Source of the DNA: Prosthecobacter debontii | Lineage (GTDB): Bacteria > Verrucomicrobiota > Verrucomicrobiia > Verrucomicrobiales > Akkermansiaceae | NCBI GenBank assembly: GCA_945873125.1 | Contig: CAMCBV010000007.1 | Span: 5,342-69,341 of the forward strand | DNA length: 64,000 bases | Direction: 5' to 3' | Shown here: positions 1-64,000 of the stretch, piece by piece | How positions within the stretch are numbered: position 1 is the first letter of the stretch | How the letters are laid out: each line of letters opens with the position of its first letter | Notes under the pieces: model-generated | The model's input: the letters and a program-made list of their open reading frames with translations, nothing else | What the model was told of the DNA's origin: nothing | Databases searched by the model: none | Program-made: the position numbers and the translations under genes

Positions 1-3000
1 GTTGTGGTTTCCCAATCCTTGAGGAGATCGGCGGCTTGTTTGGATCCGGTTTTCTGCAGGTGAAGCTGGATCAGGGATTTGACTTCATCGATGTCTTTAG
101 GGCGTGACACGGGCAGGGCGACGACCATTTCGTTGTTCACGCGGGAGTAGAATTTACCATCCACATCGTAAATAAATGCGGTTCCGCCAGACATTCCTGC
201 ACCGAAGTTTTTTCCGGTTTTTCCGAGGATCACGACTGTTCCGTTGGTCATGTATTCGCAACCGTGATCGCCGATTCCTTCGACAATTGTCGTGGATCCT
301 GAGTTGCGGACTGCGAATCGTTCGCCTGCACGGCCGTTAGCGAAGAGGTAACCGCCAGTGGCTCCATAAAGACAGGTGTTGCCAACGATGGAGTTTTTCG
401 CAGCTTCGAATTTCGCGTCCTTGGAAACCTTGATGATGATTTCACCGGAGGCCATGCCTTTGCCGACGTAGTCGTTGGCTTCACCGATCAGTTCCAGGGT
501 GACTCCGTTGACAAGGAACGTTCCGAACGATTGGCCGGCGGTGCCGTTGCAGGTGATGTGGATACTGCCTGTTGGGAGATCGTTGTTTCCGAAAATCTGC
601 GCAATGCGACCCGAAAGACGTGTGCCGATGTTACGGTCGGTATTGACCACATCGTATGTGAGTTCGACGGGAGCGCGATCGGGAATGAGTTTGATGGCTT
701 CGAGGACATCGTTTCCTATTGATCCCTCTCCATATTCAGGAGTTGATTCGGCTGGTTGTTTTGTGACCGCGGCTACGATGTCGCTGAGAATGTTCAGATC
801 CAGCGCTTTCTTGGCGATGCCATCATTACGCTCCTGGGTGCAGATGCGCGCGACCTCTGATTCTTTTTTCTCAGAGGCTTTGGCGACTGCCGGGACAACG
901 TCTTTGAGCAGGCGGGTGAAGTCGAGCGTGTTGGCTTTCGGATGGCTTGGAACTTCGCGTTGGACGAGGTAATCGGGTCGACCGATCAAATCGTCGAGTT
1001 TGCGGATGCCGAGTTTTGCCATGATTTCTCGAGCTTCATGGGCGACGGCATTGAAATAGTTGATCACCATTTCAGGAGTGCCTTTGAATTTGGCGCGGAA
1101 TTTGGGATCGGTGGTTGCGACGCCAACGGGACAAGTGTTAAGGTGGCATTTACGGACGTAAACGCAGCCCATGGCAATCATTGCGGTTGTGCCGAAGTTG
1201 TATTGCTCGGCGCCAAGGATGGCTGCGATAATGACATCACGGCCGTTCTTGATGCCGCCGTCGGTGCGTAGGATGACGCGGTCGCGAAGGTTATTGATGA
1301 TGAGCGTCTGTTGAGCTTCGGAAAGCCCCAGTTCCCATGGGGAGCCAGCGTGTTTGGTTGAAGATAATGGCGAGGCACCGGTGCCGCCGTCATGACCTGA
1401 GATCAGGATGTTATCGGCTGAAGCTTTAGCGACGCCTGCGGCGACGGTTCCGACACCTGCTTCGGCAACCAGTTTCACCGTGATACGCGCGGTGGGGTTG
1501 ATTTCCTTCAGATCGTGGATGAGTTGGGCGAGATCCTCGATCGAGTACATGTCGTGGTGAGGAGGCGGAGAAATAAGTTGTACGCCTGGCTGGGTGTTGC
1601 GAAGGCGGGCGATGAGGGCGTTGACTTTATGGCCCGGCAGCTGACCTCCTTCTCCGGGTTTTGCACCTTGGGCCATTTTGATTTCAAGTTCATCCGCATT
1701 GATCAAATAGTTGGCGGAAACGCCGAAGCGTCCCGAGGCGATTTGCTTGATATAGGAGCGAGCGGAATCGCCGTTGGGGTAAGGTTTGAAACGGACGGGA
1801 TCTTCTCCGCCTTCACCCGAATCCGATTTTCCGCCGATGCGGTTCATGGCAATGGCGAGTGTTTCGTGGGCTTCGGGTGAAAGTGCACCGAGCGACATCG
1901 CAGCAGTGGTGAAGCGGCGGCGGATGTTTTCGACAGGCTCAACTTCGTCGATTGCAATCGAGCCTGAAGCGGCGGGTTTGAAGTTAAGGAGGTCCTTGAT
2001 CGCGACCGGGTTGCTTTCAAGGCTCACTCTGACATATTCCTCGTAGTCTTCCGGTTTGCCGGATTTGACGTAGTTGTGGAAATTTTTGATGACCTCGGTG
2101 GTGAATGAGTGACGCTCACCCGATTTGCGGTAGCGGTTGTAGCCTGGATCACCGAGATCGAGGGTTTTACCGGATGGAACTTCGGTTTCATAGGCCGCCT
2201 GATGACGGATAAGTGATTCCTCGGCGATCTCCGCAAAAGAGATGCCGCCGATTTGTGAGGGCACTCCGGTGAATGAGAAATCGACAACATCATCGCCGAT
2301 GCCGATGGCTTCGAAAGTTTGTGATCCTTGGTAGGAATTCAGGACGGATATGCCCATTTTTGACATGATTTTCAGCAAGCCTTTTTCGAGGGCTTTGCGG
2401 TAGTTTGTCATCGCCTTCTGCGGCGTCATGTCATCACCGAGTTTATTTTTACCTAGGTCTGCAGCGACAAGCTGGCGGACGGTTGCATAGCCGAGGTAAG
2501 GAACTACCGCGGTCGCGCCGAAGCTGAAAAGACAGGCAATTTGATGCACGTCACGAGCCTCGCCGGTTTCGACAACAATGGATGCGCGCATGCGTTTGCG
2601 AATACGGTTGAGATGGTGATGAATACTTCCGGTTGCAATGAGAGCGGGAAGGGGAACGCGTGTGGCAGAGGTGGCGCGGTCTGAGAGAACGATGATTGAG
2701 ATCTTTTGATTGACCGCTTCTTCGACTTCCTTGCAGAGCTCATCGATGCGTATTTTGAGTCCGTCTTTGCCGGCGGAAACGTCCCAAGTGCAATCCAGAA
2801 CATGGGAGGGGAATCCGTATTCCGCCATGTTGGTGATTTTTTCCAACTGATGCTCAAAAAGGATGGCCGAATCAAGAGAGATGGAATTGCAATGGGCGGG
2901 AGTTTCTTCTAACAGATTTCCTTCTGGGCCCAGGCCTGCTCCGAGTGACATGACCGCCCATTCGCGAATCGGATCAATAGGCGGATTTGTAACTTGGGCG

Positions 3001-4583
3001 AAGCGTTGTTTGAAATACGTGTAGAGCAAACGTGGATAGCTGGAGAGAATGGCAAGCGGGATATCGTCGCCCATGGAGAAAACAGCTTCTTGCGCGCCTT
3101 TGATCATGGGTGGAAACACCATGTCGAGTTCTTCCACGGAGATCGCGTTGGCGACTTGCCGGCGGGAGAGATCGAGCTCGTCGAATTCGATTTCAGGAAC
3201 GTGTGCGGAAGGGGAGATGAACTTGCGGAGTTCGAGGCGATTTTCATCGATCCAACGACGGTAAGGTTTCTGGCGGGCGAGATCTTCTTTGATTTCAAGA
3301 TCCTGTTTGAGAATGCCGGTGGAAGTATCTGCGGAGAGCATTTGGCCTGGGCCGAGACGACCTTTACGGATGACGTTCGCGTCATCAAAGATGACTGCGC
3401 CCGCCTCGGAGCCGATATAGAGGAATCCATCTGCGGTGACTTTGTAACGTGAAGGTCGCAGACCATTGCGGTCGAGTGATGCGCAGAGTTTTGTGCCATC
3501 TGTGAAGACCAAGCCGGCGGGTCCGTCCCAAGGCTCGGAGAACGAGCGGATGTATTGGTAAAAGGCGCGAAGTTCATCGGAGATGTCCTCGTCGTTGCGG
3601 TAGGCCGGAGGAACCAACATGCACATCGCGTGCTCGGGTGAGCGGCCGGAGAGGATGAGGAGCTCGAGGCAGTGATCGAGCGATGCTGAATCCGACTCTC
3701 CGTGGCGGATAAGGTTTTTAACAATGTCAATTTCGTCTCCCCATACCGGCGATTCGAAAAATTCCTCGCGAGATGTCATCCAGTTTCGATTGCCTTCAAC
3801 CGTGTTGATTTCTCCATTGTGGCACATCATGCGGAACGGTTGTCCGAGCGGCCAAGCGGGAAATGTATTGGTGGAGAAACGTTGGTGATAGAGGCAGATC
3901 GCGGTTTCGAAATCAGGGTTGGTGAGATCGGAGTAGAATGCGCGCAATGCAGCAGGCATGGCGAGGGCTTTGTAAGAGATCAGGCGATTCGAAAACGACG
4001 GCATATAGAAGCCGTTGATTTGCGAGGTTGCGTGTTCGATTTCACGGCGGCAGAGGTAAAGTTTGCGCTCGAACTCGAGTGAGTCCATGCCTTCAGGCTT
4101 GAGCATAAGAAGGTGCTCGATCTCAGGACGAGACTTCTGGGCGATTTTTCCGAGGGCATCGATATTGACAGGAACTTCACGCCAACCGATCGCGGGAATA
4201 TTGCGTTTGGCAATGATGTCTGCGGTGATTTTTTTGATCGATTCGGTTTGTTTATCGTTTCCGGCAGGGAAAAAGAAAACGCCGACCGCGAGGTCTGAGG
4301 GGTTGGTGACTTTATGGCCAAGAGCTTGGGCTGCCTTGGTGAAAAGTGGGTAGGGAATTTGAGAAAGAATGCCCGATCCGTCACCGGTTTTCATATCGGC
4401 ATCGACCGCGCCGCGGTGGGTCATGCAGGAGACGGATGTCAGTGCATGATCTAGTATGGTGTAGGAGCGTTTTCCTTCAAGATGCGCAATCGCACCCATG
4501 CCGCAGTTATCATGTTCACGGCTGAGGCTGTGCAAGGAATCGGTTACGAGAGGGGTGCTGGAATGATAGAAAGGATTGGTCAT
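1..4583 (-). CDS. gltB: Glutamate synthase large subunit (3' end runs off the left edge)
   Basis: Manual translation, since it is absent from the ORF track as an open-ended ORF. MTNPFY...EHDNCGMGAIAH gives the propeptide plus Cys1 of the Ntn amidotransferase. Also THRGAVDADMKTGDGSG, the [3Fe-4S] motif GCVYVRKCHLNTCPVG, and the C-terminal GXGXG domain GEANDYVGKGM...GERFAVRNSG...GCEYMTNG. Confidence 0.96.
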   Translation of the reverse strand, partial: MTNPFYHSSTPLVTDSLHSLSREHDNCGMGAIAHLEGKRSYTILDHALTSVSCMTHRGAVDADMKTGDGSGILSQIPYPLFTKAAQALGHKVTNPSDLAVGVFFFPAGNDKQTESIKKITADIIAKRNIPAIGWREVPVNIDALGKIAQKSRPEIEHLLMLKPEGMDSLEFERKLYLCRREIEHATSQINGFYMPSFSNRLISYKALAMPAALRAFYSDLTNPDFETAICLYHQRFSTNTFPAWPLGQPFRMMCHNGEINTVEGNRNWMTSREEFFESPVWGDEIDIVKNLIRHGESDSASLDHCLELLILSGRSPEHAMCMLVPPAYRNDEDISDELRAFYQYIRSFSEPWDGPAGLVFTDGTKLCASLDRNGLRPSRYKVTADGFLYIGSEAGAVIFDDANVIRKGRLGPGQMLSADTSTGILKQDLEIKEDLARQKPYRRWIDENRLELRKFISPSAHVPEIEFDELDLSRRQVANAISVEELDMVFPPMIKGAQEAVFSMGDDIPLAILSSYPRLLYTYFKQRFAQVTNPPIDPIREWAVMSLGAGLGPEGNLLEETPAHCNSISLDSAILFEHQLEKITNMAEYGFPSHVLDCTWDVSAGKDGLKIRIDELCKEVEEAVNQKISIIVLSDRATSATRVPLPALIATGSIHHHLNRIRKRMRASIVVETGEARDVHQIACLFSFGATAVVPYLGYATVRQLVAADLGKNKLGDDMTPQKAMTNYRKALEKGLLKIMSKMGISVLNSYQGSQTFEAIGIGDDVVDFSFTGVPSQIGGISFAEIAEESLIRHQAAYETEVPSGKTLDLGDPGYNRYRKSGERHSFTTEVIKNFHNYVKSGKPEDYEEYVRVSLESNPVAIKDLLNFKPAASGSIAIDEVEPVENIRRRFTTAAMSLGALSPEAHETLAIAMNRIGGKSDSGEGGEDPVRFKPYPNGDSARSYIKQIASGRFGVSANYLINADELEIKMAQGAKPGEGGQLPGHKVNALIARLRNTQPGVQLISPPPHHDMYSIEDLAQLIHDLKEINPTARITVKLVAEAGVGTVAAGVAKASADNILISGHDGGTGASPLSSTKHAGSPWELGLSEAQQTLIINNLRDRVILRTDGGIKNGRDVIIAAILGAEQYNFGTTAMIAMGCVYVRKCHLNTCPVGVATTDPKFRAKFKGTPEMVINYFNAVAHEAREIMAKLGIRKLDDLIGRPDYLVQREVPSHPKANTLDFTRLLKDVVPAVAKASEKKESEVARICTQERNDGIAKKALDLNILSDIVAAVTKQPAESTPEYGEGSIGNDVLEAIKLIPDRAPVELTYDVVNTDRNIGTRLSGRIAQIFGNNDLPTGSIHITCNGTAGQSFGTFLVNGVTLELIGEANDYVGKGMASGEIIIKVSKDAKFEAAKNSIVGNTCLYGATGGYLFANGRAGERFAVRNSGSTTIVEGIGDHGCEYMTNGTVVILGKTGKNFGAGMSGGTAFIYDVDGKFYSRVNNEMVVALPVSRPKDIDEVKSLIQLHLQKTGSKQAADLLKDWETT

Positions 4584-4819
4584 GTGAGCGGGTGGGAAAT
4601 AAAGAGCAGGTGGAGCCTTGGGACAAGCAGGAATTGTGCGCGAAATGGGCTGATGGCCAATAAATTCCAATGAGAGCCAATCTTTTCAAAGATGGGGTAA
4701 ATGATTAGGGATAAGAAAGAGGTCAAGCTCACTGAAGAGACTCGGTCCAATCGTAGAATGGTGAAAAAAAATCGTCAAAACGGCGATTTCACGACCTGCC
4801 GCGGGACGCGTAAGCTAGT

Positions 4820-5536
4820 CTAGCGAAGTCCCTTGAGTCCTTCTTTTGCAGGCTTTTCCAAAACCATGTCGGTGATGGAGCTGCGACGACCGTTTTTGTA
4901 GCTGGAAACTTGCATTTTGTGAAGTGTCCAGACTTCGTCGCTGACTTTCATGACATCTTCGACGAGGAATTCTTTCAGGATCTCTCCGTTTTTGGCATGA
5001 CCGTGGACTTTCATGAAGGCCCCGAATTTTGTATGAACCCAGACGTAAACCGAGAAGTAGTTGCCAACATCCTTGGAGGGCTTGTCTAGCCGTAGTTTAT
5101 AAGTTTCAAAAGCACCGATGGTTTCGATGCCTTCGAGTTTTGGATTAGGCCAGTAAAAGAAACGGAGAGCTAGGTCTTCGTAGGTAAGATCAGTGCCCGC
5201 AATGGATTCTGTCAGCTTGTTACGTGGAAAATCGATCGTTTTACCTTGGATGATTTCAAAGAGATCGTATTGATCTTCGTTGAGGCGGAGATGGAATACT
5301 CTCCAAGTGTTGTTTTCCATGAACTGGAACTGGATGTCTCTGCCTTTGAGAAAAATGGTAATCGGTATTTTTTTTCCGTTATTTGCAAGATGGCCTTTGA
5401 GTCCATCATCGAGTTTTGTCAGTGCCGCGCTGAGACGGGCACCTTCAAGGATGCGATCGGGATCGGGACCCTGAGCGCGCAATGAGGAGCACGTGAATGC
5501 AACAGTTACACCGAATATGAGAAGAAGAGGCTTCAT
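4820..5536 (-). CDS. Secreted LolA-like / outer-membrane lipoprotein-sorting family protein
   Basis: Signal peptide MKPLLLIFGVTVAFTCSSLRA. The segment GTDLTYEDLALRFFYW resembles LolA_like proteins. The ATG at 5536 is preferred over the TTG at 5554. Confidence 0.6.
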   Translation of the reverse strand: MKPLLLIFGVTVAFTCSSLRAQGPDPDRILEGARLSAALTKLDDGLKGHLANNGKKIPITIFLKGRDIQFQFMENNTWRVFHLRLNEDQYDLFEIIQGKTIDFPRNKLTESIAGTDLTYEDLALRFFYWPNPKLEGIETIGAFETYKLRLDKPSKDVGNYFSVYVWVHTKFGAFMKVHGHAKNGEILKEFLVEDVMKVSDEVWTLHKMQVSSYKNGRRSSITDMVLEKPAKEGLKGLR

Positions 5537-5620
5537 ATCGCCAAACATAGTCAAAGTTTAGCTTTGGACAATAGTTCGGTGAAAAAGATTCAGACCCATC
5601 AACCCCCCTTAACCCCGACC

Positions 5621-5650
5621 TTTGGTGTAGACCCCTTTGGTGTAGACCCT
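5621..5650. repeat. Two tandem 15-bp copies of TTTGGTGTAGACCC(C/T) just 3' of the tRNA
   Basis: 5621-5635 reads tttggtgtagacccc and 5636-5650 reads tttggtgtagaccct, followed by a partial agacccc. Confidence 0.85.
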
Positions 5651-5664
5651 AGACCCCCCAAAAA

Positions 5665-5737
5665 TGGAGCGTAGCGGATTCGAACCGCTGACCCCTTGCA
5701 TGCCATGCAAGTGCTCTACCAACTGAGCTAACGCCCC
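5665..5737 (-). tRNA. tRNA-Ala (anticodon GGC), CCA not encoded
   Basis: Reverse complement is GGGGCGTTAGCTCAGTTGGTAGAGCACTTGCATGGCATGCAAGGGGTCAGCGGTTCGAATCCGCTACGCTCCA. It has the G3:U70 Ala identity pair, the GGTTCGAATCC T-loop and an A73 discriminator. Confidence 0.97.
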
Positions 5738-5800
5738 TTACGGGTGGGGCGAAGGTTTAGGCGAAGAAGCGGATGGGGTGCAAGCGGAAAAACGAGGAAA

Positions 5801-5908
5801 CTTCAGACTTTAAACTTTAAGTTTCAAGAGGGTGGATAAAAGAAAAGCCCGGATCATATGAATCTAGGCTCTCCTTTGATGTTTAGAGTTTAAAATTTAG
5901 AATTTAGA
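5801..5908. repeat. Two degenerate heptamer tandem arrays (CTTCAGA/CTTTAAA... and GTTTAGA/ATTTAGA...)
   Basis: 5801-5828 reads cttcaga ctttaaa ctttaag tttcaag. 5881-5908 reads gtttaga gtttaaa atttaga atttaga and overlaps the frr stop. Confidence 0.75.
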
Positions 5909-6473
5909 TCTTCATTAAATCTTCTTCTTTGGAGACTGCCAATTCATCGATTTTTTTTGTATATTTGTTGGTGAGGTCTTGGACTTGTTTTTCGTAATCT
6001 TTGAAAGAATCCTCGGTAAGGATGACATCGGCCTTCATTTTTTTGGCTTCGTCGAGTCCGGCTTTGCGGGCTGAGCGGAGGCGAACCTTGGCTTCCTCGG
6101 CGAGTTGCTTGATGAGTTTGACCATGTCACGTCGGCGTTCTTCAGAGAGTTCCGGAATAGGCACGCGGATGGAGCGGTCCGCAGCAGCTGGATTAAGACC
6201 GAGTTTGGATTCCCGGATCGCTTTTTCGATGTCGCGAGTGGTGGATGGATCGAAAGGTTGCACATTGAGCATGCGGGGCTCGGGTGTATTGATCACGGCG
6301 AGTGTTTTAAGTTTTTGTACACCACCATAAGCATGCACATAGACATCGAGGTTATCAATCAGGGAGGGGGAAGCTTTGCCTGTCCTTACTCCTGAGAAAT
6401 CATGGATGAGGTGTTCAATACCGGACTCCATGTCGGCTTCGACTTTTTTGAGCGTTTGGATGGGATCTAACAT
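5904..6473 (-). CDS. frr: Ribosome recycling factor
   Basis: GVRTGKASPSLID, LNVQPFD, IRVPIPELSEERRRDMVK, VRLRSARK. Lies downstream of pyrH as usual. Confidence 0.97.
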   Translation of the reverse strand: MLDPIQTLKKVEADMESGIEHLIHDFSGVRTGKASPSLIDNLDVYVHAYGGVQKLKTLAVINTPEPRMLNVQPFDPSTTRDIEKAIRESKLGLNPAAADRSIRVPIPELSEERRRDMVKLIKQLAEEAKVRLRSARKAGLDEAKKMKADVILTEDSFKDYEKQVQDLTNKYTKKIDELAVSKEEDLMKI

Positions 6474-6475
6474 AA

Positions 6476-6564
6476 TTTTAAATTCAAGTTTTAAGATATA
6501 AATCTCAGGCTGGAGAAAACAACCTTGCGAACAATTTTGATCATTGAAATTTGAGATTTGGAAT
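6476..6564. repeat. Inverted pair of heptamer arrays between frr and pyrH
   Basis: The left arm is ttttaaa ttcaagt tttaaga tataaat ctcaggc (6476-6510). The right arm is ttgaaat ttgagat ttggaat (6544-6564), whose reverse complement attccaa atctcaa atttcaa resembles the left units. Confidence 0.7.
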
Positions 6565-6566
6565 TT

Positions 6567-7307
6567 TTATTCGCCGTGAACCAGTGTGCCGATGGGTTTT
6601 GAGTGAAGGGCGTGTGAGAGGTTGCCGTTTGGCCCGAGATCGAAGATGATGATGGGTATTTGATTGTCCATGCAAAGACTGAAAGCGGTGGCGTCCATGA
6701 CATTGAGCCGATTTTCCAAACAGTGTTGAAAGGTTACGGTTTCAAAGCGCTTGGCATTCGGGTTTTTACGCGGATCGGAGCAATAAACGCCATCGACCTG
6801 TGTGGCTTTTAGGATGACATCGGCACCCATTTCGCTTGCGCGGAGGGCGGCGGTGGTGTCGGTAGAGAAGAACGGACTGCCCGTTCCTGCTGCGAATATA
6901 ATGACAACCCCATTATCCAATTTGTGCTCGGCCTTCCGGCGGATAAAAGGCTCCGCGACATTTTTCATCTCAATGGCGGACATGACGGTGCAGTCAACGC
7001 CGATGAGCGATAACGCGCCTTCGAGTGCGAGAGCATTCATCACTGTGGCGAGCATGCCAACATAGTCGGCTGTGGCGCGATCCATTCCTCGAGCTGAAGC
7101 GCTTGCACCGCGCCAGAAATTTCCACCGCCAACAACGATGCCGAGTTCCAATCCGGAATCGACGGCTTCTTTGATCTCCGCTGCGATCCGTTGGACGATT
7201 TCAGGAGAGATGTTGTCCGTGGAGCCGGGTTCACGGAGGGCTTCACCACTGAGTTTGAGAATGGCGCGTTTGAATGGGCGTGGGTCTTTGTTGGCAGAGT
7301 TTGGCAT
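6567..7307 (-). CDS. pyrH: Uridylate kinase
   Basis: LKLSGEAL, VVGGGNFWRG, DYVGMLATVMNALAL, GTGSPFFSTDTTAALRASE, MDATAFSLC. Start at ATG 7307 (MPNS). Confidence 0.97.
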   Translation of the reverse strand: MPNSANKDPRPFKRAILKLSGEALREPGSTDNISPEIVQRIAAEIKEAVDSGLELGIVVGGGNFWRGASASARGMDRATADYVGMLATVMNALALEGALSLIGVDCTVMSAIEMKNVAEPFIRRKAEHKLDNGVVIIFAAGTGSPFFSTDTTAALRASEMGADVILKATQVDGVYCSDPRKNPNAKRFETVTFQHCLENRLNVMDATAFSLCMDNQIPIIIFDLGPNGNLSHALHSKPIGTLVHGE

Positions 7308-7421
7308 ATCGGATGAGTGAAGAATGAACAGGATCTCCAAATCGTCCAACCCTGAAGATCATATTCACTGATTTTTTTCGGATCAGGTGAAGCATGAAAG
7401 AGCTAGGCCGTCTTCTGCGAT

Positions 7422-7967
7422 TCAATCATGGGCCGGTGGGACGATAAAAGTCGCTTCGAGCTCTTTGAGAGACGGATTTTTTTCGGTGGCGCCCGTGATT
7501 TTGATTTCCACGTGAAGGGGATCGGTTTGTTGCTGTTGGTATACTTCCAAGGTCTTTTGCAGGGCTGCAAAGGTGATCCTGATGAGCTGGCGCGCGGTCA
7601 TGTCGATTTCTGCAGGGATTTCGATTTTAGAAACGTCCAGAGTCACTGTCATACCTTCTTCGGTCATTTCCGCGGCCATGGTGAGGTTGCAGAGAATTAA
7701 AAGATTGGCCTCTTTGACTTTGTAATTTACGGCATTCGTAGGAATGGAATGAGGGGTGCGTATGGCTTCCACCAAGGCTTCGGGGATTGCGCCTGTGATT
7801 GCCATGGGGCGGGGCATCACGGTGGCTTGAAGAGCCTCACCGATATCTGTGATAATATCTCCCGTGTCTGTGCCGTGGAGTGTGAGTGGTTCGTAAATCG
7901 GGACGACGGAAATGGTGGTCGCCATCAGATTTGAAGACAGCAGCAAAGTGAGTAGGAATGATTTCAT
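7422..7967 (-). CDS. Hypothetical secreted protein
   Basis: 181-aa ORF with signal-peptide-like N-terminus MKSFLLTLLLSSNLMA. No family recognised. Confidence 0.7.
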   Translation of the reverse strand: MKSFLLTLLLSSNLMATTISVVPIYEPLTLHGTDTGDIITDIGEALQATVMPRPMAITGAIPEALVEAIRTPHSIPTNAVNYKVKEANLLILCNLTMAAEMTEEGMTVTLDVSKIEIPAEIDMTARQLIRITFAALQKTLEVYQQQQTDPLHVEIKITGATEKNPSLKELEATFIVPPAHD

Positions 7968-8106
7968 TTTTTAAAGGATGAATGATGTTTGGAACAATTC
8001 CAGTTCCGAATTGACCGATTGGTCGCACATCTTCTAGGGATTTTTCTGCAACGGGTTGATTTGGTAGACGATTGCCTTGGGCACGGGACAATGAACAGGA
8101 GCATAC

Positions 8107-8140
8107 AAAAAAGCCGCCGGACATTGCTGTCGGGCGGCTT
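8107..8140 (-). terminator. Rho-independent terminator of rpmI-rplT
   Basis: Minus strand AAGCCGCCCGACA-GCAA-TGTCCGGCGGCTTTTTT: GC stem, GNRA loop and U tract. Confidence 0.85.
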
Positions 8141-8165
8141 GGTTGATTTAACAGAGGGCTTTCGA

Positions 8166-8540
8166 TTAAGCGGCTTTCGCCTTGTTTTCGAGGGCCTGTT
8201 TGGCTTGTGCAACAATGGCTGAGAAAGCAGCGGCGTCTGTGATGGCGAGATCCGAGAGGATCTTGCGGTCAGCTTCGATTCCGGCTGCTTTGAGGCCTTC
8301 GATGAAACGCGAGTAGGTCATTCCCTCGTTACGGACGGCAGCGTTGATACGCTGGGTCCAGAGGCGGCGGAATTGGCCTTTGCGTTTTTTACGGTCACGG
8401 TATTCGTATTGTTGCGCCTTACGGACAGCGTCCTTGGCGTAGCGGAAGAGCTTCGAGCGGAAACCGCGGAAGCCCTTTGCCCGAAGCAGCGTGCGTTTGC
8501 GGCGCTTGCGGCTTGCTGGGGAATTGGTGGCTCTTGGCAT
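8166..8540 (-). CDS. rplT: 50S ribosomal protein L20
   Basis: [52 protein letters not shown]. Confidence 0.98.
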
Positions 8541-8584
8541 GTTATTGTTTGGTTGTGAACAAGTCGTTTTGTTATCATTCCTTC

Positions 8585-8655
8585 CACAGTCTCACCTGTT
8601 CGTGTCTCCGGTTTATCGGATCAGGCTGTGTAAAGGTCGTCCGTTACGCGGACGA
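8585..8655 (-). promoter_or_regulatory. Candidate structured RNA in the rpmI-rplT spacer
   Basis: Hairpin TCGTCCG-CGTAA-CGGACGA, plus nested stems CACAG/CTGTG, CCTG/CAGG and TCCG/CGGA. Confidence 0.45.
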
Positions 8656-8682
8656 GGTCGTGGGCTGTCGTTTACTTCTCTA

Positions 8683-8892
8683 TCAATGGAAGGGAAGGTT
8701 CTCTTTGACATTCTTGATGTCAGCGGCCGAAACAAGGCCCGCTTTACCGAGAGCGCGTTTGCGCTTGCGGCTCTTGCATTGAAGCAAGTGGCGTTTTCCT
8801 TGATGACGGCGCAGTACCTTCCCGGTGCCAGTGACTTTGAAGCGCTTGGCGACGGCCTTCCGTGTTTTTGCTTTTCCTCCTACTCGTGGCAT
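8683..8892 (-). CDS. rpmI: 50S ribosomal protein L35
   Basis: KAKTRKAVAKRFKVTGTGKVLRRHQGKRHLL. Confidence 0.97.
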   Translation of the reverse strand: MPRVGGKAKTRKAVAKRFKVTGTGKVLRRHQGKRHLLQCKSRKRKRALGKAGLVSAADIKNVKENLPFH

Positions 8893-9039
8893 GGGGCGCG
8901 CAACCTAACGACCTGCGTGTTCTTGGCAAGTCGAAAATGGAAGAAATTTTAAGAAAGTGGATGGGTATCTTCCGTAGCGTTTACAAATGACCTCTTTCCT
9001 CGGGCTTTAGCATGAGTTGTCTCCGGCGGAGGTAATGAT

Positions 9040-9462
9040 CTATTCACCATTTTTCGATAAAACCTCGACTCTGACGGGTGCAATGCCTTTTTTGACAAAA
9101 CCGAGTTTTTCAGCCGTTCCAATCGTGACGTCGATGACTCGGCCTTTTTTGAAAGGGCCACGATCATTGATTGTGACGACTTCGGATTTGTTGTTTGCCA
9201 GGTTGATGACGCGGACTTTGGTGCCCATAGGCAGGGTTTTGTGAGCGGCGGTGGGAGAATGGTTGCACAGTTTCTGGCCACTGGCGGTTCGGGTGCCGGA
9301 GTTGGTTTTAATGGAATACCAAGAGGCTTTGCCTTCTTCGACCGACTTTACCGTGTAGCGCTCTCCTTTTGGGCCCAAGCTACTGGCGCAACTGGTGACG
9401 AGGACGAGACTTGCGAGAGCCAGCATCGCGGACTTTTTGACTTTCCGTGTGTGTAACTTCAT
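9040..9462 (-). CDS. rlpA: Septal ring lytic transglycosylase RlpA family lipoprotein
   Basis: Lipobox LVTSC, GKASWY, TAAHKTLPMGTKVRVINL, INDRGPF...RVIDV. Confidence 0.92.
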   Translation of the reverse strand: MKLHTRKVKKSAMLALASLVLVTSCASSLGPKGERYTVKSVEEGKASWYSIKTNSGTRTASGQKLCNHSPTAAHKTLPMGTKVRVINLANNKSEVVTINDRGPFKKGRVIDVTIGTAEKLGFVKKGIAPVRVEVLSKNGE

Positions 9463-9541
9463 GGGTGTTGGTCCCCGGTTGGGGTAAGACGGCTTTAAAC
9501 CGCGAATTTTGGGTAGGCAAGGAGAAATGTGGTGTTGGAAA

Positions 9542-10495
9542 TCACACCAAATGGATCAAATTTCCCGATTGGTAGGCTTGGATGTTTTGTGCGGTAATGG
9601 CCATTAGCCGTTGGCGGGCCTCGGTGGCAGCCCAAGCGATATGGGGTGTAAGGGTGAGATTTTTAGCTTCGAGTAGGGGATTAGTAGAAAGAATGGGCTC
9701 GGAAGTGACGACATCACATGCGGCACCGGCAATGCGATCCGCGTTGAGCGCCTCGGCTAGGGCCGCTTCATCGACAAGTGGACCGCGAGCTGTGTTGACG
9801 AGGAAGGCGGAGGATTTCATTTTTCCAATGGATTCTTTGGAAATGAGACCTTGGGTTTCTGGAGTGAGGGGGCAGTGAAGCGATATCACATCGGCTTGTT
9901 CCAAGATTTCGTCGATCGATGCCCATTGGAAAGGAAAGGACGCAGAGGCGGAGCGTGAGCGGGAATTTGCCAGAATCTTCATTTTGAATGCGGCACCGAG
10001 TTCGGCGGTGCGTTGCCCAATGCGACCGAATCCGATGATACCCATGGTTTTTCCAGCCAGTTCCGAGAAGTTTGGATTTTTCCAGAAACAGAAATCCTGA
10101 CTGTTTTGCCATGCGCCATGGTGTGACCATTGGCTGTGTAGCGCGGGTTTTTTGAAAAAGTCCAGAATGACGGAGAAGACGAATTCCGCAACGGCGTCGG
10201 TGCCATAGACAGGCACGTTGGATACGGGAATGTTATGTCGGGCTGTGTAGGTGGTATCGACGATATTGTATCCGGTAGCTAAGACAGAGATGAATTTGAG
10301 CTTGGGGAGTTGGGCAAGGGTTTCTGCACCAAGCGGGCATTTATTTGTGAGAATGATTTCGGCATCTTTGGCGCGTTCGACAATTTGGTCGATGGCTGTC
10401 CGTGGATAAACGGTGAGATTGCCCAGAGATTCGATTTCAGTCCAGGGGTTGTCTCCGGGGTTGAGGGTGTGGCCATCAAGAACAGTGATTTTCAT
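9542..10495 (-). CDS. D-2-hydroxyacid dehydrogenase (glycerate dehydrogenase / hydroxypyruvate reductase-like)
   Basis: ATGYNIVD, GIIGFGRIG, SLHCPLT, NTARG, DV..SEP, LTPHIAWA. Confidence 0.92.
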   Translation of the reverse strand: MKITVLDGHTLNPGDNPWTEIESLGNLTVYPRTAIDQIVERAKDAEIILTNKCPLGAETLAQLPKLKFISVLATGYNIVDTTYTARHNIPVSNVPVYGTDAVAEFVFSVILDFFKKPALHSQWSHHGAWQNSQDFCFWKNPNFSELAGKTMGIIGFGRIGQRTAELGAAFKMKILANSRSRSASASFPFQWASIDEILEQADVISLHCPLTPETQGLISKESIGKMKSSAFLVNTARGPLVDEAALAEALNADRIAGAACDVVTSEPILSTNPLLEAKNLTLTPHIAWAATEARQRLMAITAQNIQAYQSGNLIHLV

Positions 10496-10516
10496 GTTAT
10501 AAGATAAGGGAAAGAA

Positions 10517-11578
10517 TCACGGGGCCAGCTGGTCGTGATAAATATCGATTTTTTTCTTTTCGAATTCGCGCAAAGAGGCACGGAAATCATCGACGGCTTG
10601 GTGTCGTTTGGTGACAGAGATCGCGTCTTTGATTTTGTCATGAACCGCTTCTAGAGTCGGGATCTCTGCAGGCGTTTGATCAGTTAGTTCGACGATGTGG
10701 CAGCCGAGCTTGGTTTGGATCAGCGAAGGCTTGTTTTTTTCGAGCTGGAATACCGCATTTGCGAAATCTGCTGGGATTCGTGCACGGGACATCCATCCAA
10801 GGTCACCTCCCAGTTTTTTTGATGCCTGATCCTCGCTCAAATCGAGGGCGAGTTCGTTGAAAGTTTTGAATCCGTTTTGGATTTGGGTCAGGGCGGTTTC
10901 TAATTTTTGTTTCGCCTGATCTGGCGGAGTGCCGAGGGTTGAAATGAAAATGTGTCGTGCCCGGATGCGTTCGGGTGCTTTTAGATCCTCTTTGTAGTCT
11001 TCATAAAATTTGGAGATTTCCTCTTCGCTGACGGTGATCAGAGGTGTTACCCGTAAGGCGACATATTTCTCCTGTTGGATTCGACCGGCAATGCGATTTC
11101 TGAAATCCTCGATGTTATTGAAACCTTGGGATTTGATGGCTGTCTCCAGCTCACTGCGGGTGCTGAATTTTTTCGCGAAGAGCTCGAGTCGGGCATCGAT
11201 TTCTTCATCTGAGACTTCAAGTATTTTGGTATTCACCTTTACTTTGACCCGCATGAGTTCGTGATCGATCAGCTCGCCTAGGGCGGCGTATTCGACGAGT
11301 TTCTTCTGTGATGGGGGTAAATCTGAAATGGATGTTCCCTCAAGGAAAAGGCGTTCATGGATCGCCCGGTCAAGCTGGGTGCGGGTGATTTTATAGCCAA
11401 ATACACGTGCGACAACCCCGTTTGCCTTGTCGGCGGCGATGGATGTTTCGCTATCCGGGCGGGACGCTGCTAGACGCCGATTCAGAGGACCATTGAAGAG
11501 AAAAAGATCGGCAAGAAGATATCCGATCACGACAAGATAGGCGGCAAATCGGAGGGAGAATTTGGTAAAAGACTTCAT
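10517..11578 (-). CDS. PpiC/parvulin-type peptidyl-prolyl isomerase (SurA/PrsA-like)
   Basis: N-terminal membrane anchor, a helical chaperone region, then RARHIFI...LSEDQASKKLGGDLGW...FANAVFQL...TKLGCHIV. Confidence 0.88.
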   Translation of the reverse strand: MKSFTKFSLRFAAYLVVIGYLLADLFLFNGPLNRRLAASRPDSETSIAADKANGVVARVFGYKITRTQLDRAIHERLFLEGTSISDLPPSQKKLVEYAALGELIDHELMRVKVKVNTKILEVSDEEIDARLELFAKKFSTRSELETAIKSQGFNNIEDFRNRIAGRIQQEKYVALRVTPLITVSEEEISKFYEDYKEDLKAPERIRARHIFISTLGTPPDQAKQKLETALTQIQNGFKTFNELALDLSEDQASKKLGGDLGWMSRARIPADFANAVFQLEKNKPSLIQTKLGCHIVELTDQTPAEIPTLEAVHDKIKDAISVTKRHQAVDDFRASLREFEKKKIDIYHDQLAP

Positions 11579-11591
11579 GGACAAATTCAGT

Positions 11592-12752
11592 TTACCGGAT
11601 TTCTACCGTGGCTCCCGGGCGGATGAGAGTTGGAAGTTGAATGGCATTCCAGTTACAGAGGCGGATACAGCCGGCGGAGCGTGAGCGCCCGATGGTTTCT
11701 GGATCGGAGGTGCCGTGCATGCCGATTCCGGGGCGAGTTGTGCCGCACCAAATGATGCCGACGGGTGAGTTCGGTCCCGGCGGAATCATTAGGGCTTCCT
11801 CGGAGCGCTTTCCGGTATCAAGAAGCTGTTGATCATAGCGCCACCACGGCAAGGCCACCATGGTCTGGAGTTTCCATGAGCCAAAGCGAATGAACTGAGG
11901 TTTTCCCGGAGTGATGGGAAATGAGGCGAGCAGACCGGTATTGGCGCTGGGCAAGACAGGTGCATTGGGATCGGTGATGATCGTCGGACGCGGTGCGGCG
12001 GCAAAGATACGGACTTGATTCATTTTCGTATCAACAACTACATGACGTTCTGAGAGATCTTCGAGTTCTTTCCATGCGCGGTCGGTGAGGTTTTCAACGA
12101 GAAAAGGAGCAACATTTGGTACGGTGATGCCGTCTTTTGCTTTCAGACCGTAGATGTTTTTGCTGGGGTTCAGGCTGGTCAGGGTAGGGATGTCCGTATG
12201 GTAACGCTCCGACATGAATTCGGCGATGGAGCGGTAGGACATTCTTTTGGATTTTGCCTGTTTGTCGCGTTTGGTTGAGAGTTTGGAATTCACCCATTCG
12301 TTGGCGATTTCAGGAACCAAAGCCACCGCGTGGGGGGTGGCGATGGCCTTGCGGGCGGCAGCGGTTACCGCGCTCCAATCATCCGGTGGGTGACCATTGA
12401 CCTCATTCCACGATTTCACGGCAAGTTCCGAAAACAGACCGATCTTGCCATCGATCACACCCGGGCCGAAGTTGGATTGATCAAGAAAAATCTGGAGGCG
12501 AGTTGCGTCGTCACCCGTCGGTTTTTGTTCAGCAGGTTCCACTTCAGGGGGGATTTCGGGGAGTTTGGCCGACGGGGGTTGGGTTGGAATCGCAGAATTG
12601 GGAGTAACAAGAACTGGAAGATTTGTGGTTTCCCGCGCGACTGGGTTCGTATCGACTGGCAAGGCCCTGGGAATTTGTGGCTCGAATTCCTGCGCACTGA
12701 GTGGAAGGGTTAAAGTGACAAGCAGAAATGAAAAAAACAAGCGCATGGGCAT
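11592..12752 (-). CDS. L,D-transpeptidase (YkuD family) with peptidoglycan-binding segments
   Basis: Signal peptide, LQIFLDQSNFGPGVIDG, PPGPNSPVG, GIGMHGT...SAGCIRLCNW. Confidence 0.9.
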   Translation of the reverse strand: MPMRLFFSFLLVTLTLPLSAQEFEPQIPRALPVDTNPVARETTNLPVLVTPNSAIPTQPPSAKLPEIPPEVEPAEQKPTGDDATRLQIFLDQSNFGPGVIDGKIGLFSELAVKSWNEVNGHPPDDWSAVTAAARKAIATPHAVALVPEIANEWVNSKLSTKRDKQAKSKRMSYRSIAEFMSERYHTDIPTLTSLNPSKNIYGLKAKDGITVPNVAPFLVENLTDRAWKELEDLSERHVVVDTKMNQVRIFAAAPRPTIITDPNAPVLPSANTGLLASFPITPGKPQFIRFGSWKLQTMVALPWWRYDQQLLDTGKRSEEALMIPPGPNSPVGIIWCGTTRPGIGMHGTSDPETIGRSRSAGCIRLCNWNAIQLPTLIRPGATVEIR

Positions 12753-14048
12753 TCAGTGGGGAATCAGAAATGGGTTGAGCTTTCCTGCGATGTTCGCCGG
12801 CACGATGGCAGTGACGACAATGTCATTTTCATCATATTCGGTGGAGATGACCTTTGCATCTTCGTGAAGCAGGTTGAGTAGGTCGCCACGTTTTTGCGGA
12901 ATCCGATAATTCTCATGAGTCACACGATCCTCAAGAATTTTGGAGCAAGCTTTGTAAATATCATCGATTCCCTGACCCGTCAGAGCGGACGCGTGAATGG
13001 CATCCGGAAATTGACGCTCCAGACAAACGAGAGTCCAGGGATCGGTGACTTTGTCGATTTTATTGAGAACCGTAATGATCGGTTTGCCGACAGCACCGAG
13101 CTCTTCTAAGACATGGAGGGTGGTTGCTTGAAATATTTCGATTTCAGGGGCTGTGGCATCAAGCACATGAATCAGGAAATCAGACAATACGGCTTCTTCG
13201 AGAGTGGCTTTGAATGCCTCGACGAGACGGTGAGGAAGGTTGCGTACAAATCCCACGGTATCGGTAACGAGCAGTGGCTGGCCATCGGGTAAATCGATGC
13301 GACGCGTCGTGGTGTCAAGCGTGGCGAAGAGCATGTCCTTCGCCATGACATTTGATCCGGAAATCTGATTCAACATCGTGGACTTGCCGGCGTTCGTGTA
13401 TCCGACGATGGATGCGTGTGGCGTATCGAGTTTTTCGCGTTCCTTGCGTTGGGTTTTGCGTTGTTTGCGGACAATCTCGAGTTCGCGTTTGCAGCGGTCG
13501 ATGCTGAGGTGGGCGAGGCGCCGGTCGATCTCGATTTGCTTTTCACCCATGCCGCGCTCGGCGCCGCCACCGCCGGTTCCGCCACCGCCTCCTTCGCGGT
13601 CAAGGTGTCCCCACATGCGTGCGAGTCGAGGGAGGGCGTATTGCATTTTTGCGAGTTCGACCTGCAAGCGTGCCTCACGGGTCTGGGCGCGTTTTCCGAA
13701 AATATCGAGAATCACCTCTTCACGGTCGATGACGCAGAGATCAGCGAGTTTTTCCCACTCGCGTTGTTGGGATGGTGCGAGGTTGTTATCGATGACGATC
13801 ACATCGCATTCGTGGGCCTTTGCAAGCGCGACGATTTCCGCGGCTTTGCCCGTCCCGCAGAGAAACTTTTTATGCATTTCCCGGGATTTTGCTAGGACGG
13901 ATTCGGCGATTTCGATTCCGAGGGTGGAGACGAGTTCACCAAGCTCGTCGAGCAGCGATGCGGATTCCTCCTCTTCGCTTTTGTCGAAATAGAGCCGCAC
14001 CAGCAGGGCACGCTCGACCATTTCCGGTTTTTGTCTGACTTCAAACAT
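12753..14048 (-). CDS. hflX: GTPase HflX
   Basis: ILDIFGKRAQTREARLQVELA, GEKQIEIDRR, VGYTNAGKST, LFATLDTT, TDTVGFVRNLPH, NKID. Confidence 0.97.
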   Translation of the reverse strand: MFEVRQKPEMVERALLVRLYFDKSEEEESASLLDELGELVSTLGIEIAESVLAKSREMHKKFLCGTGKAAEIVALAKAHECDVIVIDNNLAPSQQREWEKLADLCVIDREEVILDIFGKRAQTREARLQVELAKMQYALPRLARMWGHLDREGGGGGTGGGGAERGMGEKQIEIDRRLAHLSIDRCKRELEIVRKQRKTQRKEREKLDTPHASIVGYTNAGKSTMLNQISGSNVMAKDMLFATLDTTTRRIDLPDGQPLLVTDTVGFVRNLPHRLVEAFKATLEEAVLSDFLIHVLDATAPEIEIFQATTLHVLEELGAVGKPIITVLNKIDKVTDPWTLVCLERQFPDAIHASALTGQGIDDIYKACSKILEDRVTHENYRIPQKRGDLLNLLHEDAKVISTEYDENDIVVTAIVPANIAGKLNPFLIPH

Positions 14049-14061
14049 GGATATCGAAGAG

Positions 14062-14517
14062 TTATGAGAGGCGTGACATGACTGCGGCGGAAAGTGTTTT
14101 TCCGTCGGCTCGACCTTCGCAGAGTTCTTGGGCGCGTTTCATGACTTTTCCCATGTCAGCTTTGGAAGCGGCTCCGGTTTCTTGTATTGCCTGCGCGACG
14201 AGTTCGATGATCTGCGATTCGGAAAGCGCCGTTGGCAGGTATTTGGAGAGGATGGCGATCTCAGCCTTTTCGATTTCGGCAAGTTCTGGGCGGTTGGCTT
14301 TTTCGAACTGCTCAATGGAATCTTGGCGTTGTTTGATTTGCTTGCGAATGACAGCCAGGATTTCCGGTTCGTCCAAAACTGTGCCAAGTCCGCCTTTTTC
14401 AATCGCCGCGTTGGTGACGGCGCTTTTCAGGGCCCGCAGGGAATTGAGTGCGGTCTGGTCTTTGGCCCGCATGGCGGTTTTAATGTCTTCGGAAATCTGA
14501 TCGGCTGAGTTGCTCAT
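14062..14517 (-). CDS. yqeY: GatB/YqeY domain protein
   Basis: DIKTAMRAKD...LRALKSA, KQIKQRQDSIEQFEKANRPELA, DMGKVM...GRADGK. Confidence 0.93.
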   Translation of the reverse strand: MSNSADQISEDIKTAMRAKDQTALNSLRALKSAVTNAAIEKGGLGTVLDEPEILAVIRKQIKQRQDSIEQFEKANRPELAEIEKAEIAILSKYLPTALSESQIIELVAQAIQETGAASKADMGKVMKRAQELCEGRADGKTLSAAVMSRLS

Positions 14518-14657
14518 GCGGAATCAATACTTCGGGTAATGAAAATCGCCAAGGAAAACAGCTGGGATAAAACGAAGACAGCGGTTTTTGCCATGACTTT
14601 GGATTTTTCAAAGATTGCAAACGCTGGATGATTGTTTTAATTCGTGCTTCTCCCATT

Positions 14658-15299
14658 ATGTTATCGAGAAATTCACTCCTTCTGAGTCTTGCCGGTATTG
14701 TCATGTTGCTGGCCAGTTGCGCGCAAAACCCCAATGATCCGAGGTTGGTTAAAACCCATCCTGAATACAAAAATCCGCATCAACCCGGAACCTACGAGTT
14801 TTTCGTGGCGGAGAAGTCGTATCCAAAGACTTACGATTCATGGACGAATACCCAATTGTTGCCTGAGACGGACGCATCGAATTCCTGGCTGCAGATCGAT
14901 CTGGAAGAACAACGTGGCAGGTTGATGAAAGGGGATCAGATCGTAGTTGATTATCCGATTTGTTCGGGAAGATCTTCGCATCCAACACCACCCGGGACAT
15001 ACAGGATCCTTGAGAAGATTCCAGTTAAGAGCTCCAATAAGTATGGACGCATTTACGACGCCGAGGGTGGTGTCTTAAATAGTGATGCGGACACCACCAA
15101 GGACACGGTTCCAGAAGGTGGAAAATTTGTCGGCGCGCCAATGAATTACTGGATGCGCCTGACTTGGGATGGTGTGGGGCACCATATTGGTCCGGTCAAA
15201 CGTTATCCGGCATCTCATGCTTGTATTCGCGGACCACAGAAAATGATGCCAGTTGTGTTTTCAAAGTTGGCGGTTGGCTCCAAAGTGGTGGTTGAGTAA
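14658..15299 (+). CDS. L,D-transpeptidase family lipoprotein
   Basis: Lipobox LLASC, IDLEEQR, HPTPPGTYRILEK, MNYWMRLTWDGVGHHIG...ASHACIR. An upstream ATG at 14628 is possible. Confidence 0.88.
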   Translation: MLSRNSLLLSLAGIVMLLASCAQNPNDPRLVKTHPEYKNPHQPGTYEFFVAEKSYPKTYDSWTNTQLLPETDASNSWLQIDLEEQRGRLMKGDQIVVDYPICSGRSSHPTPPGTYRILEKIPVKSSNKYGRIYDAEGGVLNSDADTTKDTVPEGGKFVGAPMNYWMRLTWDGVGHHIGPVKRYPASHACIRGPQKMMPVVFSKLAVGSKVVVE

Positions 15300-15322
15300 A
15301 GCCCTACTGAATCTTTTCAAAT

Positions 15323-15360
15323 AAAAAAGCCCGCAGGTTCGAACCTGCGGGCTTTTTTTT
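15323..15360. terminator. Bidirectional intrinsic terminator
   Basis: Perfect palindrome AAAAAAGCCCGCAGG-TTCGAA-CCTGCGGGCTTTTTT between convergent genes. Confidence 0.93.
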
Positions 15361-15372
15361 GAGCTTAGAGAA

Positions 15373-15783
15373 TCATTCTTCCTCCATGAATTTGTCGTGG
15401 CCTTTCTTTTTGGCGTCACGCAATTGTTCAACGATGGCTTTCACCTTATCCATGTCTTTGTTGAGGAATGCGAGTTCCATATCGGCGAGGGTTGAGACGA
15501 GTGCTCCCATCATTTTACGATATTCTGCGGAGGCTTTAGCTTTGTCCGCACCATCGGGCATGGCTTTGATCAATTCCGGAGTTTCCGTGATGGCTTTGAC
15601 CATGGCGTTCTGGGCTTCGCGCGCGAGTGCGGCGCCCTTGGCTGGATCCTCTTCACGACGCATGGCCTTGTAGGCATCGTTCATAGCTTCCATTTGTTTT
15701 GAAAGTGCGGATTCGTCCGCGGAAGCGGGAATCATCAACAGGTTGGACACAACACAGGCGGCGATAAAAAATTTCGATTTCAT
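15373..15783 (-). CDS. Cytochrome b562-family periplasmic four-helix protein
   Basis: Signal peptide. An N-terminal Met (LSKQMEAM) and C-terminal KKGHDKF match the Met/His heme-ligand pattern. The protein is all-helical. Confidence 0.72.
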   Translation of the reverse strand: MKSKFFIAACVVSNLLMIPASADESALSKQMEAMNDAYKAMRREEDPAKGAALAREAQNAMVKAITETPELIKAMPDGADKAKASAEYRKMMGALVSTLADMELAFLNKDMDKVKAIVEQLRDAKKKGHDKFMEEE

Positions 15784-15986
15784 GGATGCCCAAATACGAA
15801 TGCAAATCGGCTAATCTTCCAAGGGAAAAATAAAAGCTGAGGGGTTAGAGCGGAATTAGAGTCGGCTCGGAGAGAATCAGGCGGATGCTTGAGAAACAAG
15901 CGGTGTCATTTGGAAAAGTTTTTTCCGCCCATTGCATCTGGCTTATTCCGTGTTAAGTGTGGGCGCTTGATTAACCTACCTCAAAT

Positions 15987-16457
15987 ATGATCCATACTCT
16001 CACACAGGAACAGTTTTTACCCATCACTTTGCAAGAAGCCTGGGATTTTTTCTCTCACCCTCGGAATTTGGACGAGATGACGCCGAAAGAGTTAGGGTTC
16101 AGAATCATATACCAACCTGGGGAAAAGATGTATGAGGGACAAATCATTGAATACAGGGTTATGATCTTGCCGGGGGTTTGGGTTCCTTGGGTGACAGAAA
16201 TCAAGAGTGTGAATGTGAATCAAAGTTTCATCGATGAGCAACGGTTCGGACCTTACAAATTCTGGCATCATTTGCATCATTTCGAAGAGGTTGAAGGGGG
16301 CGTGTTGATGAAGGATTTGGTACATTACGCAATGCCTTGTTGGCCATTCGGTGAGATTGGGCATCTTCTGTTCGTCAAACCGAAGTTAGAAAGAATCTTT
16401 TCGTTTCGTAGGGATATCTTGGACAAACGTTTCAAGAAACAAGGAACAATGGATTGA
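15987..16457 (+). CDS. SRPBCC family protein
   Basis: AWDFFSHPRNLDEMTP, WVTEI, FIDEQRFGPYKFWHHLHHF, MKDLVHY, IFSFR. Confidence 0.9.
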   Translation: MIHTLTQEQFLPITLQEAWDFFSHPRNLDEMTPKELGFRIIYQPGEKMYEGQIIEYRVMILPGVWVPWVTEIKSVNVNQSFIDEQRFGPYKFWHHLHHFEEVEGGVLMKDLVHYAMPCWPFGEIGHLLFVKPKLERIFSFRRDILDKRFKKQGTMD

Positions 16458-16548
16458 TTTTTATCCATAAAATCATTGTATCCTGACACCTTAAGGTCAT
16501 AGGCTACAAAAGTGCATCGACCTGCCATCCAAAAATATTCTCTGGCGG

Positions 16549-16914
16549 TTGCGCTTGGTCTCATGTTTTCTGATCCTCGAAGCTCTCGCGCTGCCGATTG
16601 CGTTCGTTTTTTTGGCTTTTGGAATTTCTCATCGTGATCATCAGGCGCTCATGATTAGCGGTTGTCTTTTCATGGTCGCTATCTTGTTAGTGATTTCCAA
16701 CAAGGTCATGACTCCGATCTTGCGTTGTCCGTTATGCACGGTTTCCCCCATGCAAAACCGAGGATGCTCCAAACACCGGAATGTTCGGCGCTTGATGGGA
16801 AGTCATCGATTGAGAGTCGCCACAACCATTCTCGCATGTGGTTATTTTACTTGTCCCTACTGTGATGAGAAGACCGCGATGAAGGTGAGATCGAAAAGGA
16901 TGAAGAGTCGTTGA
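16549..16914 (+). CDS. Hypothetical membrane protein with zinc-ribbon cysteines
   Basis: Two hydrophobic helices followed by RCPLC...GCSKH...FTCPYC. The start codon is uncertain (TTG, or a frameshifted GTG at 16512). Confidence 0.6.
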   Translation: MRLVSCFLILEALALPIAFVFLAFGISHRDHQALMISGCLFMVAILLVISNKVMTPILRCPLCTVSPMQNRGCSKHRNVRRLMGSHRLRVATTILACGYFTCPYCDEKTAMKVRSKRMKSR

Positions 16915-17000
16915 CGGGCGGCAATGGCTCAAAAATGCGGTTTTAGCAGGATTGTCGGTTGCACTGTGCGTATGGAATGGCAAGCTGTCCAAAGCCAGTT

Positions 17001-17984
17001 ATGACTACAGAACAACTTCAGGAGCAAATTTACGAGAGCAGCGGATGGATCCATGCAGTCAAGGAAGAGATGGGCAAAGTGCTTGTAGGCCAAGACGATT
17101 TGGTAGATCGATTGCTGCTTGGGCTGTTGTGTAACGGACATATTCTACTGGAGGGTGTGCCGGGCTTGGCGAAGACCTTGGCCGTGAAGGCCCTTTCGGG
17201 TTCTCTTTCGGCCACCTTTGCGAGGTTTCAGTTCACGCCAGATCTCTTGCCTGCGGACTTGGTGGGAACGATGATCTATCATCCCCAGGAGATGAAATTC
17301 GCACCCAAGCTGGGACCTATATTCAATAATCTTATTTTGGCGGACGAAATCAACCGCGCGCCAGCCAAGGTTCAATCGGCATTGCTTGAAGCGATGCAGG
17401 AGAGGCAGGTAACTCTCGGTGACCGATCCTATCCTCTTCCTAAGCCTTTCCTCGTATTGGCGACCCAGAACCCCATCGACCAAGAAGGCACGTATCAATT
17501 GCCTGAGGCCCAGTTGGACCGGTTTTTGTTGAAAGTGAACGTGAATTATCCGAGCAAGGATGAGGAATTGGAGATTTTGAATCGGATGGCGACATCGGCA
17601 CCGATTTATGAAACCCAACACGTGGCAACACCCGAGCAAGTCAGTGCATCGCGCGATTTGGTGAATTCGGTCTACATAGACGATTCCATTCGGAAATACA
17701 TTGTTGAATTGATTGATGCGACGCGTAACCCGGTCCGGGTTGACGCGCCTTTGAAAAGTTGGATCCGTGCGGGCGCCTCACCGCGTGGCACGATCAACCT
17801 CGCACTGGCTGCGCGGGCGCGGGCTTTCATGAACGGACGTGCGTTTGTCACTCCGCAGGATGTCAAAGACATGGCAATGGATGTCTTGCGCCATCGGATT
17901 TTGCTAACCTATGAGGCCGAGGCCGAGGGGATTACCACCGATGCCATCATAGCGCGGATTCTTTCAAAAGTCGTGGTGCCCTAG
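17001..17984 (+). CDS. moxR: MoxR family AAA+ ATPase
   Basis: HILLEGVPGLAKT, RFQFTPDLLPAD, LADEINRAPAKVQSALLEAMQE, ATQNPIDQEGTYQLPEAQLDRF. Confidence 0.96.
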   Translation: MTTEQLQEQIYESSGWIHAVKEEMGKVLVGQDDLVDRLLLGLLCNGHILLEGVPGLAKTLAVKALSGSLSATFARFQFTPDLLPADLVGTMIYHPQEMKFAPKLGPIFNNLILADEINRAPAKVQSALLEAMQERQVTLGDRSYPLPKPFLVLATQNPIDQEGTYQLPEAQLDRFLLKVNVNYPSKDEELEILNRMATSAPIYETQHVATPEQVSASRDLVNSVYIDDSIRKYIVELIDATRNPVRVDAPLKSWIRAGASPRGTINLALAARARAFMNGRAFVTPQDVKDMAMDVLRHRILLTYEAEAEGITTDAIIARILSKVVVP

Positions 17985-17998
17985 TCGGTGTTCAAGCC

Positions 17999-18889
17999 AT
18001 GACTGAAGATCAATACATTGAGGAAATGATGGCCCGCGTGCGAAAGCTCGAGCTCAGGGCGAGACGGCTGGTGCGTGAATCATTTTCCGGTGAATATCTC
18101 TCCTCCTTTCGGGGGCAGGGTTTGGACTTTGATGATTTCCGTGAATACCAGCACGGGGATGAGGTTCGCTTTATTGATTGGAATGTCACGGCGCGGATGA
18201 ATGAACCCTATATCCGAAAATTCCGAGAGGAGCGTGAGTTGTCGGTGATCTTAGCTGTGGACGTTTCCGGGTCGACGGATTTCGGGAGTCATCATTTGAG
18301 CAAACGGGAGTTGTCCGCAGAGATCGCAGCCGTGCTGGGTTTCAGTGCGTTACAGAATGGAGATAAAGTGGGTTTGCTGATTTTTGCAGGTGAGCCGTTG
18401 ATGTTTATTCCTGCGGCAAAAGGCACCCGTCACTTGTTGCGCATGATTCGTGAGATTCTCATGGCCCGTCCGGCAAAGCACGGGACTTCGATCGAAGAAG
18501 CATGCAATGCTTTGGTCAAAACATTGAAGCGCAAGGCTTTGATATTCATGATATCCGATTTTCAAGCAGAGGTGATTGACAAGCCATTGGGGAAGTTGGC
18601 GAGGAAGCACGAAACCGTTGCGCTGCGTGTGATTGATCCTGTTGAACGGAATTTGCCGAGAGTGGGCAAAGTGGTTCTGTTGGATCCTGAGAGCGGGATT
18701 GAAATGACGGTGAATACCAACAATCAAAATCTCGGAAAAGCGTATGAGCAAATGATGATAAGACAATCCGAAGGTGTGGCGTCGATATTCAGGAAACACG
18801 GGATCGCCTCAGCCATTTTGCCGACCGACACTGATGCATTGCCCGCGTTGCATCAGCTTTTGAAAAGGAGAGGAAAGCGGCGTAAATAG
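17999..18889 (+). CDS. DUF58 protein
   Basis: GEYLSSFRGQGLDFDDFREYQHGDEVRFIDWNVTAR, FREERE, DVSGST, ISDF. Confidence 0.94.
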   Translation: MTEDQYIEEMMARVRKLELRARRLVRESFSGEYLSSFRGQGLDFDDFREYQHGDEVRFIDWNVTARMNEPYIRKFREERELSVILAVDVSGSTDFGSHHLSKRELSAEIAAVLGFSALQNGDKVGLLIFAGEPLMFIPAAKGTRHLLRMIREILMARPAKHGTSIEEACNALVKTLKRKALIFMISDFQAEVIDKPLGKLARKHETVALRVIDPVERNLPRVGKVVLLDPESGIEMTVNTNNQNLGKAYEQMMIRQSEGVASIFRKHGIASAILPTDTDALPALHQLLKRRGKRRK

Positions 18890-18894
18890 CAAGT

Positions 18895-19398
18895 ATGGCC
18901 GAAAGTAAATCCAACTTAGAACTGGCAGAGAGCCGGGATGCCATGGATCTGGTTCCGAATTGGGAACTCGAAGGGTGGTGGGTTGCCACGGTTGTAAGCG
19001 TGTTGCTTTTGTTGATGATCGCGCTTTGGTATCTGCTCAGGAAAAAAAAGGTTTTTGATCCCTCAAAAGCAGAGCGTGAGGCGTTTCAGAAGGCATTGGC
19101 TGGGATTGGAAAATTGGATGTATCGCTGGGAAAGGAAAACGTCATCATGGTTTCTCTTGTGATCAGAAAATACCTCGCGCAAAGCCTGAACGAACCGGCG
19201 CTTTATGAAACCCATGAGGAGTTCATTGGTCGGCATGATGCAATCAAAGCCCTGAATGAGGAATTGAAGGCGATGATTCACGCTTATTTTTCAGAATTGG
19301 CGGCAATGAAATACGGTCCGGATGAAGGGCGGTTCATGGATGTGAACGTTCTCAAACAACAGGCGGTCAATCTTTTGGAAAGGATTCATGCGTCATGA
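18895..19398 (+). CDS. Single-pass membrane protein of the Bat operon (DUF4381-like)
   Basis: Position between DUF58 and the vWA gene, one TM helix, T.EEF motif. Confidence 0.65.
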   Translation: MAESKSNLELAESRDAMDLVPNWELEGWWVATVVSVLLLLMIALWYLLRKKKVFDPSKAEREAFQKALAGIGKLDVSLGKENVIMVSLVIRKYLAQSLNEPALYETHEEFIGRHDAIKALNEELKAMIHAYFSELAAMKYGPDEGRFMDVNVLKQQAVNLLERIHAS

Positions 19399-20408
19399 TC
19401 GAATCATTCATGACGCATTTTCGCTTTGCTCAGCCGCAATGGTTGTTGTTGCTGATTCCCGGCTTGCTGTTGCTGGCTTTGCGTAGGGGACGAGGTGCCT
19501 CAGGCGCATTGGTTTTTCCAAACCTGGGTGTGCTTCACAGCCTTGGGAAAAGGGTGAATCATCTGGTATGGAATATTGGATTTCCTCTGTTGTTCATCTC
19601 GCTGCTGCTGGCAATCTTTGGAATCGCAAGGCCGGTATGGCGCAATGAATATCAAAGCCGAATCGCCAGCGGGATTGATATTCTGATTGCCTTTGATGTT
19701 TCACTGTCGATGGATATCGATGATTTCAGTTTCGAGGGTAAGCCCATGAAACGGATGGATGCGGCGAAGAAAGTGGTGGATGCGTTTATTTTAAGAAGAC
19801 CCGATGACAGGATCGGTCTGGTGGCATTTGCGGGACGCCCTGTTTCCGTCAGTCCAATCACACTGGATCATGATTGGTTGAGAAGCGGGCTGGGCCGGCT
19901 TAAACTGAACCGGCATGGCTTGGGGACGGTTCGCGAGCAAGGCACGGCGATTGGTTCCGCACTTGCGACAGCGGCAACGCGCTTGGATAATCGTGAATCG
20001 AAAAGCAAGATCATCGTGTTGATTACGGATGGTGCGAGCAACTCGGGAAAAATTTCCCCTTTGGAGGCAGCCAAGCATATCAAGACTTTGGGAATCAAGA
20101 CATACACTGTCGCCATCGGTACCAAGGAGGGTCGGGTTTCAGGAAGTATTCAGGCGTTTCCTCGTCAGGAGTTTGACCTGCCGACCCTGAAAAAAATTGC
20201 CAGTGATACGGGTGGTGAGCATTTTTGGGCGCAGAACCTTGAAGATTTGGAGAAAAATTTTCAAACTATCGATCAATTGGAAAAAACCGAGTCACGGAGT
20301 CTGACCATTACGGAGGACCGTGAGTTGTATATGTGGTTTATCGGGCTATCATTACTGGCAGCAACAGGGGTTGTGGTTTACATATCGCTATATCGTACGT
20401 CTGTTTGA
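19395..20408 (+). CDS. batA: vWA domain protein (BatA-like)
   Basis: N-terminal FAQPQWLLLL, ARP, MIDAS motif DVSLSM, DRIGLVAFAG, GTAIGSAL, VLITDG, YTVAIG. Confidence 0.9.
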   Translation: MIESFMTHFRFAQPQWLLLLIPGLLLLALRRGRGASGALVFPNLGVLHSLGKRVNHLVWNIGFPLLFISLLLAIFGIARPVWRNEYQSRIASGIDILIAFDVSLSMDIDDFSFEGKPMKRMDAAKKVVDAFILRRPDDRIGLVAFAGRPVSVSPITLDHDWLRSGLGRLKLNRHGLGTVREQGTAIGSALATAATRLDNRESKSKIIVLITDGASNSGKISPLEAAKHIKTLGIKTYTVAIGTKEGRVSGSIQAFPRQEFDLPTLKKIASDTGGEHFWAQNLEDLEKNFQTIDQLEKTESRSLTITEDRELYMWFIGLSLLAATGVVVYISLYRTSV

Positions 20409-20410
20409 AT

Positions 20411-22381
20411 ATGAATTTGGCTAATCCAGAATGGCTTTTGGTTTGGATCGCGCTGCCGATCCTGGCAATCAGTGCGATTTTACTGGATCGTTACAGAGGA
20501 CAGCCATGGGAACAACTGGTGGCTTTGCGTTTGCGTGGGAAGTTGATTCGAAATCATCATCCTTTGCCGCGCTGGTTATCACTGGGTCTGATATGGGCTG
20601 CCATGGCTGTATTTGTCTTCGCACTTGCAAGACCTCAAGGTGATGCGGGTGTAGAGACCAAAACAGCCAAGGGGCGGAATGTGATGATTGCCTTGGACCT
20701 CTCACGCAGTATGCGGGTGACAGATGTTAATCCGGATCGCTTGGGTCAGGGGAAAATCCTAATTTACGAAATCTTGGCCGCTTTGAAAAACGACCGCGTT
20801 GGCTTGGTGGGTTTTGCTGGCACGCCCTATTTGTTCGCTCCTTTGACTATTGATCTCGGGGCTTTGCATGAGACTGTGGAACAGATTGACGAGCAATGGG
20901 TGACCACAGGTGGGTCCGATATCTCATCTGCGATCAAGCTTGCAACCGAAACTCTTAAAGAAACGGGCCAGAAAAACAATCTGCTGATTTTGATCAGCGA
21001 TGGTGAGAAACACGATGGTGATTTGGATACGATTGTGGCTGAAGCGGAAAGCGCAGGAGTAAAAATTTTCACCATAGGAGTGGGAACGGAAGATGGTGGC
21101 TTTGTTCCGCATAAGGATTACTCGGATGGATTTTTGGTCGATGAATCGGGAAGCAAAGTTCTCAGTCGTCTGCAGGCAGATGTATTGAGAAAACTGGCAA
21201 CTTCCACCGGAGGTCAATACGTGGTCGCCGGGACAGGCGGAGATATTCCAGCCATGATCGAGTTGGCGGTCCAAGGGATGGATGTTTTTGAAATGGAAGC
21301 GGGTCAGAGCCGGGTTGTGGTTGAATTTTTCCAATGGGCCGTGCTGCCTGGAATTCTGTTCCTGATGGCGGCGATCGTTGCCGGGACGCGCTGGAGTAGG
21401 ATTGCGATACCTGCCGCCGCAGGGCTCATGGTCCTGTTTGCCGATGACGCACAGGCAAATGCATTACGCGATGCGAAGACGGCTTTTTTTGAGGGTCGTT
21501 ATGATCAGGCGCGTGATGCGTATCGTTTTTTAGCAAAGGAAAAAACGGGTGATGACGCCGCAAAAATGCGATTAGCTGAGGGTCTCTCTGCTTACGAGGC
21601 TGGGGATTTGCGTGGTGCACGTTCAGCTTATAGTGGAGCGTTGCTGTCGAGTGAAAATCTTGTTTCGGCCAAGGCTCACGAAGGTATGGGCAATACCCTT
21701 TTTCAGTTAGGTTGGATGGGTATTTCCGGAAGCCGTTATCCAACGGGAAAAGCGATTCCGGAAATGGAGCGGTTTGATCAGATAGTTCGCGAGCAATTAC
21801 AAAAAATGCGTGAGGAAAAGGTTCCTGAGAAGGGAGATACGAGTGGTTACTTGCGTATGGAGGCGGTCATGGTGAACTGGTCGGATGCGGTTCGGCATTA
21901 TCGCACGGCACTTGTCAAAAATTCTAAGGACAACAATCCGGGCAGGAATAAAGAGACGACCCTGGTGTATTTGAGGCGTTTGGCGGAGTTGTTGGATGAA
22001 GAGAAAAAGCAAACTGAACAAGAAATGATGCGGCAACAGCAGCAACAGGATGCTCCATTCGAAGGCGAGGGAGAGGGTGATAAGCCCAAAGAAGGTGATA
22101 GCAGCGGTGAGGGAGATAAGGGTGAAAAGGGGGATGATGAAAAGCAGCCCGATTCAAAAAAACCGGACGACAAGGAAAAAGGTGAGAATGAAAAAGGTGA
22201 GAAGGACGGGGATCAGCCAAATGATCCCACAGATGACGACTCCGAGGATGGTGACAGCGCCAATCCCGGCGAGACGCCAGAGGATTTAGCGCGCAGAAAA
22301 CTCAAAGAGAATTCCGATGTTGAAAAGGGATCTCCGTTTTCTGGGCGCAGAGAATTCAAAACTCCTGACAAGGACTGGTAA
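20411..22381 (+). CDS. vWA + TPR protein with acidic tail (BatB-BatC-like fusion)
   Basis: MIDAS motif DLSRSM, DRVGLVGFAG, LISDGE. A TM segment is followed by TPR-like helices, a Q/E/D/K-rich low-complexity tail and a terminal KDW. Confidence 0.88.
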   Translation: MNLANPEWLLVWIALPILAISAILLDRYRGQPWEQLVALRLRGKLIRNHHPLPRWLSLGLIWAAMAVFVFALARPQGDAGVETKTAKGRNVMIALDLSRSMRVTDVNPDRLGQGKILIYEILAALKNDRVGLVGFAGTPYLFAPLTIDLGALHETVEQIDEQWVTTGGSDISSAIKLATETLKETGQKNNLLILISDGEKHDGDLDTIVAEAESAGVKIFTIGVGTEDGGFVPHKDYSDGFLVDESGSKVLSRLQADVLRKLATSTGGQYVVAGTGGDIPAMIELAVQGMDVFEMEAGQSRVVVEFFQWAVLPGILFLMAAIVAGTRWSRIAIPAAAGLMVLFADDAQANALRDAKTAFFEGRYDQARDAYRFLAKEKTGDDAAKMRLAEGLSAYEAGDLRGARSAYSGALLSSENLVSAKAHEGMGNTLFQLGWMGISGSRYPTGKAIPEMERFDQIVREQLQKMREEKVPEKGDTSGYLRMEAVMVNWSDAVRHYRTALVKNSKDNNPGRNKETTLVYLRRLAELLDEEKKQTEQEMMRQQQQQDAPFEGEGEGDKPKEGDSSGEGDKGEKGDDEKQPDSKKPDDKEKGENEKGEKDGDQPNDPTDDDSEDGDSANPGETPEDLARRKLKENSDVEKGSPFSGRREFKTPDKDW

Positions 22382-22383
22382 CT

Positions 22384-24816
22384 ATGAATGCATGGATTAA
22401 AAAAACTTTCGTCTTGCTGCTGCTTTCGTTCACTCCGCTTGCCGGTGCGCCGGTCGAGGCGAAAATTTACTCGTCGTTTTTGGCGCGGGGTGAAAAAGTC
22501 CTGTTAGAGGTGAAATTCGAGGGTATTGAGCCCGATAACATGCCGGCATTTCCCAAGATGGAAAATGTGAAAATAGAGCCGATTGGTTATGGGCCGTCGG
22601 ATATGATTCCTGGACGGCAAATTGAATATCGATTCCAGTACATCGTAACCAGTTATGCGGTCGGTCAACATATCATTCCCGCGGCCGAGGTCGTGTTGGG
22701 AGGGGTCAGACATAAGACCGCTCCCATACCTATTGAGGTTTTCAATCCGGATGATCTGATTTGGAATGAGGTAACGGCAAAACCCGAGGCGGCGTCTGAG
22801 AAGGTGCGCTATGCAAGTGTGATCAAAGTTCCGGACAAGAAGATCTACCAAGGCCAGACGGTGGAGACGGAGATCAAAATCTATGTTCCAAGCAAAATGC
22901 TGAATTCGGTCGTCGATTGGGGGGTTCCCGAGTTTGAGCGGGATGGGGTTGCGGTGTGGCGTTACGAAGCCAGCGCGGTCCGGGGTGAGGTGAATCTATT
23001 GGGGCAATCCTATGTGGCGATTTCATACGGGTCTACCATGAATGCCCTGCGTCCGGGAACGGTGACTTTGGGTCCCGCAAGTATCCGGCTAACTTACTTC
23101 AAAATGGTCTTCGATCGTTTCACCCAACGGTTGCAGTTGGAAGCCAGCCTGACGGTTCCAAAATATGATTTCAAAGTTGAACCATTGCCGGATGGCGCTC
23201 CGGAGGGCTTTGATCAAGCGGTTGGCAAGTTCACTCTCGGTACGGCAATCAAGCAAACGAATGTCATAGAGGGTGAGCCATTGGCACTGGATGTGATTGT
23301 TTCCGGAAGCGGCAATCTTGACACGCTCCGTTCGCCAACATTGACCGATTCCACAGGATGGAAAGTTTATGATGCAACAGCCAGCCAACGCGGTGATGAG
23401 CGCCGTGAACTCAACGGGGTTGTGATTTTCAGCCAGTTCATCCGCCCCCTAGAGATGAAGACTTCAATTCCTTCCTTTCGCTTGGTTTATTTTGATCCGG
23501 AAGAGGAGAAATACAAAACAGCGATGAGTGAGGCCATTCCCATCACGATGACACCTGCTATTCTGAGAAGTGGCTTAGAATCATCCGGAGCGCCACAGGC
23601 ACTGCCGATTCCGGTGGAGCGCATGACCGATATCCTAGGGCTATTGAACACAGGAAGTTTGTTGTTGGAAGAGCAGGCTGATTTTTCCATGAAAATCATT
23701 CAAATCATTTTAATCCTGACTGCACTTCTGCTGATCGTCAAATCCCTGTGGATGCGTTACGGGCATTTGCTTGAGAGAGATAAAACCAAGCTCCAGATGA
23801 AAAAGGATTTTCAAAATGTGCTTAACGCGGAAAGTCGCGGCGGTTTGGATTTTCTTCGGAATGCCGGAGCATTCGTGGAGAAGTGGCTCGGCAATGAAAT
23901 AGATGGTGAAATCGGTGAGATTGTCCGGGAACGCGATCGGTTATGTTTCCAAAAAGATAAACAGGAAGCTGATTTGCCCGCGAAACGCCGTCAGCAAATG
24001 CTGCGGGCTATCAAGCGTGGAGCTTTCGGGCTGCTTTTGATTGCTTTTTTGATGCCTCAAGCACGGGGTGAAGATGTTATGGCGAAGGCCACGAAGGCAT
24101 ATGAAGCGGCCAAGTATGAGGAGGCAGCCAAGCTTTGGTTGGCTGCGGGTCCCTATTCGAAGCTTTCCGCAGATACCCTTTATAACATCGGAAACTCGGC
24201 CTACAAGATGGGTTCTCCCGGTGATGCTGCGCTCTATTACAGACGCGCATTGGCGCGTGATGTCAGTCACGCCGAGGCACGCCAAAACTTGCGATTCATT
24301 GAACGCAAGTTTGGTTCGATCACGGTGACTCGCCCGGCCTATCAATACGCATTGGCGCGAGTTTCGTTAGAGACCTGGTATGGTGGATTCCAGATAGGGT
24401 CTTGGATCTTATTGCTCGCGGTCTTAGTCTTTTTTGCAACAAGACCTGGAAATCGGCTACGGATATGTGGGTTGGTGGGATTGATTCTCGCGCCGCTAAT
24501 CATCATCTTCACTCTACTGGGTTGTCATTACTACCCGAACGATGCCCAGTTCGCGCCACTTTCTAAACAGGCGGTGATCGTCGGAGACAAAGTCGTATTG
24601 TATACGGACGCATCACGAACTTCGCCCGAAGTGATCGATGCTCCACCCGGGTCACTAGCTGAGGTGATTGATGAATGCGGAGATTGGGCTTATGTGGGCT
24701 TTGCGACCCAGACGCGCGGGTGGGTACCGATTGAGTTTGTGAAAAAAATCATTCCAAATCAGAATCCTGAGCCCCCTAAAATTTTGAAATCCACTGCGGA
24801 TGGTAGCAGCGCTTGA
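22384..24816 (+). CDS. BatD-like protein fused to a BatE-like TPR/SH3 module
   Basis: Signal peptide, a beta-rich BatD-type region (AVGKFTL, VSGSGNL, IPSFRLVYFDPEEEKY), a TM segment, then YNIGNSAYKMG...AALYYRRAL and a C-terminal SH3-like GDWAYV...RGWV. Confidence 0.85.
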   Translation: MNAWIKKTFVLLLLSFTPLAGAPVEAKIYSSFLARGEKVLLEVKFEGIEPDNMPAFPKMENVKIEPIGYGPSDMIPGRQIEYRFQYIVTSYAVGQHIIPAAEVVLGGVRHKTAPIPIEVFNPDDLIWNEVTAKPEAASEKVRYASVIKVPDKKIYQGQTVETEIKIYVPSKMLNSVVDWGVPEFERDGVAVWRYEASAVRGEVNLLGQSYVAISYGSTMNALRPGTVTLGPASIRLTYFKMVFDRFTQRLQLEASLTVPKYDFKVEPLPDGAPEGFDQAVGKFTLGTAIKQTNVIEGEPLALDVIVSGSGNLDTLRSPTLTDSTGWKVYDATASQRGDERRELNGVVIFSQFIRPLEMKTSIPSFRLVYFDPEEEKYKTAMSEAIPITMTPAILRSGLESSGAPQALPIPVERMTDILGLLNTGSLLLEEQADFSMKIIQIILILTALLLIVKSLWMRYGHLLERDKTKLQMKKDFQNVLNAESRGGLDFLRNAGAFVEKWLGNEIDGEIGEIVRERDRLCFQKDKQEADLPAKRRQQMLRAIKRGAFGLLLIAFLMPQARGEDVMAKATKAYEAAKYEEAAKLWLAAGPYSKLSADTLYNIGNSAYKMGSPGDAALYYRRALARDVSHAEARQNLRFIERKFGSITVTRPAYQYALARVSLETWYGGFQIGSWILLLAVLVFFATRPGNRLRICGLVGLILAPLIIIFTLLGCHYYPNDAQFAPLSKQAVIVGDKVVLYTDASRTSPEVIDAPPGSLAEVIDECGDWAYVGFATQTRGWVPIEFVKKIIPNQNPEPPKILKSTADGSSA

Positions 24817-24822
24817 ACCTAT

Positions 24823-25839
24823 TTGATGAGCGAGACAATTGCATGGCTTGCCCGCACAGATGGCACGGTGGTAGTGGGATATGGGCCGTTTTGTGAAACG
24901 GATGCGCCACCCCAATCCGGAGTGGCATTCTTCAAATGTGGTTTCTTCGAGATAGGAGGAAAACCATGGAAGATTCCGGAAAGAGTCGAACACCTCAGCT
25001 TGCGCCAGTTTCAAGAAAAGTTTTCCAATCCTTCGGGTAAACTGGAGATCGATTGGGAAACACCGGATGCGGTACCTTTTTCCCTCGTATTCCAAGAAAT
25101 CATGACCTGCATCGGGCAAGGGATGATTGAGAAAACGGTTCCCGTGGTTACCGAACAAGGCAAGGTGCGCGGAGGGTGGGCGCCATCCGCCAACATGATT
25201 GCAGCAATAGCAGCACAGCGCGCGCCATTGCATGCCTATGGTTGGGTGGATGTCGATTCCGGCTTCGCAGGCGCGACTCCGGAGCTTCTCATCTCCATGC
25301 GTGGGTTGCATTTGGAAACCATGGCACTTGCTGGGACGGCGAGGCAAGAGGATGAGGCTGTGTTTGGAGTGGATGAAAAAGAGATTCGCGAGCACGAATA
25401 CGTGGCGCAGACATTGGTTGCGAAGTTGCTCGATCTTGGAAAATTAAAGCGAAAGGGGCGCGAGGTGTTGCGCTTGGGTTCGATTGTTCATTTTTTAACG
25501 GGCATTTCAGTGGATTTGGAATCCAAGCAAGAGCCCCTTCGCCTGCTGCATAGATTGCATCCGACTCCCGCTTTGGGTCCTTTGCCACGGACCGATCAAA
25601 CCATGGCGATGCTGAGTGAGTGGCGTAAGCGATTGGGTTGTCCGGTTGAATTTGGCGCGCCGTTTGGAGTCTGGGATCATGGAGCTTTCGAGGCCGTGGT
25701 TGCGATCCGGGGTTTGTGGTGGAAGGGAAGTGAAATTTCTCTGCCCGCCGGTTGTGGAATTATCGAAGCGAGCCGTTTGGTCAATGAATGGAGGGAATTG
25801 CGCCTCAAACGCGAGGCGGTGAAACGTTTCTTGATGTGA
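24823..25839 (+). CDS. Chorismate-binding (MST family) enzyme, isochorismate synthase-like
   Basis: EKTVPV, FAGATPELL, TMALAGT, KEIREHEYV, LHRLHPTPALG, AVVAIRG, AGCGII...EWRELRLK. Confidence 0.82.
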   Translation: MMSETIAWLARTDGTVVVGYGPFCETDAPPQSGVAFFKCGFFEIGGKPWKIPERVEHLSLRQFQEKFSNPSGKLEIDWETPDAVPFSLVFQEIMTCIGQGMIEKTVPVVTEQGKVRGGWAPSANMIAAIAAQRAPLHAYGWVDVDSGFAGATPELLISMRGLHLETMALAGTARQEDEAVFGVDEKEIREHEYVAQTLVAKLLDLGKLKRKGREVLRLGSIVHFLTGISVDLESKQEPLRLLHRLHPTPALGPLPRTDQTMAMLSEWRKRLGCPVEFGAPFGVWDHGAFEAVVAIRGLWWKGSEISLPAGCGIIEASRLVNEWRELRLKREAVKRFLM

Positions 25840-25865
25840 CAGGATTCTCAGGTTTTACTTCATAC

Positions 25866-26399
25866 ATGAAATTGATACGCCTGTTGATGATTTGTGCCAT
25901 TGGGGTGCTTTCAGTATATGCGGAGGAATCGGGCTTTGATTCGGTTGACGGTCCAAACGTCCGGGTTATGCGCCATGATGATGGATCACGTACAATTTTT
26001 GTTCGCAGCCCGGATAATAGAACTCTGACCAAGCGGACATTCAGTGCAAAAGGCACTGTTAACATGGTCACGATTTATCGAATGGATAAGAATGGAAATC
26101 CGACGGGATGCAAAATTTTCGATGGTAATGGCAGTGAGCTCTATAAGTTCAGTTACGGCTATAACAAGAAAAACGGCAAATTGGCGGAAGAACGGATGTT
26201 TGATTCCAGGGTCAAACGAATCGATCCTAAAACGGGAGATGAAATGCCCGTGCGTCGTTTTATCTATTCATATGATGCTCTGGGTAACCGTAGCGCACCG
26301 ATCGCGATTACTCTTATCAAGGGCGTGTATGCGGAAAATTTTTTCGGATCTCCTTCGGCTCTTGAATCGGATCCTTTCGCAGCTCCCAGAGGGCGGTAA
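25866..26399 (+). CDS. Hypothetical secreted protein (YD/RHS-like short beta repeats)
   Basis: Signal peptide MKLIRLLMICAIGVLSVYA. Contains YGYNKKNG and YSYDALG-type turns. Confidence 0.7.
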   Translation: MKLIRLLMICAIGVLSVYAEESGFDSVDGPNVRVMRHDDGSRTIFVRSPDNRTLTKRTFSAKGTVNMVTIYRMDKNGNPTGCKIFDGNGSELYKFSYGYNKKNGKLAEERMFDSRVKRIDPKTGDEMPVRRFIYSYDALGNRSAPIAITLIKGVYAENFFGSPSALESDPFAAPRGR

Positions 26400-26410
26400 T
26401 TGATAGTGCG

Positions 26411-27679
26411 ATGATATCTGAAAAACAGTTACTCACGTTACTCATAGGTGCCTCGCTTGGAGCGGGCGGTTGGATGTATCGCGCGGACAAGGCGCCGGAT
26501 GCGGGCACGGAATCACTTGAGGGTGTGGAGAATCAACTCCGAATTGCAGAAGAGGAGATTGAAATGCTCAAGAAAGAGAATGATTCTCTGCGCTCGCTTG
26601 CACAGGGTGGGGGTGAGGTGGCTGTGCCTAAGGAATTGATCTCCAAGGTCGAAAAGGATTACGGGCTACATTTTTTATCGAATCCCGTGGTTCATCAAGT
26701 GGCTGGCGAGGAACTCGGATATCGTATCGAAGCGGCACTTGAAAGCCGGCTCGGTCCGCAGGGTATGGATGACAGGCAGGAAGCTTACCGACGCATGGGT
26801 TGGTTGGCAGTGGATGATAAGCTAATCAACCAGCTCGTCTCGATAAAATCCGTGGGTGTTCTCTCATGGTTTGACGAGCAAGCCGGTCAAGGCTGGGTAA
26901 CGGATCGGTTTGATTTGAAAAATGTTCCGGATCAGGCGGCGATGACAAGCTTGCTGGTGCGCATTTTGTTGAATCAGCATTTTCCCGCTCCTGTAAGCTA
27001 TCCCGGCGATGATACGGCTAGGACTCGCGAGGCTATACACGCAGGCGCAGCTTATGGGGCGGAATCGAGATTCTATGCCGACAGTGCGCGCCATATGGGT
27101 TTCATGCCAATGGATGAAAACGGTGCTGTCGAGCGCCTCATGCTATCGCTTCCTCCCTTCATTCAGGGTCTGAAAATCTTTCCCACAACATCGGGTAGGG
27201 CTTTCGCTGACACGCATTATGTGAAGGGAGAAAAGATTTTTTCCGAGGCGATGAGAAATCCGCCGCAAACGACTTATCATCTCGCTTTTCCCGCAGAGTC
27301 AGGTCGCGGGGGTATGATAGATTTTCCGAAAACGGATGATGAAATCTTTCTCACTGAGAGCGCGGGTTACTTGGGATTGCGTTTGTGGTTGGAGGAAATG
27401 GGAGACGTCGGGATTGCCGAAGAAGTGGCACGTGAATGGTCGCGTGATGGCTATTTGTTGTTCGCTGACGGAGAGACCTCGTCAGGGTTGATATGGGATG
27501 TGGAATTTCAAAACGAAACCGCCGCTGAACAATTCACAGCTGAAGCCAATCAGCGGATCCAAGTCATGAAGGATCAGGCTCAGGATCGATTTTTCAGTGT
27601 CAGGAGAATATCCCCAAAGCGTGTTCGTTTCCTGAATGTCGCGACTGCGGAAACATTGACCAAACTATTATCCCGATAG
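26411..27679 (+). CDS. Hypothetical membrane-anchored protein; possible catalytically degenerate metallopeptidase homologue
   Basis: N-terminal TM helix and coiled coil. NQHF followed by GDD...AGAA, and a later EW..DG, recall HExxH-DQHF peptidases, but HExxH is absent. Confidence 0.6.
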   Translation: MISEKQLLTLLIGASLGAGGWMYRADKAPDAGTESLEGVENQLRIAEEEIEMLKKENDSLRSLAQGGGEVAVPKELISKVEKDYGLHFLSNPVVHQVAGEELGYRIEAALESRLGPQGMDDRQEAYRRMGWLAVDDKLINQLVSIKSVGVLSWFDEQAGQGWVTDRFDLKNVPDQAAMTSLLVRILLNQHFPAPVSYPGDDTARTREAIHAGAAYGAESRFYADSARHMGFMPMDENGAVERLMLSLPPFIQGLKIFPTTSGRAFADTHYVKGEKIFSEAMRNPPQTTYHLAFPAESGRGGMIDFPKTDDEIFLTESAGYLGLRLWLEEMGDVGIAEEVAREWSRDGYLLFADGETSSGLIWDVEFQNETAAEQFTAEANQRIQVMKDQAQDRFFSVRRISPKRVRFLNVATAETLTKLLSR

Positions 27680-27682
27680 CTG

Positions 27683-28102
27683 ATGAAAGTTTATACTGCC
27701 GAGTTGGCCATTCGAACCCGAGGCAAGGGAACCTACGAAATTTCCGATGAAATCGCAGGGATTGTGAGCAATTCAGGAATCGTATCAGGCCAAGTTACCG
27801 TGCTGTTGCGGCATACAAGTGCGAGCTTGGTTCTCATGGAAAACGCCGACCCCAGCGCGCGGCGAGACTTGGAAAGATGGTTTGATCGATTGGTTCGTGA
27901 AGATGATCCGGATTTTGTTCACACTCTCGAAGGTCCCGATGATATGCCAAGTCATATCCGTATGGTGCTGACACGATCCTCAGAAGTCATTCCCATCCAT
28001 CGCGGCCGCATGACTCTGGGAACTTGGCAGGGGATTTTCATTTTCGAACACCGCAGACAACCGCATCAGCGGAGCATAGCGGTGACGGTGATGGGGGAAT
28101 GA
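27683..28102 (+). CDS. yjbQ: YjbQ family protein (UPF0047)
   Basis: HTSASL..ENADP, HTLEGPDDMPSHIR, LGTWQGIFIFEHR. Confidence 0.93.
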   Translation: MKVYTAELAIRTRGKGTYEISDEIAGIVSNSGIVSGQVTVLLRHTSASLVLMENADPSARRDLERWFDRLVREDDPDFVHTLEGPDDMPSHIRMVLTRSSEVIPIHRGRMTLGTWQGIFIFEHRRQPHQRSIAVTVMGE

Positions 28103-28143
28103 GGATTGAAATTCACTTGTAGATTCAGCTATTTTTATTTTTC

Positions 28144-28178
28144 ACTACAAATGTAGTTGACGATATTACAAATGTAGT
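28144..28178 (+). promoter_or_regulatory. Tandem BlaI/MecI/CopY-type operators overlapping a TTGACG -35-like hexamer
   Basis: ACTACAAATGTAGT (28144-28157) and ATTACAAATGTAGT (28165-28178) are both TACA-N2-TGTA and lie 21 bp apart. TTGACG is at 28157-28162. Confidence 0.85.
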
Positions 28179-28208
28179 GTGAATTCATGCGACTTTTTTA
28201 AAAAGCAT

Positions 28209-28592
28209 ATGAAAGCACCAAATATTTCTGAAACCGAATGGATCGTGATGGAGGCGTTATGGGAGAACTCCCCGCAAACAGCGTCCGCCGTGGCAAAATC
28301 CCTGCAAGCATCAACCGGCTGGGCCGAGAACACGGTGCGCACGCTGCTCACTCGTTTGGTGGAAAAGGGTGCTCTCACGTTCGTCGATCCAAGCGTTCAG
28401 CCCAAACACTTTGTGCCTGCGGTTAAACGCGAGCTTTGTGTGCAGGCGGAAAGTTCATCTTTCCTGGATCGCATTTTTCAAGGTGCATCGAAATCATTGC
28501 TCATTCATTTCGCCCAGAACGCGCGGCTGACACCAGAAGAAGCCAGCGAACTCAAAAAGATGCTCGATCAATCCATCAAGAATAACCGTTAG
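28209..28592 (+). CDS. BlaI/MecI/CopY family transcriptional repressor
   Basis: ISETEWIVMEALW, WAENTVRTLLTRLVEKG, FLDRIFQGASKSLLIHF. The ATG at 28209 lies downstream of the operators. Confidence 0.95.
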   Translation: MKAPNISETEWIVMEALWENSPQTASAVAKSLQASTGWAENTVRTLLTRLVEKGALTFVDPSVQPKHFVPAVKRELCVQAESSSFLDRIFQGASKSLLIHFAQNARLTPEEASELKKMLDQSIKNNR

Positions 28593-28639
28593 ATTCAAAC
28601 ATTTCTCCGAAACCAAATCCAATAACCCCCGAATAAATT

Positions 28640-31132
28640 ATGAACACCATTGATACCGTATTCGAATGGCTACTCGCCGCAACTCTACGAGCATCCGTCC
28701 TCGTCGTCGCGGTACTTTTTATCCAAATGATTGTCCGCCGCTGGCTGTCTGCTGGTTGGCGTCATGCCTTGTGGTTGCCGATGTTGGCAGTCCTAGTTAT
28801 CCCTGTTTTGCCTGAAGCCTCGTTCGGCTTATTTCCTAAAGCAGCAGAACAACCGACCACAGCTTCTGAAGTATTTGTTAGCTCAAGTGGCTCTACTGAA
28901 ACTTCCATCAGCGCCATGCCTGCGCCTGAAGTCGAGGCAGAAATGAAAACTGCATCTCCAATCAACGTCGCCGCGCCCGTGAATTATTTCGCCATCGCAT
29001 GGCTTGTCGGAGCTTGTGGAGTGTTGGCTGCGGGTATCATTGGATACCGCCAGAACATGCTCCGGATACGGACAAACGCTATAACACCGGATCGTATGCT
29101 GCAAGCAAGTATCGACGAAGCAGCTCGTGAAGTGGGTCTCAAACGTACGCCACAGACTTTAATTTCCTCGTCGGTCGCAAGCCCCGCAGTGACCGGATTT
29201 ATTCGCCCCATTCTGCTTCTGCCTGCCGGTTTTCCTGAAGGTTTCAGTGCATCTGAAGTTCGTTTGATCTTGCTCCATGAGTTAACTCACTTGAAGCGAC
29301 TCGATCTACAACTGAACTGGTTAGTATGCGTGTTACAAGCCGCGCATTGGTTTAATCCGCTTCTTTGGTTCGCTTTTGCTAGAATGCGTGCAGATCGTGA
29401 AGCTGCTTGTGATGCAAGCGTGCTCTCGATCGATGCTAAAGATTACCGTGCAGAATATGGCAGTGCGTTGCTTAAGCTTGAGTGCGTGGCACCATCGCGA
29501 ATGCTGAGCCTTGGCTTCGTCGGAATTTTTGAGCGAGATTCTGAAATCAAATCCCGAATTAAAGAAATTTCTGCACACCGTCCGAATCGATTCTTATGGC
29601 AAGCTGTAGGTGGTTCTATCGTTACGTTACTCATGGTCTTTGGAATTACGAAAGGTCAAGAAGCCAAGCCTCAAGAAGTGGCAGCTGCGCCCGCTGAATT
29701 AAAAGTGGATGAAGCAACGGTTGAGATACAAAACAAACTCAATTCGATCATTATTCCGCGCATTGATTTTGAAGACAGAACCCTCCAAGAATCTATCGAT
29801 TATCTTCGTCTGCGCGCAGCAGCGTTAGATGAGAAAGAATTGGATCCGAAGAAGAAGGGCTTCAATTTTGTGATTCTCAATCCGAATGAGGGCGCTGCAG
29901 CTATCAAAATCGATGAGTTGAGACTGAGAAACGTGCCCTTAAGCACGGCACTCAAATTAATATGTGACAAAACCCACTACCGCTACACGGTGGAAAACTT
30001 TTCGGTAGTTCTCGCCCCGAATGATCAGCCAAGTAAACCCATGGAGGGGGTAATTCCACTTCCTGCAGCCAAGGTGGATGAAGCAACGGTTGAGATACAA
30101 AACAAACTCAATTCGATCATTATCCCGCGCATTGATTTTGAAGACAGAACCCTCCAAGAATCTATCGATTATCTTCGTATGCGCGCAGCAGAGTTCGATG
30201 AGGAAGAATTGGATCCTGCGAAAAAAGGTTTAAATTTTGTGATTCTAAATCCGAATGAGGGCGCTGCAGCTATCAAAATCGATGAGTTGAAACTAAGAAA
30301 CGTGCCCTTAAGCACGGTACTTAAATTAATGTGTGACAAAATCCACTACCGCTACTCGGTGGAAAACTTTTCGGTAGTTCTCGCTCCAGACATGGATCCT
30401 GAAAACGCCACCGCTAAAACTGAGTTGGCTTATTTGGATGATCCCATCCGCACAAACCCTGCGCTTACCCATGGTCATGTCAAGAAGGTCGATCAAGTTC
30501 GCCGCACTCTCTACATGGCACAAGGCTACTATGATCTCGGTAAATACGATCTCGCAAAAAAAGAGTATGAAGATGTTCTTCGCATTGATCCACACAACGA
30601 AGCTGCTCGTCGTGGGATGGAAAAAATTGCACAGTCGACTCGCGCTGAGTTGTTGATGCAAGTCGACCAAGCATGGGAGTTATCTATCCCTGCCGATGTC
30701 CCGACGTTCGATCCGGTAACAACCAGAGGCCCTGGCCAAACCGATGGCGTTGTTGCTATCAATGCAAAACTTCGCAACATCATCATTCCTACAATTGATT
30801 TCGAGGACAGAACGGTTGAAGAAGCGATTGATTATCTTCGCTTGCGTGCTGGTGAACTTGATGTGAGTGAGCTCGACCCCGCAAAAAAAGGCGTCAACTT
30901 GGTCATTCTTCGTCCCAAAAGTAGCCTAGGTGGCGGTTTGGTTCCTGCAGAAGGAGAATTGCCAGCGGGTGAGGATTTATTGGGTGGTGGCGGTGATTTA
31001 GGTGCAGCGCGTATTGACGAGCTTCGTTTGCGCAACGCTCCGCTGGGTGTTGCCCTCGCATACATCTGTGATAAAACTAACTATCGGTATGAGGTGAGAA
31101 ACCAAGTAGTAGTCCTTTCTCCTATAAATTAA
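28640..31132 (+). CDS. BlaR1/M56 family metallopeptidase sensor with a TPR and three secretin-N-like domains
   Basis: WLVGA TM, SPAVTGFIRPILLLP, HELTHLKRLD (HExxH), DREAACD. Three IIIPxIDFED.T..E.IDYLR domains and a TPR-like segment follow. Confidence 0.9.
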   Translation: MNTIDTVFEWLLAATLRASVLVVAVLFIQMIVRRWLSAGWRHALWLPMLAVLVIPVLPEASFGLFPKAAEQPTTASEVFVSSSGSTETSISAMPAPEVEAEMKTASPINVAAPVNYFAIAWLVGACGVLAAGIIGYRQNMLRIRTNAITPDRMLQASIDEAAREVGLKRTPQTLISSSVASPAVTGFIRPILLLPAGFPEGFSASEVRLILLHELTHLKRLDLQLNWLVCVLQAAHWFNPLLWFAFARMRADREAACDASVLSIDAKDYRAEYGSALLKLECVAPSRMLSLGFVGIFERDSEIKSRIKEISAHRPNRFLWQAVGGSIVTLLMVFGITKGQEAKPQEVAAAPAELKVDEATVEIQNKLNSIIIPRIDFEDRTLQESIDYLRLRAAALDEKELDPKKKGFNFVILNPNEGAAAIKIDELRLRNVPLSTALKLICDKTHYRYTVENFSVVLAPNDQPSKPMEGVIPLPAAKVDEATVEIQNKLNSIIIPRIDFEDRTLQESIDYLRMRAAEFDEEELDPAKKGLNFVILNPNEGAAAIKIDELKLRNVPLSTVLKLMCDKIHYRYSVENFSVVLAPDMDPENATAKTELAYLDDPIRTNPALTHGHVKKVDQVRRTLYMAQGYYDLGKYDLAKKEYEDVLRIDPHNEAARRGMEKIAQSTRAELLMQVDQAWELSIPADVPTFDPVTTRGPGQTDGVVAINAKLRNIIIPTIDFEDRTVEEAIDYLRLRAGELDVSELDPAKKGVNLVILRPKSSLGGGLVPAEGELPAGEDLLGGGGDLGAARIDELRLRNAPLGVALAYICDKTNYRYEVRNQVVVLSPIN
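29704..30387 (+). repeat. Intragenic direct repeat of about 315 bp, offset 369 bp
   Basis: 29704-30018 versus 30073-30387. A hand count gives about 22 mismatches, in frame. Confidence 0.93.
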
Positions 31133-31164
31133 GGTGGGGTGGCGATATATAGAGCTAATCTCAT

Positions 31165-31202
31165 GTTCATCAATCTCTTGCGTTGCCAAGGGATTGATGA
31201 AC
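31165..31202. repeat. 16-bp stem hairpin between the sensor gene and the transposase (terminator or HUH substrate)
   Basis: GTTCATCAATCTCTTG-CGTTGC-CAAGGGATTGATGAAC, with one G:T pair. Confidence 0.75.
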
Positions 31203-31221
31203 TTTCCGTTTCATCTTTTAA

Positions 31222-31308
31222 CCACAAGGGGACATGGCGCGCCCCCCGAAAACTGGAGAGGTTGAAAAGTTAGTCTGACTAAGGCCATTCGGGTCTGTCC
31301 CTCTGTGG
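31222..31308. repeat. Inverted repeat pair upstream of the transposase
   Basis: CCACAAGGGGACA (31222-31234) and TGTCCCTCTGTGG (31296-31308) are 11/13 complementary. Confidence 0.65.
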
Positions 31309-31350
31309 AAAAATACTGGACAAATGAACAGTATTAAGTAATCTGAGGGC

Positions 31351-32454
31351 ATGAGACGTGCGCGTTGGATAGCTCCTTGGAAGGATTCGTTGGAAAAGCC
31401 TTCGATTTACCATTGTATTTCAAGGGTTGTGGAGCGGCGGTATGCGTTTGGGGTGGAGGAGAAGGAAAAGTTCCGGATGTTCATGCGGATGTATGAGAAT
31501 TTCAGCGGATGTCGGGTTTTGTCCTATTGCATCATGAGCAATCACATCCATTTGCTGGTGGAGGTTCCGCCGAAGCCGGTGGAAGGATTTTCCGATGATG
31601 TGTTTCTCAAGCGTCTTTCTGCTCTATACAGCAAGGCGTTTGTGGCGGATGTGGCCGTGCAAATCCACGAAGCCCGGCACGAGGGCGGTGTGGAGGGAGG
31701 AAACCCAGAGCGAGTGGAGGAAATCAAAGCGAGATTCAGTTACCGGATGCATGATTTGGGACAGTTCATGAAAGGGTTGTTGCAACGATTTACCCAGTGG
31801 TTCAACGGTCAGCACAAGCGCAAGGGAAGGCTTTGGGAGGATAGATTCAAGAGCGTGATCGTAGAAAGCGGCACAGCAGCGCGAATGATCGCCGCCTACA
31901 TCGATCTCAATCCCGTTAGAGCAGGAATGGTCGAAGAACCGGCGGACTACCGCTGGAGCAGCTATGGCGAAGCGGTAGGAGGTCGCGTAAAAGACTGTGG
32001 TCTCACGCGATTGAAAGGAAATGGGAAGAAAGCCAGGGAAGGCTTGGTGCGAGCGATCATGTCCGACGATCCCAGCGTGGGATTTGATGCAATGATGTGG
32101 AAGGGGGCATCGAGAGATTATAGAAGATTGATGGATATGGCGTTGGAGCGGAAACCATCGAACGCGAATGCAGTTGTTAGATCGATACAGGTGGAAAAGA
32201 GCCTGGAGTGTAGAGGAGATAGAGGAGAGAAACGACTGGGAGAGTTGAGTATGGCAAAGATCCTGCGGAAAAAAGTGAGGTATTTCTCAGACGGAGCGGT
32301 GATAGGCAGTAAAGAGTTCGTGAACGAAGCGTTCACGGCTGCACGTGAGAGATTTTCAGAGAGGAGAAAAGACGGCGCACGCAAGATGCGGGGCATTGGC
32401 AAAGGAACTGGAGGGACGTTGTGGAGTGTTAGGGATTTGAGGGTGAGGGTGTGA
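31351..32454 (+). mobile_element. HUH (Y1) transposase, REP-associated tyrosine transposase (RAYT)-like
   Basis: IYHCISR, YCIMSNHIHLL (HUH), QRFTQWFNGQHKRKGRLWEDRFKS, YIDLNPVRAGMV..PADYRWSSY. No terminal inverted repeats or target duplication were seen. A REP pair lies downstream. Confidence 0.88.
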
Positions 32455-32486
32455 GAAGGGTGGGTTATTCGAAGCAAAACCGTTTG

Positions 32487-32563
32487 GGTAGGTTTCACTA
32501 CTTGGATGGTGATCTTGCCTTGGCGTTCTTGATATAGGTCGACTACGGCGAGGCGACCCTACC
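32487..32563. repeat. GTAG-type REP doublet (REPIN-like)
   Basis: GGTAGG at 32487 and CCTACC at 32563. The minus-strand unit is GTAG-GGTCG-CCTCGCCGTAGT-CGACC. The left unit is degenerate. Confidence 0.7.
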
Positions 32564-32611
32564 TTAAAACTTTGCATTTCATGTTTCTTGGAAACGGGGT
32601 AAGACCCTCAC

Positions 32612-33469
32612 ATGTCGCACGAGTTGATCAAGATGGCTTTGGAGGAGGATATTGGGGAGGGCGATGTCACGTCGGCTTATTTTATACCTGAGGAGAGAAT
32701 GGCACGGGCGTTTTTGACGGTCCGGCGTGAAGGGGTGGTTTCGGGGGCGGCGATTGCCAAACAGGTTTTTTCGGAGTTGGATCCGTCTTTGGTGGTTCAG
32801 GTCTTGGTGGAGGATGGGAGTCGGGTGAGTGAGGGGGCGGTTTTGATGATGATTGAGGGCAAAGCCAGATCGATTCTGACCGCGGAGCGCACGGCATTGA
32901 ATTTTCTGCAACGCCTTTCAGGCGTCGCGAGTATAACTGCCCGATATGTCGCTGCGGTAAAACACACACGTGCGAAGATTCTGGATACCCGTAAAACCAC
33001 GCCAGGTTACCGCACTTTGGAAAAAAAAGCGGTGTTGGACGGTGGCGGAACCAATCACCGCATGGGTTTGTATGACCGTGCCATGGTGAAAGACAATCAT
33101 CTCGTGTCAGATGGAGGTTTGGAATCTCTGCAAGCGGCGATTCGTTTGCTGAAATTCGAAAAGCCCCACGTCGAAGTCGAGCTTGAGGCGGATCGGTTGG
33201 ATCAGGTTGCGGACTTTCTAGCGCTTGAAGGTGTGGATTATATTTTGTTAGATAATATGCCTCTCGATGATTTGCGTAAGGCGGTCAAAATGCGTGAAAA
33301 AAATCCAAGGATTCGCTTGGAAGCAAGTGGTGGGGTGAACTTGGCGACGGTTAGGGAAATTGCAGAGACGGGAGTGGATTTCATTTCGGTGGGTGCGCTC
33401 ACCCATTCGGCTCCTGCTCTTGATATAGGACTGGATTTCATAACCATGGAAAAGTTGGAAAGCCTTTAA
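32612..33469 (+). CDS. nadC: Nicotinate-nucleotide pyrophosphorylase (carboxylating)
   Basis: ALEEDIGEGDVTS, ERTALNFLQRLSG, DTRKTTPG, NHRMGLYD, VKDNH, EVE, LLDNM, EASGGV. Confidence 0.97.
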   Translation: MSHELIKMALEEDIGEGDVTSAYFIPEERMARAFLTVRREGVVSGAAIAKQVFSELDPSLVVQVLVEDGSRVSEGAVLMMIEGKARSILTAERTALNFLQRLSGVASITARYVAAVKHTRAKILDTRKTTPGYRTLEKKAVLDGGGTNHRMGLYDRAMVKDNHLVSDGGLESLQAAIRLLKFEKPHVEVELEADRLDQVADFLALEGVDYILLDNMPLDDLRKAVKMREKNPRIRLEASGGVNLATVREIAETGVDFISVGALTHSAPALDIGLDFITMEKLESL

Positions 33470-33488
33470 CTGAAGCCAATAGAATCGA

Positions 33489-34250
33489 ATGAATTCCCAT
33501 CCTTCACGGAATGATTTTCAGGATATCGCCGCACAGTTGCCGGATCCGTATCGCTTGTTGTGGCGGGAGCAGGTCGGATCGACAAATGACGAACTGCGCA
33601 AACTTGCCGAGCAAGGCATGGCGGAAGGTTTGGTGTTTGTGGCGGAAGAACAAACAGCGGGCAGGGGAAGGCGTGGTGCGGTTTGGGTTTCACCAAAGGG
33701 AGAGAACCTTGCGTTTTCGATTTTGCTCAAACCCATCGCATCGAAAGCATTATGGCATCGGCTTTCACTGCTTGCAGGTCTAGCCGTGGCAGAGGCGTTG
33801 GAAAATTATGTGCCGCTCTCGGAAATCAAATGGCCGAACGATGTGCGGGTCGGCGGAAAAAAGATTGCCGGTATCCTTGTTGAGGCGGGTAAGGATTATG
33901 TAATTATTGGTGTAGGTATCAATATCAACTCAACCGATTTTCCTGAAGAGCTCGTAGCAACTTCTCTGCATGAGCAAACCGGACGTGTTTACCCAAGGGG
34001 GGAGGTTTTGCACGAGGTTGTGACCCGAATGAGTCGATATGCCAATGGTATCAATCATGGATATGCGGATTCTTTGAAATCGATTCGTGAGCGCTGCTCT
34101 CTGACGGGACATCTCGTTTCCTATCTTATCGCAGATCAACGCCACGAAGGAGTTGTTCGAGGAATCGGCTCCGGTGGTGAATTGATGGTGGAGATCGATG
34201 GAAAACTCGAAGCGCTGGTTCAGGCAGATGAGGTGAGGATTTTGGATTAG
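33489..34250 (+). CDS. birA: Biotin--[acetyl-CoA carboxylase] ligase (no HTH domain)
   Basis: GSTND, AEEQTAGRGRRGAVW, IKWPNDV, KKIAGIL, GVGININ. Confidence 0.95.
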   Translation: MNSHPSRNDFQDIAAQLPDPYRLLWREQVGSTNDELRKLAEQGMAEGLVFVAEEQTAGRGRRGAVWVSPKGENLAFSILLKPIASKALWHRLSLLAGLAVAEALENYVPLSEIKWPNDVRVGGKKIAGILVEAGKDYVIIGVGININSTDFPEELVATSLHEQTGRVYPRGEVLHEVVTRMSRYANGINHGYADSLKSIRERCSLTGHLVSYLIADQRHEGVVRGIGSGGELMVEIDGKLEALVQADEVRILD

Positions 34251-34264
34251 AAGTAAAAAATTCG

Positions 34265-34391
34265 AACCACGGATGGATGCGGATAAACGCGGATAATTAA
34301 GAATACGCCTCCAATTTAATTCACTGATAAAGTCAGGATTCATTGAATTTCTGCGATCAAAAATCCGCGTTTATTCCTGTCCATCCGTGTT
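34265..34391. repeat. Inverted element with decamer-periodic arms and an AT-rich core
   Basis: The left arm is AACCACGGATGGATGCGGATAAACGCGGAT. The right arm reverse complement is AACACGGATGGACAGGAATAAACGCGGAT and contains the DUF817 stop. Confidence 0.85.
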
Positions 34392-35255
34392 ACCTCTTTT
34401 CTTTCCCAATCTAAACTCTAATTGTCGCAGGGCGTAGATGAGAATGAAGGAGAGTTGCATGAGCAGATACCAAGCGGTGAATTTGGAGAAATGGACAGGT
34501 TTCCATCCGTGCTCCTGACCTGGGTATTGCCAGGCTCGAGCGAGGGTTCCGAGATTTTCAGCTAAGTAGATGAATGCTGCGACAAGACAGAATCCTAACA
34601 ACAAGGGCATGCTTAGATTCACGGATTTTGGTTTGAAATGAATCTTTGTTTTTGCGAATGCAAAAACGCCGATCACAATTAACAGCCAGCGGATATCGAC
34701 GAGGTAGTGATGGGTGAAAAAGTTCGCGTAAGCGAGAAATGCGATGGAACCCGCGATCCACAAGGGCGGAAAGTGAGTGAATTTGAAATCAAAGATTCGC
34801 CACGCTCGCGCCATGTAAGAGCCGATTGCGGAATACATGAATCCGGTGAACAATGGAACGTTGCCGATGCGCATGACTGAATCTTCCGGGTAGCTCCATG
34901 AACCAATGCTGTCCGAGGTTTTGAATAGCTCCATCGCGGTGGCCATGGCGTGAAACAATAAAATGACACCGACTTCGCGCCAGCTCTCAAGTTTGAAAAG
35001 CAAGAGGCATGCTTGAATGGATAGAGCGTAGATAAAAAGAAAATCATAACGCGAGATTCCAAGATCAGGAAACCACACTGCCGTTCCCAATATTCCGGCT
35101 AATAACAAGCCTCCGAAAATGCAGGCCCATGCCTGTTTGAAGCCAAAATAAATGAATTCACTTAAAGGACCTTTCCTTGTTAAAAACTCAGGAAGGTAGG
35201 GCGTGAGGTGCGGGGTTTTCATGATGATGCGCGACCACCGACTTTGTCGGGGCAT
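34371..35255 (-). CDS. DUF817 family membrane protein
   Basis: FGFKQAWACIFG, RYDFL, FHAMATAMELFKT, GSWSYP, VPLFTGFMYSAIGSYMARAWR, AENLGT...WQYP. The start codon is uncertain (35276, 35255 or 35222). Confidence 0.88.
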   Translation of the reverse strand: MPRQSRWSRIIMKTPHLTPYLPEFLTRKGPLSEFIYFGFKQAWACIFGGLLLAGILGTAVWFPDLGISRYDFLFIYALSIQACLLLFKLESWREVGVILLFHAMATAMELFKTSDSIGSWSYPEDSVMRIGNVPLFTGFMYSAIGSYMARAWRIFDFKFTHFPPLWIAGSIAFLAYANFFTHHYLVDIRWLLIVIGVFAFAKTKIHFKPKSVNLSMPLLLGFCLVAAFIYLAENLGTLARAWQYPGQEHGWKPVHFSKFTAWYLLMQLSFILIYALRQLEFRLGKKRGNTDGQE

Positions 35256-35282
35256 CGCTGGAGTCACGCGGTCCACCCTGGA

Positions 35283-35759
35283 TTACGGAGAAACCGAGAG
35301 GCGTTCAATTTCGGACTCTTGTTCGAAGAGGAAGCCATTTTCCTTGTAGGTTTTAAGGCGGAAGTGGGTGGCTGTCGATAAGACTCCATCCAATGAAGAG
35401 AGTTTCTCGGAAACAAAACGCGCCACCTCGCGGAGATCATGACCTTCGACCACGACCAGCAAATCATATCCACCCGATGCGAGGTAGCATGAAACCACCT
35501 GATCAAAGCGCGCGATTCTCATGGCTAAGCGATCGAAACCACCGCCGCGTTCCGGGGTTAGACGCACTTCGATGAAAGCCGATACCGAGGTGTCTCCCAT
35601 CACTTCTTGGTTGGTCACCGCATGATAGCCGAGAATCGTGCGATCTTTTTCCCATGCAGAAATTTTTGCGGAGACATCGGATTCGGAGAACCCCGTGAGA
35701 TCGGCGAGTTCTTTAATCGATGCACGGGCTTTGCGGCGAAGCGTATTGAGAAGTTTCAT
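35283..35759 (-). CDS. Lrp/AsnC family transcriptional regulator
   Basis: N-terminal HTH, then IEVRLTPERGGGFDRLA, CYLASGGYDL, STATHFRLKTYK. Confidence 0.92.
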   Translation of the reverse strand: MKLLNTLRRKARASIKELADLTGFSESDVSAKISAWEKDRTILGYHAVTNQEVMGDTSVSAFIEVRLTPERGGGFDRLAMRIARFDQVVSCYLASGGYDLLVVVEGHDLREVARFVSEKLSSLDGVLSTATHFRLKTYKENGFLFEQESEIERLSVSP

Positions 35760-35762
35760 TGG

Positions 35763-35790
35763 AATGGTGAAGAGTAAATGGTGAAGTGAG
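35763..35790. repeat. Heptamer tandem array between mscL and the Lrp gene
   Basis: aatggtg aagagta aatggtg aagtgag. Confidence 0.6.
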
Positions 35791-35795
35791 AAAAA

Positions 35796-36206
35796 TTATG
35801 ACTTTTTCGCCAGAATATCACGGATCTCGGTGAGCAGGACTTCTTCTTTGCTGGGTGCGGGTGCCGGCTCGTCAGCTTTTTTATGAAGCAGGGAAATGGC
35901 TTTTTTCACCACGATGAAAACCACAAAGGCCATCAGAAGAAATGAAATCAAATCCGTGATGAATTGTCCGTATTTCAGGGATACGGCTGGAATGACTTCG
36001 ATTCCGTCTTTTCCCAGAACCCTATCTTCCATCACATATTCCAACTTCCTGAAATCGACGTTCGCCAGGAGCAAGCCCAGCGGTGGCATGAAGACATTGT
36101 CCACGAGGGATTTCACAACCGTGGCAAATGCCCCGCCGATCATGATGCCAACCGCCATATCGATGAGGTTGCCTTTGAATGCGAACTCTTTGAATTCCTT
36201 GAACAT
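35796..36206 (-). CDS. mscL: Large-conductance mechanosensitive channel
   Basis: FKEFAFKGNLIDMAVGIMIGGAF, YGQFI, EVLLTEIRDIL. Confidence 0.97.
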   Translation of the reverse strand: MFKEFKEFAFKGNLIDMAVGIMIGGAFATVVKSLVDNVFMPPLGLLLANVDFRKLEYVMEDRVLGKDGIEVIPAVSLKYGQFITDLISFLLMAFVVFIVVKKAISLLHKKADEPAPAPSKEEVLLTEIRDILAKKS

Positions 36207-36284
36207 GATGGGAAATTAGCTGGGTTAAGCAAGGAATGGGAAGAAAAATGCTCGTGGACGCAAGGTTTGATCATTTGGTTTGAT

Positions 36285-36396
36285 TCACCGCGGAGACACA
36301 GAGGTCGCCGAGGGACGCAGAGTTTTAATTTGAGGGTGAAATGATCTACCGAGCCGGCAGCGTAAAATTGAAGCTTAGAGTTTTAATTTTAAAGTT
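36285..36396. repeat. Single decamer-type arm plus heptamer array downstream of the SNF2 gene
   Basis: caccgcggagacacagaggtcgccgagggacgcagag, then ttgaagc ttagagt tttaatt ttaaagt (36368-36395). Confidence 0.5.
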
Positions 36397-39345
36397 TCAC
36401 TCACGGATCAGTTTTTCGATTTCCTCCGCACTCCACGCAGGTGCATCGTCGGGTGTCAGGGATTCGTTGAGCGACTCGGCCAGGGCTTTTTTGGTGATTT
36501 GGAGACGGATGACTTTTTCTTCAACGGTATTGCGGGTCAGGAGGCGGAATACGGTCACGGGCTTGGTCTGTCCTATCCGGTGGGCTCGGTCGGTCGCTTG
36601 GTCTTCGGCGGCGGGGTTCCACCATGGGTCAAAGTGGATGACGATGTCAGCGGCTGTTAGGTTCAGGCCATATCCGCCCGCCTTGAGAGAGATGAGGAAA
36701 ACGGGTGGACCATCTGGCGATTGGAAATGATCGACCAAGCTTTGGCGATTGCGGGTTTGACCGTCGAGGCGGATGGATAGAATGCCGATTTCAGTAAGGG
36801 CGCTTCCTATTTCGACGAGTTGTTTCTGGAATTGTGAGAAGACGAGAATGCGGCTGCCTGCGGCGATGGATGATTCGGCGATCTCAAGGAGTCGCTCCAA
36901 TTTGGCGGATCGACGCGGTATAGGGAGGCTTTTGAGTTTTTCCGAATCGAACAAGGCTAGGTCGCAACAGCTCTGGCGAAGGCGCAGGAGGGTGGTGAGT
37001 TGTTGCATACGGGCGGCAGCGATCTGGCCTGAAGAGCGGATTTCATCGATCAGCTGAAGACCTTGCTTCTGGATTTCGCGATAGGTGGATTCTTGTTCTC
37101 GTGACAGACTACAGAATTCGTCGATGAGGATTTTGGACGGGAGATCGGGCGCGACCTCGGTTTTGGTGCGGCGAAGGGTGAAGGGAGAGGTTTTAAGCCG
37201 GAGCAGCGTCGCGGTTCGGGCGCGGGTTTCCGGGTTTTTTAATGGGATTTCGTAGCGTTCTTGGAAATCTTTACGGGAACCTAGCCATCCGGGTTGGATG
37301 AAACGGAAGATTGACCAAAGATCCCTCGCGGAATTTTCGACGGGAGTTCCGGTCAGGGCGATCCGATACTTCGCGTTAATTTTGGCGACCGCTTTGGAGT
37401 GATCCGTATCTGGGTTACGAATGAGCGAGGCTTCATCGATCACGGCGATCGAGTAATTCTGGCGGAGGTGCCAGGCGAGGTCCCGGGCAAGGGTGGTATA
37501 AGTGGTCAGGATGACGTCAGTGGGCTCGATTTTCTCCCTCAAATGATCCCTCTTAGTTCCGTGCAGCGTGATGATACGCCGTTCTGGAGCGAAGCGATTG
37601 AACTCGGCTTTCCAGTTTCCGAGCAGGGACGTAGTGACGACGACGAGGACGGCGGAGGGTTGTGAATAAATTGCAAAAAAATGTTCTATACAAGCGATTG
37701 TTTGCAACGTTTTACCTAATCCCATATCATCTGCAAGGAGGGCGCCACTGAACCTTGTAAGGCGATCGACTAGCCATGAATATCCGGCGACTTGGTAGGA
37801 TCTTGGAATAACGTTAAGTAAATGGTTATTAACAAGTTGTGTACATTTTTCATATTTATTCACAAACGTTGATTGTTTGAGAATATTAGCGATTTCAAGG
37901 ATGATCTCGGAGTTGGCCTGCTTTGCAGTAAAACGACCGTTTTGTTGTTGGATGTCGAGATCTTCGAACAGAGGATCGATGAGATTCTCGATATCATTGG
38001 AGAGGATGATGCGCTGATTTGACGGGGAATTCTTGGACCTGAGGAGTCGCCGAATTTCGCTTGAGGGGATGGTTTCACCCGATTCCGTGTGGAAGCTAAG
38101 GTTGAAAACCAGTGATTGGTCATCGGAGGAAAGGATCTCGATTCGGGGAGAAATGACCACGTAGGAAGAAGCCAGTTTTTGGATGGCTGGCGTGAGTTCA
38201 ACCTCCCAGTTGGGTGGTAATTTGCCGATTTTTTGGGTCAGTAGGTCCCTGATTTGATCGGAATCCGTGAGTTCGTATGAGGTATCGGAAAGTGGGTTGA
38301 AATACTGACAAATCTGGCGGCGAGCCTGGTTTTCGGCTTGGGGATTGGCTGATGTCAGGTGGGTTCCATCGAGGCATGGAAGAACTTGTGAATAACTTGT
38401 GTGAAAGGTAGCCTGAAGCTTGGAAGGACCTCCGAAAATTGTGATTTTGAACGCTGGTTCGGCCGAAATGAACTGCAGTGACTCGAACCAAGCAGAGGCG
38501 CTGAAATCGATGAAAATCTGAAGTGGATCGAGTTCTTTGAGAAAACTCGCCAATTCGAGGTTTGCTGGCTTTCCGGAAGCCAGGGCATTAAGCACGGGCA
38601 TGAGGGAAACAGGGATTTCCTTATTTCCGATCTGCGCGATGCTCATGTCAGATAGACGCCAGAAGGAGTCGCCGATTTTGAAAATTTTGTCTGTCCCCGG
38701 GGTGATCTGAATGGTTTTTTCCGAAAGCGTGCAGTCGGCAATGCGAATCTGGGTGCGTGTCTCAATGTTCAACGAGCCCTCTGGGGTGCTGATTTCGGGA
38801 TGATTCCGAGCGTGGTTGAGGAATTCGGAGAGTTGTTTGGCGTTGAGCACCAACTGGAGGTTATTGCTGGAGGTTTGTTTTTGAGCGATCAACCAAGTGG
38901 TGAGTCGTTGGTCCGCAGGCGTGGGAGGTTGGTCGGAGCTACTGAGTCCGATCGCTGCGTGGCCTTTTTCCAGAGCTTTCTGCCAAGGTCCTTGGAAGCG
39001 GACTTTCCATGAGACTTCAGGGATGGGGTTTTCCGTAGGTTTGTTGGGTTTTACTGCAGAGGGCCTCGGAGGAGCTATCAGATGTAACCCTACAGCGATC
39101 GCGTGCGGGCAGAACGCACCTTCGCGTTGGTTTTTGGGGCAGGGGCATTTAGCGTCAAGCCAAGTGGGCGTGCGGGCGGCCACGGTGATTCGGTAAGTTC
39201 GTGTTCCAATTTTTACAGAACCCTGAAACCCATCCGGAGTTGATTCGGAAGAAATGACCGCGCCTGTGTTGAGTAGACCCTGCGCCTCTTTGAAATCCTG
39301 CCATGAAGCGGCTTTTCGGAGAGTGGCTTCATCGAGGGACGACAT
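36397..39345 (-). CDS. SWIM zinc-finger SNF2-family helicase
   Basis: CPC...CPHAIA (SWIM), LADDMGLGKT, DEAS, ALTGTPVEN, LRRTK, LVFSQF, ISLKAGGYGLNLT, WWNPAAEDQATDRAHRIGQ. Confidence 0.93.
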   Translation of the reverse strand: MSSLDEATLRKAASWQDFKEAQGLLNTGAVISSESTPDGFQGSVKIGTRTYRITVAARTPTWLDAKCPCPKNQREGAFCPHAIAVGLHLIAPPRPSAVKPNKPTENPIPEVSWKVRFQGPWQKALEKGHAAIGLSSSDQPPTPADQRLTTWLIAQKQTSSNNLQLVLNAKQLSEFLNHARNHPEISTPEGSLNIETRTQIRIADCTLSEKTIQITPGTDKIFKIGDSFWRLSDMSIAQIGNKEIPVSLMPVLNALASGKPANLELASFLKELDPLQIFIDFSASAWFESLQFISAEPAFKITIFGGPSKLQATFHTSYSQVLPCLDGTHLTSANPQAENQARRQICQYFNPLSDTSYELTDSDQIRDLLTQKIGKLPPNWEVELTPAIQKLASSYVVISPRIEILSSDDQSLVFNLSFHTESGETIPSSEIRRLLRSKNSPSNQRIILSNDIENLIDPLFEDLDIQQQNGRFTAKQANSEIILEIANILKQSTFVNKYEKCTQLVNNHLLNVIPRSYQVAGYSWLVDRLTRFSGALLADDMGLGKTLQTIACIEHFFAIYSQPSAVLVVVTTSLLGNWKAEFNRFAPERRIITLHGTKRDHLREKIEPTDVILTTYTTLARDLAWHLRQNYSIAVIDEASLIRNPDTDHSKAVAKINAKYRIALTGTPVENSARDLWSIFRFIQPGWLGSRKDFQERYEIPLKNPETRARTATLLRLKTSPFTLRRTKTEVAPDLPSKILIDEFCSLSREQESTYREIQKQGLQLIDEIRSSGQIAAARMQQLTTLLRLRQSCCDLALFDSEKLKSLPIPRRSAKLERLLEIAESSIAAGSRILVFSQFQKQLVEIGSALTEIGILSIRLDGQTRNRQSLVDHFQSPDGPPVFLISLKAGGYGLNLTAADIVIHFDPWWNPAAEDQATDRAHRIGQTKPVTVFRLLTRNTVEEKVIRLQITKKALAESLNESLTPDDAPAWSAEEIEKLIRE

Positions 39346-39410
39346 CGACAGAAAGAATGGGGGATTTACGCACGGCTAAAAACACTAAATACACGAGTAA
39401 TGAAACTTTT

Positions 39411-39518
39411 AACCACGAATTTCACGAAAGACACGAATGTTGAGAAAAAACCATCATTCGGATGTGTTCTGTTTTTTAAACCAATCTTCCATTCGAGTCA
39501 TTCGTGAAATTCGTGGTT
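39411..39518. repeat. Inverted element with decamer-periodic arms overlapping the photolyase 3' end
   Basis: The left arm is AACCACGAATTTCACGAAAGACACGAAT. The right arm reverse complement is AACCACGAATTTCACGAATGACTCGAAT (26/28 identical). The core is 52 bp. Confidence 0.9.
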
Positions 39519-40966
39519 AGAAACTCCTCTGCGATTCGATACAACTCCTGCCTCTTCTCATCAGAAAACTTCTGCCAGTTTCTTGCCATCATGGAGGAGC
39601 GGGGGTTTTTGAGAAATAGATCCTGGTGATCGCCGACGAAGGTCCAGAACAGGGCGTCCCAGATTTCGGTCCACGGGCCTTTGGTTTCATCGGACATTTT
39701 TAGGACGTAGTTCGATCCAGAAATGTAGGGTTTGGTGGTGAACGTTCCGCCATCGGCGAACTGAGACATGCCGTAGACATTAGGAACCATGACCCAATCA
39801 TAGGCGTCGATGAAGAATTCCATGAACCATTGGTAGACCGCATGAGGATCGAAGCGGCAAAGCAGCATGAAATTTCCCAGCACCATGAGTCGCTCAATGT
39901 GATGGCAGTAGGCTTCATCGTGAAGCTGTCGGATGATGCGGTCGATGGGCGGGATGCCGGTGGTGGCGTCGTAGAACGATTTCGGGATGGGTCGGGTGTG
40001 CTGGAAAAAATTTAGATTGCGGATTTCGGTGCCGCGATGGAGGTAAACGCCATGCATGAACTCTCGCCAACCTATGATTTGGCGGATGAATCCTTCGAGG
40101 GAATTGAGTGGAACTTGATCCTGTTGAGCGAGTGCGGCATCGACGATTTCCTGAGGCGTGAGCAATCCGATGTTCAGCATCGGAGTCAGGACGGAGTGAT
40201 GGATGAAAGCGTGTTCGGTGGAGATTGCGTCCTCGTAGATTCCAAACTCTTGAAAACGTTCACAGATGAATGTTTTCAACCATGCCTTTGCATCGGCACG
40301 AGTGACGGGGTAGCGGAAGGTTTTGCAGTTCCCCGGCTGACTGGGAAATAGGCTTTCAATGTGCGCGATCGATGCGGTGACATAGGCGTTTTGCGGGGTT
40401 TTGGGCGCAAAGGGTGGAGCGTATTGCTTGGGAAGCTTTTTGCGATTGTCTTCATCAAAGGACCATTGCCCACCGGTCGGGTTTCCATCAGGATCGATCA
40501 GTATCCCCATGCGTTTGCGCTGCGCTTGGTAAAAGGTCGCCATGAAAGGCTTTTTGCGGCGGGCGATATGCTCTTCCAGAAATTCAGGAGGTGAGAGAAA
40601 GGCGGGTGATGGGTAAACGGTTAGGGAAAGCCCGCGATGACTGGCAAAGTCTCTGACACGCTTTTCGAGAATGAAATCGTGGGGGTAAGCGAGGTGGAGT
40701 TCAGTTATTTTTTTTGGCAGGGCTTGTCGGTAATCCCGAGTATGAGGGAGAATGGTAACTTCGTATCCCTTAGCCCGAAGCTCATCTGCGTAAGCCAGCA
40801 TGGATGCGTGGTGCAGAACGAGTTTTTGTTTATGAAAAGCTATCGAATAAATCGGGTCATTTCCAAAATACAAAGGGTCTTCAGCGAGATAGACAGGCCG
40901 GTCCTTTGCCAGAGCGGGATGGGTTTCAAACAGTTGGTGTGGAAAAACGAGCGTCGCGGATGACAT
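39476..40966 (-). CDS. Cryptochrome/photolyase family protein (prokaryotic (6-4) photolyase-like, DPRP type)
   Basis: LVFPHQLF, HKQKLVLH, FMATFYQAQR, WSFDEDNR, RQIIGWREF, HHIERLMVLGN, DAYDWVMVPNVYGMSQFADGG...KPYISG. Confidence 0.92.
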   Translation of the reverse strand: MSSATLVFPHQLFETHPALAKDRPVYLAEDPLYFGNDPIYSIAFHKQKLVLHHASMLAYADELRAKGYEVTILPHTRDYRQALPKKITELHLAYPHDFILEKRVRDFASHRGLSLTVYPSPAFLSPPEFLEEHIARRKKPFMATFYQAQRKRMGILIDPDGNPTGGQWSFDEDNRKKLPKQYAPPFAPKTPQNAYVTASIAHIESLFPSQPGNCKTFRYPVTRADAKAWLKTFICERFQEFGIYEDAISTEHAFIHHSVLTPMLNIGLLTPQEIVDAALAQQDQVPLNSLEGFIRQIIGWREFMHGVYLHRGTEIRNLNFFQHTRPIPKSFYDATTGIPPIDRIIRQLHDEAYCHHIERLMVLGNFMLLCRFDPHAVYQWFMEFFIDAYDWVMVPNVYGMSQFADGGTFTTKPYISGSNYVLKMSDETKGPWTEIWDALFWTFVGDHQDLFLKNPRSSMMARNWQKFSDEKRQELYRIAEEFLTTNFTNDSNGRLV

Positions 40967-40978
40967 CAGGCAGTCAGG

Positions 40979-41602
40979 TTACAGGGTCTTCTTAGCTTTT
41001 GCGTAGGGTAGGCGTGTTGGCTGGCTGAGTTCGAAATAGGTATCGAGAGCTGTGGAGGCCAGTGAACCGAGTGCGGCGAGATCCACCGCGCCATCCGCTG
41101 CGAGATGTTCTTCAGGGATTTGCGCCAAGCGGACTTTTCCGATGATGAGGATCGTGTCGTTCGCGGTGATCGGAACTGTTTCAACCAGATCAAGAGCGAA
41201 GCGGAATCGAGATTCAGCCACAAAGGGAGCGGCGATCCCGGGTTCGAAGTGAGGAGTCAAGCCGGTGGCGGTGAATTCGGAAATCTCGCGTGGGTATCGG
41301 GCTGAGCAATGATGGGCCTGGTCGAGAATCCCGGAGTGGACGTGATTGATCGTATAGGAACGAGTTTGGATGATATTGGCTAACGTGTGCCGATCCACTA
41401 GATCTGGGCGTGAAATCAAGCCGATCAGGAGGGGATTTGAGCCAAGATGCGTGACCGAGGAAAACGGGGCGAGGTTGGTTTGTCCGGTTTCATTGACCGA
41501 TCCGATCAGGGAAATGGGTTTTGGGCCAGGAAGCGAGTTGGCAAATTGCACGCGGGCCAGCTTTTCCATCGCCTCGATATCCGTTAGATGGATGTTTTTC
41601 AT
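40979..41602 (-). CDS. Flavin reductase family protein (DIM6/NTAB)
   Basis: GPKPISLIGS, NLAPFSS, HTLANI, SARYP..SEF, APFVAES. The ATG at 41602 is preferred because the longer ORF overlaps the divergent gene. Confidence 0.88.
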   Translation of the reverse strand: MKNIHLTDIEAMEKLARVQFANSLPGPKPISLIGSVNETGQTNLAPFSSVTHLGSNPLLIGLISRPDLVDRHTLANIIQTRSYTINHVHSGILDQAHHCSARYPREISEFTATGLTPHFEPGIAAPFVAESRFRFALDLVETVPITANDTILIIGKVRLAQIPEEHLAADGAVDLAALGSLASTALDTYFELSQPTRLPYAKAKKTL

Positions 41603-41722
41603 CTGGCTTACTTCTAAGCTAGGTTTTCTTGCTGGGAAGGAGAAAGATTCGAAAATTCTGCCTAGTAATAAAATAATCAGTCGGATATGAATCCGGATCC
41701 AAGACCCCATAGAACTCCAACG

Positions 41723-43123
41723 ATGATCTCAAATCCCATTTCAAAATCCCTGGCGATTACTTGCATTTCCGTCTCGCTAGGAGCGAGTTTCGCCCAAGCT
41801 GATGTCGTGCCAAACCCGCTTTTCGCCGATGGCGCAGTCCTTCAGCGTGGACAAAAAGTGCCGGTATGGGGAACGGCTGATGATGGGGAAAAGGTCACGG
41901 TTGAGATCGGAAAACAAAAGCTGACCACCACGGCAGAGGGTGGAAAATGGCGTGTAGATCTCGCACCACTTGAAGTCGGCGATCCGCTCACCATGAAAAT
42001 CTCCGGAAAGAACACGATCGAAATCAAAGAGATTTTGGTCGGTGAAGTCTGGGTGAACTCCGGGCAATCCAATATGGAATGGCTCTTGAAAGGAATTGAT
42101 CCCCAGAAAGAACACGCGTCAAAAGCAAACTATCCAAAAATCCGAATGTTCACGGTAAAAAAAACCACCGCGATTCAGCCTCTCGCCACTCCTACAGGAT
42201 CATGGATCACGGCATCGCCTGAAACAGTCGGAGGATTTTCTGCGGTCGGATATTTCTTCGCTCAAGAACTTCATGAGAAACTCGGCGTGCCGGTTGGAAT
42301 GATCAGCACCTCATGGGGCGGCACTCCTGCACAAGCCTGGACCAGCATCGAAGGTCTTGGGAGTGAAGCTGAACTCAAAGGATATCTAGATGCTGCGGAA
42401 AAGACGATCGCGGCTCCTCCTGAGAAACCAGTCGGATCAGGTCATCCAACCTCTCTCTATAACGGCATGATCGCACCCATCGTTCCTTACGCGATGAAAG
42501 GGGTGATCTGGTATCAAGGTGAATCCAACGCGGGTAAATCCAAAGAATACCGCACCTTGTTTCCAGCGATGATTGCCGACTGGAGAAACAAGTGGAAGCA
42601 GGGAAATTTTCCTTTTATCTACGTTCAGATTGCTCCGTTTAAAGGACAGCCACCTGAAATCCGTGAGGCACAGCTCCTAACGCTCTCCAAATCCGAAAAC
42701 ACCGCAATGGCTGTGACTACCGATGTGGGTGATGCAAATGACATCCATCCCAAAAACAAGCAACCCGTCGGCCAACGTCTGGCATCCGCAGCACGTGTCA
42801 TCGCCTACGGAGAAAAAATCGTCTATTCGGGACCTATCTATGATTCAATGAAGGTGAGTGGCGATGCAATCGAACTCAGCTTTAAACATCTCGGAGGCGG
42901 ACTCGTCGCAAAAGATGGCGACCTCAAAGGCTTCACCATCGCCGGCGAGGACGGAAAACATGTTCCTGCAAAAGCTGAAATCAAAGGCAGCAAAATCATC
43001 GTTTCAGCCGCTGAAGTGAAATCGCCAAAAGCAGCTCGTTACGGTTGGATCAATGTTCCTGATGTAAATCTGTTCAATAAGGAAGGTTTCCCGGCATCAC
43101 CGTTCAGGACGGATGTGGATTAA
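41723..43123 (+). CDS. Sialate O-acetylesterase-like (SASA/SGNH) secreted esterase
   Basis: Signal peptide, GEVWVNSGQSNMEW, FSAVGYFF, WGGTPAQAW, WYQGESNA, DIHPKNKQPVGQRLA, LFNKEGFPASPFRTD. Confidence 0.92.
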   Translation: MISNPISKSLAITCISVSLGASFAQADVVPNPLFADGAVLQRGQKVPVWGTADDGEKVTVEIGKQKLTTTAEGGKWRVDLAPLEVGDPLTMKISGKNTIEIKEILVGEVWVNSGQSNMEWLLKGIDPQKEHASKANYPKIRMFTVKKTTAIQPLATPTGSWITASPETVGGFSAVGYFFAQELHEKLGVPVGMISTSWGGTPAQAWTSIEGLGSEAELKGYLDAAEKTIAAPPEKPVGSGHPTSLYNGMIAPIVPYAMKGVIWYQGESNAGKSKEYRTLFPAMIADWRNKWKQGNFPFIYVQIAPFKGQPPEIREAQLLTLSKSENTAMAVTTDVGDANDIHPKNKQPVGQRLASAARVIAYGEKIVYSGPIYDSMKVSGDAIELSFKHLGGGLVAKDGDLKGFTIAGEDGKHVPAKAEIKGSKIIVSAAEVKSPKAARYGWINVPDVNLFNKEGFPASPFRTDVD

Positions 43124-43294
43124 TTGATTCAGCACGCCTTCGGCTAGCTTTATCCTGAGTCACCGAGTGAATGAACTTTCATTCGGTTAAAACCTCTGGT
43201 TAGAGAAGAAAAGAAATTCTGATTTCAACCACTTTGCGTTGTTTGCGCGCTTTGTGGTTCAATTTCATAAACCACACCCATTCAAGAATTGGAT

Positions 43295-43669
43295 TCAGCG
43301 ATCCCTAAGGATCTCGTTGTGATCTCCCATCAGAAGATTCTTCGGTTTAATAGGCGTATCGGAATATCCGAAAGCCATGATCGCAACGCGTTCGCCTTTT
43401 TTGATGAGGTGGGCGGCGCCGCCGTTGATCAGGATTTTCCCGGTATTGGGCGGGCCTTCGAGGACATAGGTTTCAAGGCGGGCTCCGGTAGTGATTGAGG
43501 CAACGAGAACTTTTTCGCCCGGCCATAGATCGGCGGCGTCCATGAGATCGCGAGGGATCTCAATGCTGCCTTCATAATCCACATCGGCTTCTGTGATGAC
43601 GGCACGATGGAGTTTGGATTTGAGAACCTCGCGGACCCAAAGTTTGGATGTTGGTGACTGGCCAGACAT
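43295..43669 (-). CDS. panD: Aspartate 1-decarboxylase (pyruvoyl enzyme)
   Basis: LKSKLHRA.ITEAD.DYEG|SI self-cleavage site, GARLETY, INGGAAHL..GERV.I. ATG at 43669; the longer ORF extends into rsmE. Confidence 0.93.
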   Translation of the reverse strand: MSGQSPTSKLWVREVLKSKLHRAVITEADVDYEGSIEIPRDLMDAADLWPGEKVLVASITTGARLETYVLEGPPNTGKILINGGAAHLIKKGERVAIMAFGYSDTPIKPKNLLMGDHNEILRDR

Positions 43670-43778
43670 TATCGAGGGGAACGAACACCGTGGAAGGTAT
43701 ACGGTCAAGGGGAAAGAGGGTTTGAAAGAGGCTTTATCAGATGAAGAATGCGCGTCTGGAGTCGCGCGGTCCAAGGGA

Positions 43779-44492
43779 CTAAATATATTGAAAGCGGATG
43801 GCTGAGAGGCAGAAAAGGGTGGCGGTTTCGACGCGTAGAACGAGATCGCCGAGGGTGACAGGAATAAAGCCGGCTTCGAGTGATGCATCGATCTCCTTAG
43901 AGGTAAAATCACCTTCCGGCCCAATCAGGATGGTTACCGATTCGATTTCGGGATGTGCGGCAAGGGTTTCACGGAAATTCCGCGGATTCTCCGCAAGCGA
44001 GGCAATGATTTTCAATTCCGAGGGCTCATTGAATTTGATCCATGTATCGAAGCTGACGGGATCGGCGATGACGGGAATCGTGAATTGGGCACATTGCTTG
44101 CAAGCCTCCAAAGCGGTGCGGCGCCATTTTCCTGCTTTATCATCTCCGGGAGAGACGATCGTGTTACGAGTGACCAGAGGCTGGATTTTTGAAACGCCGA
44201 GCTCTACGGCTTTTTGGACGATCCAATCCATGTTTTTCCCTTTTGGAATGGCCTGGGCAAGAGTGATTTCCGGAAGCGGAATCGGCTTAGACTCAGCGAG
44301 CTCCAACATGAGATCGACTCTTTGTTTGGATACAGAGAGCACGCGAGCTTCTGCGAAATTCCCCAAACCATCGAAAACCGTGATCGTTTCCCCAGATTGG
44401 ATTCGTAGCACTTGAGCGAGGTGCTTGGCTTCATCGCCATCGAGAAAGGGCGATTCGGTCCAGTTGTTAGGAGCAAGGTAGAAGCGAGGCAC
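43779..44492 (-). CDS. rsmE: 16S rRNA m3U1498 methyltransferase
   Basis: HLAQVLR, KGKNMDWIVQKAVELGV, EACKQC, IGPEGDF, LGDLVLRVETA. Confidence 0.96.
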   Translation of the reverse strand: MPRFYLAPNNWTESPFLDGDEAKHLAQVLRIQSGETITVFDGLGNFAEARVLSVSKQRVDLMLELAESKPIPLPEITLAQAIPKGKNMDWIVQKAVELGVSKIQPLVTRNTIVSPGDDKAGKWRRTALEACKQCAQFTIPVIADPVSFDTWIKFNEPSELKIIASLAENPRNFRETLAAHPEIESVTILIGPEGDFTSKEIDASLEAGFIPVTLGDLVLRVETATLFCLSAIRFQYI

Positions 44493-44494
44493 GA

Positions 44495-44515
44495 ACTTTA
44501 AAATTTAAACCTCAA
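44495..44515. repeat. Heptamer array just upstream of rsmE
   Basis: actttaa aatttaa acctcaa, nearly identical to 45172-45193. Confidence 0.6.
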
Positions 44516-44591
44516 GGAAGAGGTATGGGCTGCGGCGGAATTTAAGACGGCGACCCCGACTGATCGAGGTAGACGATAGATCGGCGTTACA

Positions 44592-45155
44592 TTAGAATTT
44601 GAGAAATGTTTCTAGGATTTGTTTGCCGTTCTCGGTGAGTATGGATTCTGGGTGGAACTGAACGCCGTGGACGGGATGTTCTTTGTGGCGCAGTCCCATG
44701 ATTTCATTTTCAGCCGTCCATGCGGTGATTTCTAGACAATCAGGCAAGGTCTCGCGCTTGACGATGAGCGAATGGTAGCGGGTGGCTTCAAAGGGATTTG
44801 GTAAACCGGCGAACACACTGCTGCCGTTGTGGTGGATGGGGGAGGTTTTGCCATGCATCAGACGATCCGCACGAACGACATCTCCGCCATAGATTTGTCC
44901 GATGGATTGGTGACCAAGACATACACCGAGGATGGGTGTCGTCGGACCGAGCTCACGGATGAGCTCCAGCGAGATGCCTGCTTCATTCGGCGTGCATGGA
45001 CCCGGAGAGATGCAGATTTTTTCTGGTGCGAGTTTTTTCACATCAGCAACCGTGAGCGCATCGTTGCGGAAAATTTTCATTTCAATCCCGAGTTCGCCAA
45101 AATATTGGACGAGGTTGTAGGTGAAGGAATCGTAGTTATCGATGATGAGAAGCAT
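44592..45155 (-). CDS. trpG: Anthranilate synthase component II (glutamine amidotransferase)
   Basis: [40 protein letters not shown]. Lies adjacent to trpE. Confidence 0.93.
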
Positions 45156-45164
45156 GTGGTGGAA

Positions 45165-45193
45165 ATTTTAAACTTTAAATTTTTAAACCTCAA
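45165..45193. repeat. Heptamer array between trpE and trpG
   Basis: attttaa actttaa atttttaa acctcaa. Confidence 0.6.
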
Positions 45194-45207
45194 TGAAGAG
45201 GAGTCGA

Positions 45208-46719
45208 TTAATCCTTTAAGGTTTTCGCTAAAGCGATCGCGCGTAGCAGGGCTTTGGATTTATTGACGGTCTCGTTGTATTCGTAGGTTGGATCGGAATC
45301 GGCAACGACGCCGGCACCTGCTTGAACGTGGGCTTTGCCGTCTTTTAAAAGGCATGTGCGGAGGGTAATGCAGGAATCATGTGAGCCATCGTATCCGAAA
45401 TAACCGACGGCTCCCGCATAAGCGCAGCGTTTGTTTTTTTCGAGTGAGTTAATGATTTGCATGGCACGGATTTTCGGCGCTCCTGAAACCGTACCGGCAG
45501 GGAAGGTTGCGCGGAGTACATCATAGGCGGTGTGCGATGGATCGAGTTCACCAGTGACGTTGGAAACGATGTGCATGACATGGCTGTAACGCTCGATGAT
45601 CATGAAATCATCGACAGAAACCTTACCATGTTTGGCGATGCGTCCGACATCGTTGCGGGCGAGATCAACCAGCATCAGATGTTCCGCTCGCTCTTTCGGA
45701 TCATTGAGAAGATCGGCCGCGAGAGCATCGTCTTCTTCAGCTGTTTTTCCTCTCCAACGAGTGCCGGCGATTGGGCGGATATCGATGCGACCCTGAATGG
45801 AGCGAACATGCACTTCTGGCGATGAACCGACGAGTGCGAAGTCACCCATTTCCAAAACGAACATGTAAGGGGATGGATTGACGTAACGCAGTGCTCGATA
45901 GAGGTCGACAGGTGATTGATCGAAGTCCGTAGTGAAACGTTGGCTGGGAACAAATTGGAAAATATCGCCTGCAGAGATGAATTCTTTCCCGTCGCGCACC
46001 ATCTGTTCATATTCTGCCTGAGTGGTATTGGAAACCGCAGGCTCATCGGTGATTTCCACTAACCCATTGAGCGCTGGGACGTGAAGGGGACGGTTGAGAA
46101 TTTCAATGATCGAATGAATGCGTCCTGATGCGGCGGCGTAGGCTTCTGCCGGTGAAGCGTGTTCGTCCAGAAACGCATTTGCGATGATATGCAAACGGCG
46201 CAGGCGGTGGTCAAATACCAACAAGGTATCCGCGAGCATGAACAATGCATCCGGCACGCCGAGTGAATCTGGTGGCGAATCGCCGAGGGTGGGTTCAAAC
46301 TGTCTCACCGCATCATAGGCGAGGTAGCCGACCATGCCGCCGGAGAAGGGTGGCAGGGCAGGGTTGGGGACGGGATGGAACGGGGCCATCTCTCGCTCCA
46401 ACGCGGCGAGCACATCATCCGGTGCTTGAAGCGTGCGCAGCTTGCTTCCTTCTGTGATGGTGATGTCTTTTCCCTTTGCTGAAAAAATCCGTTTCGGACC
46501 CGAGCCGACTATTGACCACCGACCGCCCTTGTCCGTCGCTTCAGCAGACTCCAATAGGAACGAATACTTGGCATCACGGATTTTCAGATAAGCAGAGAGG
46601 GGAGTTTCGAAATCGGCAGCAAGTTGGGTATATACCGGAACAACGTTTCCTTGTTTGGAAAACGCTTCGAAGGCTGCCAAGGATGGCTCTACAGGATTGT
46701 GACTCACAAGCGAGAGCAT
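45208..46719 (-). CDS. trpE: Anthranilate synthase component I
   Basis: DFETPLSAY, SFLLESAE, GDIFQFVPSQRF, NPSPYM, SSPE, PIAGTR, EHLMLVDLARND, PAGTVSGAPK, QAGAGVVADS. Confidence 0.95.
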   Translation of the reverse strand: MLSLVSHNPVEPSLAAFEAFSKQGNVVPVYTQLAADFETPLSAYLKIRDAKYSFLLESAEATDKGGRWSIVGSGPKRIFSAKGKDITITEGSKLRTLQAPDDVLAALEREMAPFHPVPNPALPPFSGGMVGYLAYDAVRQFEPTLGDSPPDSLGVPDALFMLADTLLVFDHRLRRLHIIANAFLDEHASPAEAYAAASGRIHSIIEILNRPLHVPALNGLVEITDEPAVSNTTQAEYEQMVRDGKEFISAGDIFQFVPSQRFTTDFDQSPVDLYRALRYVNPSPYMFVLEMGDFALVGSSPEVHVRSIQGRIDIRPIAGTRWRGKTAEEDDALAADLLNDPKERAEHLMLVDLARNDVGRIAKHGKVSVDDFMIIERYSHVMHIVSNVTGELDPSHTAYDVLRATFPAGTVSGAPKIRAMQIINSLEKNKRCAYAGAVGYFGYDGSHDSCITLRTCLLKDGKAHVQAGAGVVADSDPTYEYNETVNKSKALLRAIALAKTLKD

Positions 46720-46873
46720 GAAATGAAAAGGGGTTGGAGGTCAATGGCGGGCATTCGGGTAGTTATTTTCATGATCAGACCAAGGTTTCGATATCTCATA
46801 CGGCGCAGAACTGGGCCTTGTCATCCATGTCAATCCAACGACAGAGCTTCAATGCTTGTGATCATGAACCGTC

Positions 46874-46909
46874 TTACAATCTTTGTCATGGCCGTGACAA
46901 AGATTGTAA
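46874..46909. promoter_or_regulatory. Perfect 15-bp inverted repeat in the divergent trpE / ATP-grasp promoter region
   Basis: TTACAATCTTTGTCA-TGGCCG-TGACAAAGATTGTAA. Confidence 0.6.
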
Positions 46910-47012
46910 ATTGCGAATTTTCATGGTTTGCGGTTCATTTGAATTTCCAATGGTTTTTTTTGTTTAAGGCATGGCGACTTGCAAAAATGCGTTTCGGAGA
47001 TGAGGCTCCGGC

Positions 47013-48296
47013 GTGGCCATTGCATTGCATGATTTGATGAAAAAACTGCCGGAAGGCGGATTGTTTGGTGGCGGTTCGTGGCAGTGGTCGCCTGAGCCTT
47101 TGAAGCTTACTGTAGCAGAGGCTAAGGAAATGATGTCAATGGGGCATCCCCTTGCGAAGTTTCAACAAGCTTGTGATTCGCTCTACCGGCGCTCGGCTGC
47201 GGGAAAAATCGAATCATGGCTGTCGCATTTGTTAGACGAGGGCAAGCCAGACTGGCTGGCAAAGCTTCAACGGGACCCGGGGCTGACAGAACAATTTCCC
47301 CGAGTGATTCGTCCCGATTTGATACTTGCGAAAGGTCATTTTGCGCTCACCGAGCTTGACAGTGTCCCGGGAGGAATCGGCATTACCGCATGGCTTTCAA
47401 AGACCTATGCTGAGGCAGGTTTTGAGGTTTTGGGTGGCTCCGATGGTATGTTGGAAGGCTTCCGCAAGCTGCTCCCGGATGGAGGAGATATTCTGGTTTC
47501 TGAGGAAGCAAAGGATTATCGGGCGGAAATGACATGGCTGGCAAAGCAACTCGGTGTGGCATGGAATGTGAAAAATGCTGAGGAATACGAGGAGTGTGGT
47601 CGAGAGATGTATCGGTTCTTTGAGTTGTTTGATTGGGAGTCGATGCCGTATTCGCGAAAGCTGGCTGAGAAATCGGCGCGGGGTGAGGCGATCCTAACCC
47701 CTCCGTTCAAGGCGCATTTGGAGGACAAGCTCTGGCTTGCGCTGTTTTGGTCGCCTGCCTTGAAAAAGATCTGGGAGCAATCTCTGCGTGGAAGTCATTT
47801 GCGGAGATTAAGGGAATGGATTCCGTTCGGTTGGGTTGTTGATCCTCAACCGCTACCGCCTCACGCCTCACTGCCGCGCCTCGATGCGCATTCTTGGGAT
47901 GATGTTGGGGATTTTTCCCAAAAAGAAAGGGAATTGGTTTTGAAAATCAGCGGCTTTCATGAGACCGCTTGGGGATCTCGAGGGGTGTTTGTCGGACATG
48001 ATCTTTCTGCCATGGAGTGGCAGGAAAGGTTGCGGTTTGCGCTCTCAGAATCCGGCAAGCAACCTTGGTTGATGCAGGAATTCAAAGAGGGCAGGCGGTT
48101 TATGCATCCGGTTTTCAATGAAGACGGTAGCGTCAGAATGATCGAAGTGCGGGCTAGGTTGTGTCCTTACTTTTTTACAGACAAACAAGGGGAAACTACT
48201 TTTGGCGGCTGCTTGGCCACCTTGGTTCCCGCGGACAAGAAAAAAATCCACGGCATGAGCGACGGGATATTGGTGCCTTGTGTGATTGGGGAGTGA
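47013..48296 (+). CDS. ATP-grasp-like protein (glutathionylspermidine synthase / circularly permuted ATP-grasp-like)
   Basis: IRPDLIL...LTELDSVPGGIG, HLEDKLWLA, LVLKISG...WGSRGVFVG, WLMQEF, RLCPY. Confidence 0.65.
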   Translation: MAIALHDLMKKLPEGGLFGGGSWQWSPEPLKLTVAEAKEMMSMGHPLAKFQQACDSLYRRSAAGKIESWLSHLLDEGKPDWLAKLQRDPGLTEQFPRVIRPDLILAKGHFALTELDSVPGGIGITAWLSKTYAEAGFEVLGGSDGMLEGFRKLLPDGGDILVSEEAKDYRAEMTWLAKQLGVAWNVKNAEEYEECGREMYRFFELFDWESMPYSRKLAEKSARGEAILTPPFKAHLEDKLWLALFWSPALKKIWEQSLRGSHLRRLREWIPFGWVVDPQPLPPHASLPRLDAHSWDDVGDFSQKERELVLKISGFHETAWGSRGVFVGHDLSAMEWQERLRFALSESGKQPWLMQEFKEGRRFMHPVFNEDGSVRMIEVRARLCPYFFTDKQGETTFGGCLATLVPADKKKIHGMSDGILVPCVIGE

Positions 48297-48321
48297 CCAT
48301 TTCACGGCACCCAGATTGGGC

Positions 48322-48744
48322 TTACCAAAGATTCCTTTTACGCCATGTCGTTTTTGGTAGCCATGTGATTTGTTCTGCTTTTGTGGAAAAACATCTGCCT
48401 TCCATCACACGAGTGCGAACCAATGGTTCCAGGTCTTTGAAGGATTTCGCATGGGAACCTATTTTCATGCCGATCCGGTTATTATGACGGTCCATCGCGC
48501 CGCTCGCTGAAGTTTTTGATTCCATGACGAAGGTTGTGACATTGACGGCCCATTCGCCCAATGTGTGCGAGACGATCGCACTTGCCAGCGTATGCCGATA
48601 CGCATCCAGTGGCCCGTTTTTTCCTCCTTCGAGGTCAGATTGGAAAACACAGGTCCACGTGTAGATCAGTATGCACAGGGGGTATATGCCAAGGATGAAG
48701 ACTATCGCGGCTAGTTTGAGAAAGAGTTTACGTTTTTTCTTCAT
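48322..48744 (-). CDS. Hypothetical membrane-anchored protein (DUF6973-like)
   Basis: N-terminal TM helix, then the LDAYRH...MDRHNNRIG motif pair. Confidence 0.6.
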   Translation of the reverse strand: MKKKRKLFLKLAAIVFILGIYPLCILIYTWTCVFQSDLEGGKNGPLDAYRHTLASAIVSHTLGEWAVNVTTFVMESKTSASGAMDRHNNRIGMKIGSHAKSFKDLEPLVRTRVMEGRCFSTKAEQITWLPKTTWRKRNLW

Positions 48745-48804
48745 TGAATGAAGAACCGTTTGTTGTTTCCGAGTTTAATACAGCAGCTGAAGATCACCAC
48801 CCAG

Positions 48805-50484
48805 TTATCTGTGGGCATGCTCGATCGCATCACAGATGGCAGGGAAGATTTGACGTTTGCGGGAGACGACGCCGGGTGCCGAATAGAGAGTGTCATCAAT
48901 GCGGCTGAAGGGAAGAGCGGCGATGATGTTCTCAGGGCCCACCGCAAGAACCATGCTTTTGAGGAGTGCGACATCGGTGATAACGAGAACCGCAATGTTA
49001 TAGCCTTTTTCAAACTGAAGCTTGCGCAGGGCGATTTCAAGCTCTTCGCGCCGAGCTTTGAATCCGTGAAGGTCGCGTTCCTCGACTTGAGAGACGCTGA
49101 TGAACATGCCTTGTTCATTGAACTCCTTGCGGTCCGTGTTGATGATTTCATCAGCTGTGCCGTTGGCGATGAGTGATCCAACTGCAAAAAATTCCTCTGC
49201 GAACTCCTTGGCGTCAACGCGCGCGATTTCGCTAAGCCAAGTCAGCATTTTACGATCCAGAGTTGTGGTCGTTGGTGATGTCAGGCAAAGGGTGTCGGAT
49301 ACGATGCCGCCACATAGGCACAGGGCGACGCCAGGCTCGGGAATGAGATCCCTGTGGAAAAACTTACGCGCGACGAGCGTGCATGTTGATCCTACCGGTT
49401 CGTTGAGGTAACGAATCGGTTCACGCGACACCAAATCGCCAGAGAGACGGTGGTGATCAATCACTTCCGTAATCGTGGCCTCCTCGATGCCTGTAACGGC
49501 TTGAGCGTATTCGTTGTGATCGACGAGAGCGAAGCGGAGTTTCGGAGGATCGACCAAGTCCGACTTTGCGATCACGCCTATCATGGCGTCCGAGCCGGAT
49601 TCCATTACAGGAAATAGGTCTTGATCGACTGTGACGAGTTCTTTGCGGATTTTGGAGACGGGTTCTTTCGAGTTTACCGAAATAAATTTCGTTTCCATGA
49701 CGTGGCGCACGGTGCGTGAGCACCGGATCAGCGTACTGGCACTTGCCGTGTCTTGTCGGCAACGTAATAGCACCGTTCCCTTGGCAATGGCAAAGTCTAG
49801 AATTTCCTTGGAAATGCTATTATTGCCTGTCACCAACAAGGCACGAGCACCTGACTCAATGGCCAACCGCTGGACGATGGGTCTATCACCGCAGATCACC
49901 AGGAAGTTACGAATGTTGCCTTCCTCAGTCGCCTTTTTGAGACGGGATTTAACCGTGTCTTGGGAAGACGCGCCGACGAGCAGAATGAGATCTTCCTCAT
50001 CGTCCTGTTTACTGATCTGCGCACCCAAACTTTCCGCATCAAGGGTTGCGGCCAGATTGTTTAGTGAAGCATGAACCGTCCGCACACTGATGCCCTGGGT
50101 GTTTGCTGGCAGAAGAAGCTTGAGAAGGTTGATGTATTGCAGCATTCCCGCAACCGTACCATCTTCATTCATCACCGGAACGCAGCGAATCGATGCGTTA
50201 AACATGCGGTTGTAGGCAGTGAGGAATGTATCATAAGGATGTACGTAAATGACGTCGCGTTTGCAGATCATCCCGGCGTTGGTGCGGGCGTCGGTGAGAA
50301 GTTCGGGGGCATCGAAGCCTGCTTTTTCGAGAACCCATTTGGTGCGTTGCGAAATATCACCGCAACGTGCCGCTATTGCATTTGGTTCATCACCACAGGC
50401 ACGAAGAAGTGCAGCATGACCCAAAGCGGAACATACCGCATCGGTGTCAGGGTTTTTGTGTCCGATGACGTAAAAAGGGAACAT
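48805..50484 (-). CDS. ppaC: Mn-dependent (family II) inorganic pyrophosphatase with CBS and DRTGG domains
   Basis: GHKNPDTDA, a CBS pair, an LVICGDR DRTGG-like insert, LVDHNE, IDHH, PVGSTCT, SDTL, VVSRKRQ. Confidence 0.92.
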   Translation of the reverse strand: MFPFYVIGHKNPDTDAVCSALGHAALLRACGDEPNAIAARCGDISQRTKWVLEKAGFDAPELLTDARTNAGMICKRDVIYVHPYDTFLTAYNRMFNASIRCVPVMNEDGTVAGMLQYINLLKLLLPANTQGISVRTVHASLNNLAATLDAESLGAQISKQDDEEDLILLVGASSQDTVKSRLKKATEEGNIRNFLVICGDRPIVQRLAIESGARALLVTGNNSISKEILDFAIAKGTVLLRCRQDTASASTLIRCSRTVRHVMETKFISVNSKEPVSKIRKELVTVDQDLFPVMESGSDAMIGVIAKSDLVDPPKLRFALVDHNEYAQAVTGIEEATITEVIDHHRLSGDLVSREPIRYLNEPVGSTCTLVARKFFHRDLIPEPGVALCLCGGIVSDTLCLTSPTTTTLDRKMLTWLSEIARVDAKEFAEEFFAVGSLIANGTADEIINTDRKEFNEQGMFISVSQVEERDLHGFKARREELEIALRKLQFEKGYNIAVLVITDVALLKSMVLAVGPENIIAALPFSRIDDTLYSAPGVVSRKRQIFPAICDAIEHAHR

Positions 50485-50519
50485 CCCAATATCTTTTATA
50501 GATGCTTACAAAAGTGCAA

Positions 50520-50616
50520 TCTTAAATCTCAAGTTTCAAAGTTCAAATTTCAAGGAAAGACATAGGAATAGAAACGAATCCCCAGAGTTGCCTGAAAGTT
50601 GGAATCTAAAGTTTCA
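50520..50616. repeat. Heptamer arrays between ppaC and argS
   Basis: tcttaaa tctcaag tttcaaa gttcaaa tttcaag (50520-50554), and a partly inverted cctgaaa gttggaa tctaaag tttca (50591-50616) overlapping the argS stop. Confidence 0.72.
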
Positions 50617-52359
50617 CATTCTTTCTGGGCAACGAATCCCTAGAAGCCCTAAGCCTTGTTCCAGGATCGTGGAGGTGAGCTTGCATAGGGCGAGGCGGCT
50701 TGATTTGAGAGGTTCTTCGGACTTGAGGACCGGACATGCCTCAAAGAAGGAATGGAAGGCACGTGCGAGCTCCAGGAGATAGTTGGCCAGCAAATTGGGA
50801 CGATGATCTTCGATCACCATGGGCAGCACCTCTCCAAAACGGGCAAGCAGGCGGGCGAGATGGATTTCCTCGGGCTGTTCCAGTTGAATCGTTGAGGTAT
50901 TGGCATCAAACGGCCCGTCCAGTTTTCGGAAAATGGAACGGATACGGACCGTTGAATATTGCAGATAGGGAGCCGTATCGCCCTGCAGCGCGAGCATGCG
51001 ATCCCATGCAAAAACATAATCGGTCAGGCGATTCTGTGAAAGTTCGGCGAATTTCACTGCGCCAATTCCTACGATTTCGGCGATTTCCTCAGCTTCCTTG
51101 CCTTGGAGCTCAGGATTTTTTTCAGCAATGGCAGCCGCGGCGCGTTCGACCGCTTCTTCGAGCACTTCAGTCAGGCCTACATTTTCGCCGGAGCGGGTTT
51201 TCATGAGTTTGCGATCCTCACCCAGAATCGAGCCGAAGGCGATATGGCGGAAGTCGCCGGTTTTGCCCCAACGTTGCGCTGCTTCGAAAATCTGGCGAAA
51301 ATGGAGTTGTTGAGGAACGCCGACGACATACCAGATCTGATCCGCGTTCCATGTATCGATGCGGTATTGGATAGTGGCGAGATCGGTGGTGGCGTAGAGA
51401 AATCCACCATCGGCCTTGCGGATGATGGCCGGGTTATCGGTCCAGCCGTCTTCGCGATGGACTTTGAAAGGATCCTGGCTGGGATCTTTCGAGTTATCGG
51501 AAAACACACACACCGCGCCATTGCTTTCACGCGCGATGCCGTTTTCGAGAAACTCATCGACCAAGCCGGGTAGCATGTCGTTATAGAAACTCTCGCCCAG
51601 CCAGTGATCGAATTTTACATCCAGACGATCGTAAATTTTCTGAAGACCTACCTTTGATAGATCGATGCATTTCTGCCAGATTGCTAGGTTTTCGGGATCG
51701 CCGGCTTGGAGTTTGACCAATTCATTTTTGCAAGTTTCCAGAACTACGGGGTTTTCTTTGGTGGCGAAGTTGACCTCACGATAGACGCGGACAAGCTCCT
51801 TGATCGGATCCTGTTCCAGCGCCACGTTATTGAGCATGGTTTTCCAACCATGGAGAATCATACCAAACTGTGTGCCCCAGTCACCAATGTGGTTGTCGGC
51901 AATCACTTCAAAGCCAAGGAAACGCGCGATGCGGCAGAGGGAATCGCCGATGATTGTCGAGCGGATATGTCCGACGTGCATGGGCTTGGCGACATTCGGG
52001 GCAGAGAAATCCACGACGATACGCTTGCCTTTTCCGAGTTCAGGCGCACCGAGACGTGGATCTTTCAGTAATTCCTCGGCGTAAGCGGAGTAGGCTTCCG
52101 GAAGAATAGTGAAATTGATGAAGCCCGGGCCATCGATTTTGGCGGTTGCGAGTCCAGCGATATCAACAGAATCGAGGATTTGTTGGGCGAGGGCACGAGG
52201 ATTGGATTTCATCCGTTTTGCCAGAACCATCGCGGAATTGCTCTGGTAATCCCCGAAACGGAGATCGGCTGCTGCCATGAGATTGGGTGGGGTCGGCTCG
52301 CCAAGCACGGCTTCAAGAGCGACAGCGAGGCGGGTTTCAAGATTCTGTAAAAGGGTCAT
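50614..52359 (-). CDS. argS: Arginine--tRNA ligase
   Basis: FGDYQSN, GPGFINF, VDFSAPNVAKPMHVGHIRSTIIGD, HIGDWGTQFGM, LMKTRSG, GDTAPYLQYS. Confidence 0.97.
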   Translation of the reverse strand: MTLLQNLETRLAVALEAVLGEPTPPNLMAAADLRFGDYQSNSAMVLAKRMKSNPRALAQQILDSVDIAGLATAKIDGPGFINFTILPEAYSAYAEELLKDPRLGAPELGKGKRIVVDFSAPNVAKPMHVGHIRSTIIGDSLCRIARFLGFEVIADNHIGDWGTQFGMILHGWKTMLNNVALEQDPIKELVRVYREVNFATKENPVVLETCKNELVKLQAGDPENLAIWQKCIDLSKVGLQKIYDRLDVKFDHWLGESFYNDMLPGLVDEFLENGIARESNGAVCVFSDNSKDPSQDPFKVHREDGWTDNPAIIRKADGGFLYATTDLATIQYRIDTWNADQIWYVVGVPQQLHFRQIFEAAQRWGKTGDFRHIAFGSILGEDRKLMKTRSGENVGLTEVLEEAVERAAAAIAEKNPELQGKEAEEIAEIVGIGAVKFAELSQNRLTDYVFAWDRMLALQGDTAPYLQYSTVRIRSIFRKLDGPFDANTSTIQLEQPEEIHLARLLARFGEVLPMVIEDHRPNLLANYLLELARAFHSFFEACPVLKSEEPLKSSRLALCKLTSTILEQGLGLLGIRCPERM

Positions 52360-52383
52360 GGGTAAAAACGAAAAGAAATTTGG

Positions 52384-52512
52384 AGCACCGATGAACGCAG
52401 ATAAACAAGGAGAATTAAAGAGTTATGAATATTTTTCTTTGAACCGTTCATTAAGTAGGAAATTTCTTTGAAATCTCTTAGAATCCTTCTCCATCAGTGT
52501 TCGCTGGCGGTC
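52384..52512. repeat. Degenerate decamer-arm inverted element between argS and the PTS IIA gene
   Basis: The left arm is agcaccgatgaacgcagataaacaaggaga. A weak right arm reads tccttctccatcagtgttcgctggcggt. The core is AT-rich. Confidence 0.45.
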
Positions 52513-52577
52513 CGATGGAAAAATCTTGGCTGATGAAAAAAGGCTGACGGGAAAGGAGAAAGATCGTCGGACCCGAC

Positions 52578-53066
52578 TCAGCAAGGCTCTTTGTCAGCCT
52601 TTGAACGTATGGCTTTTGGATCGAGAATTTCCAAAATTTCATCGCGAGTCACGGCGGCGGATAGTCTGCGCCTGACTTCCATGTTGGTGAACATTTTTGC
52701 AATCGCTGAGAGGGTGCGAAGGTGGAGTTGATAGTCTTTCCGAGGAACGATGAACAAGATGATGAAATGCACCGGAGAATGATCGAGAGCATTGAATTCG
52801 ATGCCTTCTTTTGAGCGTCCGAAAATGGCGACGACTTTTTCCAGATCATCGGAAAACGTGTGTGGGATGGCCAAGCCTGTGCCGATGCCCGTGCTGATTT
52901 GTGCCTCACGCTCCTGAAGGGCTTTGAGGATGTCGTTGTAGCAGTTTTTCGGGATATCACCGCACTCGGTGAGGAAATCTACAAGTTCAAGAATCGCAGG
53001 CCAATGCTCGGTCGCTTTCATATCCAAAAGGATATGATTTGTATCGAGTAATTTCCCTAAATTCAT
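52578..53066 (-). CDS. PTS IIA domain protein (EIIA-Ntr/fructose type)
   Basis: ERE..ISTGIGTGLAIPH with the phosphorylatable His, FGRSKEGIEF.ALD..PVH, HLRTLSAIAK. Confidence 0.9.
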   Translation of the reverse strand: MNLGKLLDTNHILLDMKATEHWPAILELVDFLTECGDIPKNCYNDILKALQEREAQISTGIGTGLAIPHTFSDDLEKVVAIFGRSKEGIEFNALDHSPVHFIILFIVPRKDYQLHLRTLSAIAKMFTNMEVRRRLSAAVTRDEILEILDPKAIRSKADKEPC

Positions 53067-53195
53067 AAAAATCCGGTATTAAAAGAGAGTGTTTCTTGGC
53101 GCTTGGAGGGGGGTAGTTATCCATCCTGCGCAGGGGGTGCAAGAAGTTTTGCAAATTGTAAGTTGCCCAAAAGAGTACAAGATTCGTGTAATGGA

Positions 53196-53310
53196 GTGGC
53201 ATTCCGCCACAGGCTCTGGACTGCTGCGGTTTTGATCCGCAGCTCTTAAGGTGCATGAATTCAAACCGAGAACCTCGGTTACATCCTTGATTTTAGGATT
53301 ACTTAACCTT
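53196..53310. ncRNA. Candidate structured RNA (four consecutive hairpins)
   Basis: GTGGC/GCCAC, GCTGCGG/CCGCAGC, AACCGAG/CTCGGTT and ATCCT/AGGAT. AAGGT/ACCTT closes the last two hairpins. Confidence 0.4.
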
Positions 53311-53357
53311 GCATCATGGCTCTCCCAACGGCATGGAGAGGGGCGCAGAGCGAACAC

Positions 53358-54311
53358 ATGACCCGAACAGACAAAGAAATCATCATTGGCACGCGTGGCA
53401 GCGAACTGGCATTGGTGCAGGCCACGGCGACCCAAGGCTTGTTGTCTGGTAAATTTCCGGACTGGGTCATTAGCCGTAAAATCATCAAGACCACGGGCGA
53501 TCGCCGGACGGATGTGTCGCTGGCTGATGTGGCCAAGGCCGAGGGCACGTTTGATAAAGGTGTGTTCATCAAGGAGCTCGAAGAAGCGTTAGCCGATGGG
53601 TCGGTTGATATCGCGGTGCATAGTTTGAAAGACATGCCGACGGTAATCGATCCGAGATTCGAACTGGCAGTGACCCTTGAGCGCGCTCCGGTTCGCGATG
53701 TGCTGCTGACGAAACAAGCGGGTGGATTGCCCGCACTTAAAGCAGGTGCAAGAGTCGGCACCAGCAGTGTAAGGCGCGCGAAGCAGATCGCGTTTCTGCG
53801 GCCTGATCTGGTCTTGGTGGATCTTCGCGGAAATGTCCCCACCCGTATTGAAAAGCTCGCGCAAGGTGACGACTACGATGCGATCCTCTTGGCTGAGGCT
53901 GGTTTGATGAGGTTGGGGTTCATTCCGGAATCTCCAGAAAGCAACGAGGAGCGGGTTAGCGCATCGGTGCCGGTTTTTTGCACGCGATTGGCGGAGGATA
54001 TTTTTTTTCCCGCAGCAGGGCAGGGAGCAATTGGTTTGGAAATTCGCAAAGGTGATACTCGTTCACTGGAGCTCGCTATGGCGATCGGACATGCGGAAAC
54101 GTGGACCAAAGTTACCGCTGAGCGAGAGTTTTTGCGTTTGCTCGACGGTGGCTGCCATACGCCGGTCGGGGTATACTCCCATCTTTCCGGCGGTCAGATT
54201 CATCTTCACGCCCGCGTGTTTCCAGAAACCGGCGGGCAACCTAAAATCGGATCTGCTACAGACACCGATCCCATCAAAGCGGCACTCAAACTTTTTCAAT
54301 CCCTCAAATGA
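53358..54311 (+). CDS. hemC: Porphobilinogen deaminase (hydroxymethylbilane synthase)
   Basis: IIGTRGSELAL.Q, TTGD, KGVFIKELE, AVHSLKD, GTSSVRR, RGNVPTR, LDGGCHTP. An upstream ATG at 53316 is possible. Confidence 0.96.
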   Translation: MTRTDKEIIIGTRGSELALVQATATQGLLSGKFPDWVISRKIIKTTGDRRTDVSLADVAKAEGTFDKGVFIKELEEALADGSVDIAVHSLKDMPTVIDPRFELAVTLERAPVRDVLLTKQAGGLPALKAGARVGTSSVRRAKQIAFLRPDLVLVDLRGNVPTRIEKLAQGDDYDAILLAEAGLMRLGFIPESPESNEERVSASVPVFCTRLAEDIFFPAAGQGAIGLEIRKGDTRSLELAMAIGHAETWTKVTAEREFLRLLDGGCHTPVGVYSHLSGGQIHLHARVFPETGGQPKIGSATDTDPIKAALKLFQSLK

Positions 54312-55816
54312 CATCCACAGGAATCTGCTATCTAGTCGGCGCCGGCCCAGGCGACCTCGGTCTTGTAACTTTACGCGCAAAGGAGTGCATCGAAATCGCC
54401 GATGTTCTCGTTTATGATGCGCTGAGCAGTCCTGATTTATTGAGATGGACCAAGCCAGGTTGCGAAAAAATCTACGTTGGCAAACGGGCAAAAGACCATG
54501 CGGTGCCGCAGGATCAGATCAATCAGATCATCGTTGATTTCACCAAAGCGGGTAAAATCGTCACTCGTTTGAAGGGAGGAGACCCGATGATTTTCGCACG
54601 CGGTGGAGAAGAAGCGGCGGAATTGGCGGATGCAGGTGTGGCGTTTGAAATCGTTCCCGGAATCAGCTCGTCCATTGCCGGTCCAGCTTATGCGGGTATT
54701 CCTGTGACGCATCGCGATCACAATACCCAGCTCACGATTTTCACGGGACACGAAGATCCCACCAAAGGCTATACATCGATTGATTACGCCCAGCTTGCCA
54801 AAGCTCCCGGCACGAAAGTTTTCCTAATGGGTGTCGCTCGTTTGAGAGAAATCACCAGCTCTTTTATCGGTCATGGAGCCGCGGCGGATACTCCGATCGC
54901 ACTTGTGCGTTGGGCTACCACAGGTTCGCAATGGACGATTGAAGGAACATTGGAGACCATCGCGGACATCGCCGAGAAAGCTGGATTTTCATCGCCTGCG
55001 GTGGCGGTGATCGGAAACGTTGTTAAGGAGCGCGCAAAGATCAATTGGTTTGAAAAGCGCCCGTTGTTCGGAAAGAAAATCGTCGTGACCCGTACGCGGG
55101 AACAAGCCGGAGACCTTAGTAAGCGCCTTCAAAATCTCGGCGCGGATGTGATCGAGCTACCTACGATCCGGATTGAACTTCCCGAAGACCGTGAAGGTTT
55201 TGCTGAAGGAGTCACTCATGCGCATGAATATGATTGGTTGATTTTTACCAGTCCGAACGGGGTTGAGAAATTCTTCGACGCGTTCTTCGCCACCTATGAC
55301 GATGCGCGGAGTCTGGGAAATCCGAAGATTGCCGCCATCGGACCGGGAACCGCTTCGAAAATCCGCGAATACCGGATCGGGGTTGATTTGTTGCCGAAGA
55401 AATTCGTCGCAGAAGGTTTGTTGGAGGCGTTCAAGGAAATCAACATTGAGAACCAAACCGTGCTGTGGATCAAAGCCGCAGAATCCCGCGATGTGATTTA
55501 TGACGGACTCATGAAACTCGGCGCGATAGTCGATGAATGCATCGCGTATCGCACCGTGCCGGAGTCCGATGATTACACAGGAGCCCAAGCCAAATTCATT
55601 GAAGAAGGCGCTGATATGGTGACGTTCACTTCGTCATCCACAGCTGAACATTTCTTTGCACTCGGCTTGCCTTGGCCGGAAAAATGCGTTGCGGCAAGCA
55701 TAGGCCCCGTAACTTCGGAAACACTTAAATCGTTAGATCATAAACCGGCCGTCGAAGCTGCACAGCACGACATCCCAGGACTGGTCAAAGCGATTGAGAA
55801 TTATTTCAAGAGGTAA
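54308..55816 (+). CDS. cobA: Uroporphyrinogen-III C-methyltransferase / uroporphyrinogen-III synthase fusion
   Basis: LVGAGPGDLGL, YVGKR, RLKGGDP, VPGISS, followed by a HemD domain VVTRTREQ, FTSPNGV, FTSSST. Confidence 0.94.
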   Translation: MTSTGICYLVGAGPGDLGLVTLRAKECIEIADVLVYDALSSPDLLRWTKPGCEKIYVGKRAKDHAVPQDQINQIIVDFTKAGKIVTRLKGGDPMIFARGGEEAAELADAGVAFEIVPGISSSIAGPAYAGIPVTHRDHNTQLTIFTGHEDPTKGYTSIDYAQLAKAPGTKVFLMGVARLREITSSFIGHGAAADTPIALVRWATTGSQWTIEGTLETIADIAEKAGFSSPAVAVIGNVVKERAKINWFEKRPLFGKKIVVTRTREQAGDLSKRLQNLGADVIELPTIRIELPEDREGFAEGVTHAHEYDWLIFTSPNGVEKFFDAFFATYDDARSLGNPKIAAIGPGTASKIREYRIGVDLLPKKFVAEGLLEAFKEINIENQTVLWIKAAESRDVIYDGLMKLGAIVDECIAYRTVPESDDYTGAQAKFIEEGADMVTFTSSSTAEHFFALGLPWPEKCVAASIGPVTSETLKSLDHKPAVEAAQHDIPGLVKAIENYFKR

Positions 55817-55957
55817 AAGACTTGGGGTTGATGCACCGTCGTCGACCTTGATAGAAATCCCAAGCGCGCGATTTTTTTTTAAACTTGTCGTCTGTGGTCT
55901 CCGAATGGATTGCCTTTTATTCGTAATCACGGTTGGCGACAGCGCTCGGCCCCGTAT

Positions 55958-56377
55958 TTAAATATCATTTCTGATCTCACGCAGTGGATTCAGAACAAAA
56001 GGTCGCTCGTAGATGCGCGGGTGGGGTAACTGCAGCTCGGGATGATCGAGTGTGATATCACCAAAAAGTAGGATATCGATATCGATCAGCCGTGGGGCAT
56101 TGCGTAGGGGATGGGGCTCGCGACCGAGTTTTTTTTCAATCGCTTGGGTTTGCTCGAGAAGTTTTAACGGATCGATCCCTGAATAATGAAAATCGACTGC
56201 GGTGTTGAGAAAACGTGGGGAATCGGGTGGGCAGTCCTGGGGTTCCGTATCGTAGAGTGAGGCAATCAGAAAGGGTTCACCGACACTGGCGATTTGGCGT
56301 AGCTCGGCGATAGCGGCAGAGATGTTTGCTTCTCGGTTACCGAGGTTAGAGCCGAGGGCGGTTGCGACGCGTGGCAT
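55958..56377 (-). CDS. folK: 2-amino-4-hydroxy-6-hydroxymethyldihydropteridine pyrophosphokinase
   Basis: ALGSNLG, FLNTAV, IEKKLGR, PRLIDIDILL, PHPRIYERPFVL. Confidence 0.95.
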   Translation of the reverse strand: MPRVATALGSNLGNREANISAAIAELRQIASVGEPFLIASLYDTEPQDCPPDSPRFLNTAVDFHYSGIDPLKLLEQTQAIEKKLGREPHPLRNAPRLIDIDILLFGDITLDHPELQLPHPRIYERPFVLNPLREIRNDI

Positions 56378-56396
56378 GTTTCAAAGACGATGGATT

Positions 56397-57863
56397 TTAC
56401 TCTTCGAGGTTATGGAGTTTGGAGATGCCGTAACTTGCTTGAACTCGGCGATTTGCTGCCTCGACTTCGGCACTGGGGATGACGAGAGGGCGGTTCGCTC
56501 CATAAAGTTCGATGGTATGGAATTCCGGAGGATTTTCCTTATTCAGAAGTTCTTGAGCTTGGCTGAGGCTCGTGACAGATATACCGTTGATTTTTTCCAC
56601 GGCAAGACCGGTAAAATCATCCATTTGTGAAGTCACGGAATCGGGTTGGATCTGGGTGAGGATGATGATGTCCTTTTTCTCCGTGAATATTCCTTTTGAA
56701 ACATAATCGGTATACAGCCTGCGCACGGTTACATCTGTAAATTTCGAGGCGGCGAAAAGGTTGGTATCCAGCGGTTGAAATACCAGTCCAGCAAAGACGA
56801 CGTATCGGGGTTTAGCCTCGTAGCGGATGGAATACATCCGGGCGGCCGGAAGAGGTTTGATTTTAATATCAAAATCCAGTGAAACACCTTCTCGAATCAC
56901 TCGGGCAGCGACTTGATCGCCGCTGAATTTACGCTCGACAATTTCGGCGAGATCGACCTTTTCCCCATCGATCATGACTTGTCCCGCGGAGTCGATCGTT
57001 TGTCCGTCGAGTGAGATGAGCACGTCGCCGGATTTCAAAATGCCATCTGCGGAGCTGGTTGGCGTGACACGGGTGATGAGGATACCCTTGTCATCATTGG
57101 GTAAGCCCAGAGCCTTGCGCATCGCAGGATTGTAAAGTGGGAAATCGCTGATTCCGAGTTCGGCGTATTGATCGTAACTTCCATCGGTGATATCCTTCAT
57201 GAAACGGTTTATGACCGGAGTTGGAATGATGTAGCCGGTGTTATCCGCTTGGCGGAGACCTTGAAAAGCAACACCAACGACTTTTCCGTTTTGGACCACA
57301 GGGCCGCCGGAGTTGCCGGGGTTGATGGCGGCATCGATTTGGACGATAAGATGAGAATCGGCACGACTGTGCGAGTAAGGTTGGAAGTCGATGCGTGAGA
57401 CGATGCCTTTGGTGACGGACAGACGGGATCCACCGACAGGATAGCCAATCACGGTGACTTCGGATTCGAGCTGAGGAGTATCACCGAAAGAAAATATTGG
57501 AAAGTCCTTGAAGTCTGAGAAGTCCTCAAGTGAGAGCAAAGCGAGGTCACAATCATGAGCGATGAAATCGACTTTTGCAGGATATTTTTTCGAGCTGCCG
57601 TGGACGGTGACAAGGATGCGATTTTGATTCGATGCAACGTGTGCGTTGGTGAGAATCTGATTTTTACCAACAATGAATCCGGTTCCAATGCCGCCACCAA
57701 ATTGACCGGAGTTCCAGGGAGTTTGGTAATCGGGATTGATCGTATCCACAGCGATCCGAACAACGGATCGATAGATGGCCGAGTTATTCGCAGGCTGGTT
57801 TTGTGCTTCAAGAAGCTGGAGACTGATTGCCGTGAGAACGAGAACGGGAATAAGACGAATCAT
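56397..57863 (-). CDS. DegP/HtrA-type serine protease with PDZ domains (plant Deg2-like)
   Basis: Signal peptide. Catalytic triad in LTNAH, CDLALL and AINPGNSGGP. VIGYPVGG and C-terminal PDZ segments. Confidence 0.92.
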   Translation of the reverse strand: MIRLIPVLVLTAISLQLLEAQNQPANNSAIYRSVVRIAVDTINPDYQTPWNSGQFGGGIGTGFIVGKNQILTNAHVASNQNRILVTVHGSSKKYPAKVDFIAHDCDLALLSLEDFSDFKDFPIFSFGDTPQLESEVTVIGYPVGGSRLSVTKGIVSRIDFQPYSHSRADSHLIVQIDAAINPGNSGGPVVQNGKVVGVAFQGLRQADNTGYIIPTPVINRFMKDITDGSYDQYAELGISDFPLYNPAMRKALGLPNDDKGILITRVTPTSSADGILKSGDVLISLDGQTIDSAGQVMIDGEKVDLAEIVERKFSGDQVAARVIREGVSLDFDIKIKPLPAARMYSIRYEAKPRYVVFAGLVFQPLDTNLFAASKFTDVTVRRLYTDYVSKGIFTEKKDIIILTQIQPDSVTSQMDDFTGLAVEKINGISVTSLSQAQELLNKENPPEFHTIELYGANRPLVIPSAEVEAANRRVQASYGISKLHNLEE

Positions 57864-57879
57864 GTTGGGGAGTAAGCTA

Positions 57880-57914
57880 AAGAGTGAAAAGTGAAGAGGG
57901 AAGAGTGAAAAATG
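57880..57914. repeat. Heptamer tandem array upstream of the protease gene
   Basis: aagagtg aaaagtg aagaggg aagagtg aaaaatg. Confidence 0.72.
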
Positions 57915-57915
57915 A

Positions 57916-58015
57916 GTAAGGTGCCATCACCGAGGACACCACATGAAATGTTGAAGAATGGCATATTTCAATGGATAATCGGTTCGCGCGGCTACCTCGG
58001 CGATGGAGCCCTACC
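57916..58015. repeat. GTAG-type REP doublet (REPIN-like) supplying the ArsR stop codon
   Basis: The plus-strand unit GTAAGGTGCCATCACCGAGGACACC and the minus-strand unit GTAGGGCTCCATCGCCGAGGTAGCC are in inverted orientation. Confidence 0.72.
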
Positions 58016-58918
58016 TATACCCAACAGGGTTTGAAACTTCGGTGGCGCCTCTTCCTTATCTGCAATGAGGGTTTCGATTTCCGTGAAGCCGGATTTTTTG
58101 AGCATGGACGCGAGTTGACTTTCGGAGAAGCCCAGCCAGCGATCTGCGTATAGTTCACGGGCCTCGGTGAAGGTATGTTGAAGGAGATCGAGGATGATGA
58201 TGCGCCCGCCGGGTTTTAAAATACGGTGCGCTGCATCGATGGCACGCTGGGGGTTTTCTGCGTGATGCAGAGCCTGGCTGAGTATGGCGAGATCAATGCT
58301 GCTATTATCAATAGGAGGGCTCTCGATATCGCCGATACGGAATTCCAAGTTGTGCAGGCCGTTTTTGTGAGCAAGGGATTGCGCATATTCGACCATTTTC
58401 GGTGAGAGATCGACTGCGATGACCTTCTCCGCACGTTGAGCAATCAACTGGGAAAGTGTGCCTTCGCCCGCCCCGAGATCGGCGACGTTGCGGTAGTTGA
58501 GAGATTTGATCAATGCCTCGGCCAATGCTTTCCATGAGCGGCCGGGGACGTAGTCCTTGCCAAAGCGCCCCGCCAGTTCATCGAAATACGCACGGGCGTA
58601 GTCTTTGCGTTTGGAAAGAATATGCTGGAGCGCTAGGTTGTCTGCGCTGGTCTCAGGGATTTCGGCGATGGCATGGGAGACGATCGCTGAGAGCTCGCTC
58701 GGTAGGCAGGCTGAGTAAACATTGTTTTTTCCAGCGCGCTCATCGGTTACCAAACCAGCTGCTTTCAGCTGCGAAAGCTGGGTTGAAATCCGGCTTTGGC
58801 CCATACCGAGAATTTCCTGAAGCTCAGCGACCGAGATCGCATCCTGGTCAAGCAGTGCGAGAATCCGCAACCGAGTGGTATCGGAGATAAGTTTCAGGCA
58901 TTTGATGGTTGACGACAT
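57992..58918 (-). CDS. ArsR/SmtB HTH - SAM-dependent methyltransferase fusion (SahR-like regulator)
   Basis: [10 protein letters not shown]...[23 protein letters not shown], then DLGAGEG, AVDLS, LSQALHH, LKPGGR. Divergent from metK-ahcY. Confidence 0.9.
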
Positions 58919-58932
58919 GGCAAACATGTTAC

Positions 58933-58956
58933 ATCAACGCATCACGATTTGACGAT
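58933..58956. promoter_or_regulatory. Candidate operator for the ArsR-methyltransferase
   Basis: Two overlapping ATC-N10-GAT imperfect palindromes (ATCAACGCATCACGAT and ATCACGATTTGACGAT) in the 56-bp divergent spacer. Confidence 0.35.
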
Positions 58957-58974
58957 ACGAAAATAAAAAAACAA

Positions 58975-60189
58975 ATGAGCACCTATATTTTTTCCTCAGA
59001 ATCAGTTGGCGAAGGTCATCCGGACAAAGTTTCTGACACCATTTCCGATGCTATTCTCGATGCTTGCCTAGCGATTGATCCGACCAGTCGCGTAGCCTGC
59101 GAAACCTTTGTAAAGAGCAATATCGTGGTAGTCGGCGGTGAAATTACCATTCCGAAACTTCAGGACAAGAAGAACGGAACGACCAAGCCGATCGATGAAG
59201 TGATCAACATCGGTAAGGTGATCCGTGATGCCGTTCGTGGAATCGGTTATACGAATACCGACGATGTGTTTCATGCGGACACCCTTTTCATCAACAACTA
59301 CCTCACCATTCAAAGCCCGGACATCGCGCAAGGTGTGGATGCGAAAGCAGCCGAAGGCAAGAAAACCAAAAAGCAAGGCGCAGGCGACCAGGGCATCATG
59401 TTCGGATATGCATGCGACGAAACTCCCGAGCTCATGCCAGCTCCTATCATGTTCGCGCACCGCCTCGGCCGCGAGCTAACAAGAATCCGCAAAGCCGGCA
59501 AGCTCGCTCCATGGCTTCGTCCTGATGCGAAAACTCAGGTTTCTGTCGAGTATGTGAACGGCAAACCGACCCGCATCGTCAACGTGGTGATTTCCACCCA
59601 GCACACCGCTGATGTGGCTCATAAAGACATCGAGAAATTCTGCATCGAGCAAGTGATCAAAAAAGTCCTGCCAAAAAACATGCTCACCTCGAAAACCGAG
59701 TTCCTCATTAACCCGACCGGCAAATTCGTCATCGGCGGTCCTCAGGGCGACAGCGGTCTGACCGGTCGTAAAATCATTGTTGATACCTACGGTGGCATGG
59801 GTCGCCACGGTGGTGGTGCTTTCTCCGGGAAAGACGCATCGAAAGTCGACCGCTCCGCAGCCTACATGGGTCGTTGGGTTGCGAAGAACGTGGTTGCAGC
59901 AGGACTCGCCAGCAAATGCGAAGTTCAGTTCGCCTACGCTATTGGTCATCCAGAGCCTTGCAGCGTGCACATCGATACTTTTGGCACAGGAACCGTTTCC
60001 GATGCGAAAATTCTCGGAGCCGTTCTTAAAGTGTTTTCCTTCAATCCTGCAGACATCGTCAAGCAGCTCAACCTGCTTCGCCCTATCTTTTCGAAAACCA
60101 CCAACTACGGTCACTTTGGAAAAGATGATTCCGATATCACTTGGGAGAAGACGGACAAAGTTTCCGCGCTCAAAAAGGCGATCGGCTGA
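58975..60189 (+). CDS. metK: S-adenosylmethionine synthetase
   Basis: [74 protein letters not shown]. Confidence 0.98.
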
Positions 60190-60196
60190 GGCCGAC

Positions 60197-60233
60197 AGAC
60201 AGAAGATTGTTAGACAGAAGACAGAAGATAAGA
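60197..60233 (+). repeat. Left AGACAGA heptamer arm of the four-helix-bundle insert
   Basis: AGACAGA AGATTGTT AGACAGA AGACAGA AGATAAGA ends one base before the ATG. Confidence 0.85.
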
Positions 60234-60234
60234 G

Positions 60235-60612
60235 ATGCATAATTTCGAAGAACTAGAAGTTTGGAAACGTTCATCGCGGTTAGCGGTGGATGTGTACAAA
60301 TTAATAGACGCTATCCGCTTATATAGTCTGAGAGATCAGATGGCTCGCTCTTGCCTTTCGATTCCGTGTAATATTGCTGAAGGTGCGGATCGTGACAGTG
60401 ATCGTGAGTTCCGAAGATTCTTAGCTATATCAAAAGGTTCTGCAGGTGAGCTTAGGACTCAACTACATATAGGCCTCAAAGCTGGAATCTTTTCTGAGGA
60501 AGTCGCAAGGCATTTGATCGATGAAGTGAAAGAAATATCATCAATGATCGAAGGTCTACGTAAGCGGTTACGTCCGAAAATGATCAATTCTTTATTGAGC
60601 CTATTTTTCTAG
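60235..60612 (+). CDS. Four helix bundle protein (23S rRNA intervening-sequence protein family)
   Basis: FEELEVWKRS, LRDQMARSCLSIPCNIAEG, FRRFLAISKGSAGELRTQL. It looks more AT-rich than the flanking metK and ahcY. Confidence 0.95.
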   Translation: MHNFEELEVWKRSSRLAVDVYKLIDAIRLYSLRDQMARSCLSIPCNIAEGADRDSDREFRRFLAISKGSAGELRTQLHIGLKAGIFSEEVARHLIDEVKEISSMIEGLRKRLRPKMINSLLSLFF

Positions 60613-60655
60613 TCTTATGTCTTCTGTCTCCAAGCCTTCTGTCTAAAGCCTTCTA
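60613..60655 (-). repeat. Right (inverted) TCTGTCT heptamer arm of the four-helix-bundle insert
   Basis: TCTTATG TCT TCTGTCT CCAAGCCT TCTGTCT AAAGCCT TCTA begins immediately after the TAG stop. Confidence 0.85.
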
Positions 60656-60704
60656 TTCATCATCCACTCTATAAAAACAAACAACACTTCTATAAAATAA
60701 CATC

Positions 60705-62117
60705 ATGAGCTTCACAGACTATAAAGTAAGAGACATCGGCCTTGCCGATTTTGGACGTAAGGAAATCGATATCGCCGAGCACGAAATGCCGGGCTTGATG
60801 GCGACACGTGAGAAGTATGGCAAAACCAAGCCGCTCCAGGGGGTTCGCATCATGGGTTCGTTGCACATGACCATTCAGACCGCGGTGTTGATCGAAACGC
60901 TTGCAGATCTCGGTGCTGAGGTGCGCTGGGTTTCGTGCAATATTTTCTCTACCCAAGATCACGCGGCCGCAGCGATTGCAGCTCGTGAAATTCCTGTCTT
61001 CGCATGGAAAGGCGAGACCTTGGAAGAATATTGGTGGTGCACCTGGCAGGCGCTCGTTAACAAAGACGGCCTTGGTCCGCAGCTTATCGTCGATGACGGT
61101 GGCGACGCGACCTTGCTCATCCACAAAGGCTACGAAATGGAAAACGGATCCAACTGGATCGACAGCCCGGGTGAGAGCGAAGAGGAGCAAGTCATCAAAG
61201 ACCTCTTGAAAGACATCAAAGTCAAGCAACCCGGAATTTTCCAAACGATCGTTAAAGATTGGAAAGGCGTTTCCGAGGAAACCACCACCGGTGTGCATCG
61301 CCTCTATCAGATGGCCAAGGCTGGTAAGCTTCTTGTCCCAGCGATCAACGTGAACGATTCCGTGACCAAGTCGAAATTCGATAACCTCTACGGCTGCCGC
61401 GAGTCGCTGTTAGATGGTATCAAGCGCGCGACCGATGTGATGATCTCTGGCAAAGTAGGCGTGGTCTGCGGTTACGGCGATGTCGGCAAAGGTTGTGCGC
61501 AAGCGCTCCGTGGCGCCGGCGCGCAAGTGGTTGTGACCGAGGTCGATCCGATCTGCGCGCTGCAAGCCGCGATGGAAGGTTTCCGTGTTCTCACGATTGA
61601 AGACACGCTTGGCTGGGGAGATATCTATGTCACGACTACCGGTAACAAAGACATCATCACCCTCGATCATATGTCGAAAATGAAAGATCAGGCGATCGTT
61701 TGTAACATCGGTCACTTTGACAACGAGATCCAGATGGACAAGTTGAACAAGGCACCGGGTGTGACTCGTCTGAACATCAAGCCTCAAGTGGACAAATACA
61801 CTTTCGCCACAGGCAACAGCATTTACATGCTTGCTGAAGGTCGCTTGGTGAACCTCGGTTGCGGAACCGGCCATCCATCTTTCGTGATGTCCAATAGCTT
61901 CACCAACCAGACGCTCGCTCAAATCGATCTCTGGGAAAACCGCGAGACCTACAAAGCCGGTCAAGTGACCGTCCTTCCGAAACACCTCGACGAAGAGGTT
62001 GCCCGTCTTCACCTCGCAAAAATCGGAGCGAAGCTCACCAAGATTACTAAAGACCAAGCGGATTACATCGGTATATCATCGGAAGGCCCCTTCAAGGCGG
62101 ATCACTACCGTTATTAA
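60705..62117 (+). CDS. ahcY: Adenosylhomocysteinase
   Basis: [83 protein letters not shown]. Confidence 0.98.
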
Positions 62118-62138
62118 TTTTCCTCGTTAGGAAATTTC

Positions 62139-62173
62139 AAAAGCCAGTCGGGTTTAGATCCGGCTGGCTTTTT
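62139..62173. terminator. Bidirectional terminator after ahcY, also facing the cassette array
   Basis: AAAAGCCAGTCGG-GTTTAGAT-CCGGCTGGCTTTT. Confidence 0.88.
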
Positions 62174-62263
62174 CTGTTACGTTAGAGGAATGGCAACGCC
62201 GGTGGAAAGTCTCAAATTCAATCAGACGCGCTCATCGGCGTTGCCATCTCCAACTTGTTCTGC
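62174..62263 (-). mobile_element. attC site (distal cassette)
   Basis: Minus strand GCAGAAC AAGTT GGA(G)ATGGCAACGCCG...CGGCGTTGCCATTCC TCTAAC GTAACAG. The L boxes pair perfectly with one extra G. R' is non-canonical (GTA). Confidence 0.88.
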
Positions 62264-62635
62264 TTCTTGGTTATCAGATGACCTCTTGAATCGGCTCCAA
62301 GCAAGTAAAGCGACTGATGGAACTATGAGAAAGAGAATCAGATTCATTGGGTAAGCGAGAAAGCTAGTGGGGCCGACAAAATCCAACCAAGGGGATTCTG
62401 CATCGTCACGCTGGAAAACGACACTCGGGATCGGCCAACCGTAAAACCTCGTATTCGAGTTGGAATAATAATTGTAGTTGAATGTCGTGAAGATGCAGGC
62501 ACCGGCTGCCACTACAAACCATGACCAATAGCTAAGTCGAAGAACCTTCGATGTAGAATTACTTGTTGCCTTTATCATCGCTGCGATCACAGCAACAAGG
62601 GCCACGAGAAAAGCCGCTATAATGAAAAGTGCCAT
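62222..62635 (-). CDS. Integron cassette ORF, hypothetical membrane protein
   Basis: Three hydrophobic segments. The C-terminus EAEQVGDGNADERV is encoded by the attC arm. The core site GTTCTGC lies 43 bp upstream. Confidence 0.8.
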   Translation of the reverse strand: MALFIIAAFLVALVAVIAAMIKATSNSTSKVLRLSYWSWFVVAAGACIFTTFNYNYYSNSNTRFYGWPIPSVVFQRDDAESPWLDFVGPTSFLAYPMNLILFLIVPSVALLAWSRFKRSSDNQEAEQVGDGNADERV

Positions 62636-62677
62636 AACTTCAGATGGAATTCGATGGTTGGCCTACAATATTTTTTA

Positions 62678-62767
62678 GCAGAACGATATAGGCCATCCAC
62701 GGCGGGGAAGGAAGCCCGAATTCAATTAGAGAGTTTGTCGACGGTTGCATCCCATGGCTTGTTGGGC
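62678..62767 (-). mobile_element. attC site (middle cassette), imperfect stem
   Basis: Minus strand GCCCAAC AAGCC...TCTAATTGAATT...TATATC GTTCTGC. It has the same 90-bp length as the distal attC and shares its central TCT(G/A)ATTGAATT. The L-box pairing has mismatches. Confidence 0.75.
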
Positions 62768-62805
62768 ATCTTGCTTCTTCGGGATGCATGGGCATATACG
62801 AGAAA

Positions 62806-63039
62806 TCATTCCCGAGATTTGGGGTGATAGATCCAGCGCCACCAAATGAGACAGATGATCAAAAGATAGACGGCATAGGAAATCCACATTGCGGTAGAGC
62901 CATCAAATCTTCGGGCATGCTCACGCCAATCTGGGTCCGACCACATTCCTTCAAGTATTGCGAACGGCAATGCAGCGAGTATCACACACAACCAAGTCTT
63001 ACCGAGAATGGTGTTAGCTGGACGGAGTGGGTCTGACAT
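62806..63039 (-). CDS. Integron cassette ORF, small hypothetical membrane protein (77 aa)
   Basis: MSDPLRPANTILGKTWLCVILAALPF...WWRWIYHPKSRE, with two TM segments. The GTG start in the ORF track lies inside the upstream attC. Confidence 0.7.
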   Translation of the reverse strand: MSDPLRPANTILGKTWLCVILAALPFAILEGMWSDPDWREHARRFDGSTAMWISYAVYLLIICLIWWRWIYHPKSRE

Positions 63040-63065
63040 CGCGGTGTAAGTATCTGAAAATTCTT

Positions 63066-63178
63066 GCCCAACGTACGCGATCACCGGCACCTACCCGTGG
63101 CGCGATCCATGCCGGGAGCGGAGCGACCAAGCATGGAGCGTGACGCGGGTAGGTGTTCGGTGGATCGCATTGTTCGGA
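63066..63178 (-). mobile_element. attC site (proximal cassette)
   Basis: Minus strand TCCGAAC AAT GCGATC(C)ACCG..CACCTACCCG..TCCATGC...GCATGGA..CGGGTAGGTG.CGGTGATCGC GTAC GTTGGGC. It starts immediately after the TAA of the cassette gene. Confidence 0.92.
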
Positions 63179-63658
63179 TTATTTTTTTCGCGCTTGATTC
63201 ATCTTCCATGCTTCGTATTCACGCAAGTCTTGCAGGACAAGAAATAGGCAAATGCTAACAACGGCGGCGTCATCAAGTAGGCCGATCACTGGGATGAAAT
63301 CTGGAATTAGATCTATAGGGCTTAGGACATAGAGAAGCGTGAATACAATGGCGGCTATGGACCAATAGGGGATTTCACGGTATTTGCCGGTCCAATAGTC
63401 AGAAACAATGTCCAACAGAAGCTTGGCGTTATCCATGTATTCGCGAAGCGGTCCTTTTGTGAATTGTTCATTAATTTCTTTGGATTTTTTATGAACTTTC
63501 TCAATGTCCTTTTCTGTGATCTTCTTGGCTCCCGCTTCCACAATTTTGCGCGCCTTGGCTGGAGAAGGAATTCTCTTATCACTCGGCTTTGCAGTTAAAC
63601 GTTTTGTTGTCTTAGCCGGTTTGCTCGGCGATTTAGTCTGGCTGGTTGGTTTCTTCAT
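63179..63658 (-). CDS. Integron cassette ORF, YkvA/DUF1232 family membrane protein
   Basis: AAIVFTLLYVLSPIDLIPDFIPVIGLLDDAAV, with a Lys-rich N-terminus. Confidence 0.92.
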   Translation of the reverse strand: MKKPTSQTKSPSKPAKTTKRLTAKPSDKRIPSPAKARKIVEAGAKKITEKDIEKVHKKSKEINEQFTKGPLREYMDNAKLLLDIVSDYWTGKYREIPYWSIAAIVFTLLYVLSPIDLIPDFIPVIGLLDDAAVVSICLFLVLQDLREYEAWKMNQARKK

Positions 63659-63666
63659 ATTATTTT

Positions 63667-63720
63667 TCCGAACAGTATTTATTAGTAGAGTCCCACGTGT
63701 GTATATCAGGCGGGGTTAAC
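63667..63720 (-). mobile_element. attI-like recombination site at the 5' end of the array
   Basis: The core GTTCGGA (63673-63667) is complementary to R'' TCCGAAC of the first cassette. It is preceded by AT-rich TACTAATAAATACT rather than by an attC hairpin. A possible extended -10 TGATATACA is at 63708-63700. Confidence 0.6.
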
Positions 63721-63859
63721 TTCTAGATCCAATCGAAATTTCTCAATAACGACAAGGAATTTGCTAGATTGCGTGGGTACTATCAGGAATTTTTAGAGAG
63801 GTTAATAGGGTTAACGCTCTCATTCTGATATCACTTGTTACAATGTTGAAATACTGAGG

Positions 63860-63960
63860 ATGGCGACCTTGATTTGTCGGGGCAGGCAGAAGATCGCCGC
63901 TACTTACAGGCGCGGCGAGACGCCGCTAGCACGGTCTGCTGCGAGACGTAGCAGCTACTT
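63860..63960 (-). repeat. Cluster of three GTAG/CTAG-type REP-like palindromes
   Basis: AAGTAG-CTGCT..AGCAG (63936-63960), GCTAG-CGGCG..CGCCG (63912-63932) and AAGTAG-CGGCGATC..GGTCGCC (63860-63905). Confidence 0.65.
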
Positions 63961-63963
63961 TTC

Positions 63964-63999
63964 TTATGGCTCGTCTTTTTTGAAATCCTTGGTCAGGCT
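63964..63999 (-). CDS. 3' end of an unidentified gene entering from the right edge
   Basis: One frame reads ...SLTKDFKKDEP* (TAA at 63964-63966) and is followed directly by REP-like hairpins. It is too short to identify. Confidence 0.35.
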   Translation of the reverse strand, partial: SLTKDFKKDEP

Positions 64000-64000
64000 T

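Follow-up and report, generated by a model that had tools for sequence, protein, structure and literature searches.

The window analysed here, a stretch of 64,000 nt from contig CAMCBV010000007.1 of the verrucomicrobial genome of Prosthecobacter debontii, carries short arrays of 7-bp units at gene junctions. They raise the question of what such arrays are: empty or decayed sites from which a small gene was lost, as an initial annotation proposed, or elements in their own right.

Period-7 arrays at gene borders

Tandem Repeats Finder calls and lag-7 counts, the latter set against shuffled sequence, show the arrays to be real. The intergenic DNA of the window holds 9 lag-7 arrays (11/14) against 0.30 expected from 200 dinucleotide shuffles (maximum 3), and genome-wide there are 99 intergenic lag-7 arrays (12/14) against 1.7 +/- 1.2 after shuffling, an excess of about 58-fold. 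Accordingly, chance is excluded. The same genome-wide intergenic count gave 1, 3, 16, 42 and 12 arrays at lags of 5, 6, 8, 9 and 10, and the T3R4 pattern matched 75 times, compared with 0-1 for its six- and eight-base analogues. Intergenic DNA, which makes up 13% of the genome, contains 108 of 146 arrays. The features of the window are as follows (TRF, period-7 call by Tandem Repeats Finder; lag-7, match at lag 7).

5798..5832, minus strand: AT-class arm, site 5801 (TRF 5798-5820; lag-7 0.81; aligned with the cassette-arm consensus)
5833..5865, minus strand: core of the 5801/5881 pair, with a terminator-like hairpin GAGAGCCUAGAU...AUCCGGGCUUUUCUUUU downstream of frr
5866..5908, plus strand: AT-class arm, site 5881 (TRF 5882-5908, 3.9 copies)
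6474..6512, minus strand: degenerate AT-class arm, site 6476, the final 39 nt of the frr leader (in-register alignment; lag-7 0.50)
6540..6566, plus strand: AT-class array TTGAAAT TTGAGAT TTGGAAT TTT (TRF 6544-6566; lag-7 0.70)
35760..35795, minus strand: TTCACTC/AGTGAAG-class array, site 35763, aligning with the right arm of the C33 cassette (lag-7 0.52, weak alone)
36360..36396, plus strand: AT-class arm TTGAAGC TTAGAGT TTTAATT TTAAAGT T, site 36368 (lag-7 0.58; aligned with the arm consensus)
44493..44527, minus strand: AT-class arm forming the rsmE leader, site 44495 (lag-7 0.52; sequence and alignment with the arm consensus)
45156..45203, minus strand: AT-class arm forming the whole trpE-trpG spacer (TRF 45163-45183; C17b consensus match at 45164-45200)
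50520..50560, minus strand: AT-class arm CTTTCCTTGAAATTTGAACTTTGAAACTTGAGATTTAAGA in the ppaC leader (TRF 50524-50553, 4.3 copies; aligned with the consensus)
50590..50613, plus strand: degenerate partner array, site 50591, beside the argS stop codon at 50614-50616 (lag-7 0.41; the weakest named site)
57864..57915, minus strand: TTCACTC/AGTGAAG-class array in the leader of a DegP-like protease gene (TRF 57883-57915, 4.7 copies)
60197..60654, plus strand: reference cassette between metK and ahcY, consisting of left arm, PF05635 gene and right arm (TRF 60212-60228 and 60607-60654 at the arms)

Among the weaker sites, 50591 alone fails in-register alignment with a cassette-arm consensus; 6476, 35763, 36368 and 44495 align.

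That the arrays abut start or stop codons holds genome-wide. Of the 68 AT-class arrays in intergenic DNA, 45 have their array end turned to a start codon (within 17 nt in 32 of them) and 22 to a stop codon (within 20 nt in 21 of them). In the window, the 6474..6512 arm has its outer end flush with the frr ATG (6471-6473), the 6540..6566 array runs right up to the stop codon of pyrH (6567-6569), and the 36360..36396 arm is flush with the stop codon of an SNF2-family helicase gene (36397-36399; identity by Pfam). The 5866..5908 arm reads as inner motif GGCTCTCCTTTGATG, then TTTAGAG TTTAAAA TTTAGAA TTTAGA, and its final unit overlaps the frr stop codon (5904-5906). The 35760..35795 array is the entire 36-nt spacer that separates the mscL stop (35796) from the next gene, whose start is at 35757-35759. 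The ppaC-leader arm lies 35 nt upstream of the ppaC ATG at 50484, and 19 nt separate the end of the 57864..57915 array from the ATG at 57863 (protease by Pfam Trypsin_2/PDZ). On the minus strand, the 5798..5832 arm consists of inner motif CCACCCTCTTGAAAC followed by heptamers, with its outer end toward a tRNA-Ala gene (5665-5737) and promoter region.

The rsmE-leader arm reads CCTCTTCCTTGAGG TTTAAAT TTTAAAG TTC, then GTG, that is, two units plus the inner motif. The trpE-trpG arm reads TAA-TCGACT-CCTCTTCATTGAGG-TTTAAAA ATTTAAAG TTTAAAA TTTCC-ACCAC-ATG. The near identity of these two arrays, noticed at the outset, is confirmed: both have CCTCTTC(C/A)TTGAGGTTTAAA, after which the unit number differs. 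The arrays at frr-pyrH and ppaC-argS had been described as inverted pairs around 33-36 bp cores; their inverted orientation stands, but they do not fold above shuffles (z -0.7 and +0.3). Sites 5801 and 5881, annotated separately, form a pair that does fold (5795-5910, minus strand, -23.9 kcal/mol, z -2.4; 0 of 200 shuffles equal). A simple terminator scan made no call for the hairpin at 5833..5865; in relatives the corresponding core contains canonical terminators, and G002 has a terminator without arms.

Cassettes of PF05635 genes and their arms

In the metK-ahcY cassette, the left arm (60197-60234, AGACAGA units) and the right arm (60613-60654) enclose a gene at 60235-60612 for a four-helix-bundle protein of PF05635 (Pfam, E 4.9e-31; TIGR02436). 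Its sole PDB relative is 2GSC (E 2e-14), deposited with five chains. Relatives have this cassette entirely or not at all, as a unit. When the arm sequences were compared, the arrays resembled these arms in architecture and differed in unit sequence, as had been proposed. A C17b-type cassette, a PF05635 gene between AT-class arms with the inner motif, is conserved intact in four diverged relatives in the form stop-AATTTTAAACTTTAAATTTTAAATCT-CAAGGAAGAG-N4-ATG(four-helix-bundle gene)...CTCTTCCTTGAGG-TTTAAAATTTAAATTTTAAAGTTTC-ATG. In this genome it lies at C17:53208-53658, with a frameshifted gene (C17:53250-53542).

Gene-less copies in the genome number 45 for the 37-nt C17b arm consensus, 12 for the C33 cassette arm and 13 for the right arm of the metK-ahcY cassette (C7), compared with 0-2 in controls. 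Seven window sites are in register with the C17b-type arm, and 5869-5905 matches its consensus with 8 substitutions. Two others correspond to the arm of another resident cassette, C33; the 57864..57915 array aligns with its right arm at a mean column identity of 70%. Every arm class of the window has its counterpart in the arm of one resident cassette. An arm consists of an inner motif, which in the main class is CTCTTCCTTGAGG (13 nt and non-repetitive in AT-class arms), and then 3-5 heptamers. Its polarity is fixed: the heptamer array faces the gene and CTCTTCCTTGAGG points away, of 68 arrays, 32 have the motif on their inner side and 4 on their outer side (p 4e-8; background 4%). What arm classes of differing units have in common is the period of 7, which supports grouping the arrays by period rather than by sequence. 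Of the proposal that all belong to the same insertion system, the family identity with the cassette arms is upheld and the status of empty or decayed sites is not.

Across 80 PF05635 loci from many phyla, lag 7 (12/14 or better) was found in 44 arms, and lags of 5, 6, 8, 9 and 10 in 0-6 arms each. G000 and its sister species G003 have 51 and 67 lag-7 arrays per Mb, whereas the congener G002, which lacks a PF05635 gene, has 5 per Mb, the baseline, and no arm copies. The correlation between arrays and PF05635 genes is weak (rho 0.35, p 0.057; within the genus rho 0.48, p 0.036; both without phylogenetic correction). The gene-family link rests on one clean contrast, G002, plus this weak correlation. 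The long-unexplained 7-base repeats of some bacteria would thereby be tied to one gene family, PF05635.

Persistence and origin of the arrays

Arms last at orthologous junctions and alter by whole units. A lag-7 signal was present at the orthologous site in G003 for 39 of 54 arrays (72%; shuffles 1.7), and identity between G000 and G003 was 59% in arms and 36% in other intergenic DNA. At C34:15735, a 21-nt indel corresponds to growth in place by exactly three units, and at C41:25570 all units changed in concert. Indel lengths from global alignments, which are unreliable in repeats, showed no clustering at multiples of 7 (0/55). The 6474..6512 arm has a clearer orthologue in G003 and G008, and the rsmE-leader arm has one in G015, G016 and G008 and none in G002. 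At the trpG and frr junctions, units differ between species across the genus: the trpE-trpG junction of relatives has arrays of other units or none, and in many congeners one array of the 6540..6566 type is the whole pyrH-frr spacer of 17-37 nt. Their conserved positions, and a conservation above that of the intergenic DNA around them, mean that the arrays are not decaying relics.

On balance, we lean towards reading the arrays as copies of PF05635-cassette arms that carry no gene and stand alone or as inverted pairs, and not as scars of genes once there. It counts against this reading that the four-helix-bundle protein is, to our knowledge, no known recombinase. Also against it, single arms are far more numerous than inverted pairs, of which the genome has about 12, unlike in typical MITEs. 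Further points against it are that relatives have no PF05635 gene at the three named junctions, that two of the annotated pairs do not fold above shuffles and that TAACTGA arrays show no local link to PF05635.

Alternatively, slippage at each locus may have made independent heptanucleotide microsatellites (long simple-sequence repeats, or the cyanobacterial STRR type) that are unrelated to the cassette arms and were tolerated or selected as leaders. We consider this unlikely, although it accounts for the 21-nt expansion in place from a single unit, for many one-off unit types among the genome's arrays and for the change of units from species to species at one junction. Among long simple-sequence repeats, heptamers are the most frequent in many bacteria, with slippage as the proposed cause (Mrazek 2007, as cited in PMC4679880). 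Xanthomonas GGGAATC arrays are placed alike without any gene (PMC4692102), and in 888 kb, 0 of 138 TAACTGA arrays of the published type adjoined a PF05635 ORF. However, slippage cannot independently yield 45 copies of a 37-nt arm that share a 13-nt non-repetitive motif and one order of unit variants. The motif is, moreover, strictly polar. The identical arm also brackets an intact four-helix-bundle gene in four relatives, and the signal of G002 stays at baseline. Since slippage alone can make an array from a single unit, some arrays may nevertheless be unrelated to cassettes.

A quite improbable reading is a regulon in which PF05635 proteins bind the arrays as RNA or DNA, with one unit per pentamer subunit. 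Gene-less arrays would then be operator-like, each four-helix-bundle paralogue putatively controlling the translation or stability of many genes, and the gene's own arms would be a putative autoregulatory site. The typical 3-5 units, the five chains of 2GSC, the match of arm classes to resident cassettes and the lack of both genes and arrays in G002 are in line with this, as is the commonest class of G003, AAAAATC/AATCATC, which is rare in G000 and fits the arms around two four-helix-bundle genes of G003 itself. A heptamer-binding protein has been postulated for Nostoc and Beggiatoaceae (bioRxiv 10.1101/2022.06.06.494920; PMC4679880). However, several classes (GGTTCTT, CTCTAAC, GACTTTC) have no resident cassette, some arrays have 12-18 units, the TAACTGA arrays show no local link to PF05635, and the array-gene correlation is weak.

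It is hardly probable that each array marks a junction that lost, or let decay, a four-helix-bundle or other small gene. The architecture shared with filled cassettes would fit, the frameshift at C17:53250-53542 shows that decay happens, and short-core hairpins such as C47:17562-17649 resemble cassettes emptied of cargo. However, a PF05635 gene lies beside frr-pyrH, trpE-trpG or ppaC in 0 of 30 relatives, and the frr-pyrH spacers read in relatives measure at most 158 nt. Every six-frame segment of the genome was searched with a lineage-specific HMM, which found four four-helix-bundle genes only and no remnants beside arrays. In species without the metK-ahcY gene the arms are missing too, and a past gene lacks room where a single array of 17-37 nt fills the pyrH-frr spacer. 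With the arms under constraint and at least one array expanded in place, the notion of empty or decayed sites is not supported, and for the named junctions it is largely refuted.

It is exceedingly unlikely that the arrays are classical signals, namely promoters or UP elements, intrinsic terminators or G-quadruplex formers, or else REP/REPIN elements moved by the RAYT-like transposase of the window. TTGAGG-N16-TAAAGT looks like a sigma-70 promoter, a scan calls promoter-like sites within two arrays, and the 5801 arm lies directly upstream of the tRNA-Ala promoter region. However, the implied -10 ends 3 nt before the ATG, so that transcripts would begin within the ORF. Arms also occur within operons (trpE-trpG), and at C40:10621 a conserved promoter, TTGACG-N16-TATACT, lies upstream of the arm, which would therefore form the 5' UTR. 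Arms are not terminators, because their CCUC/GAGG stem has only 4 bp, and G-quadruplexes are impossible with AT-rich units that lack G runs. REP/REPIN elements with a RAYT are short intergenic repeats, present as singlets and hairpin-forming inverted doublets in tens to hundreds of copies. They resemble the arrays in lying single or as inverted doublets after stop codons, in long vertical persistence and in flanking a cognate gene. Unlike them, the arms have tandem heptamers instead of a single palindromic unit and no GTAG motif, the associated protein is a four-helix bundle and not an HUH transposase, and no movement was observed. Tandem Repeats Finder found no lag-7 array flanking the RAYT-like transposase gene of the window (31351-32454).

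Published repeats and a possible role in mRNA

The remark that no mechanistic description exists is fair. Heptamer arrays without a gene have nevertheless been reported before at the ends of ORFs, in Xanthomonas, Nostoc and Beggiatoaceae (PMC4692102, PMC4679880). A link between heptamer arrays and PF05635 was not found in the literature. The intergenic GGGAATC repeats of Xanthomonas and GGGGA(C/T)T repeats of Nostoc (Rehm et al. 2015, PMC4692102) likewise have a period of 7, are about 90% intergenic and lie mostly 0-50 nt from an ORF end, stop-codon overlap included. Their strand polarity is fixed for starts versus stops, convergent (inverted) pairs number 70-75 per genome, and sister species occupy the same junctions with varying length and sequence (PMC4692102). 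On the other hand, those units are G-rich and read as G-quadruplex formers, with one dominant unit per genome, whereas the main classes here are AT- or pyrimidine-rich and several classes coexist; that report describes neither an inner motif nor a PF05635 cassette link (PMC4692102).

TAACTGA direct repeats of marine Beggiatoaceae, Cyanobacteria and Bacteroidetes (MacGregor 2015, PMC4679880) and heptamer repeats near Nostoc start codons (bioRxiv 10.1101/2022.06.06.494920) are also gene-oriented, with two to six units a few nucleotides upstream of starts, in regions without Shine-Dalgarno sites; their authors proposed a translation role and a binding protein. Unlike the arrays here, they keep a single unit sequence across phyla, inverted pairs are not reported as a rule, and the TAACTGA arrays adjoin no PF05635 ORF. 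In ORF-bearing 23S rRNA intervening sequences of Coxiella and Leptospira, the S23p protein is PF05635, and RNase III cuts the stem (PMC4990558). Like the PF05635 cassettes, they hold the gene in a loop closed by a terminal-inverted-repeat stem (28 bp in Coxiella), act as a unit and are sporadically distributed (PMC4990558). Heptamer periodicity of the stems is not described there. Unlike them, the arrays here are gene-less and lie between protein genes instead of in rRNA, and most are single arms unable to form a stem.

Returning to the reading as gene-less arm copies, the arrays are most likely long-lived cis elements that would act as mRNA leaders and trailers. Replication slippage may create and resize them, and recombination, gene conversion or an activity tied to the four-helix-bundle protein may copy arms from locus to locus. 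Placed directly before an AUG, a single arm would form an unstructured leader that is poor in G and rich in A/U or pyrimidines; placed after an ORF, it would form a stop-rich trailer. Two arms in inverted orientation would form a stop-to-start hairpin able to enclose a terminator or a four-helix-bundle gene, comparable to the 23S rRNA intervening sequence, and possibly open to RNase III cleavage or translational coupling. Arms may be retained for working in the mRNA of a genome nearly without Shine-Dalgarno sites: a Shine-Dalgarno-like motif precedes 6% of genes only, and G is depleted upstream of starts.

Period-7 arrays and their placement at gene ends

We have confirmed that the heptamer arrays exist as such in the genome of the window (G000), a verrucomicrobial assembly of 2.88 Mb in 83 contigs, of which the window is C7:5342-69341. 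Its relatives in the databases bear the labels Akkermansiaceae or Luteolibacter. The gene names that the initial annotation gave to the array junctions also hold: frr, pyrH, mscL, SNF2 helicase, rsmE, trpG, DHH-CBS pyrophosphatase, argS, and DegP-like protease. Tandem Repeats Finder detected period-7 arrays at six of the sites named there and in both arms of the four-helix-bundle (4HB, PF05635 family) gene of the window at 60235-60612. The sites at 6476, 35763, 36368, 44495, and 50591 are individually weak, with a lag-7 match of 0.41-0.58.

When windows matching at 18/21 were counted over the whole genome, lag 7 yielded 54 arrays versus 0-11 for lags 2-13. At 12/14, the whole genome contained 146 arrays, and 108 of them fell outside gene calls, in the 13% of the genome that is intergenic by these crude calls. 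In intergenic DNA, 99 lag-7 arrays were counted against 1.7 +/- 1.2 in dinucleotide-preserving shuffles, and in that of the window 9 against 0.30, so the autocorrelation check proposed with the initial annotation was clearly passed. The same count gave 1-16 arrays at lags 5, 6, 8, and 10, and analogues of the main pattern with six and eight bases gave 0-1 matches versus 75. As in the heptanucleotide SSRs (LSSR/STRR), the 7-nt units stand head to tail in at least three copies, with period 7 in excess. Other lags also exceeded the shuffles in intergenic DNA (42 arrays at lag 9, 16 at lag 8, and 12 at lag 10, with about 1.7 expected), and therefore periodic repeat families besides heptamers exist in this genome. 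No single unit dominates, as at least four multi-copy classes and some one-off units are present.

Unit classes of the heptamer arrays in G000
A3N-T3-type units (AAACTTT, AAATTTC, AAAATTT), the main or AT class: about 70-80 arrays
AGTGAAG/TTCACTC class: about 15 arrays
AGACAGA, GGTTCTT, and some one-off units: the remaining arrays

Oriented by strand, an arm of the main class reads 5'-CCTCTTCCTTGAGG-(TTTAAAG/TTTAAAA/TTTGAAA)3-5, that is, an inner motif followed by heptamers. The array end faces the neighbouring ORF, meeting a same-strand start codon in 45 arrays (at 17 nt or less in 32 of these) and the stop codon of an oppositely approached gene in 22 (at 20 nt or less in 21). At its opposite end, the arm is separated from the next gene by 4-1200 nt. 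The inner motif, scored as CTCTT, TCTTC, or CTTCC within 18 nt, occurs on the inner side of 32/68 arrays and on the outer side of 4/68, with a background of 4% (p 4e-8). The non-repetitive nature of this motif reveals the arrays as oriented copies of each other. Further features shared with heptanucleotide SSRs are a position no more than about 50 nt from ORF ends, start/stop strand polarity, and one constant orientation.

Gene-less arms and the PF05635 cassettes

The genome carries three intact PF05635 genes and one frameshifted gene, each between inverted heptamer-periodic arms; we call such a bracketed gene a cassette. The frameshifted gene (C17:53208-53658) carries arms of the main class, in the layout stop-TAA-(AAATTTT...)-CAAGAAAGAG-TTCA-ATG ... 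CCTCTTCCTTGAGG-(TTTAAAA...)-ATG of the next gene. Intact 130-aa homologues of its protein (66-98% identity) are frequent among related metagenome bins, and four diverged relatives carry a gene of this type with the same two neighbours, the same arms, and the same inner motif. The frameshift itself lies near the 3' end of the gene (C17:53250-53542) in this assembly, with intact 130-aa homologues at 98% identity elsewhere, and reflects either decay of this copy or a mistake in the assembly.

A 37-nt consensus of this arm (C17b), derived solely from relatives and counted ungapped with at most 8 substitutions, has 45 copies in G000. The sister species G003 has 10 (946 kb covered), and G002, a congener, has none (400 kb covered). 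For the arms of the other two resident cassettes, the respective counts were 12, 9, and 0 (C33) and 13, 1, and 0 (C7) over the same lengths, and reversed and shuffled controls gave 0-2. In-register alignment to the C17b arm was obtained for seven window sites and to the C33 arm for the two AGTGAAG-class sites; the arms in the window are homologous to those of gene-bearing cassettes. Among the arms of 80 PF05635 loci spanning many phyla, lag 7 at 12/14 was found in 19 upstream and 25 downstream ones, and lags 5, 6, 8, 9, and 10 in 0-3. The inner motif does not characterise PF05635 cassettes in general, being present upstream in only 16/79 diverse loci and there mostly reflecting purine richness.

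The complete genome of G002 has no PF05635 hit, and its lag-7 arrays (5 per Mb) equal its other lags, compared with 51 per Mb in G000 and 67 in G003. Among congeners, the main pattern varies from 0 to 328 copies. Its copy number correlates weakly with the number of PF05635 genes (rho 0.35, p 0.057; within the genus, rho 0.48, p 0.036), both values being phylogenetically uncorrected.

The initial annotation had interpreted at least nine gene-less arrays as empty or decayed sites of the insertion system seen around the 4HB gene. On the one hand, its view that they belong to one family with the cassette arms, defined by period across unit classes, is borne out. On the other hand, the reading as former gene sites is not supported. 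In 30 relatives, no PF05635 gene (E 1e-8 or better) was found near trpG, frr, or ppaC, where the initial annotation had proposed to look for an inserted gene; argS-ppaC was compared by coordinates only. A lineage-specific HMM run on all six-frame segments of G000 detected only four PF05635 genes, none of them at the nine sites, and no 4HB remnants beside arrays; cores measure 30-36 nt. In the trpG leader, many species carry arrays with units TTTAAAG, TTTGAAA, CTTTGAA, the 8-mer ATTTCAGC, CCAATAACCTCTAA, GACTTTC, and CCCACTG, and other relatives have no array. The spacer between pyrH and frr is 17-37 nt long and a single array throughout in many congeners; in G000, G003, and G008 it contains an inverted pair, with mutually unrelated cores. 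At the frr 3' end, arms surround terminator hairpins that differ by species (window 5833-5865; L062, L063, and L066 in relatives), and in the array-less G002, a plain terminator stands there with no arms. A cassette occupies metK-ahcY in G000 (window 60197-60654), G010, G023, G025, and G029, and the spacers of other relatives, 21-64 nt long, lack arms, indicating that gene and arms are gained or lost together.

A link to a diversity-generating retroelement or reverse transcriptase was set aside: the only RVT_1 gene of G000 (C53:9875-10333; 512-aa ORF) is on a different contig and adjoins no 4HB gene.

Conservation and possible action in leaders

The arms are copies of cassette arms. They have an orientation, lie flush with the ends of ORFs, persist over long times, and change size by whole units. 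Between G000 and G003, 39/54 comparable arrays keep the lag-7 signal at the orthologous site (1.7 in shuffles) with a flank identity of about 78-90%, and most G003 arrays were found in G000 in the reverse comparison. Identity between the two species is 59% in arms, 36% in other intergenic DNA, and 70% in coding ends. As in heptanucleotide SSRs, orthologous junctions stay occupied with variation in length and sequence, the units varying across the genus. At C34:15735, we observed a clean 21-nt expansion in which three units were added to one, and length differences of 14 nt also occur between these species. A concerted change separates C41:25570, an array within coding sequence by the gene calls used, from L120 of G003, where one position differs in all four units (AAAATTC versus AAATTTC). 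Insertion-type gains of about 90-290 nt each bring an arm or a pair. At such differences (C15:8824, C5:93813, C16:14977), the target-site duplication expected of a MITE was not seen; overall, single arms predominate. In global alignments, 0/55 indel lengths were multiples of 7, and the excess of 7n+1 is probably an alignment artefact.

Several known signals were considered for the arms. As a general role, a promoter was rejected, as TTGAGG-N16-TAAAGT would leave only 3 nt between its -10 element and the ATG, and arms are also found within operons. At C40:10621, moreover, the arm follows a conserved TTGACG-N16-TATACT promoter and would then make up the entire 5' UTR. A terminator does not fit the 4-bp stem of the inner motif, and a simple scan of 5600-6700 found none; the core of the 5801/5881 pair is the sole terminator-like part. 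A Shine-Dalgarno role of CAAGGAAGAG was rejected as well: cassettes have it 4 nt ahead of the 4HB ATG, but a start codon at a distance of 11-14 nt is rare among gene-less arms. REP/REPIN-RAYT elements were rejected, with GTAG absent from the arms and the RAYT-like ORF at 31351-32454 not flanked by any period-7 array. A G-quadruplex is not the common cause of heptamers, because the G000 units are AT-rich or pyrimidine-rich.

Shine-Dalgarno-like sites precede only 6% of 1078 ATG genes. Ahead of start codons, G is scarce (10-15% from -20 to -1) and C stands at -1 in 51%. A conserved-motif search did not find the 16S rRNA 3' end in the assembly. Most sites are single arms rather than paired stems. 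The pair at 5795-5910 (5801/5881) forms a stable fold (z -2.4); the inverted pairs that the initial annotation had stressed fold no better than shuffles (pyrH-frr z -0.7, argS-ppaC z +0.3).

We infer that the arms act in mRNA. With a single arm, the leader would be poor in G and rich in A/U or pyrimidines as far as the AUG, in a genome that cannot depend on Shine-Dalgarno pairing, an arm after a stop codon would supply stop codons in all three frames, and paired arms could form a stop-to-start hairpin. In a filled cassette, the start regions of the 4HB gene and of the gene downstream would lie hidden within the stem. Such buried starts might lead to translational coupling or to RNase III cleavage, the latter by likeness to 23S intervening sequences, in which cleavage of the stem by this enzyme has been shown (PMC4990558). 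A bolder proposal, which we consider rather unlikely, is that PF05635 pentamers read the heptamer arrays with one 7-nt unit per subunit. Each paralogue and its cognate arm class would then make up a RAYT/REP-like system that maintains, copies, or acts through gene-boundary arms, and loss of the gene would entail loss of the arrays as in G002.

In the rsmE arm, the inner motif AAGGAAGAGGT is followed by an ATG and a six-codon mini-ORF, ATGGGCTGCGGCGGAATTTAA (window 44526-44546, plus strand), which is probably a coincidence.

Heptamer repeats in other bacteria and further elements

Cyanobacterial heptanucleotide repeats have been on record since 1990, and records from Xanthomonas and Beggiatoaceae followed. 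We know of no agreed source or function for them. The closest to the arrays of G000 are the heptamers GGGAATC of Xanthomonas and GGGGAYT of Nostoc, which lie 0-50 nt off ORF ends with strand polarity, form 70-75 inverted pairs, and are kept between sister species (PMC4692102). Less close are the TAACTGA repeats located directly ahead of start codons in Beggiatoaceae, Cyanobacteria, and Bacteroidetes (PMC4679880) and the heptamers that Nostoc has close to its start codons (bioRxiv 10.1101/2022.06.06.494920). In a direct test of a local link, 0/138 TAACTGA arrays adjoined a PF05635 gene, and our literature search found no paper joining PF05635/S23p with heptamer repeats.

The arrays of G000 represent a new instance of gene-less heptamers, with AT-rich units. 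They add AT- or pyrimidine-rich units, a non-repetitive inner motif, the same arm around an intact PF05635 gene in relatives, and a congener (G002) with neither the gene family nor the arrays. The last three of these make the old question of heptamers testable. If PF05635 proteins were indeed the readers, the heptamers of Cyanobacteria, Xanthomonas, Beggiatoaceae, and these Verrucomicrobia would be explained together. The arms may also reveal the way leaders are made where a genome has no Shine-Dalgarno sites, and for annotation, known arms help to place start and stop codons and account for many conserved intergenic blocks.

Very long arrays also occur, namely (CTCTAAC)x18 at C25:39410-39538, ending 10 nt before an ATG, and the inverted pair (GGTTCYT)12 / (AGGAACY)14 around a 115-nt core at C41:21456-21753. 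We also observed a conserved core of 70-115 nt, TCCGTCCAAGCGGTCAGGACTTCGTC ... GCTAGCGCTCACTCGGC, in five copies (C19:23666, C25:21217, C41:21551, C58:5707, C58:11536), and it recurs upstream of a 4HB gene on C61 of G003. Each copy is bracketed by heptamer arrays of differing units, and the core is therefore a second type of cargo between arms.

Follow-up and report, generated by a model that had tools for sequence, protein, structure and literature searches.

Introduction

Intervening sequences (IVSs) that carry an open reading frame (ORF) have been described in the 23S rRNA of Coxiella burnetii, Leptospira, Xanthomonas and Brucella (PMC4990558). In C. burnetii the IVS has a 28-bp stem, and the ATG of its S23p gene is preceded by a Shine-Dalgarno (SD)-like AGAAGA and then by the tandem heptamers GACAGAT/GACAGAA; RNase III cuts this IVS at the first repeat in vitro (PMC4990558). 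The S23p family (PF05635) forms homopentamers (PDB 2GSC; PMC4990558). The nature of rRNA IVSs and the role of their ORF have been an open question since about 1990.

Heptameric arrays are known from Nostoc (STRR) and from Xanthomonas and Nostoc (GGGNATC). They usually comprise about four units, are enriched between aligned ORFs and are mostly transcribed (PMC4692102). When the literature was searched, heptamers and a stem together with a PF05635 gene were found described only for the Coxiella rRNA IVS; otherwise PF05635 was mentioned in passing, as Avd-like or in gene catalogues.

Here we describe a PF05635 gene enclosed by inverted heptamer arms between metK and ahcY, in a 64-kb stretch of DNA that is referred to as the window. 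A module of gene and heptamer stem in ordinary operons would make a general cassette class out of an rRNA curiosity, and would link a very large, uncharacterised Avd-related family to the unexplained heptameric repeats of bacteria. What is new at this locus is a clean pair of alleles, a relocation with defined ends and the selection figures, and also the tests of wobble and polarity and a negative result on the correspondence between unit and protein.

Layout of the metK-ahcY junction

The upstream cistron, metK (S-adenosylmethionine synthetase; 58975–60189, plus strand), contained three S-AdoMet_synt Pfam domains (E-values from 1e-65 to 5e-33), and the downstream cistron, ahcY (S-adenosylhomocysteine hydrolase; 60705–62117, plus strand), matched AdoHcyase with an E-value of 4.7e-151. 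Both were matched by Pfam over their full length. The entire spacer between them (60190–60704) holds a single ORF, at 60235–60612 on the plus strand, that encodes a protein of 125 residues. This protein matched PF05635 (23S_rRNA_IVP) with an E-value of 4.9e-31 and a score of 107.5 bits, the cut-off being 33.8, and the match spanned profile positions 1–105 of 106. It is thereby a member of the PF05635/TIGR02436 family of four-helix-bundle proteins (23S rRNA IVS protein, S23p, Avd-like). The pentameric Xanthomonas protein XCC0516 (PDB 2GSC) was also matched (E = 2e-14). The window genome is a MAG of Luteolibacter (Verrucomicrobiota), 94% complete, and the gene calls are our own ORF readings. The cassette is not an assembly artefact, because five independent MAGs from samples of different years (L007, L037–L040) all carry it.

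A repeat search placed two inverted arms of 37 nt, 78% complementary to each other, at 60197–60233 and 60608–60644 of the plus strand, and Tandem Repeats Finder gave a period of 7 in both. The 5′ arm is purine-rich and is made up of five units: AGACAGA, AGATTGTT (8 nt), AGACAGA, AGACAGA and AGATAAG. Its last bases, AAGAG, are SD-like and stand 1 nt from the ATG. The 3′ arm (TCTTATG TCTTCTG TCT-CCAAGCC-TTCTGTCT) repeats the 5′ arm in reverse complement, apart from an internal loop that faces the 8-nt unit; it is pyrimidine-rich and poor in G, and overlaps the TAG stop codon, with its core (60613–60629) beginning directly behind the TAG. The preliminary description of this DNA had reported the same tight bracketing of the ORF at its start and stop codons.

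The motif AGACAGAAGA, with at most one mismatch, was matched nine times in the 64-kb window, compared with 3.5 ± 1.8 times in shuffled sequences, and nine matches were reached in none of 100 shuffles. Six of the nine fall in the arms, with three per strand. When the region 60180–60720 was folded as RNA, the arms were paired in both the MFE and the centroid structures (z = −2.9).

At the outer left end of the cassette, a short palindrome (TCGGC-tgag-GCCGA; 60182–60195, plus strand), which appeared as a stem in the structure scan, bridges this end with the last metK codons and stop. GCCGAC or GCCGAT stands right behind the metK stop in many orthologous cassettes (L041, L047, L049, L064, L066). 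On the other side, the 3′ arm is followed by the A/C-rich leader of ahcY (60645–60704, plus strand), as delimited by an alignment of five genomes and by a comparison of a filled with an empty junction; the proximal part of this leader is gained and lost along with the cassette in relatives.

Other genes nearby encode FolK, a DegP-like protease, an ArsR-type methyltransferase regulator and membrane proteins. Among the neighbouring ORFs of the cassette there was no transposase, integrase or reverse transcriptase, in agreement with the earlier statement that the element splits metK from ahcY with no adjacent mobility or reverse-transcriptase gene. On the sense strand, no terminator-like site was present between the metK, cassette gene and ahcY cistrons, and an Rfam search of 58800–62300 at permissive E-values gave no rRNA, no SAM riboswitch and no other family.

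Comparison with described systems

The 23S IVS is the closest relative of the cassette. Both carry a gene of the same S23p/PF05635 family that is looped by a long stem of terminal inverted repeats, both have tandem heptamers directly before the ATG, the Coxiella unit being almost equal to the AGACAGA...AGATAAGAG-ATG of the cassette, and both are sporadically distributed and devoid of a mobility gene. However, the cassette resides in the metK-ahcY spacer, whereas IVSs are found in helix 25 or 45 of 23S rRNA. Its ORF shows a dN/dS of 0.02–0.03, in contrast to the Coxiella ORF, which has been reported as decaying and probably untranslated (PMC4990558). Excision by RNase III was shown for Coxiella, but is proposed for the cassette only by analogy. 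Terminal inverted repeats enclose the ORF just as in an IVS, and the insertion is not in 23S rRNA. The cassette works most like an IVS, yet it is not one, because it is not inserted in 23S rRNA.

With Avd, the protein shares a homologous four-helix-bundle pentamer fold (2GSC compared with 4DWL; PMC10053308), and it is likewise small and basic, with a presumed affinity for nucleic acid. A DGR is defined by an adjacent reverse transcriptase and a pair of template and variable repeats, but near the cassette no such repeat pair was apparent and there is no reverse transcriptase; the sole RVT_1 match of the window genome lies away from it, on contig C53. Heptamer arms, in turn, are not a feature of DGRs.

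REP and REPIN elements resemble the arms in being short intergenic inverted repeats that form hairpins, have abundant gene-less copies and stand between co-directional genes, but REPINs lack a cargo gene and are linked to a REP-flanked HUH (Y1) transposase. A link to RAYT/HUH proteins was considered and rejected. Eight matches to PF01797 were obtained, of which several were spurious and lay within large housekeeping proteins; the genuine RAYT-like HUH genes (for example at 31351–32454 of the window) had no period-7 flanks.

Integron cassettes and MITEs offer a further parallel, with a small promoterless gene or none, imperfect inverted repeats, a transcribed setting and gain and loss of the unit. 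However, no integrase is encoded among the neighbouring ORFs and no attC or attI was apparent. Transposons, ISs and MITEs are recognised by a transposase and a target-site duplication; the cassette has no target-site duplication and no transposase family, and it differs from MITEs also in the tandem heptamer arrays that flank its gene on both sides.

Filled and empty junctions

Twenty-six relatives have linked metK and ahcY. The junction was filled in six of these and empty in 20, with empty spacers of 21–121 nt; when counted in the same genus, there were two filled against 19 empty junctions. An invariant junction, which the preliminary description had named as evidence against its insertion unit, is not what is seen. 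A protein search yielded 36 further filled junctions, from MAGs of Luteolibacter, Haloferula and Akkermansiaceae and from one of Chthoniobacter. Filled junctions were present in the cultured strains Haloferula chungangensis CCUG 61920 and H. sargassicola NBRC 104335, and these carriers, along with the natural pair of filled and empty alleles described below, provide handles on the locus. In an ahcY tree of 61 loci the filled and empty states are interleaved and call for at least 10 changes, of which at least eight are forced by well-supported branches. Repeated loss is the more economical reading of this tree, which is unrooted and whose protein-search sample is biased to filled sites, because filled states occur throughout it, the deepest branches included.

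The empty junction L029 and the filled junction L047 have flanks that are 94% identical and differ by a clean indel, whose left border is 1 nt behind the metK stop and whose right border is 24 nt short of the ahcY ATG; it comprises the cassette gene with its two arms and a further 20 nt or so. On comparison with L047, the empty L029 junction showed neither a remnant of an arm nor a convincing duplication of the target. Nor did the filled/empty comparisons give a consistent direct repeat at the borders; TAACRCC was present at both borders in L047 only. The empty spacers of G015 and G004 best matched the 3′ arms of TTCAG-type and AGAC-type cassettes, but the score of 33, as against shuffled maxima of 27 and 30, is just above chance, and arm remnants at these sites are suggestive only. 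Import by homologous recombination with divergent flanks was examined for the pairs L008/L010 and L029/L047 and discarded, since flank identity shows no drop towards the junction.

None of the five closest genomes (88–98% DNA identity) has an empty junction. Identity to the window is 95–99% for the flanks of L037 but just 87–88% for its cassette; for L038 it is 99% in the cassette and 91–98% in the flanks. Among close strains the genealogy of the cassette is separate from that of its flanks, which ordinary short-tract recombination could explain. The cassette has long been established between metK and ahcY in Verrucomicrobiales.

In the protein tree, 39 of the junction genes form one clade (100/98) with two subclades that differ in the variable positions of the unit. 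The junction genes L030, L031, L035, L076 and L085 fall outside it. L030 and L031 group with L080 (99/96), whose cassette sits between nrdB and the ATP-cone nrdA. When the L080 cassette was aligned with those of L030 and L031 from the metK-ahcY junction, homology ran exactly from AAGTTTGYTAG to CTARCAAAC, that is, between the outer ends of the arms. These trees were built from short proteins. They show that gene and arms moved together, long ago, to a new location on at least two occasions within this part of the family. Taken as a whole, the gene and its arms behave as a single unit in inheritance, in loss and, over long periods, in relocation.

Selection and concerted evolution

When the window was compared with three close genomes, the dN/dS of the cassette gene was 0.02–0.03 at a dS of 0.72–0.75, a level of constraint equal to that of metK and ahcY. 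Among the five closest genomes the 5′ arm showed 0–2 differences in 37 nt. For the 3′ arm there were 1–3 differences in 32 nt in the closest genomes, and for the leader behind it, in the same comparison, 13–14 differences in 60 nt. The arms change about 10 times more slowly than synonymous sites. By these rates, both the cassette gene and its arms are functional and under strong purifying selection, and not parts of a decaying insertion. The proposal that the element is a minimal selfish insertion fits poorly with this dN/dS and with the absence of movement at the level of strains.

The variable dinucleotide of AGACNNA was the same in the 5′ and 3′ arms of 22 out of 32 orthologues, compared with 8.1 expected by permutation. 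The dinucleotide is thus homogenised both inside an arm and across the pair, and the two arms of a cassette show concerted evolution. We infer that their likeness is kept mainly at the level of DNA, by unit turnover and by conversion between the arms, and less by compensatory selection of the RNA type.

Wobble, polarity and a proposed RNase III account

An RNA-selected stem should favour G·U over A·C mismatches. Among the transition-type mismatches in the arms of 134 cassettes (see below), 111 were of the G·U type and 125 of the A·C type (P = 0.40), and after dereplication the numbers were 84 and 92. Terminator-like hairpins of the window genome, collected by the same unbiased matching, gave 102 G·U against 48 A·C (P = 1e-5). 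The arms, having no excess of G·U, are therefore without the signature of selection on RNA.

The strand composition of the arms was also examined. On the sense strand, the 5′ arm has more G than C in 118 cassettes, compared with 11 in which the reverse is true (P about 1e-23); with 90 distinct units as the basis of the count, the numbers are 79 and 7. It is clear that the polarity of the arms is fixed relative to the gene, the 5′ arm being rich in G and purines and the 3′ arm in C and pyrimidines. Polarity as a general property of hairpins was considered and set aside, the gene-less hairpins between co-directional genes of the window genome giving 1 against 4 in what is a very small sample. 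Since the polarity is tied to the strand of the gene, it implies a single-stranded stage. The simplest candidate for this stage is the mRNA, in which the purine-rich 5′ arm would double as the ribosome-binding region. It may be noted that the wobble and polarity tests point opposite ways on the choice between RNA and DNA. The missing wobble bias and the strict 5′-G-rich polarity limit the mechanisms that are possible.

Our leading account, to which we give somewhat less than an even chance, is that of an IVS-type gene cassette that has its home in an mRNA operon, not in an rRNA gene, and is processed by RNase III. In the metK-IVP-ahcY transcript, the paired arms would form a stem, some 37 bp long and interrupted by an internal loop, that would hide the ribosome-binding stretch of the cassette gene. 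The stem would serve as a substrate for RNase III, as it does in the Coxiella 23S IVS with its near-identical heptamer, and the cutting would make an insert of about 515 nt tolerable between coupled essential genes. Unit turnover in the DNA would keep both arms alike. An rnc gene, encoding RNase III, exists in the window genome. Excision of the cassette by RNase III is our best guess, drawn by analogy with Coxiella. Against this account, a stem requires no period-7 tandem structure, and something else must set the period. A cut by RNase III would also strip the SD-like stretch from the IVP mRNA, as in Coxiella, and this loss is hard to square with the strong selection on the protein.

The absence of a G·U bias would be expected if the arms acted as DNA and formed the termini of a mobile cassette of the hairpin type, much like terminal inverted repeats or the arms of REPINs. 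Here an enzyme whose gene lies elsewhere, or else the four-helix-bundle protein, would recognise or fold the DNA, and pairing in the RNA would be incidental. We regard such an element as unlikely, although much of the comparative evidence would suit it: the cassette is present or absent as a whole with clean borders, the same cassette with the same outer ends occurs in two different operons, the protein tree holds at least two changes of location and the metK-ahcY junction at least 8–10 gains or losses, the cassette genealogy is decoupled from the flanks in L037 and L038, and AGAC-type arms of like build surround an ORF6N gene on contig C75. On the other hand, no enzyme for the movement of the cassette DNA was found, there being no transposase, integrase or reverse transcriptase nearby and no consistent target-site duplication, and with all five of the closest genomes filled no recent movement is seen. 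The units differ among the cassettes of one genome, which makes a single sequence-reading enzyme acting in trans improbable; the RAYT-like HUH genes of the window genome have no heptamer flanks; and the strict polarity of the arms is unexpected for symmetrical DNA ends.

Armed PF05635 genes in other genomes

In the window genome, all six PF05635 genes have inverted period-7 flanks on both sides, and each of the six loci has its own unit (AGACAGA, GTGAAGA, AAATTTT/AAACTTT, TAGGTCC and others). For a wider survey, 196 relatives of three paralogues were taken from contigs of many phyla, with one genome per species. Each 5′ flank was aligned to the reverse complement of the 3′ flank of the same locus, and a locus was called armed when its score exceeded the 99th percentile of a control in which flanks of unrelated loci were paired. 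By this threshold, 134 of the 196 (68%) were armed, a fraction that overstates the rate in the whole family because the sample starts from armed genes, and whose loci are not independent of one another in phylogeny. Both the direct-orientation and the cross-locus control stayed far below the count of inverted arms. The preliminary description had named a general lack of such flanks in homologous genes as evidence against its element. Most of the homologues sampled do have them, and the view of the gene and its inverted heptamer arms as an IVS-type element was supported: the unit is real and recurrent, and lies outside rRNA.

Among the 134 armed loci, the best self-match was obtained at a lag of 7 in 109 and at a lag of 8 in 20, the mean self-match being 0.63 at lag 7 and 0.27 at other lags. 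The arms had a median length of 31.5 nt and comprised 4–5 units in 94 of the 134; the median gaps were 14 nt to the ATG and 6 nt behind the stop. A paralogue group located between nuoI and nuoJ was armed less often (21 of 51). ORF6N, used as a control family, was armed at one of 23 loci, and as this was the C75 copy alone, we rejected the idea that ORF6N is another family with arms.

At least 90 distinct units were counted among the 134 armed cassettes. A recognition code between protein and heptamer was tried and abandoned. GACAGAT-armed genes of Saprospiraceae, Elusimicrobia and Burkholderiales fall outside the clade of the window gene, and these three genes, being so distant, argue against a simple code in which each protein reads its own heptamer.

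Gene-less period-7 arrays

The window genome has about 99 period-7 arrays, compared with 7–33 for periods of 5, 6, 8 and 9, and merely six PF05635 genes. The other arrays in the window (5790–5910, 6544–6566, 45163–45183, 50524–50553 and 57880–57915) use different units, namely AAACTTT, AAATTTC and AGTGAAA; they are ordinary short spacers of co-directional genes, and often run up to a start codon. In a set of 80 loci from many phyla that have GACAGAT three times in tandem, four adjoin a PF05635 gene. The idea that the empty heptamer arrays of the window are footprints of the cassette was not supported by these counts, nor by the different units and the ordinary spacer positions of the arrays concerned. 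Rather, gene-less arrays are the commoner form, and PF05635 genes lie within a special kind of array, in inverted arrangement. The arrays of Nostoc and Xanthomonas resemble the gene-less arrays of the window genome in their period of 7 and in their position between aligned ORFs. They differ in that the published account names no gene family and explains the arrays by G-quadruplex (G4) formation (PMC4692102), whereas most of the units here (AGACAGA, AAATTTC, AGTGAAG) cannot form a G4.

The number of units per arm brings up another possibility, modelled on TRAP, which wraps its RNA. The pentameric ring may bind single-stranded heptamer arrays with about one unit per subunit, so that the gene regulates itself and the gene-less arrays in spacers are further targets; the cassette would then be a regulatory module of the host and not a parasite. 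The arms with 4–5 units in a homopentameric family would fit such a binder. The same may be said of the overlap between the 5′ arm and the ribosome-binding stretch, the strong purifying selection on the protein, the strand polarity, the large excess of period 7 (with arrays of the window lying directly before start codons), and the recurrence of the paralogue arm units AGTGAAG, AAATTTT and AGACAGA as gene-less arrays elsewhere in the window genome. Against it, the unit ignores the lineage of the protein, as the three distant GACAGAT-armed genes show; sister subclades use different units, and at least 90 units are spread over 134 cassettes. Moreover, a binder of single strands needs no complementarity between the arms, and 4–5 units are also usual in gene-less arrays (PMC4692102). 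We consider this possibility rather improbable. Neither it nor the DNA-level element is exclusive of the other or of the RNase III account, which we still prefer.

That there is nothing special about the locus, the arms being two ordinary spacers that are repetitive and complementary by chance, is hardly credible in spite of the abundance of period-7 spacer arrays in the window genome, for 134 of 196 relatives are armed against a 1% control threshold with other controls far lower, the ORF6N control is armed in just one of 23, the arms are conserved far beyond neutral sites and the motif count was reached in no shuffle out of 100; a chance origin of the arms is excluded by these counts.

A broader reading, which goes beyond the RNase III account, is offered tentatively and with more doubt than belief. 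Armed PF05635 genes may constitute one widespread class of hairpin-bounded cassettes that settle in any transcribed junction, the 23S IVSs being those copies that landed in rRNA; the pentamer would bind, process or propagate period-7 arrays as single strands, and the polarity of the arms would reflect this single-stranded stage.

Three minor observations concern the repeats of the window genome. Single-linkage clustering of the array units put nearly all arrays into one group. One of the RAYT-like genes has REP-like palindromes of its own, which are unrelated to the heptamers. Finally, the genome has one gene-less hairpin of the AGAC type, at C16:14927–15007.

Cassette flanks and related genes

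Elsewhere in the genome, a different cargo is framed by arms that match those of the window cassette in their AGAC type and in their build. At this locus (L363; G000:C75:1936-2812) the arms enclose an ORF6N (PF10543) gene of 203 aa instead of a PF05635 gene. The 8-nt second unit is present, as in the window's arms, and the arm polarity is likewise that of the window cassette. The L363 arms additionally carry an inner stem of 11 bp, GGAATAGGATT. None of 22 further ORF6N genes, all from relatives, was armed.

The metK-ahcY region (window 57234-62200) was compared with the corresponding loci of close MAGs. For L037, metK and ahcY were 95-99% identical to those of the window, but the cassette only 87-88%; L038 showed the opposite tendency. 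The closest MAGs are thus related in a mosaic pattern around metK-ahcY. Synteny with all four relatives stopped downstream of ahcY, from ~62190.

A palindrome, TCGGC-tgag-GCCGA (window 60182-60195), extends across the stop codon of metK and takes in the cassette's outer end. In many orthologous cassettes, the GCCGA(C/T) half was found again at the left end, directly behind the stop. The palindrome might mark the insertion point, or, if the metK mRNA is processed, might shield its 3' end.

Two longer PF05635-like proteins, L005 (G000:C27:32674-33528) and L006 (G000:C18:40480-41103), have open frames of ~284 and ~207 aa, respectively, with heptamer-type repeats both at the flanks and within the reading frame. 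In the C27 protein, the in-frame repeats read as DQSDRTD/DLTDLTD-like runs, and the C-terminal tail is zinc-ribbon-like (CxxC...CxxC).

Gene-less arrays and other elements

Over the whole genome, ~99 period-7 arrays were counted versus 7-33 for neighbouring periods. Gene-less examples in the window (5790-5910, 6544-6566, 45163-45183, 50524-50553, and 57880-57915) consist of AAACTTT, AAATTTC, and AGTGAAA types of unit. Each makes up a short spacer that separates two co-directional genes on the minus strand, and several end at the start codon; at 5790-5910 an array pair lies in inverted orientation with a loop of ~60 nt. Another inverted pair of heptamer arrays, very large and located outside the window, was observed between minus-strand genes (G000:C41:21450-21758), with GGTTCTT/GGTTCCT and then AACCAGG/AACTAGG units, arms of ~90-110 nt each, and a loop of ~110 nt without a long ORF. 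Also outside the window, the thyA-folA pair (G000:C8:83940-85470) is bracketed by two AT-rich heptamer arrays in inverted orientation, with 1.46 kb between them and an arm score of 37; this bracketing could be due to chance, because the AT-rich unit family is so common in the genome.

The window also holds an ORF of 367 aa (31351-32454, plus strand) with an IS200/RAYT-like HUH domain at the N terminus (PF01797 match, NHIHLL motif); the genome has only a few genes of this kind. No heptamers flank this ORF; another copy (G000:C4, near 9984) has its own REP-like palindromes on its flanks. The gene for a BlaR1/M56-like membrane protein of 830 aa (28640-31132) contains a tandem duplication of 369 nt (29705-30384; 1.8 copies, 93% identical), by which a protein domain is doubled.

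Follow-up and report, generated by a model that had tools for sequence, protein, structure and literature searches.

The window, by which we mean the whole 64-kb stretch of DNA analysed here (G000:C7:5342-69341), is located on the 89-kb contig C7 of a 2.88-Mb assembly that consists of 83 contigs and is 94% complete. Near its right end, three gene cassettes headed by an attI remnant lie between ahcY and a DEAD-box helicase gene (Table 1). As claimed in the original prediction, the minus strand carries three genes of like orientation, and an attC stands behind each of them. The middle attC is degenerate. The cassette sizes given there (about 601, 388 and 504 bp) agree with the measured ones, and the core upstream of each cassette is indeed the exact complement of its own R'' (7/7 positions in all three cassettes). 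This chaining of R' and R'' also holds in the intI-adjacent arrays of relatives. Two of the cores do deviate from GTTRRRY, but such deviation is the norm in this lineage, where 24 of the 30 attCs used for model training carry GTTC.

Table 1. Features of the cassette array, its attI and its flanks; coordinates refer to the window unless a contig is named, and a slash within a sequence marks the crossover point
Feature	Position	Strand	Size	Remarks
Four-helix-bundle gene	60235-60612		125 aa	left flank, between metK and ahcY
ahcY	60705-62117	+		left flank; order metK, small four-helix-bundle gene, ahcY
Terminator-like hairpin	62139..62175	.		AAAAGCCAGTCGGGTTTAGATCCGGCTGGCTTTTT; bidirectional, serves ahcY (+) and the cassette array (-)
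attC_3	62263->62174	-	90 nt	R'' GCAGAAC to R' GTAACAG; ends ...CTCTAACG/TAACAG
Cassette 3	62683->62180	-	504 bp	start GTTCTGC 62684->62678; own R'' GCAGAAC 62263->62257
Cassette 3 ORF	62635->62222	-	137 aa	membrane protein; stop codon within the attC loop
attC_2	62767->62678	-	90 nt	R'' GCCCAAC to R' GTTCTGC; degenerate
Cassette 2	63071->62684	-	388 bp	start GTTGGGC 63072->63066; own R'' GCCCAAC 62767->62761
Cassette 2 ORF	63036->62806	-	76 aa	two hydrophobic segments
attC_1	63178->63066	-	113 nt	R'' TCCGAAC to R' GTTGGGC
Cassette 1	63672->63072	-	601 bp	start GTTCGGA 63673->63667; own R'' TCCGAAC 63178->63172
Cassette 1 ORF	63658->63179	-	159 aa	DUF1232 membrane protein (Pfam E 8e-15); Lys-rich N-terminus
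attI remnant	63673..63797	-	125 bp	ends ...CTACTAATAAATACTG/TT; crossover G at 63673
Spacer, attI to helicase gene	63798..63958	.		GC-rich REP-like hairpins
DEAD-box helicase gene	begins at window end	+		right flank
Second attI-like block	G000:C40:238-421			without intI; 79% identical to the G156 attI-intI spacer

At least two strongly hydrophobic segments are present in each of the three cassette-encoded proteins, in line with the expectation of small membrane products, and only the first protein belongs to a known family, leaving two without one as had been stated. Searches of Pfam, NCBIfam and PADLOC yielded no family match for the proteins of cassettes 2 and 3, and NCBIfam and PADLOC gave nothing for any of the cassette proteins. 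Nothing ties these genes to resistance or virulence. Homologues of the cassette 3 protein adjoin attCs in other genomes: one with 65% amino acid identity lies beside a 55-bit attC in an uncultured Luteolibacter sp. (G301), and another with 74% identity lies beside a 47-bit attC in a Verrucomicrobiales MAG. Together with the different cassettes that occupy the orthologous locus of G156 and G219 (see below), these homologues beside foreign attCs indicate that the cassettes are mobile.

The Rfam database holds no attC family, and a scan in E-value mode returned chance matches only; a lineage-specific covariance model, R1, was therefore built from sequences outside the own genome. It was trained on 30 attCs, mostly of about 125 nt, that adjoin intI genes in genomes of the family other than the own one. 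These sites were gathered by a heuristic finder for AAC...GTT hairpins, which was used for this purpose only, is weak genome-wide and missed attC_2 and attC_3. The training sites share the frame NNNNAAC-AAG...ACGTTNNNN, neighbouring sites chain through the complementarity of R' and R'', and compensatory changes were observed in all 15 predicted stem pairs of the alignment. In the family alignment, unpaired (extrahelical) columns lie on the 5' arm.

When R1 was applied to both strands of the window (128 kb), exactly three matches were obtained, all on the minus strand: attC_3 with 29.4 bits (E 8.5e-7), attC_1 with 25.2 bits (E 1.4e-5) and attC_2 with 13.7 bits and many broken pairs (E 0.027), these E-values being rough. 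Whether a covariance model would score the three sites as attCs had been named as a decisive check, and R1 does so for each of them. In about 235 kb of DNA from relatives the model gave three strong matches and a weak one; two of the strong matches lie beside intact intI genes and one lies just downstream of the truncated intI of G034. Single-strand folding of attC_1 (-33.1 kcal/mol, z -4.6 against shuffles) and of attC_3 (z -4.4) is far better than that of shuffled sequences, and attC_2 folds no better than shuffles (z +0.88). The extrahelical bases of attC_1 align with those of the family, whereas the bulge of attC_3 sits on the 3' arm, so that this feature gives a mixed picture for attC_3. 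The latter site is visibly homologous to an intI-adjacent attC of G124 (window GCAGAACAAGTTGGAGATGGCAAC...GTTGCCATTCCTCTAACGTA; G124 GCAGAACAAGTCGGAGATGGCGAC...GCCGCCATTCCTCTGACGTT). Its R', GTAACAG, is not a GTT core. We consider attC_2 to be best read as a decayed attC: its stem is broken, but its position, its strand and its exact chaining on both sides are not due to chance. By the R1 matches, the array thus contains at least two attCs within 4 kb on one strand. Further attCs were detected elsewhere in the own genome, namely two on C48 and others on C52, C69, C54 and C21. A direct-repeat search for attC families found nothing in the intI flanks of three relatives, where no array adjoins the intI genes.

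Directly upstream of cassette 1, a block of 129 bp (63669-63797), which extends 4 bp beyond the first G/TT, is homologous to the attI sites of related integrons. It is 92% identical to G156:C11:636-764, a segment situated between the first cassette and an intact IntI of 442 aa, 96% identical to the attI of G105:C45, and reaches 99% identity with the orthologous site of G156:C2, which is without intI. The identity to the sites beside intact intI-A genes in G156, G105, G309 and G225 amounts to 92-96%. Blocks of the form ...CCGCCTGATATACACACGTGGGACTCTACTAATAAAWACTG/TT head arrays in G105, G003, G225, G309 and others, and each time the similarity ends right behind ACTG/TT, where the first cassette starts; five loci show this break with exactness. 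From the homology of this block we conclude that the window holds an attI plus cassettes and that, as far as sequence comparison can tell, an attI is present at the head of the array. The label CALIN, under which the array had first been placed, is therefore only partly appropriate: there is no neighbouring intI, but the 125-bp attI has been kept, which makes the array an integron platform that lost its intI rather than a bare CALIN. A scan of the minus strand from 63674 to 64000 with the sigma-70 consensus gave no promoter, with the reservation that such a scan does not cover the promoter rules of the phylum.

The absence of an adjacent integrase, which had also been claimed, was confirmed. 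The integron integrase model TIGR02249 has no match on the 89-kb contig C7, the ORFs examined over 10 kb outside the window belong to housekeeping genes, with no intI among them, and no IntI remnant was detected between 63700 and 64400, a stretch that includes the spacer from the attI to the helicase gene. The adjacent divergent intI of a complete integron is thus missing from this locus. Its expected position is the spacer between attI and the helicase gene, where none is present; this spacer is 99% identical to that of G156, and homology to G003 restarts only at 63959.

Elsewhere in the own genome, the best match to TIGR02249 (C6:135-830) reaches 234 bits against a cut-off of 265 bits and covers model positions 3-231 only. 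The corresponding ORF (G000:C6:108-1259, L010) encodes 383 aa; its product has an N-terminal extension of about 130 aa but no catalytic C-terminus. The ORF passes into a 140-bp repeat (C6:1-140), presumably the end of an IS, which recurs nine times elsewhere, on eight contigs and each time at or close to a contig end. An ORF of 385 aa in G034, 56% identical to the C6 protein, is truncated at a similar point. A second, degraded fragment (G000:C70:7633-7824) represents a piece of the IntI-A N-terminal extension, contains a stop and has an internal deletion; it adjoins sequence that is also present on C4. No intact intI was found in the own assembly. The possibility that the C6 gene is the missing integrase of the array, separated from it by a contig break, was considered and rejected: for 20 kb C7 runs on through housekeeping genes, and the sequence C6:1-140 is repeated at many contig ends.

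In the family as a whole, integron integrases are common: 68 of 151 genomes have a TIGR02249 match above the curated cut-off. The IntI-A of G156 is intact and shows the HxxR and Y motifs as well as the IntI-specific insert. The open frames of the family comprise about 420-470 aa or more, compared with 315 model positions, and the N-terminal extension is conserved. Many of these genes are located within 1-2 kb of contig ends. A TGTTC-N4-GAACA palindrome (GTGTTCTTATGAACA) occurs just upstream of intI in several genomes (L010 1274-1290; L110 ~845-860; L113 ~1430). We take it to be a LexA box of the Verrucomicrobia type, in which case intI would be under SOS control. No such palindrome accompanies the orphan attI of the window.

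Whether the cassette genes are fixed at this locus had been raised as a further check, and the comparison with relatives shows that they are not. In G156, the closest relative (ahcY 99% and helicase 98.6% amino acid identity), the interval between ahcY and the helicase gene (G156:C2) agrees with the window in its attI, again without intI, and in the spacer from there to the helicase gene, but it contains a single different cassette, which begins with G/TTAGCC, encodes 217 aa and ends in an attC with R'' GGCTAAC (31 bits). The flanks of the two genomes are 93-99% identical, and the terminal junction is common to both (...TTTAACG/TAACAAAAAAAGCC in G156 and ...CTCTAACG/TAACAGAAAAAGCC in the window). 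G219 (ahcY 99.6% amino acid identity) has the same terminal junction, ...ATCG/TAACAGAAAAAGCC, together with other genes and an IS110-like transposase. In G003, which carries no array, the order ahcY, helicase, hydroxylase, ldhA, TerC, lpxD is kept, and 188 bp of unrelated spacer are found without attI and without cassettes. The terminator-like hairpin forms the edge of the conserved chromosomal flank, and the homology of G003, G156 and G219 restarts at TAACAG/terminator. Judged by these alignments, the variable segment is bounded by two integrase crossover points. The intI-less junction is common to the sister species and hence predates their split.

At the orthologous locus of G219 (G219:C110; L128 874-2152), the array contains the inserted transposase gene of the IS110 family, which seems to be split in two. 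An integron of G132 situated 7 kb from ahcY was considered as a sign of an ancestral locus and rejected; it differs in orientation and in the genes that separate it from ahcY, and the interval contains no attC.

In this Luteolibacter-like genus, copies of one attI type sit at several chromosomal loci per genome, and many of them are without intI. We examined 13 loci of the type found in the window and sought intI within the 1.4-3.8 kb available. Intact IntI was present at four, IntI was matched only at both of its ends at two, and the remaining seven were orphans (own C7, G156:C2, G269, G180, G235, G219:C34 and G140), one of which, G140, keeps a C-terminal IntI remnant of 26 aa. Among the five orphans outside the own genome and G156, four have attCs beside them (three each in G140 and G269, two in G235, one in G219:C34) and G180 has none. 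At two loci, G003:C61 (L129) and G227:C44 (L137), the intI-A beside attI matches only residues 1-143 and 315-434, the central part being missing or unrecognisable alike in both. The attI-like block on C40 of the own genome is a more diverged orphan that would be the 14th and is outside this count; it is flanked by a small cassette-like ORF and by rpe. Orphan attI sites of this kind may all be used in trans by one integrase that has survived, so that the integron would be a distributed network of cassette docks and not a single platform, a view to which we give slightly less than even chances. If it is true, the window would contain one such dock with documented cassette turnover.

Taken as a whole, these observations make it highly probable that the array is a decayed chromosomal integron (a CALIN that retains its attI) in which an integrase from another locus exchanged the cassettes. 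It consists of the attI, three promoterless minus-strand cassettes and a terminal G/TAACAG junction before the ahcY terminator, and the intI gene, which normally lies divergently beside attI, is missing. The sequences directly show what the attC and attI sites are, where the cassettes begin and end, that intI is absent and that the species differ in content; the steps that follow are inferred. The cassettes would have entered as circles through IntI-catalysed recombination of attI and attC at G/TT, which would account for the complementarity between the first bases of every cassette and its own R''. After the loss of intI, exchange may have continued in trans through an IntI encoded elsewhere, such as G156 still has. 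Sister species share the intI-less attI and the terminal junction but carry different cassettes, so that exchange most likely took place after intI loss and in trans.

The earlier suggestion of capture by a trans-acting integrase is accordingly well founded for the lineage, given the intact intI that G156 has elsewhere together with a 92% identical attI. With no intact gene in the own assembly, capture at this locus is probably historical, and the state of that assembly (94% complete, 83 contigs, no intact integrase) means that trans activity cannot be shown for the own organism. Its integrases now look dead, one being disrupted by an IS and the other a fragment. Together with the decayed attC_2, this suggests that the array is probably inert at present and that cassettes 2 and 3 have likely become fused into one unit. 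Transcripts would come from the attI side, presumably from a promoter near attI, and would end at the hairpin that also serves ahcY.

It could be argued that no integron is involved at all and that ordinary small genes with terminator or REP-like hairpins show 7-mer matches by chance. REP-like hairpins are common in the own genome and the middle hairpin folds no better than shuffles, as this explanation would have it; yet chance hardly produces three exact 7/7 boundary complements or strand-specific matches to a covariance model with an independent training set, and the explanation must also face an attI homologous to sites beside intI genes, cassettes that differ at the same locus in relatives and cassette 3 homologues that adjoin attCs elsewhere. 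On this evidence it is already refuted and can be given practically no weight. Another explanation sees the array as a bare CALIN, formed when an integrase inserted a three-cassette circle at a non-classical secondary (attG-type) chromosomal site that had never been an integron platform. This route to CALINs is listed by Cury et al. 2016 (PMC4889954), and it would agree with the terminal G/TAACAG, a non-GTT core as at secondary-site insertions, and with the absence of both intI and an intI pseudogene nearby. What lies upstream of the first G/TT is, however, a 125-bp attI that is 92-96% identical to intI-adjacent attI sites, and G003, which is without the array, is also without the attI sequence at this locus. 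The attI homology largely refutes this origin, which we regard as very improbable.

A decayed integron may also be assumed in which no trans integrase acted after intI loss and in which homologous recombination or allelic replacement, acting through the conserved attI and ahcY flanks, produced the differences between the own genome, G156 and G219. Flanks that are 93-99% identical between the own genome and G156 could support such an exchange, no intact intI was found in the own genome, and the G219 array is disrupted by an IS. However, the divergence starts exactly at the attI G/TT crossover and at AACG/T of the last attC, and a donor array with the same flanks would itself need an integrase. 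Moreover, the intI-A of G156 is intact and has an attI of its own that is 92% identical, and orphan attI sites with differing cassette sets recur in at least five further genomes of the genus. We therefore hold this explanation to be unlikely, although clearly less remote than the insertion of a circle at a secondary site, and favour the decayed integron with exchange in trans.

With the complete integrons of the same genus (for example G156:C11, G105:C45 and G132:C8), the window has in common the attI …CTGATATACACAC…AATAAAWACTG/TT, the attC architecture NNNNAAC-AAG…ACGTT, usually of about 125 nt, the GTTC cores and the chaining of cassettes. In contrast to the window, these integrons have both a divergent IntI of 420-470 aa with the N-terminal extension and the TGTTC-N4-GAACA palindrome upstream of it. 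Sedentary chromosomal integrons with a decayed intI are exemplified by the Xanthomonas integrons beside ilvD. Such integrons (see also the 2025 preprint 10.1101/2025.06.18.660453) resemble the present case in their fixed chromosomal locus beside a housekeeping gene, their species- or strain-specific cassettes and their often inactivated integrase; unlike them, the intI of the window is wholly deleted and not pseudogenised in place, and several loci per genus carry its attI type, not all of them together with an intI. By the definition used for IntegronFinder (PMC4889954), the array is a CALIN: at least two co-oriented attCs lie within 4 kb, the cassettes are promoterless, and the nearest 10 kb contain no intI. 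It is unusual in keeping a recognisable attI, which IntegronFinder models only for classes 1-3, and in the cassette turnover that sister species show at the orthologous locus.

Integrons in Verrucomicrobia have already been reported, and CALINs have been proposed to arise, among other ways, by loss of the integrase (Cury et al. 2016, PMC4889954). The array is a sound and fairly ordinary example of this known gene-capture system; beyond that, it has kept its attI and provides evidence that cassettes turned over at a dock without intI. It is a natural example of how a cassette dock can outlive its own integrase and still change its content between closely related species, which bears on the origin of CALINs and on the question whether they stay active. 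In addition, the analysis yields a lineage-specific attC model and an attI consensus for Verrucomicrobiales.

Two minor observations concern the surrounding DNA. The four-helix-bundle gene between metK and ahcY resembles a variable insertion; it is seen in a minority of relatives (G132, G156, G029, G023, G025) and is missing from most genomes of the same genus. On C6, direct repeats of about 100 bp (…GTGATCCTGCTTTGGGGGTTTTGGAAATGGGTCGACTGAAACCACGTGACC…GGCGACCGATGWTCGCCGCTACGG) are located at L010 1384-1510 and 1676-1780, and related hairpins of the GCCGCTAC type recur in intergenic DNA, including positions 63860-63955 of the window. Both the repeats and the hairpins look like REP or MITE elements.
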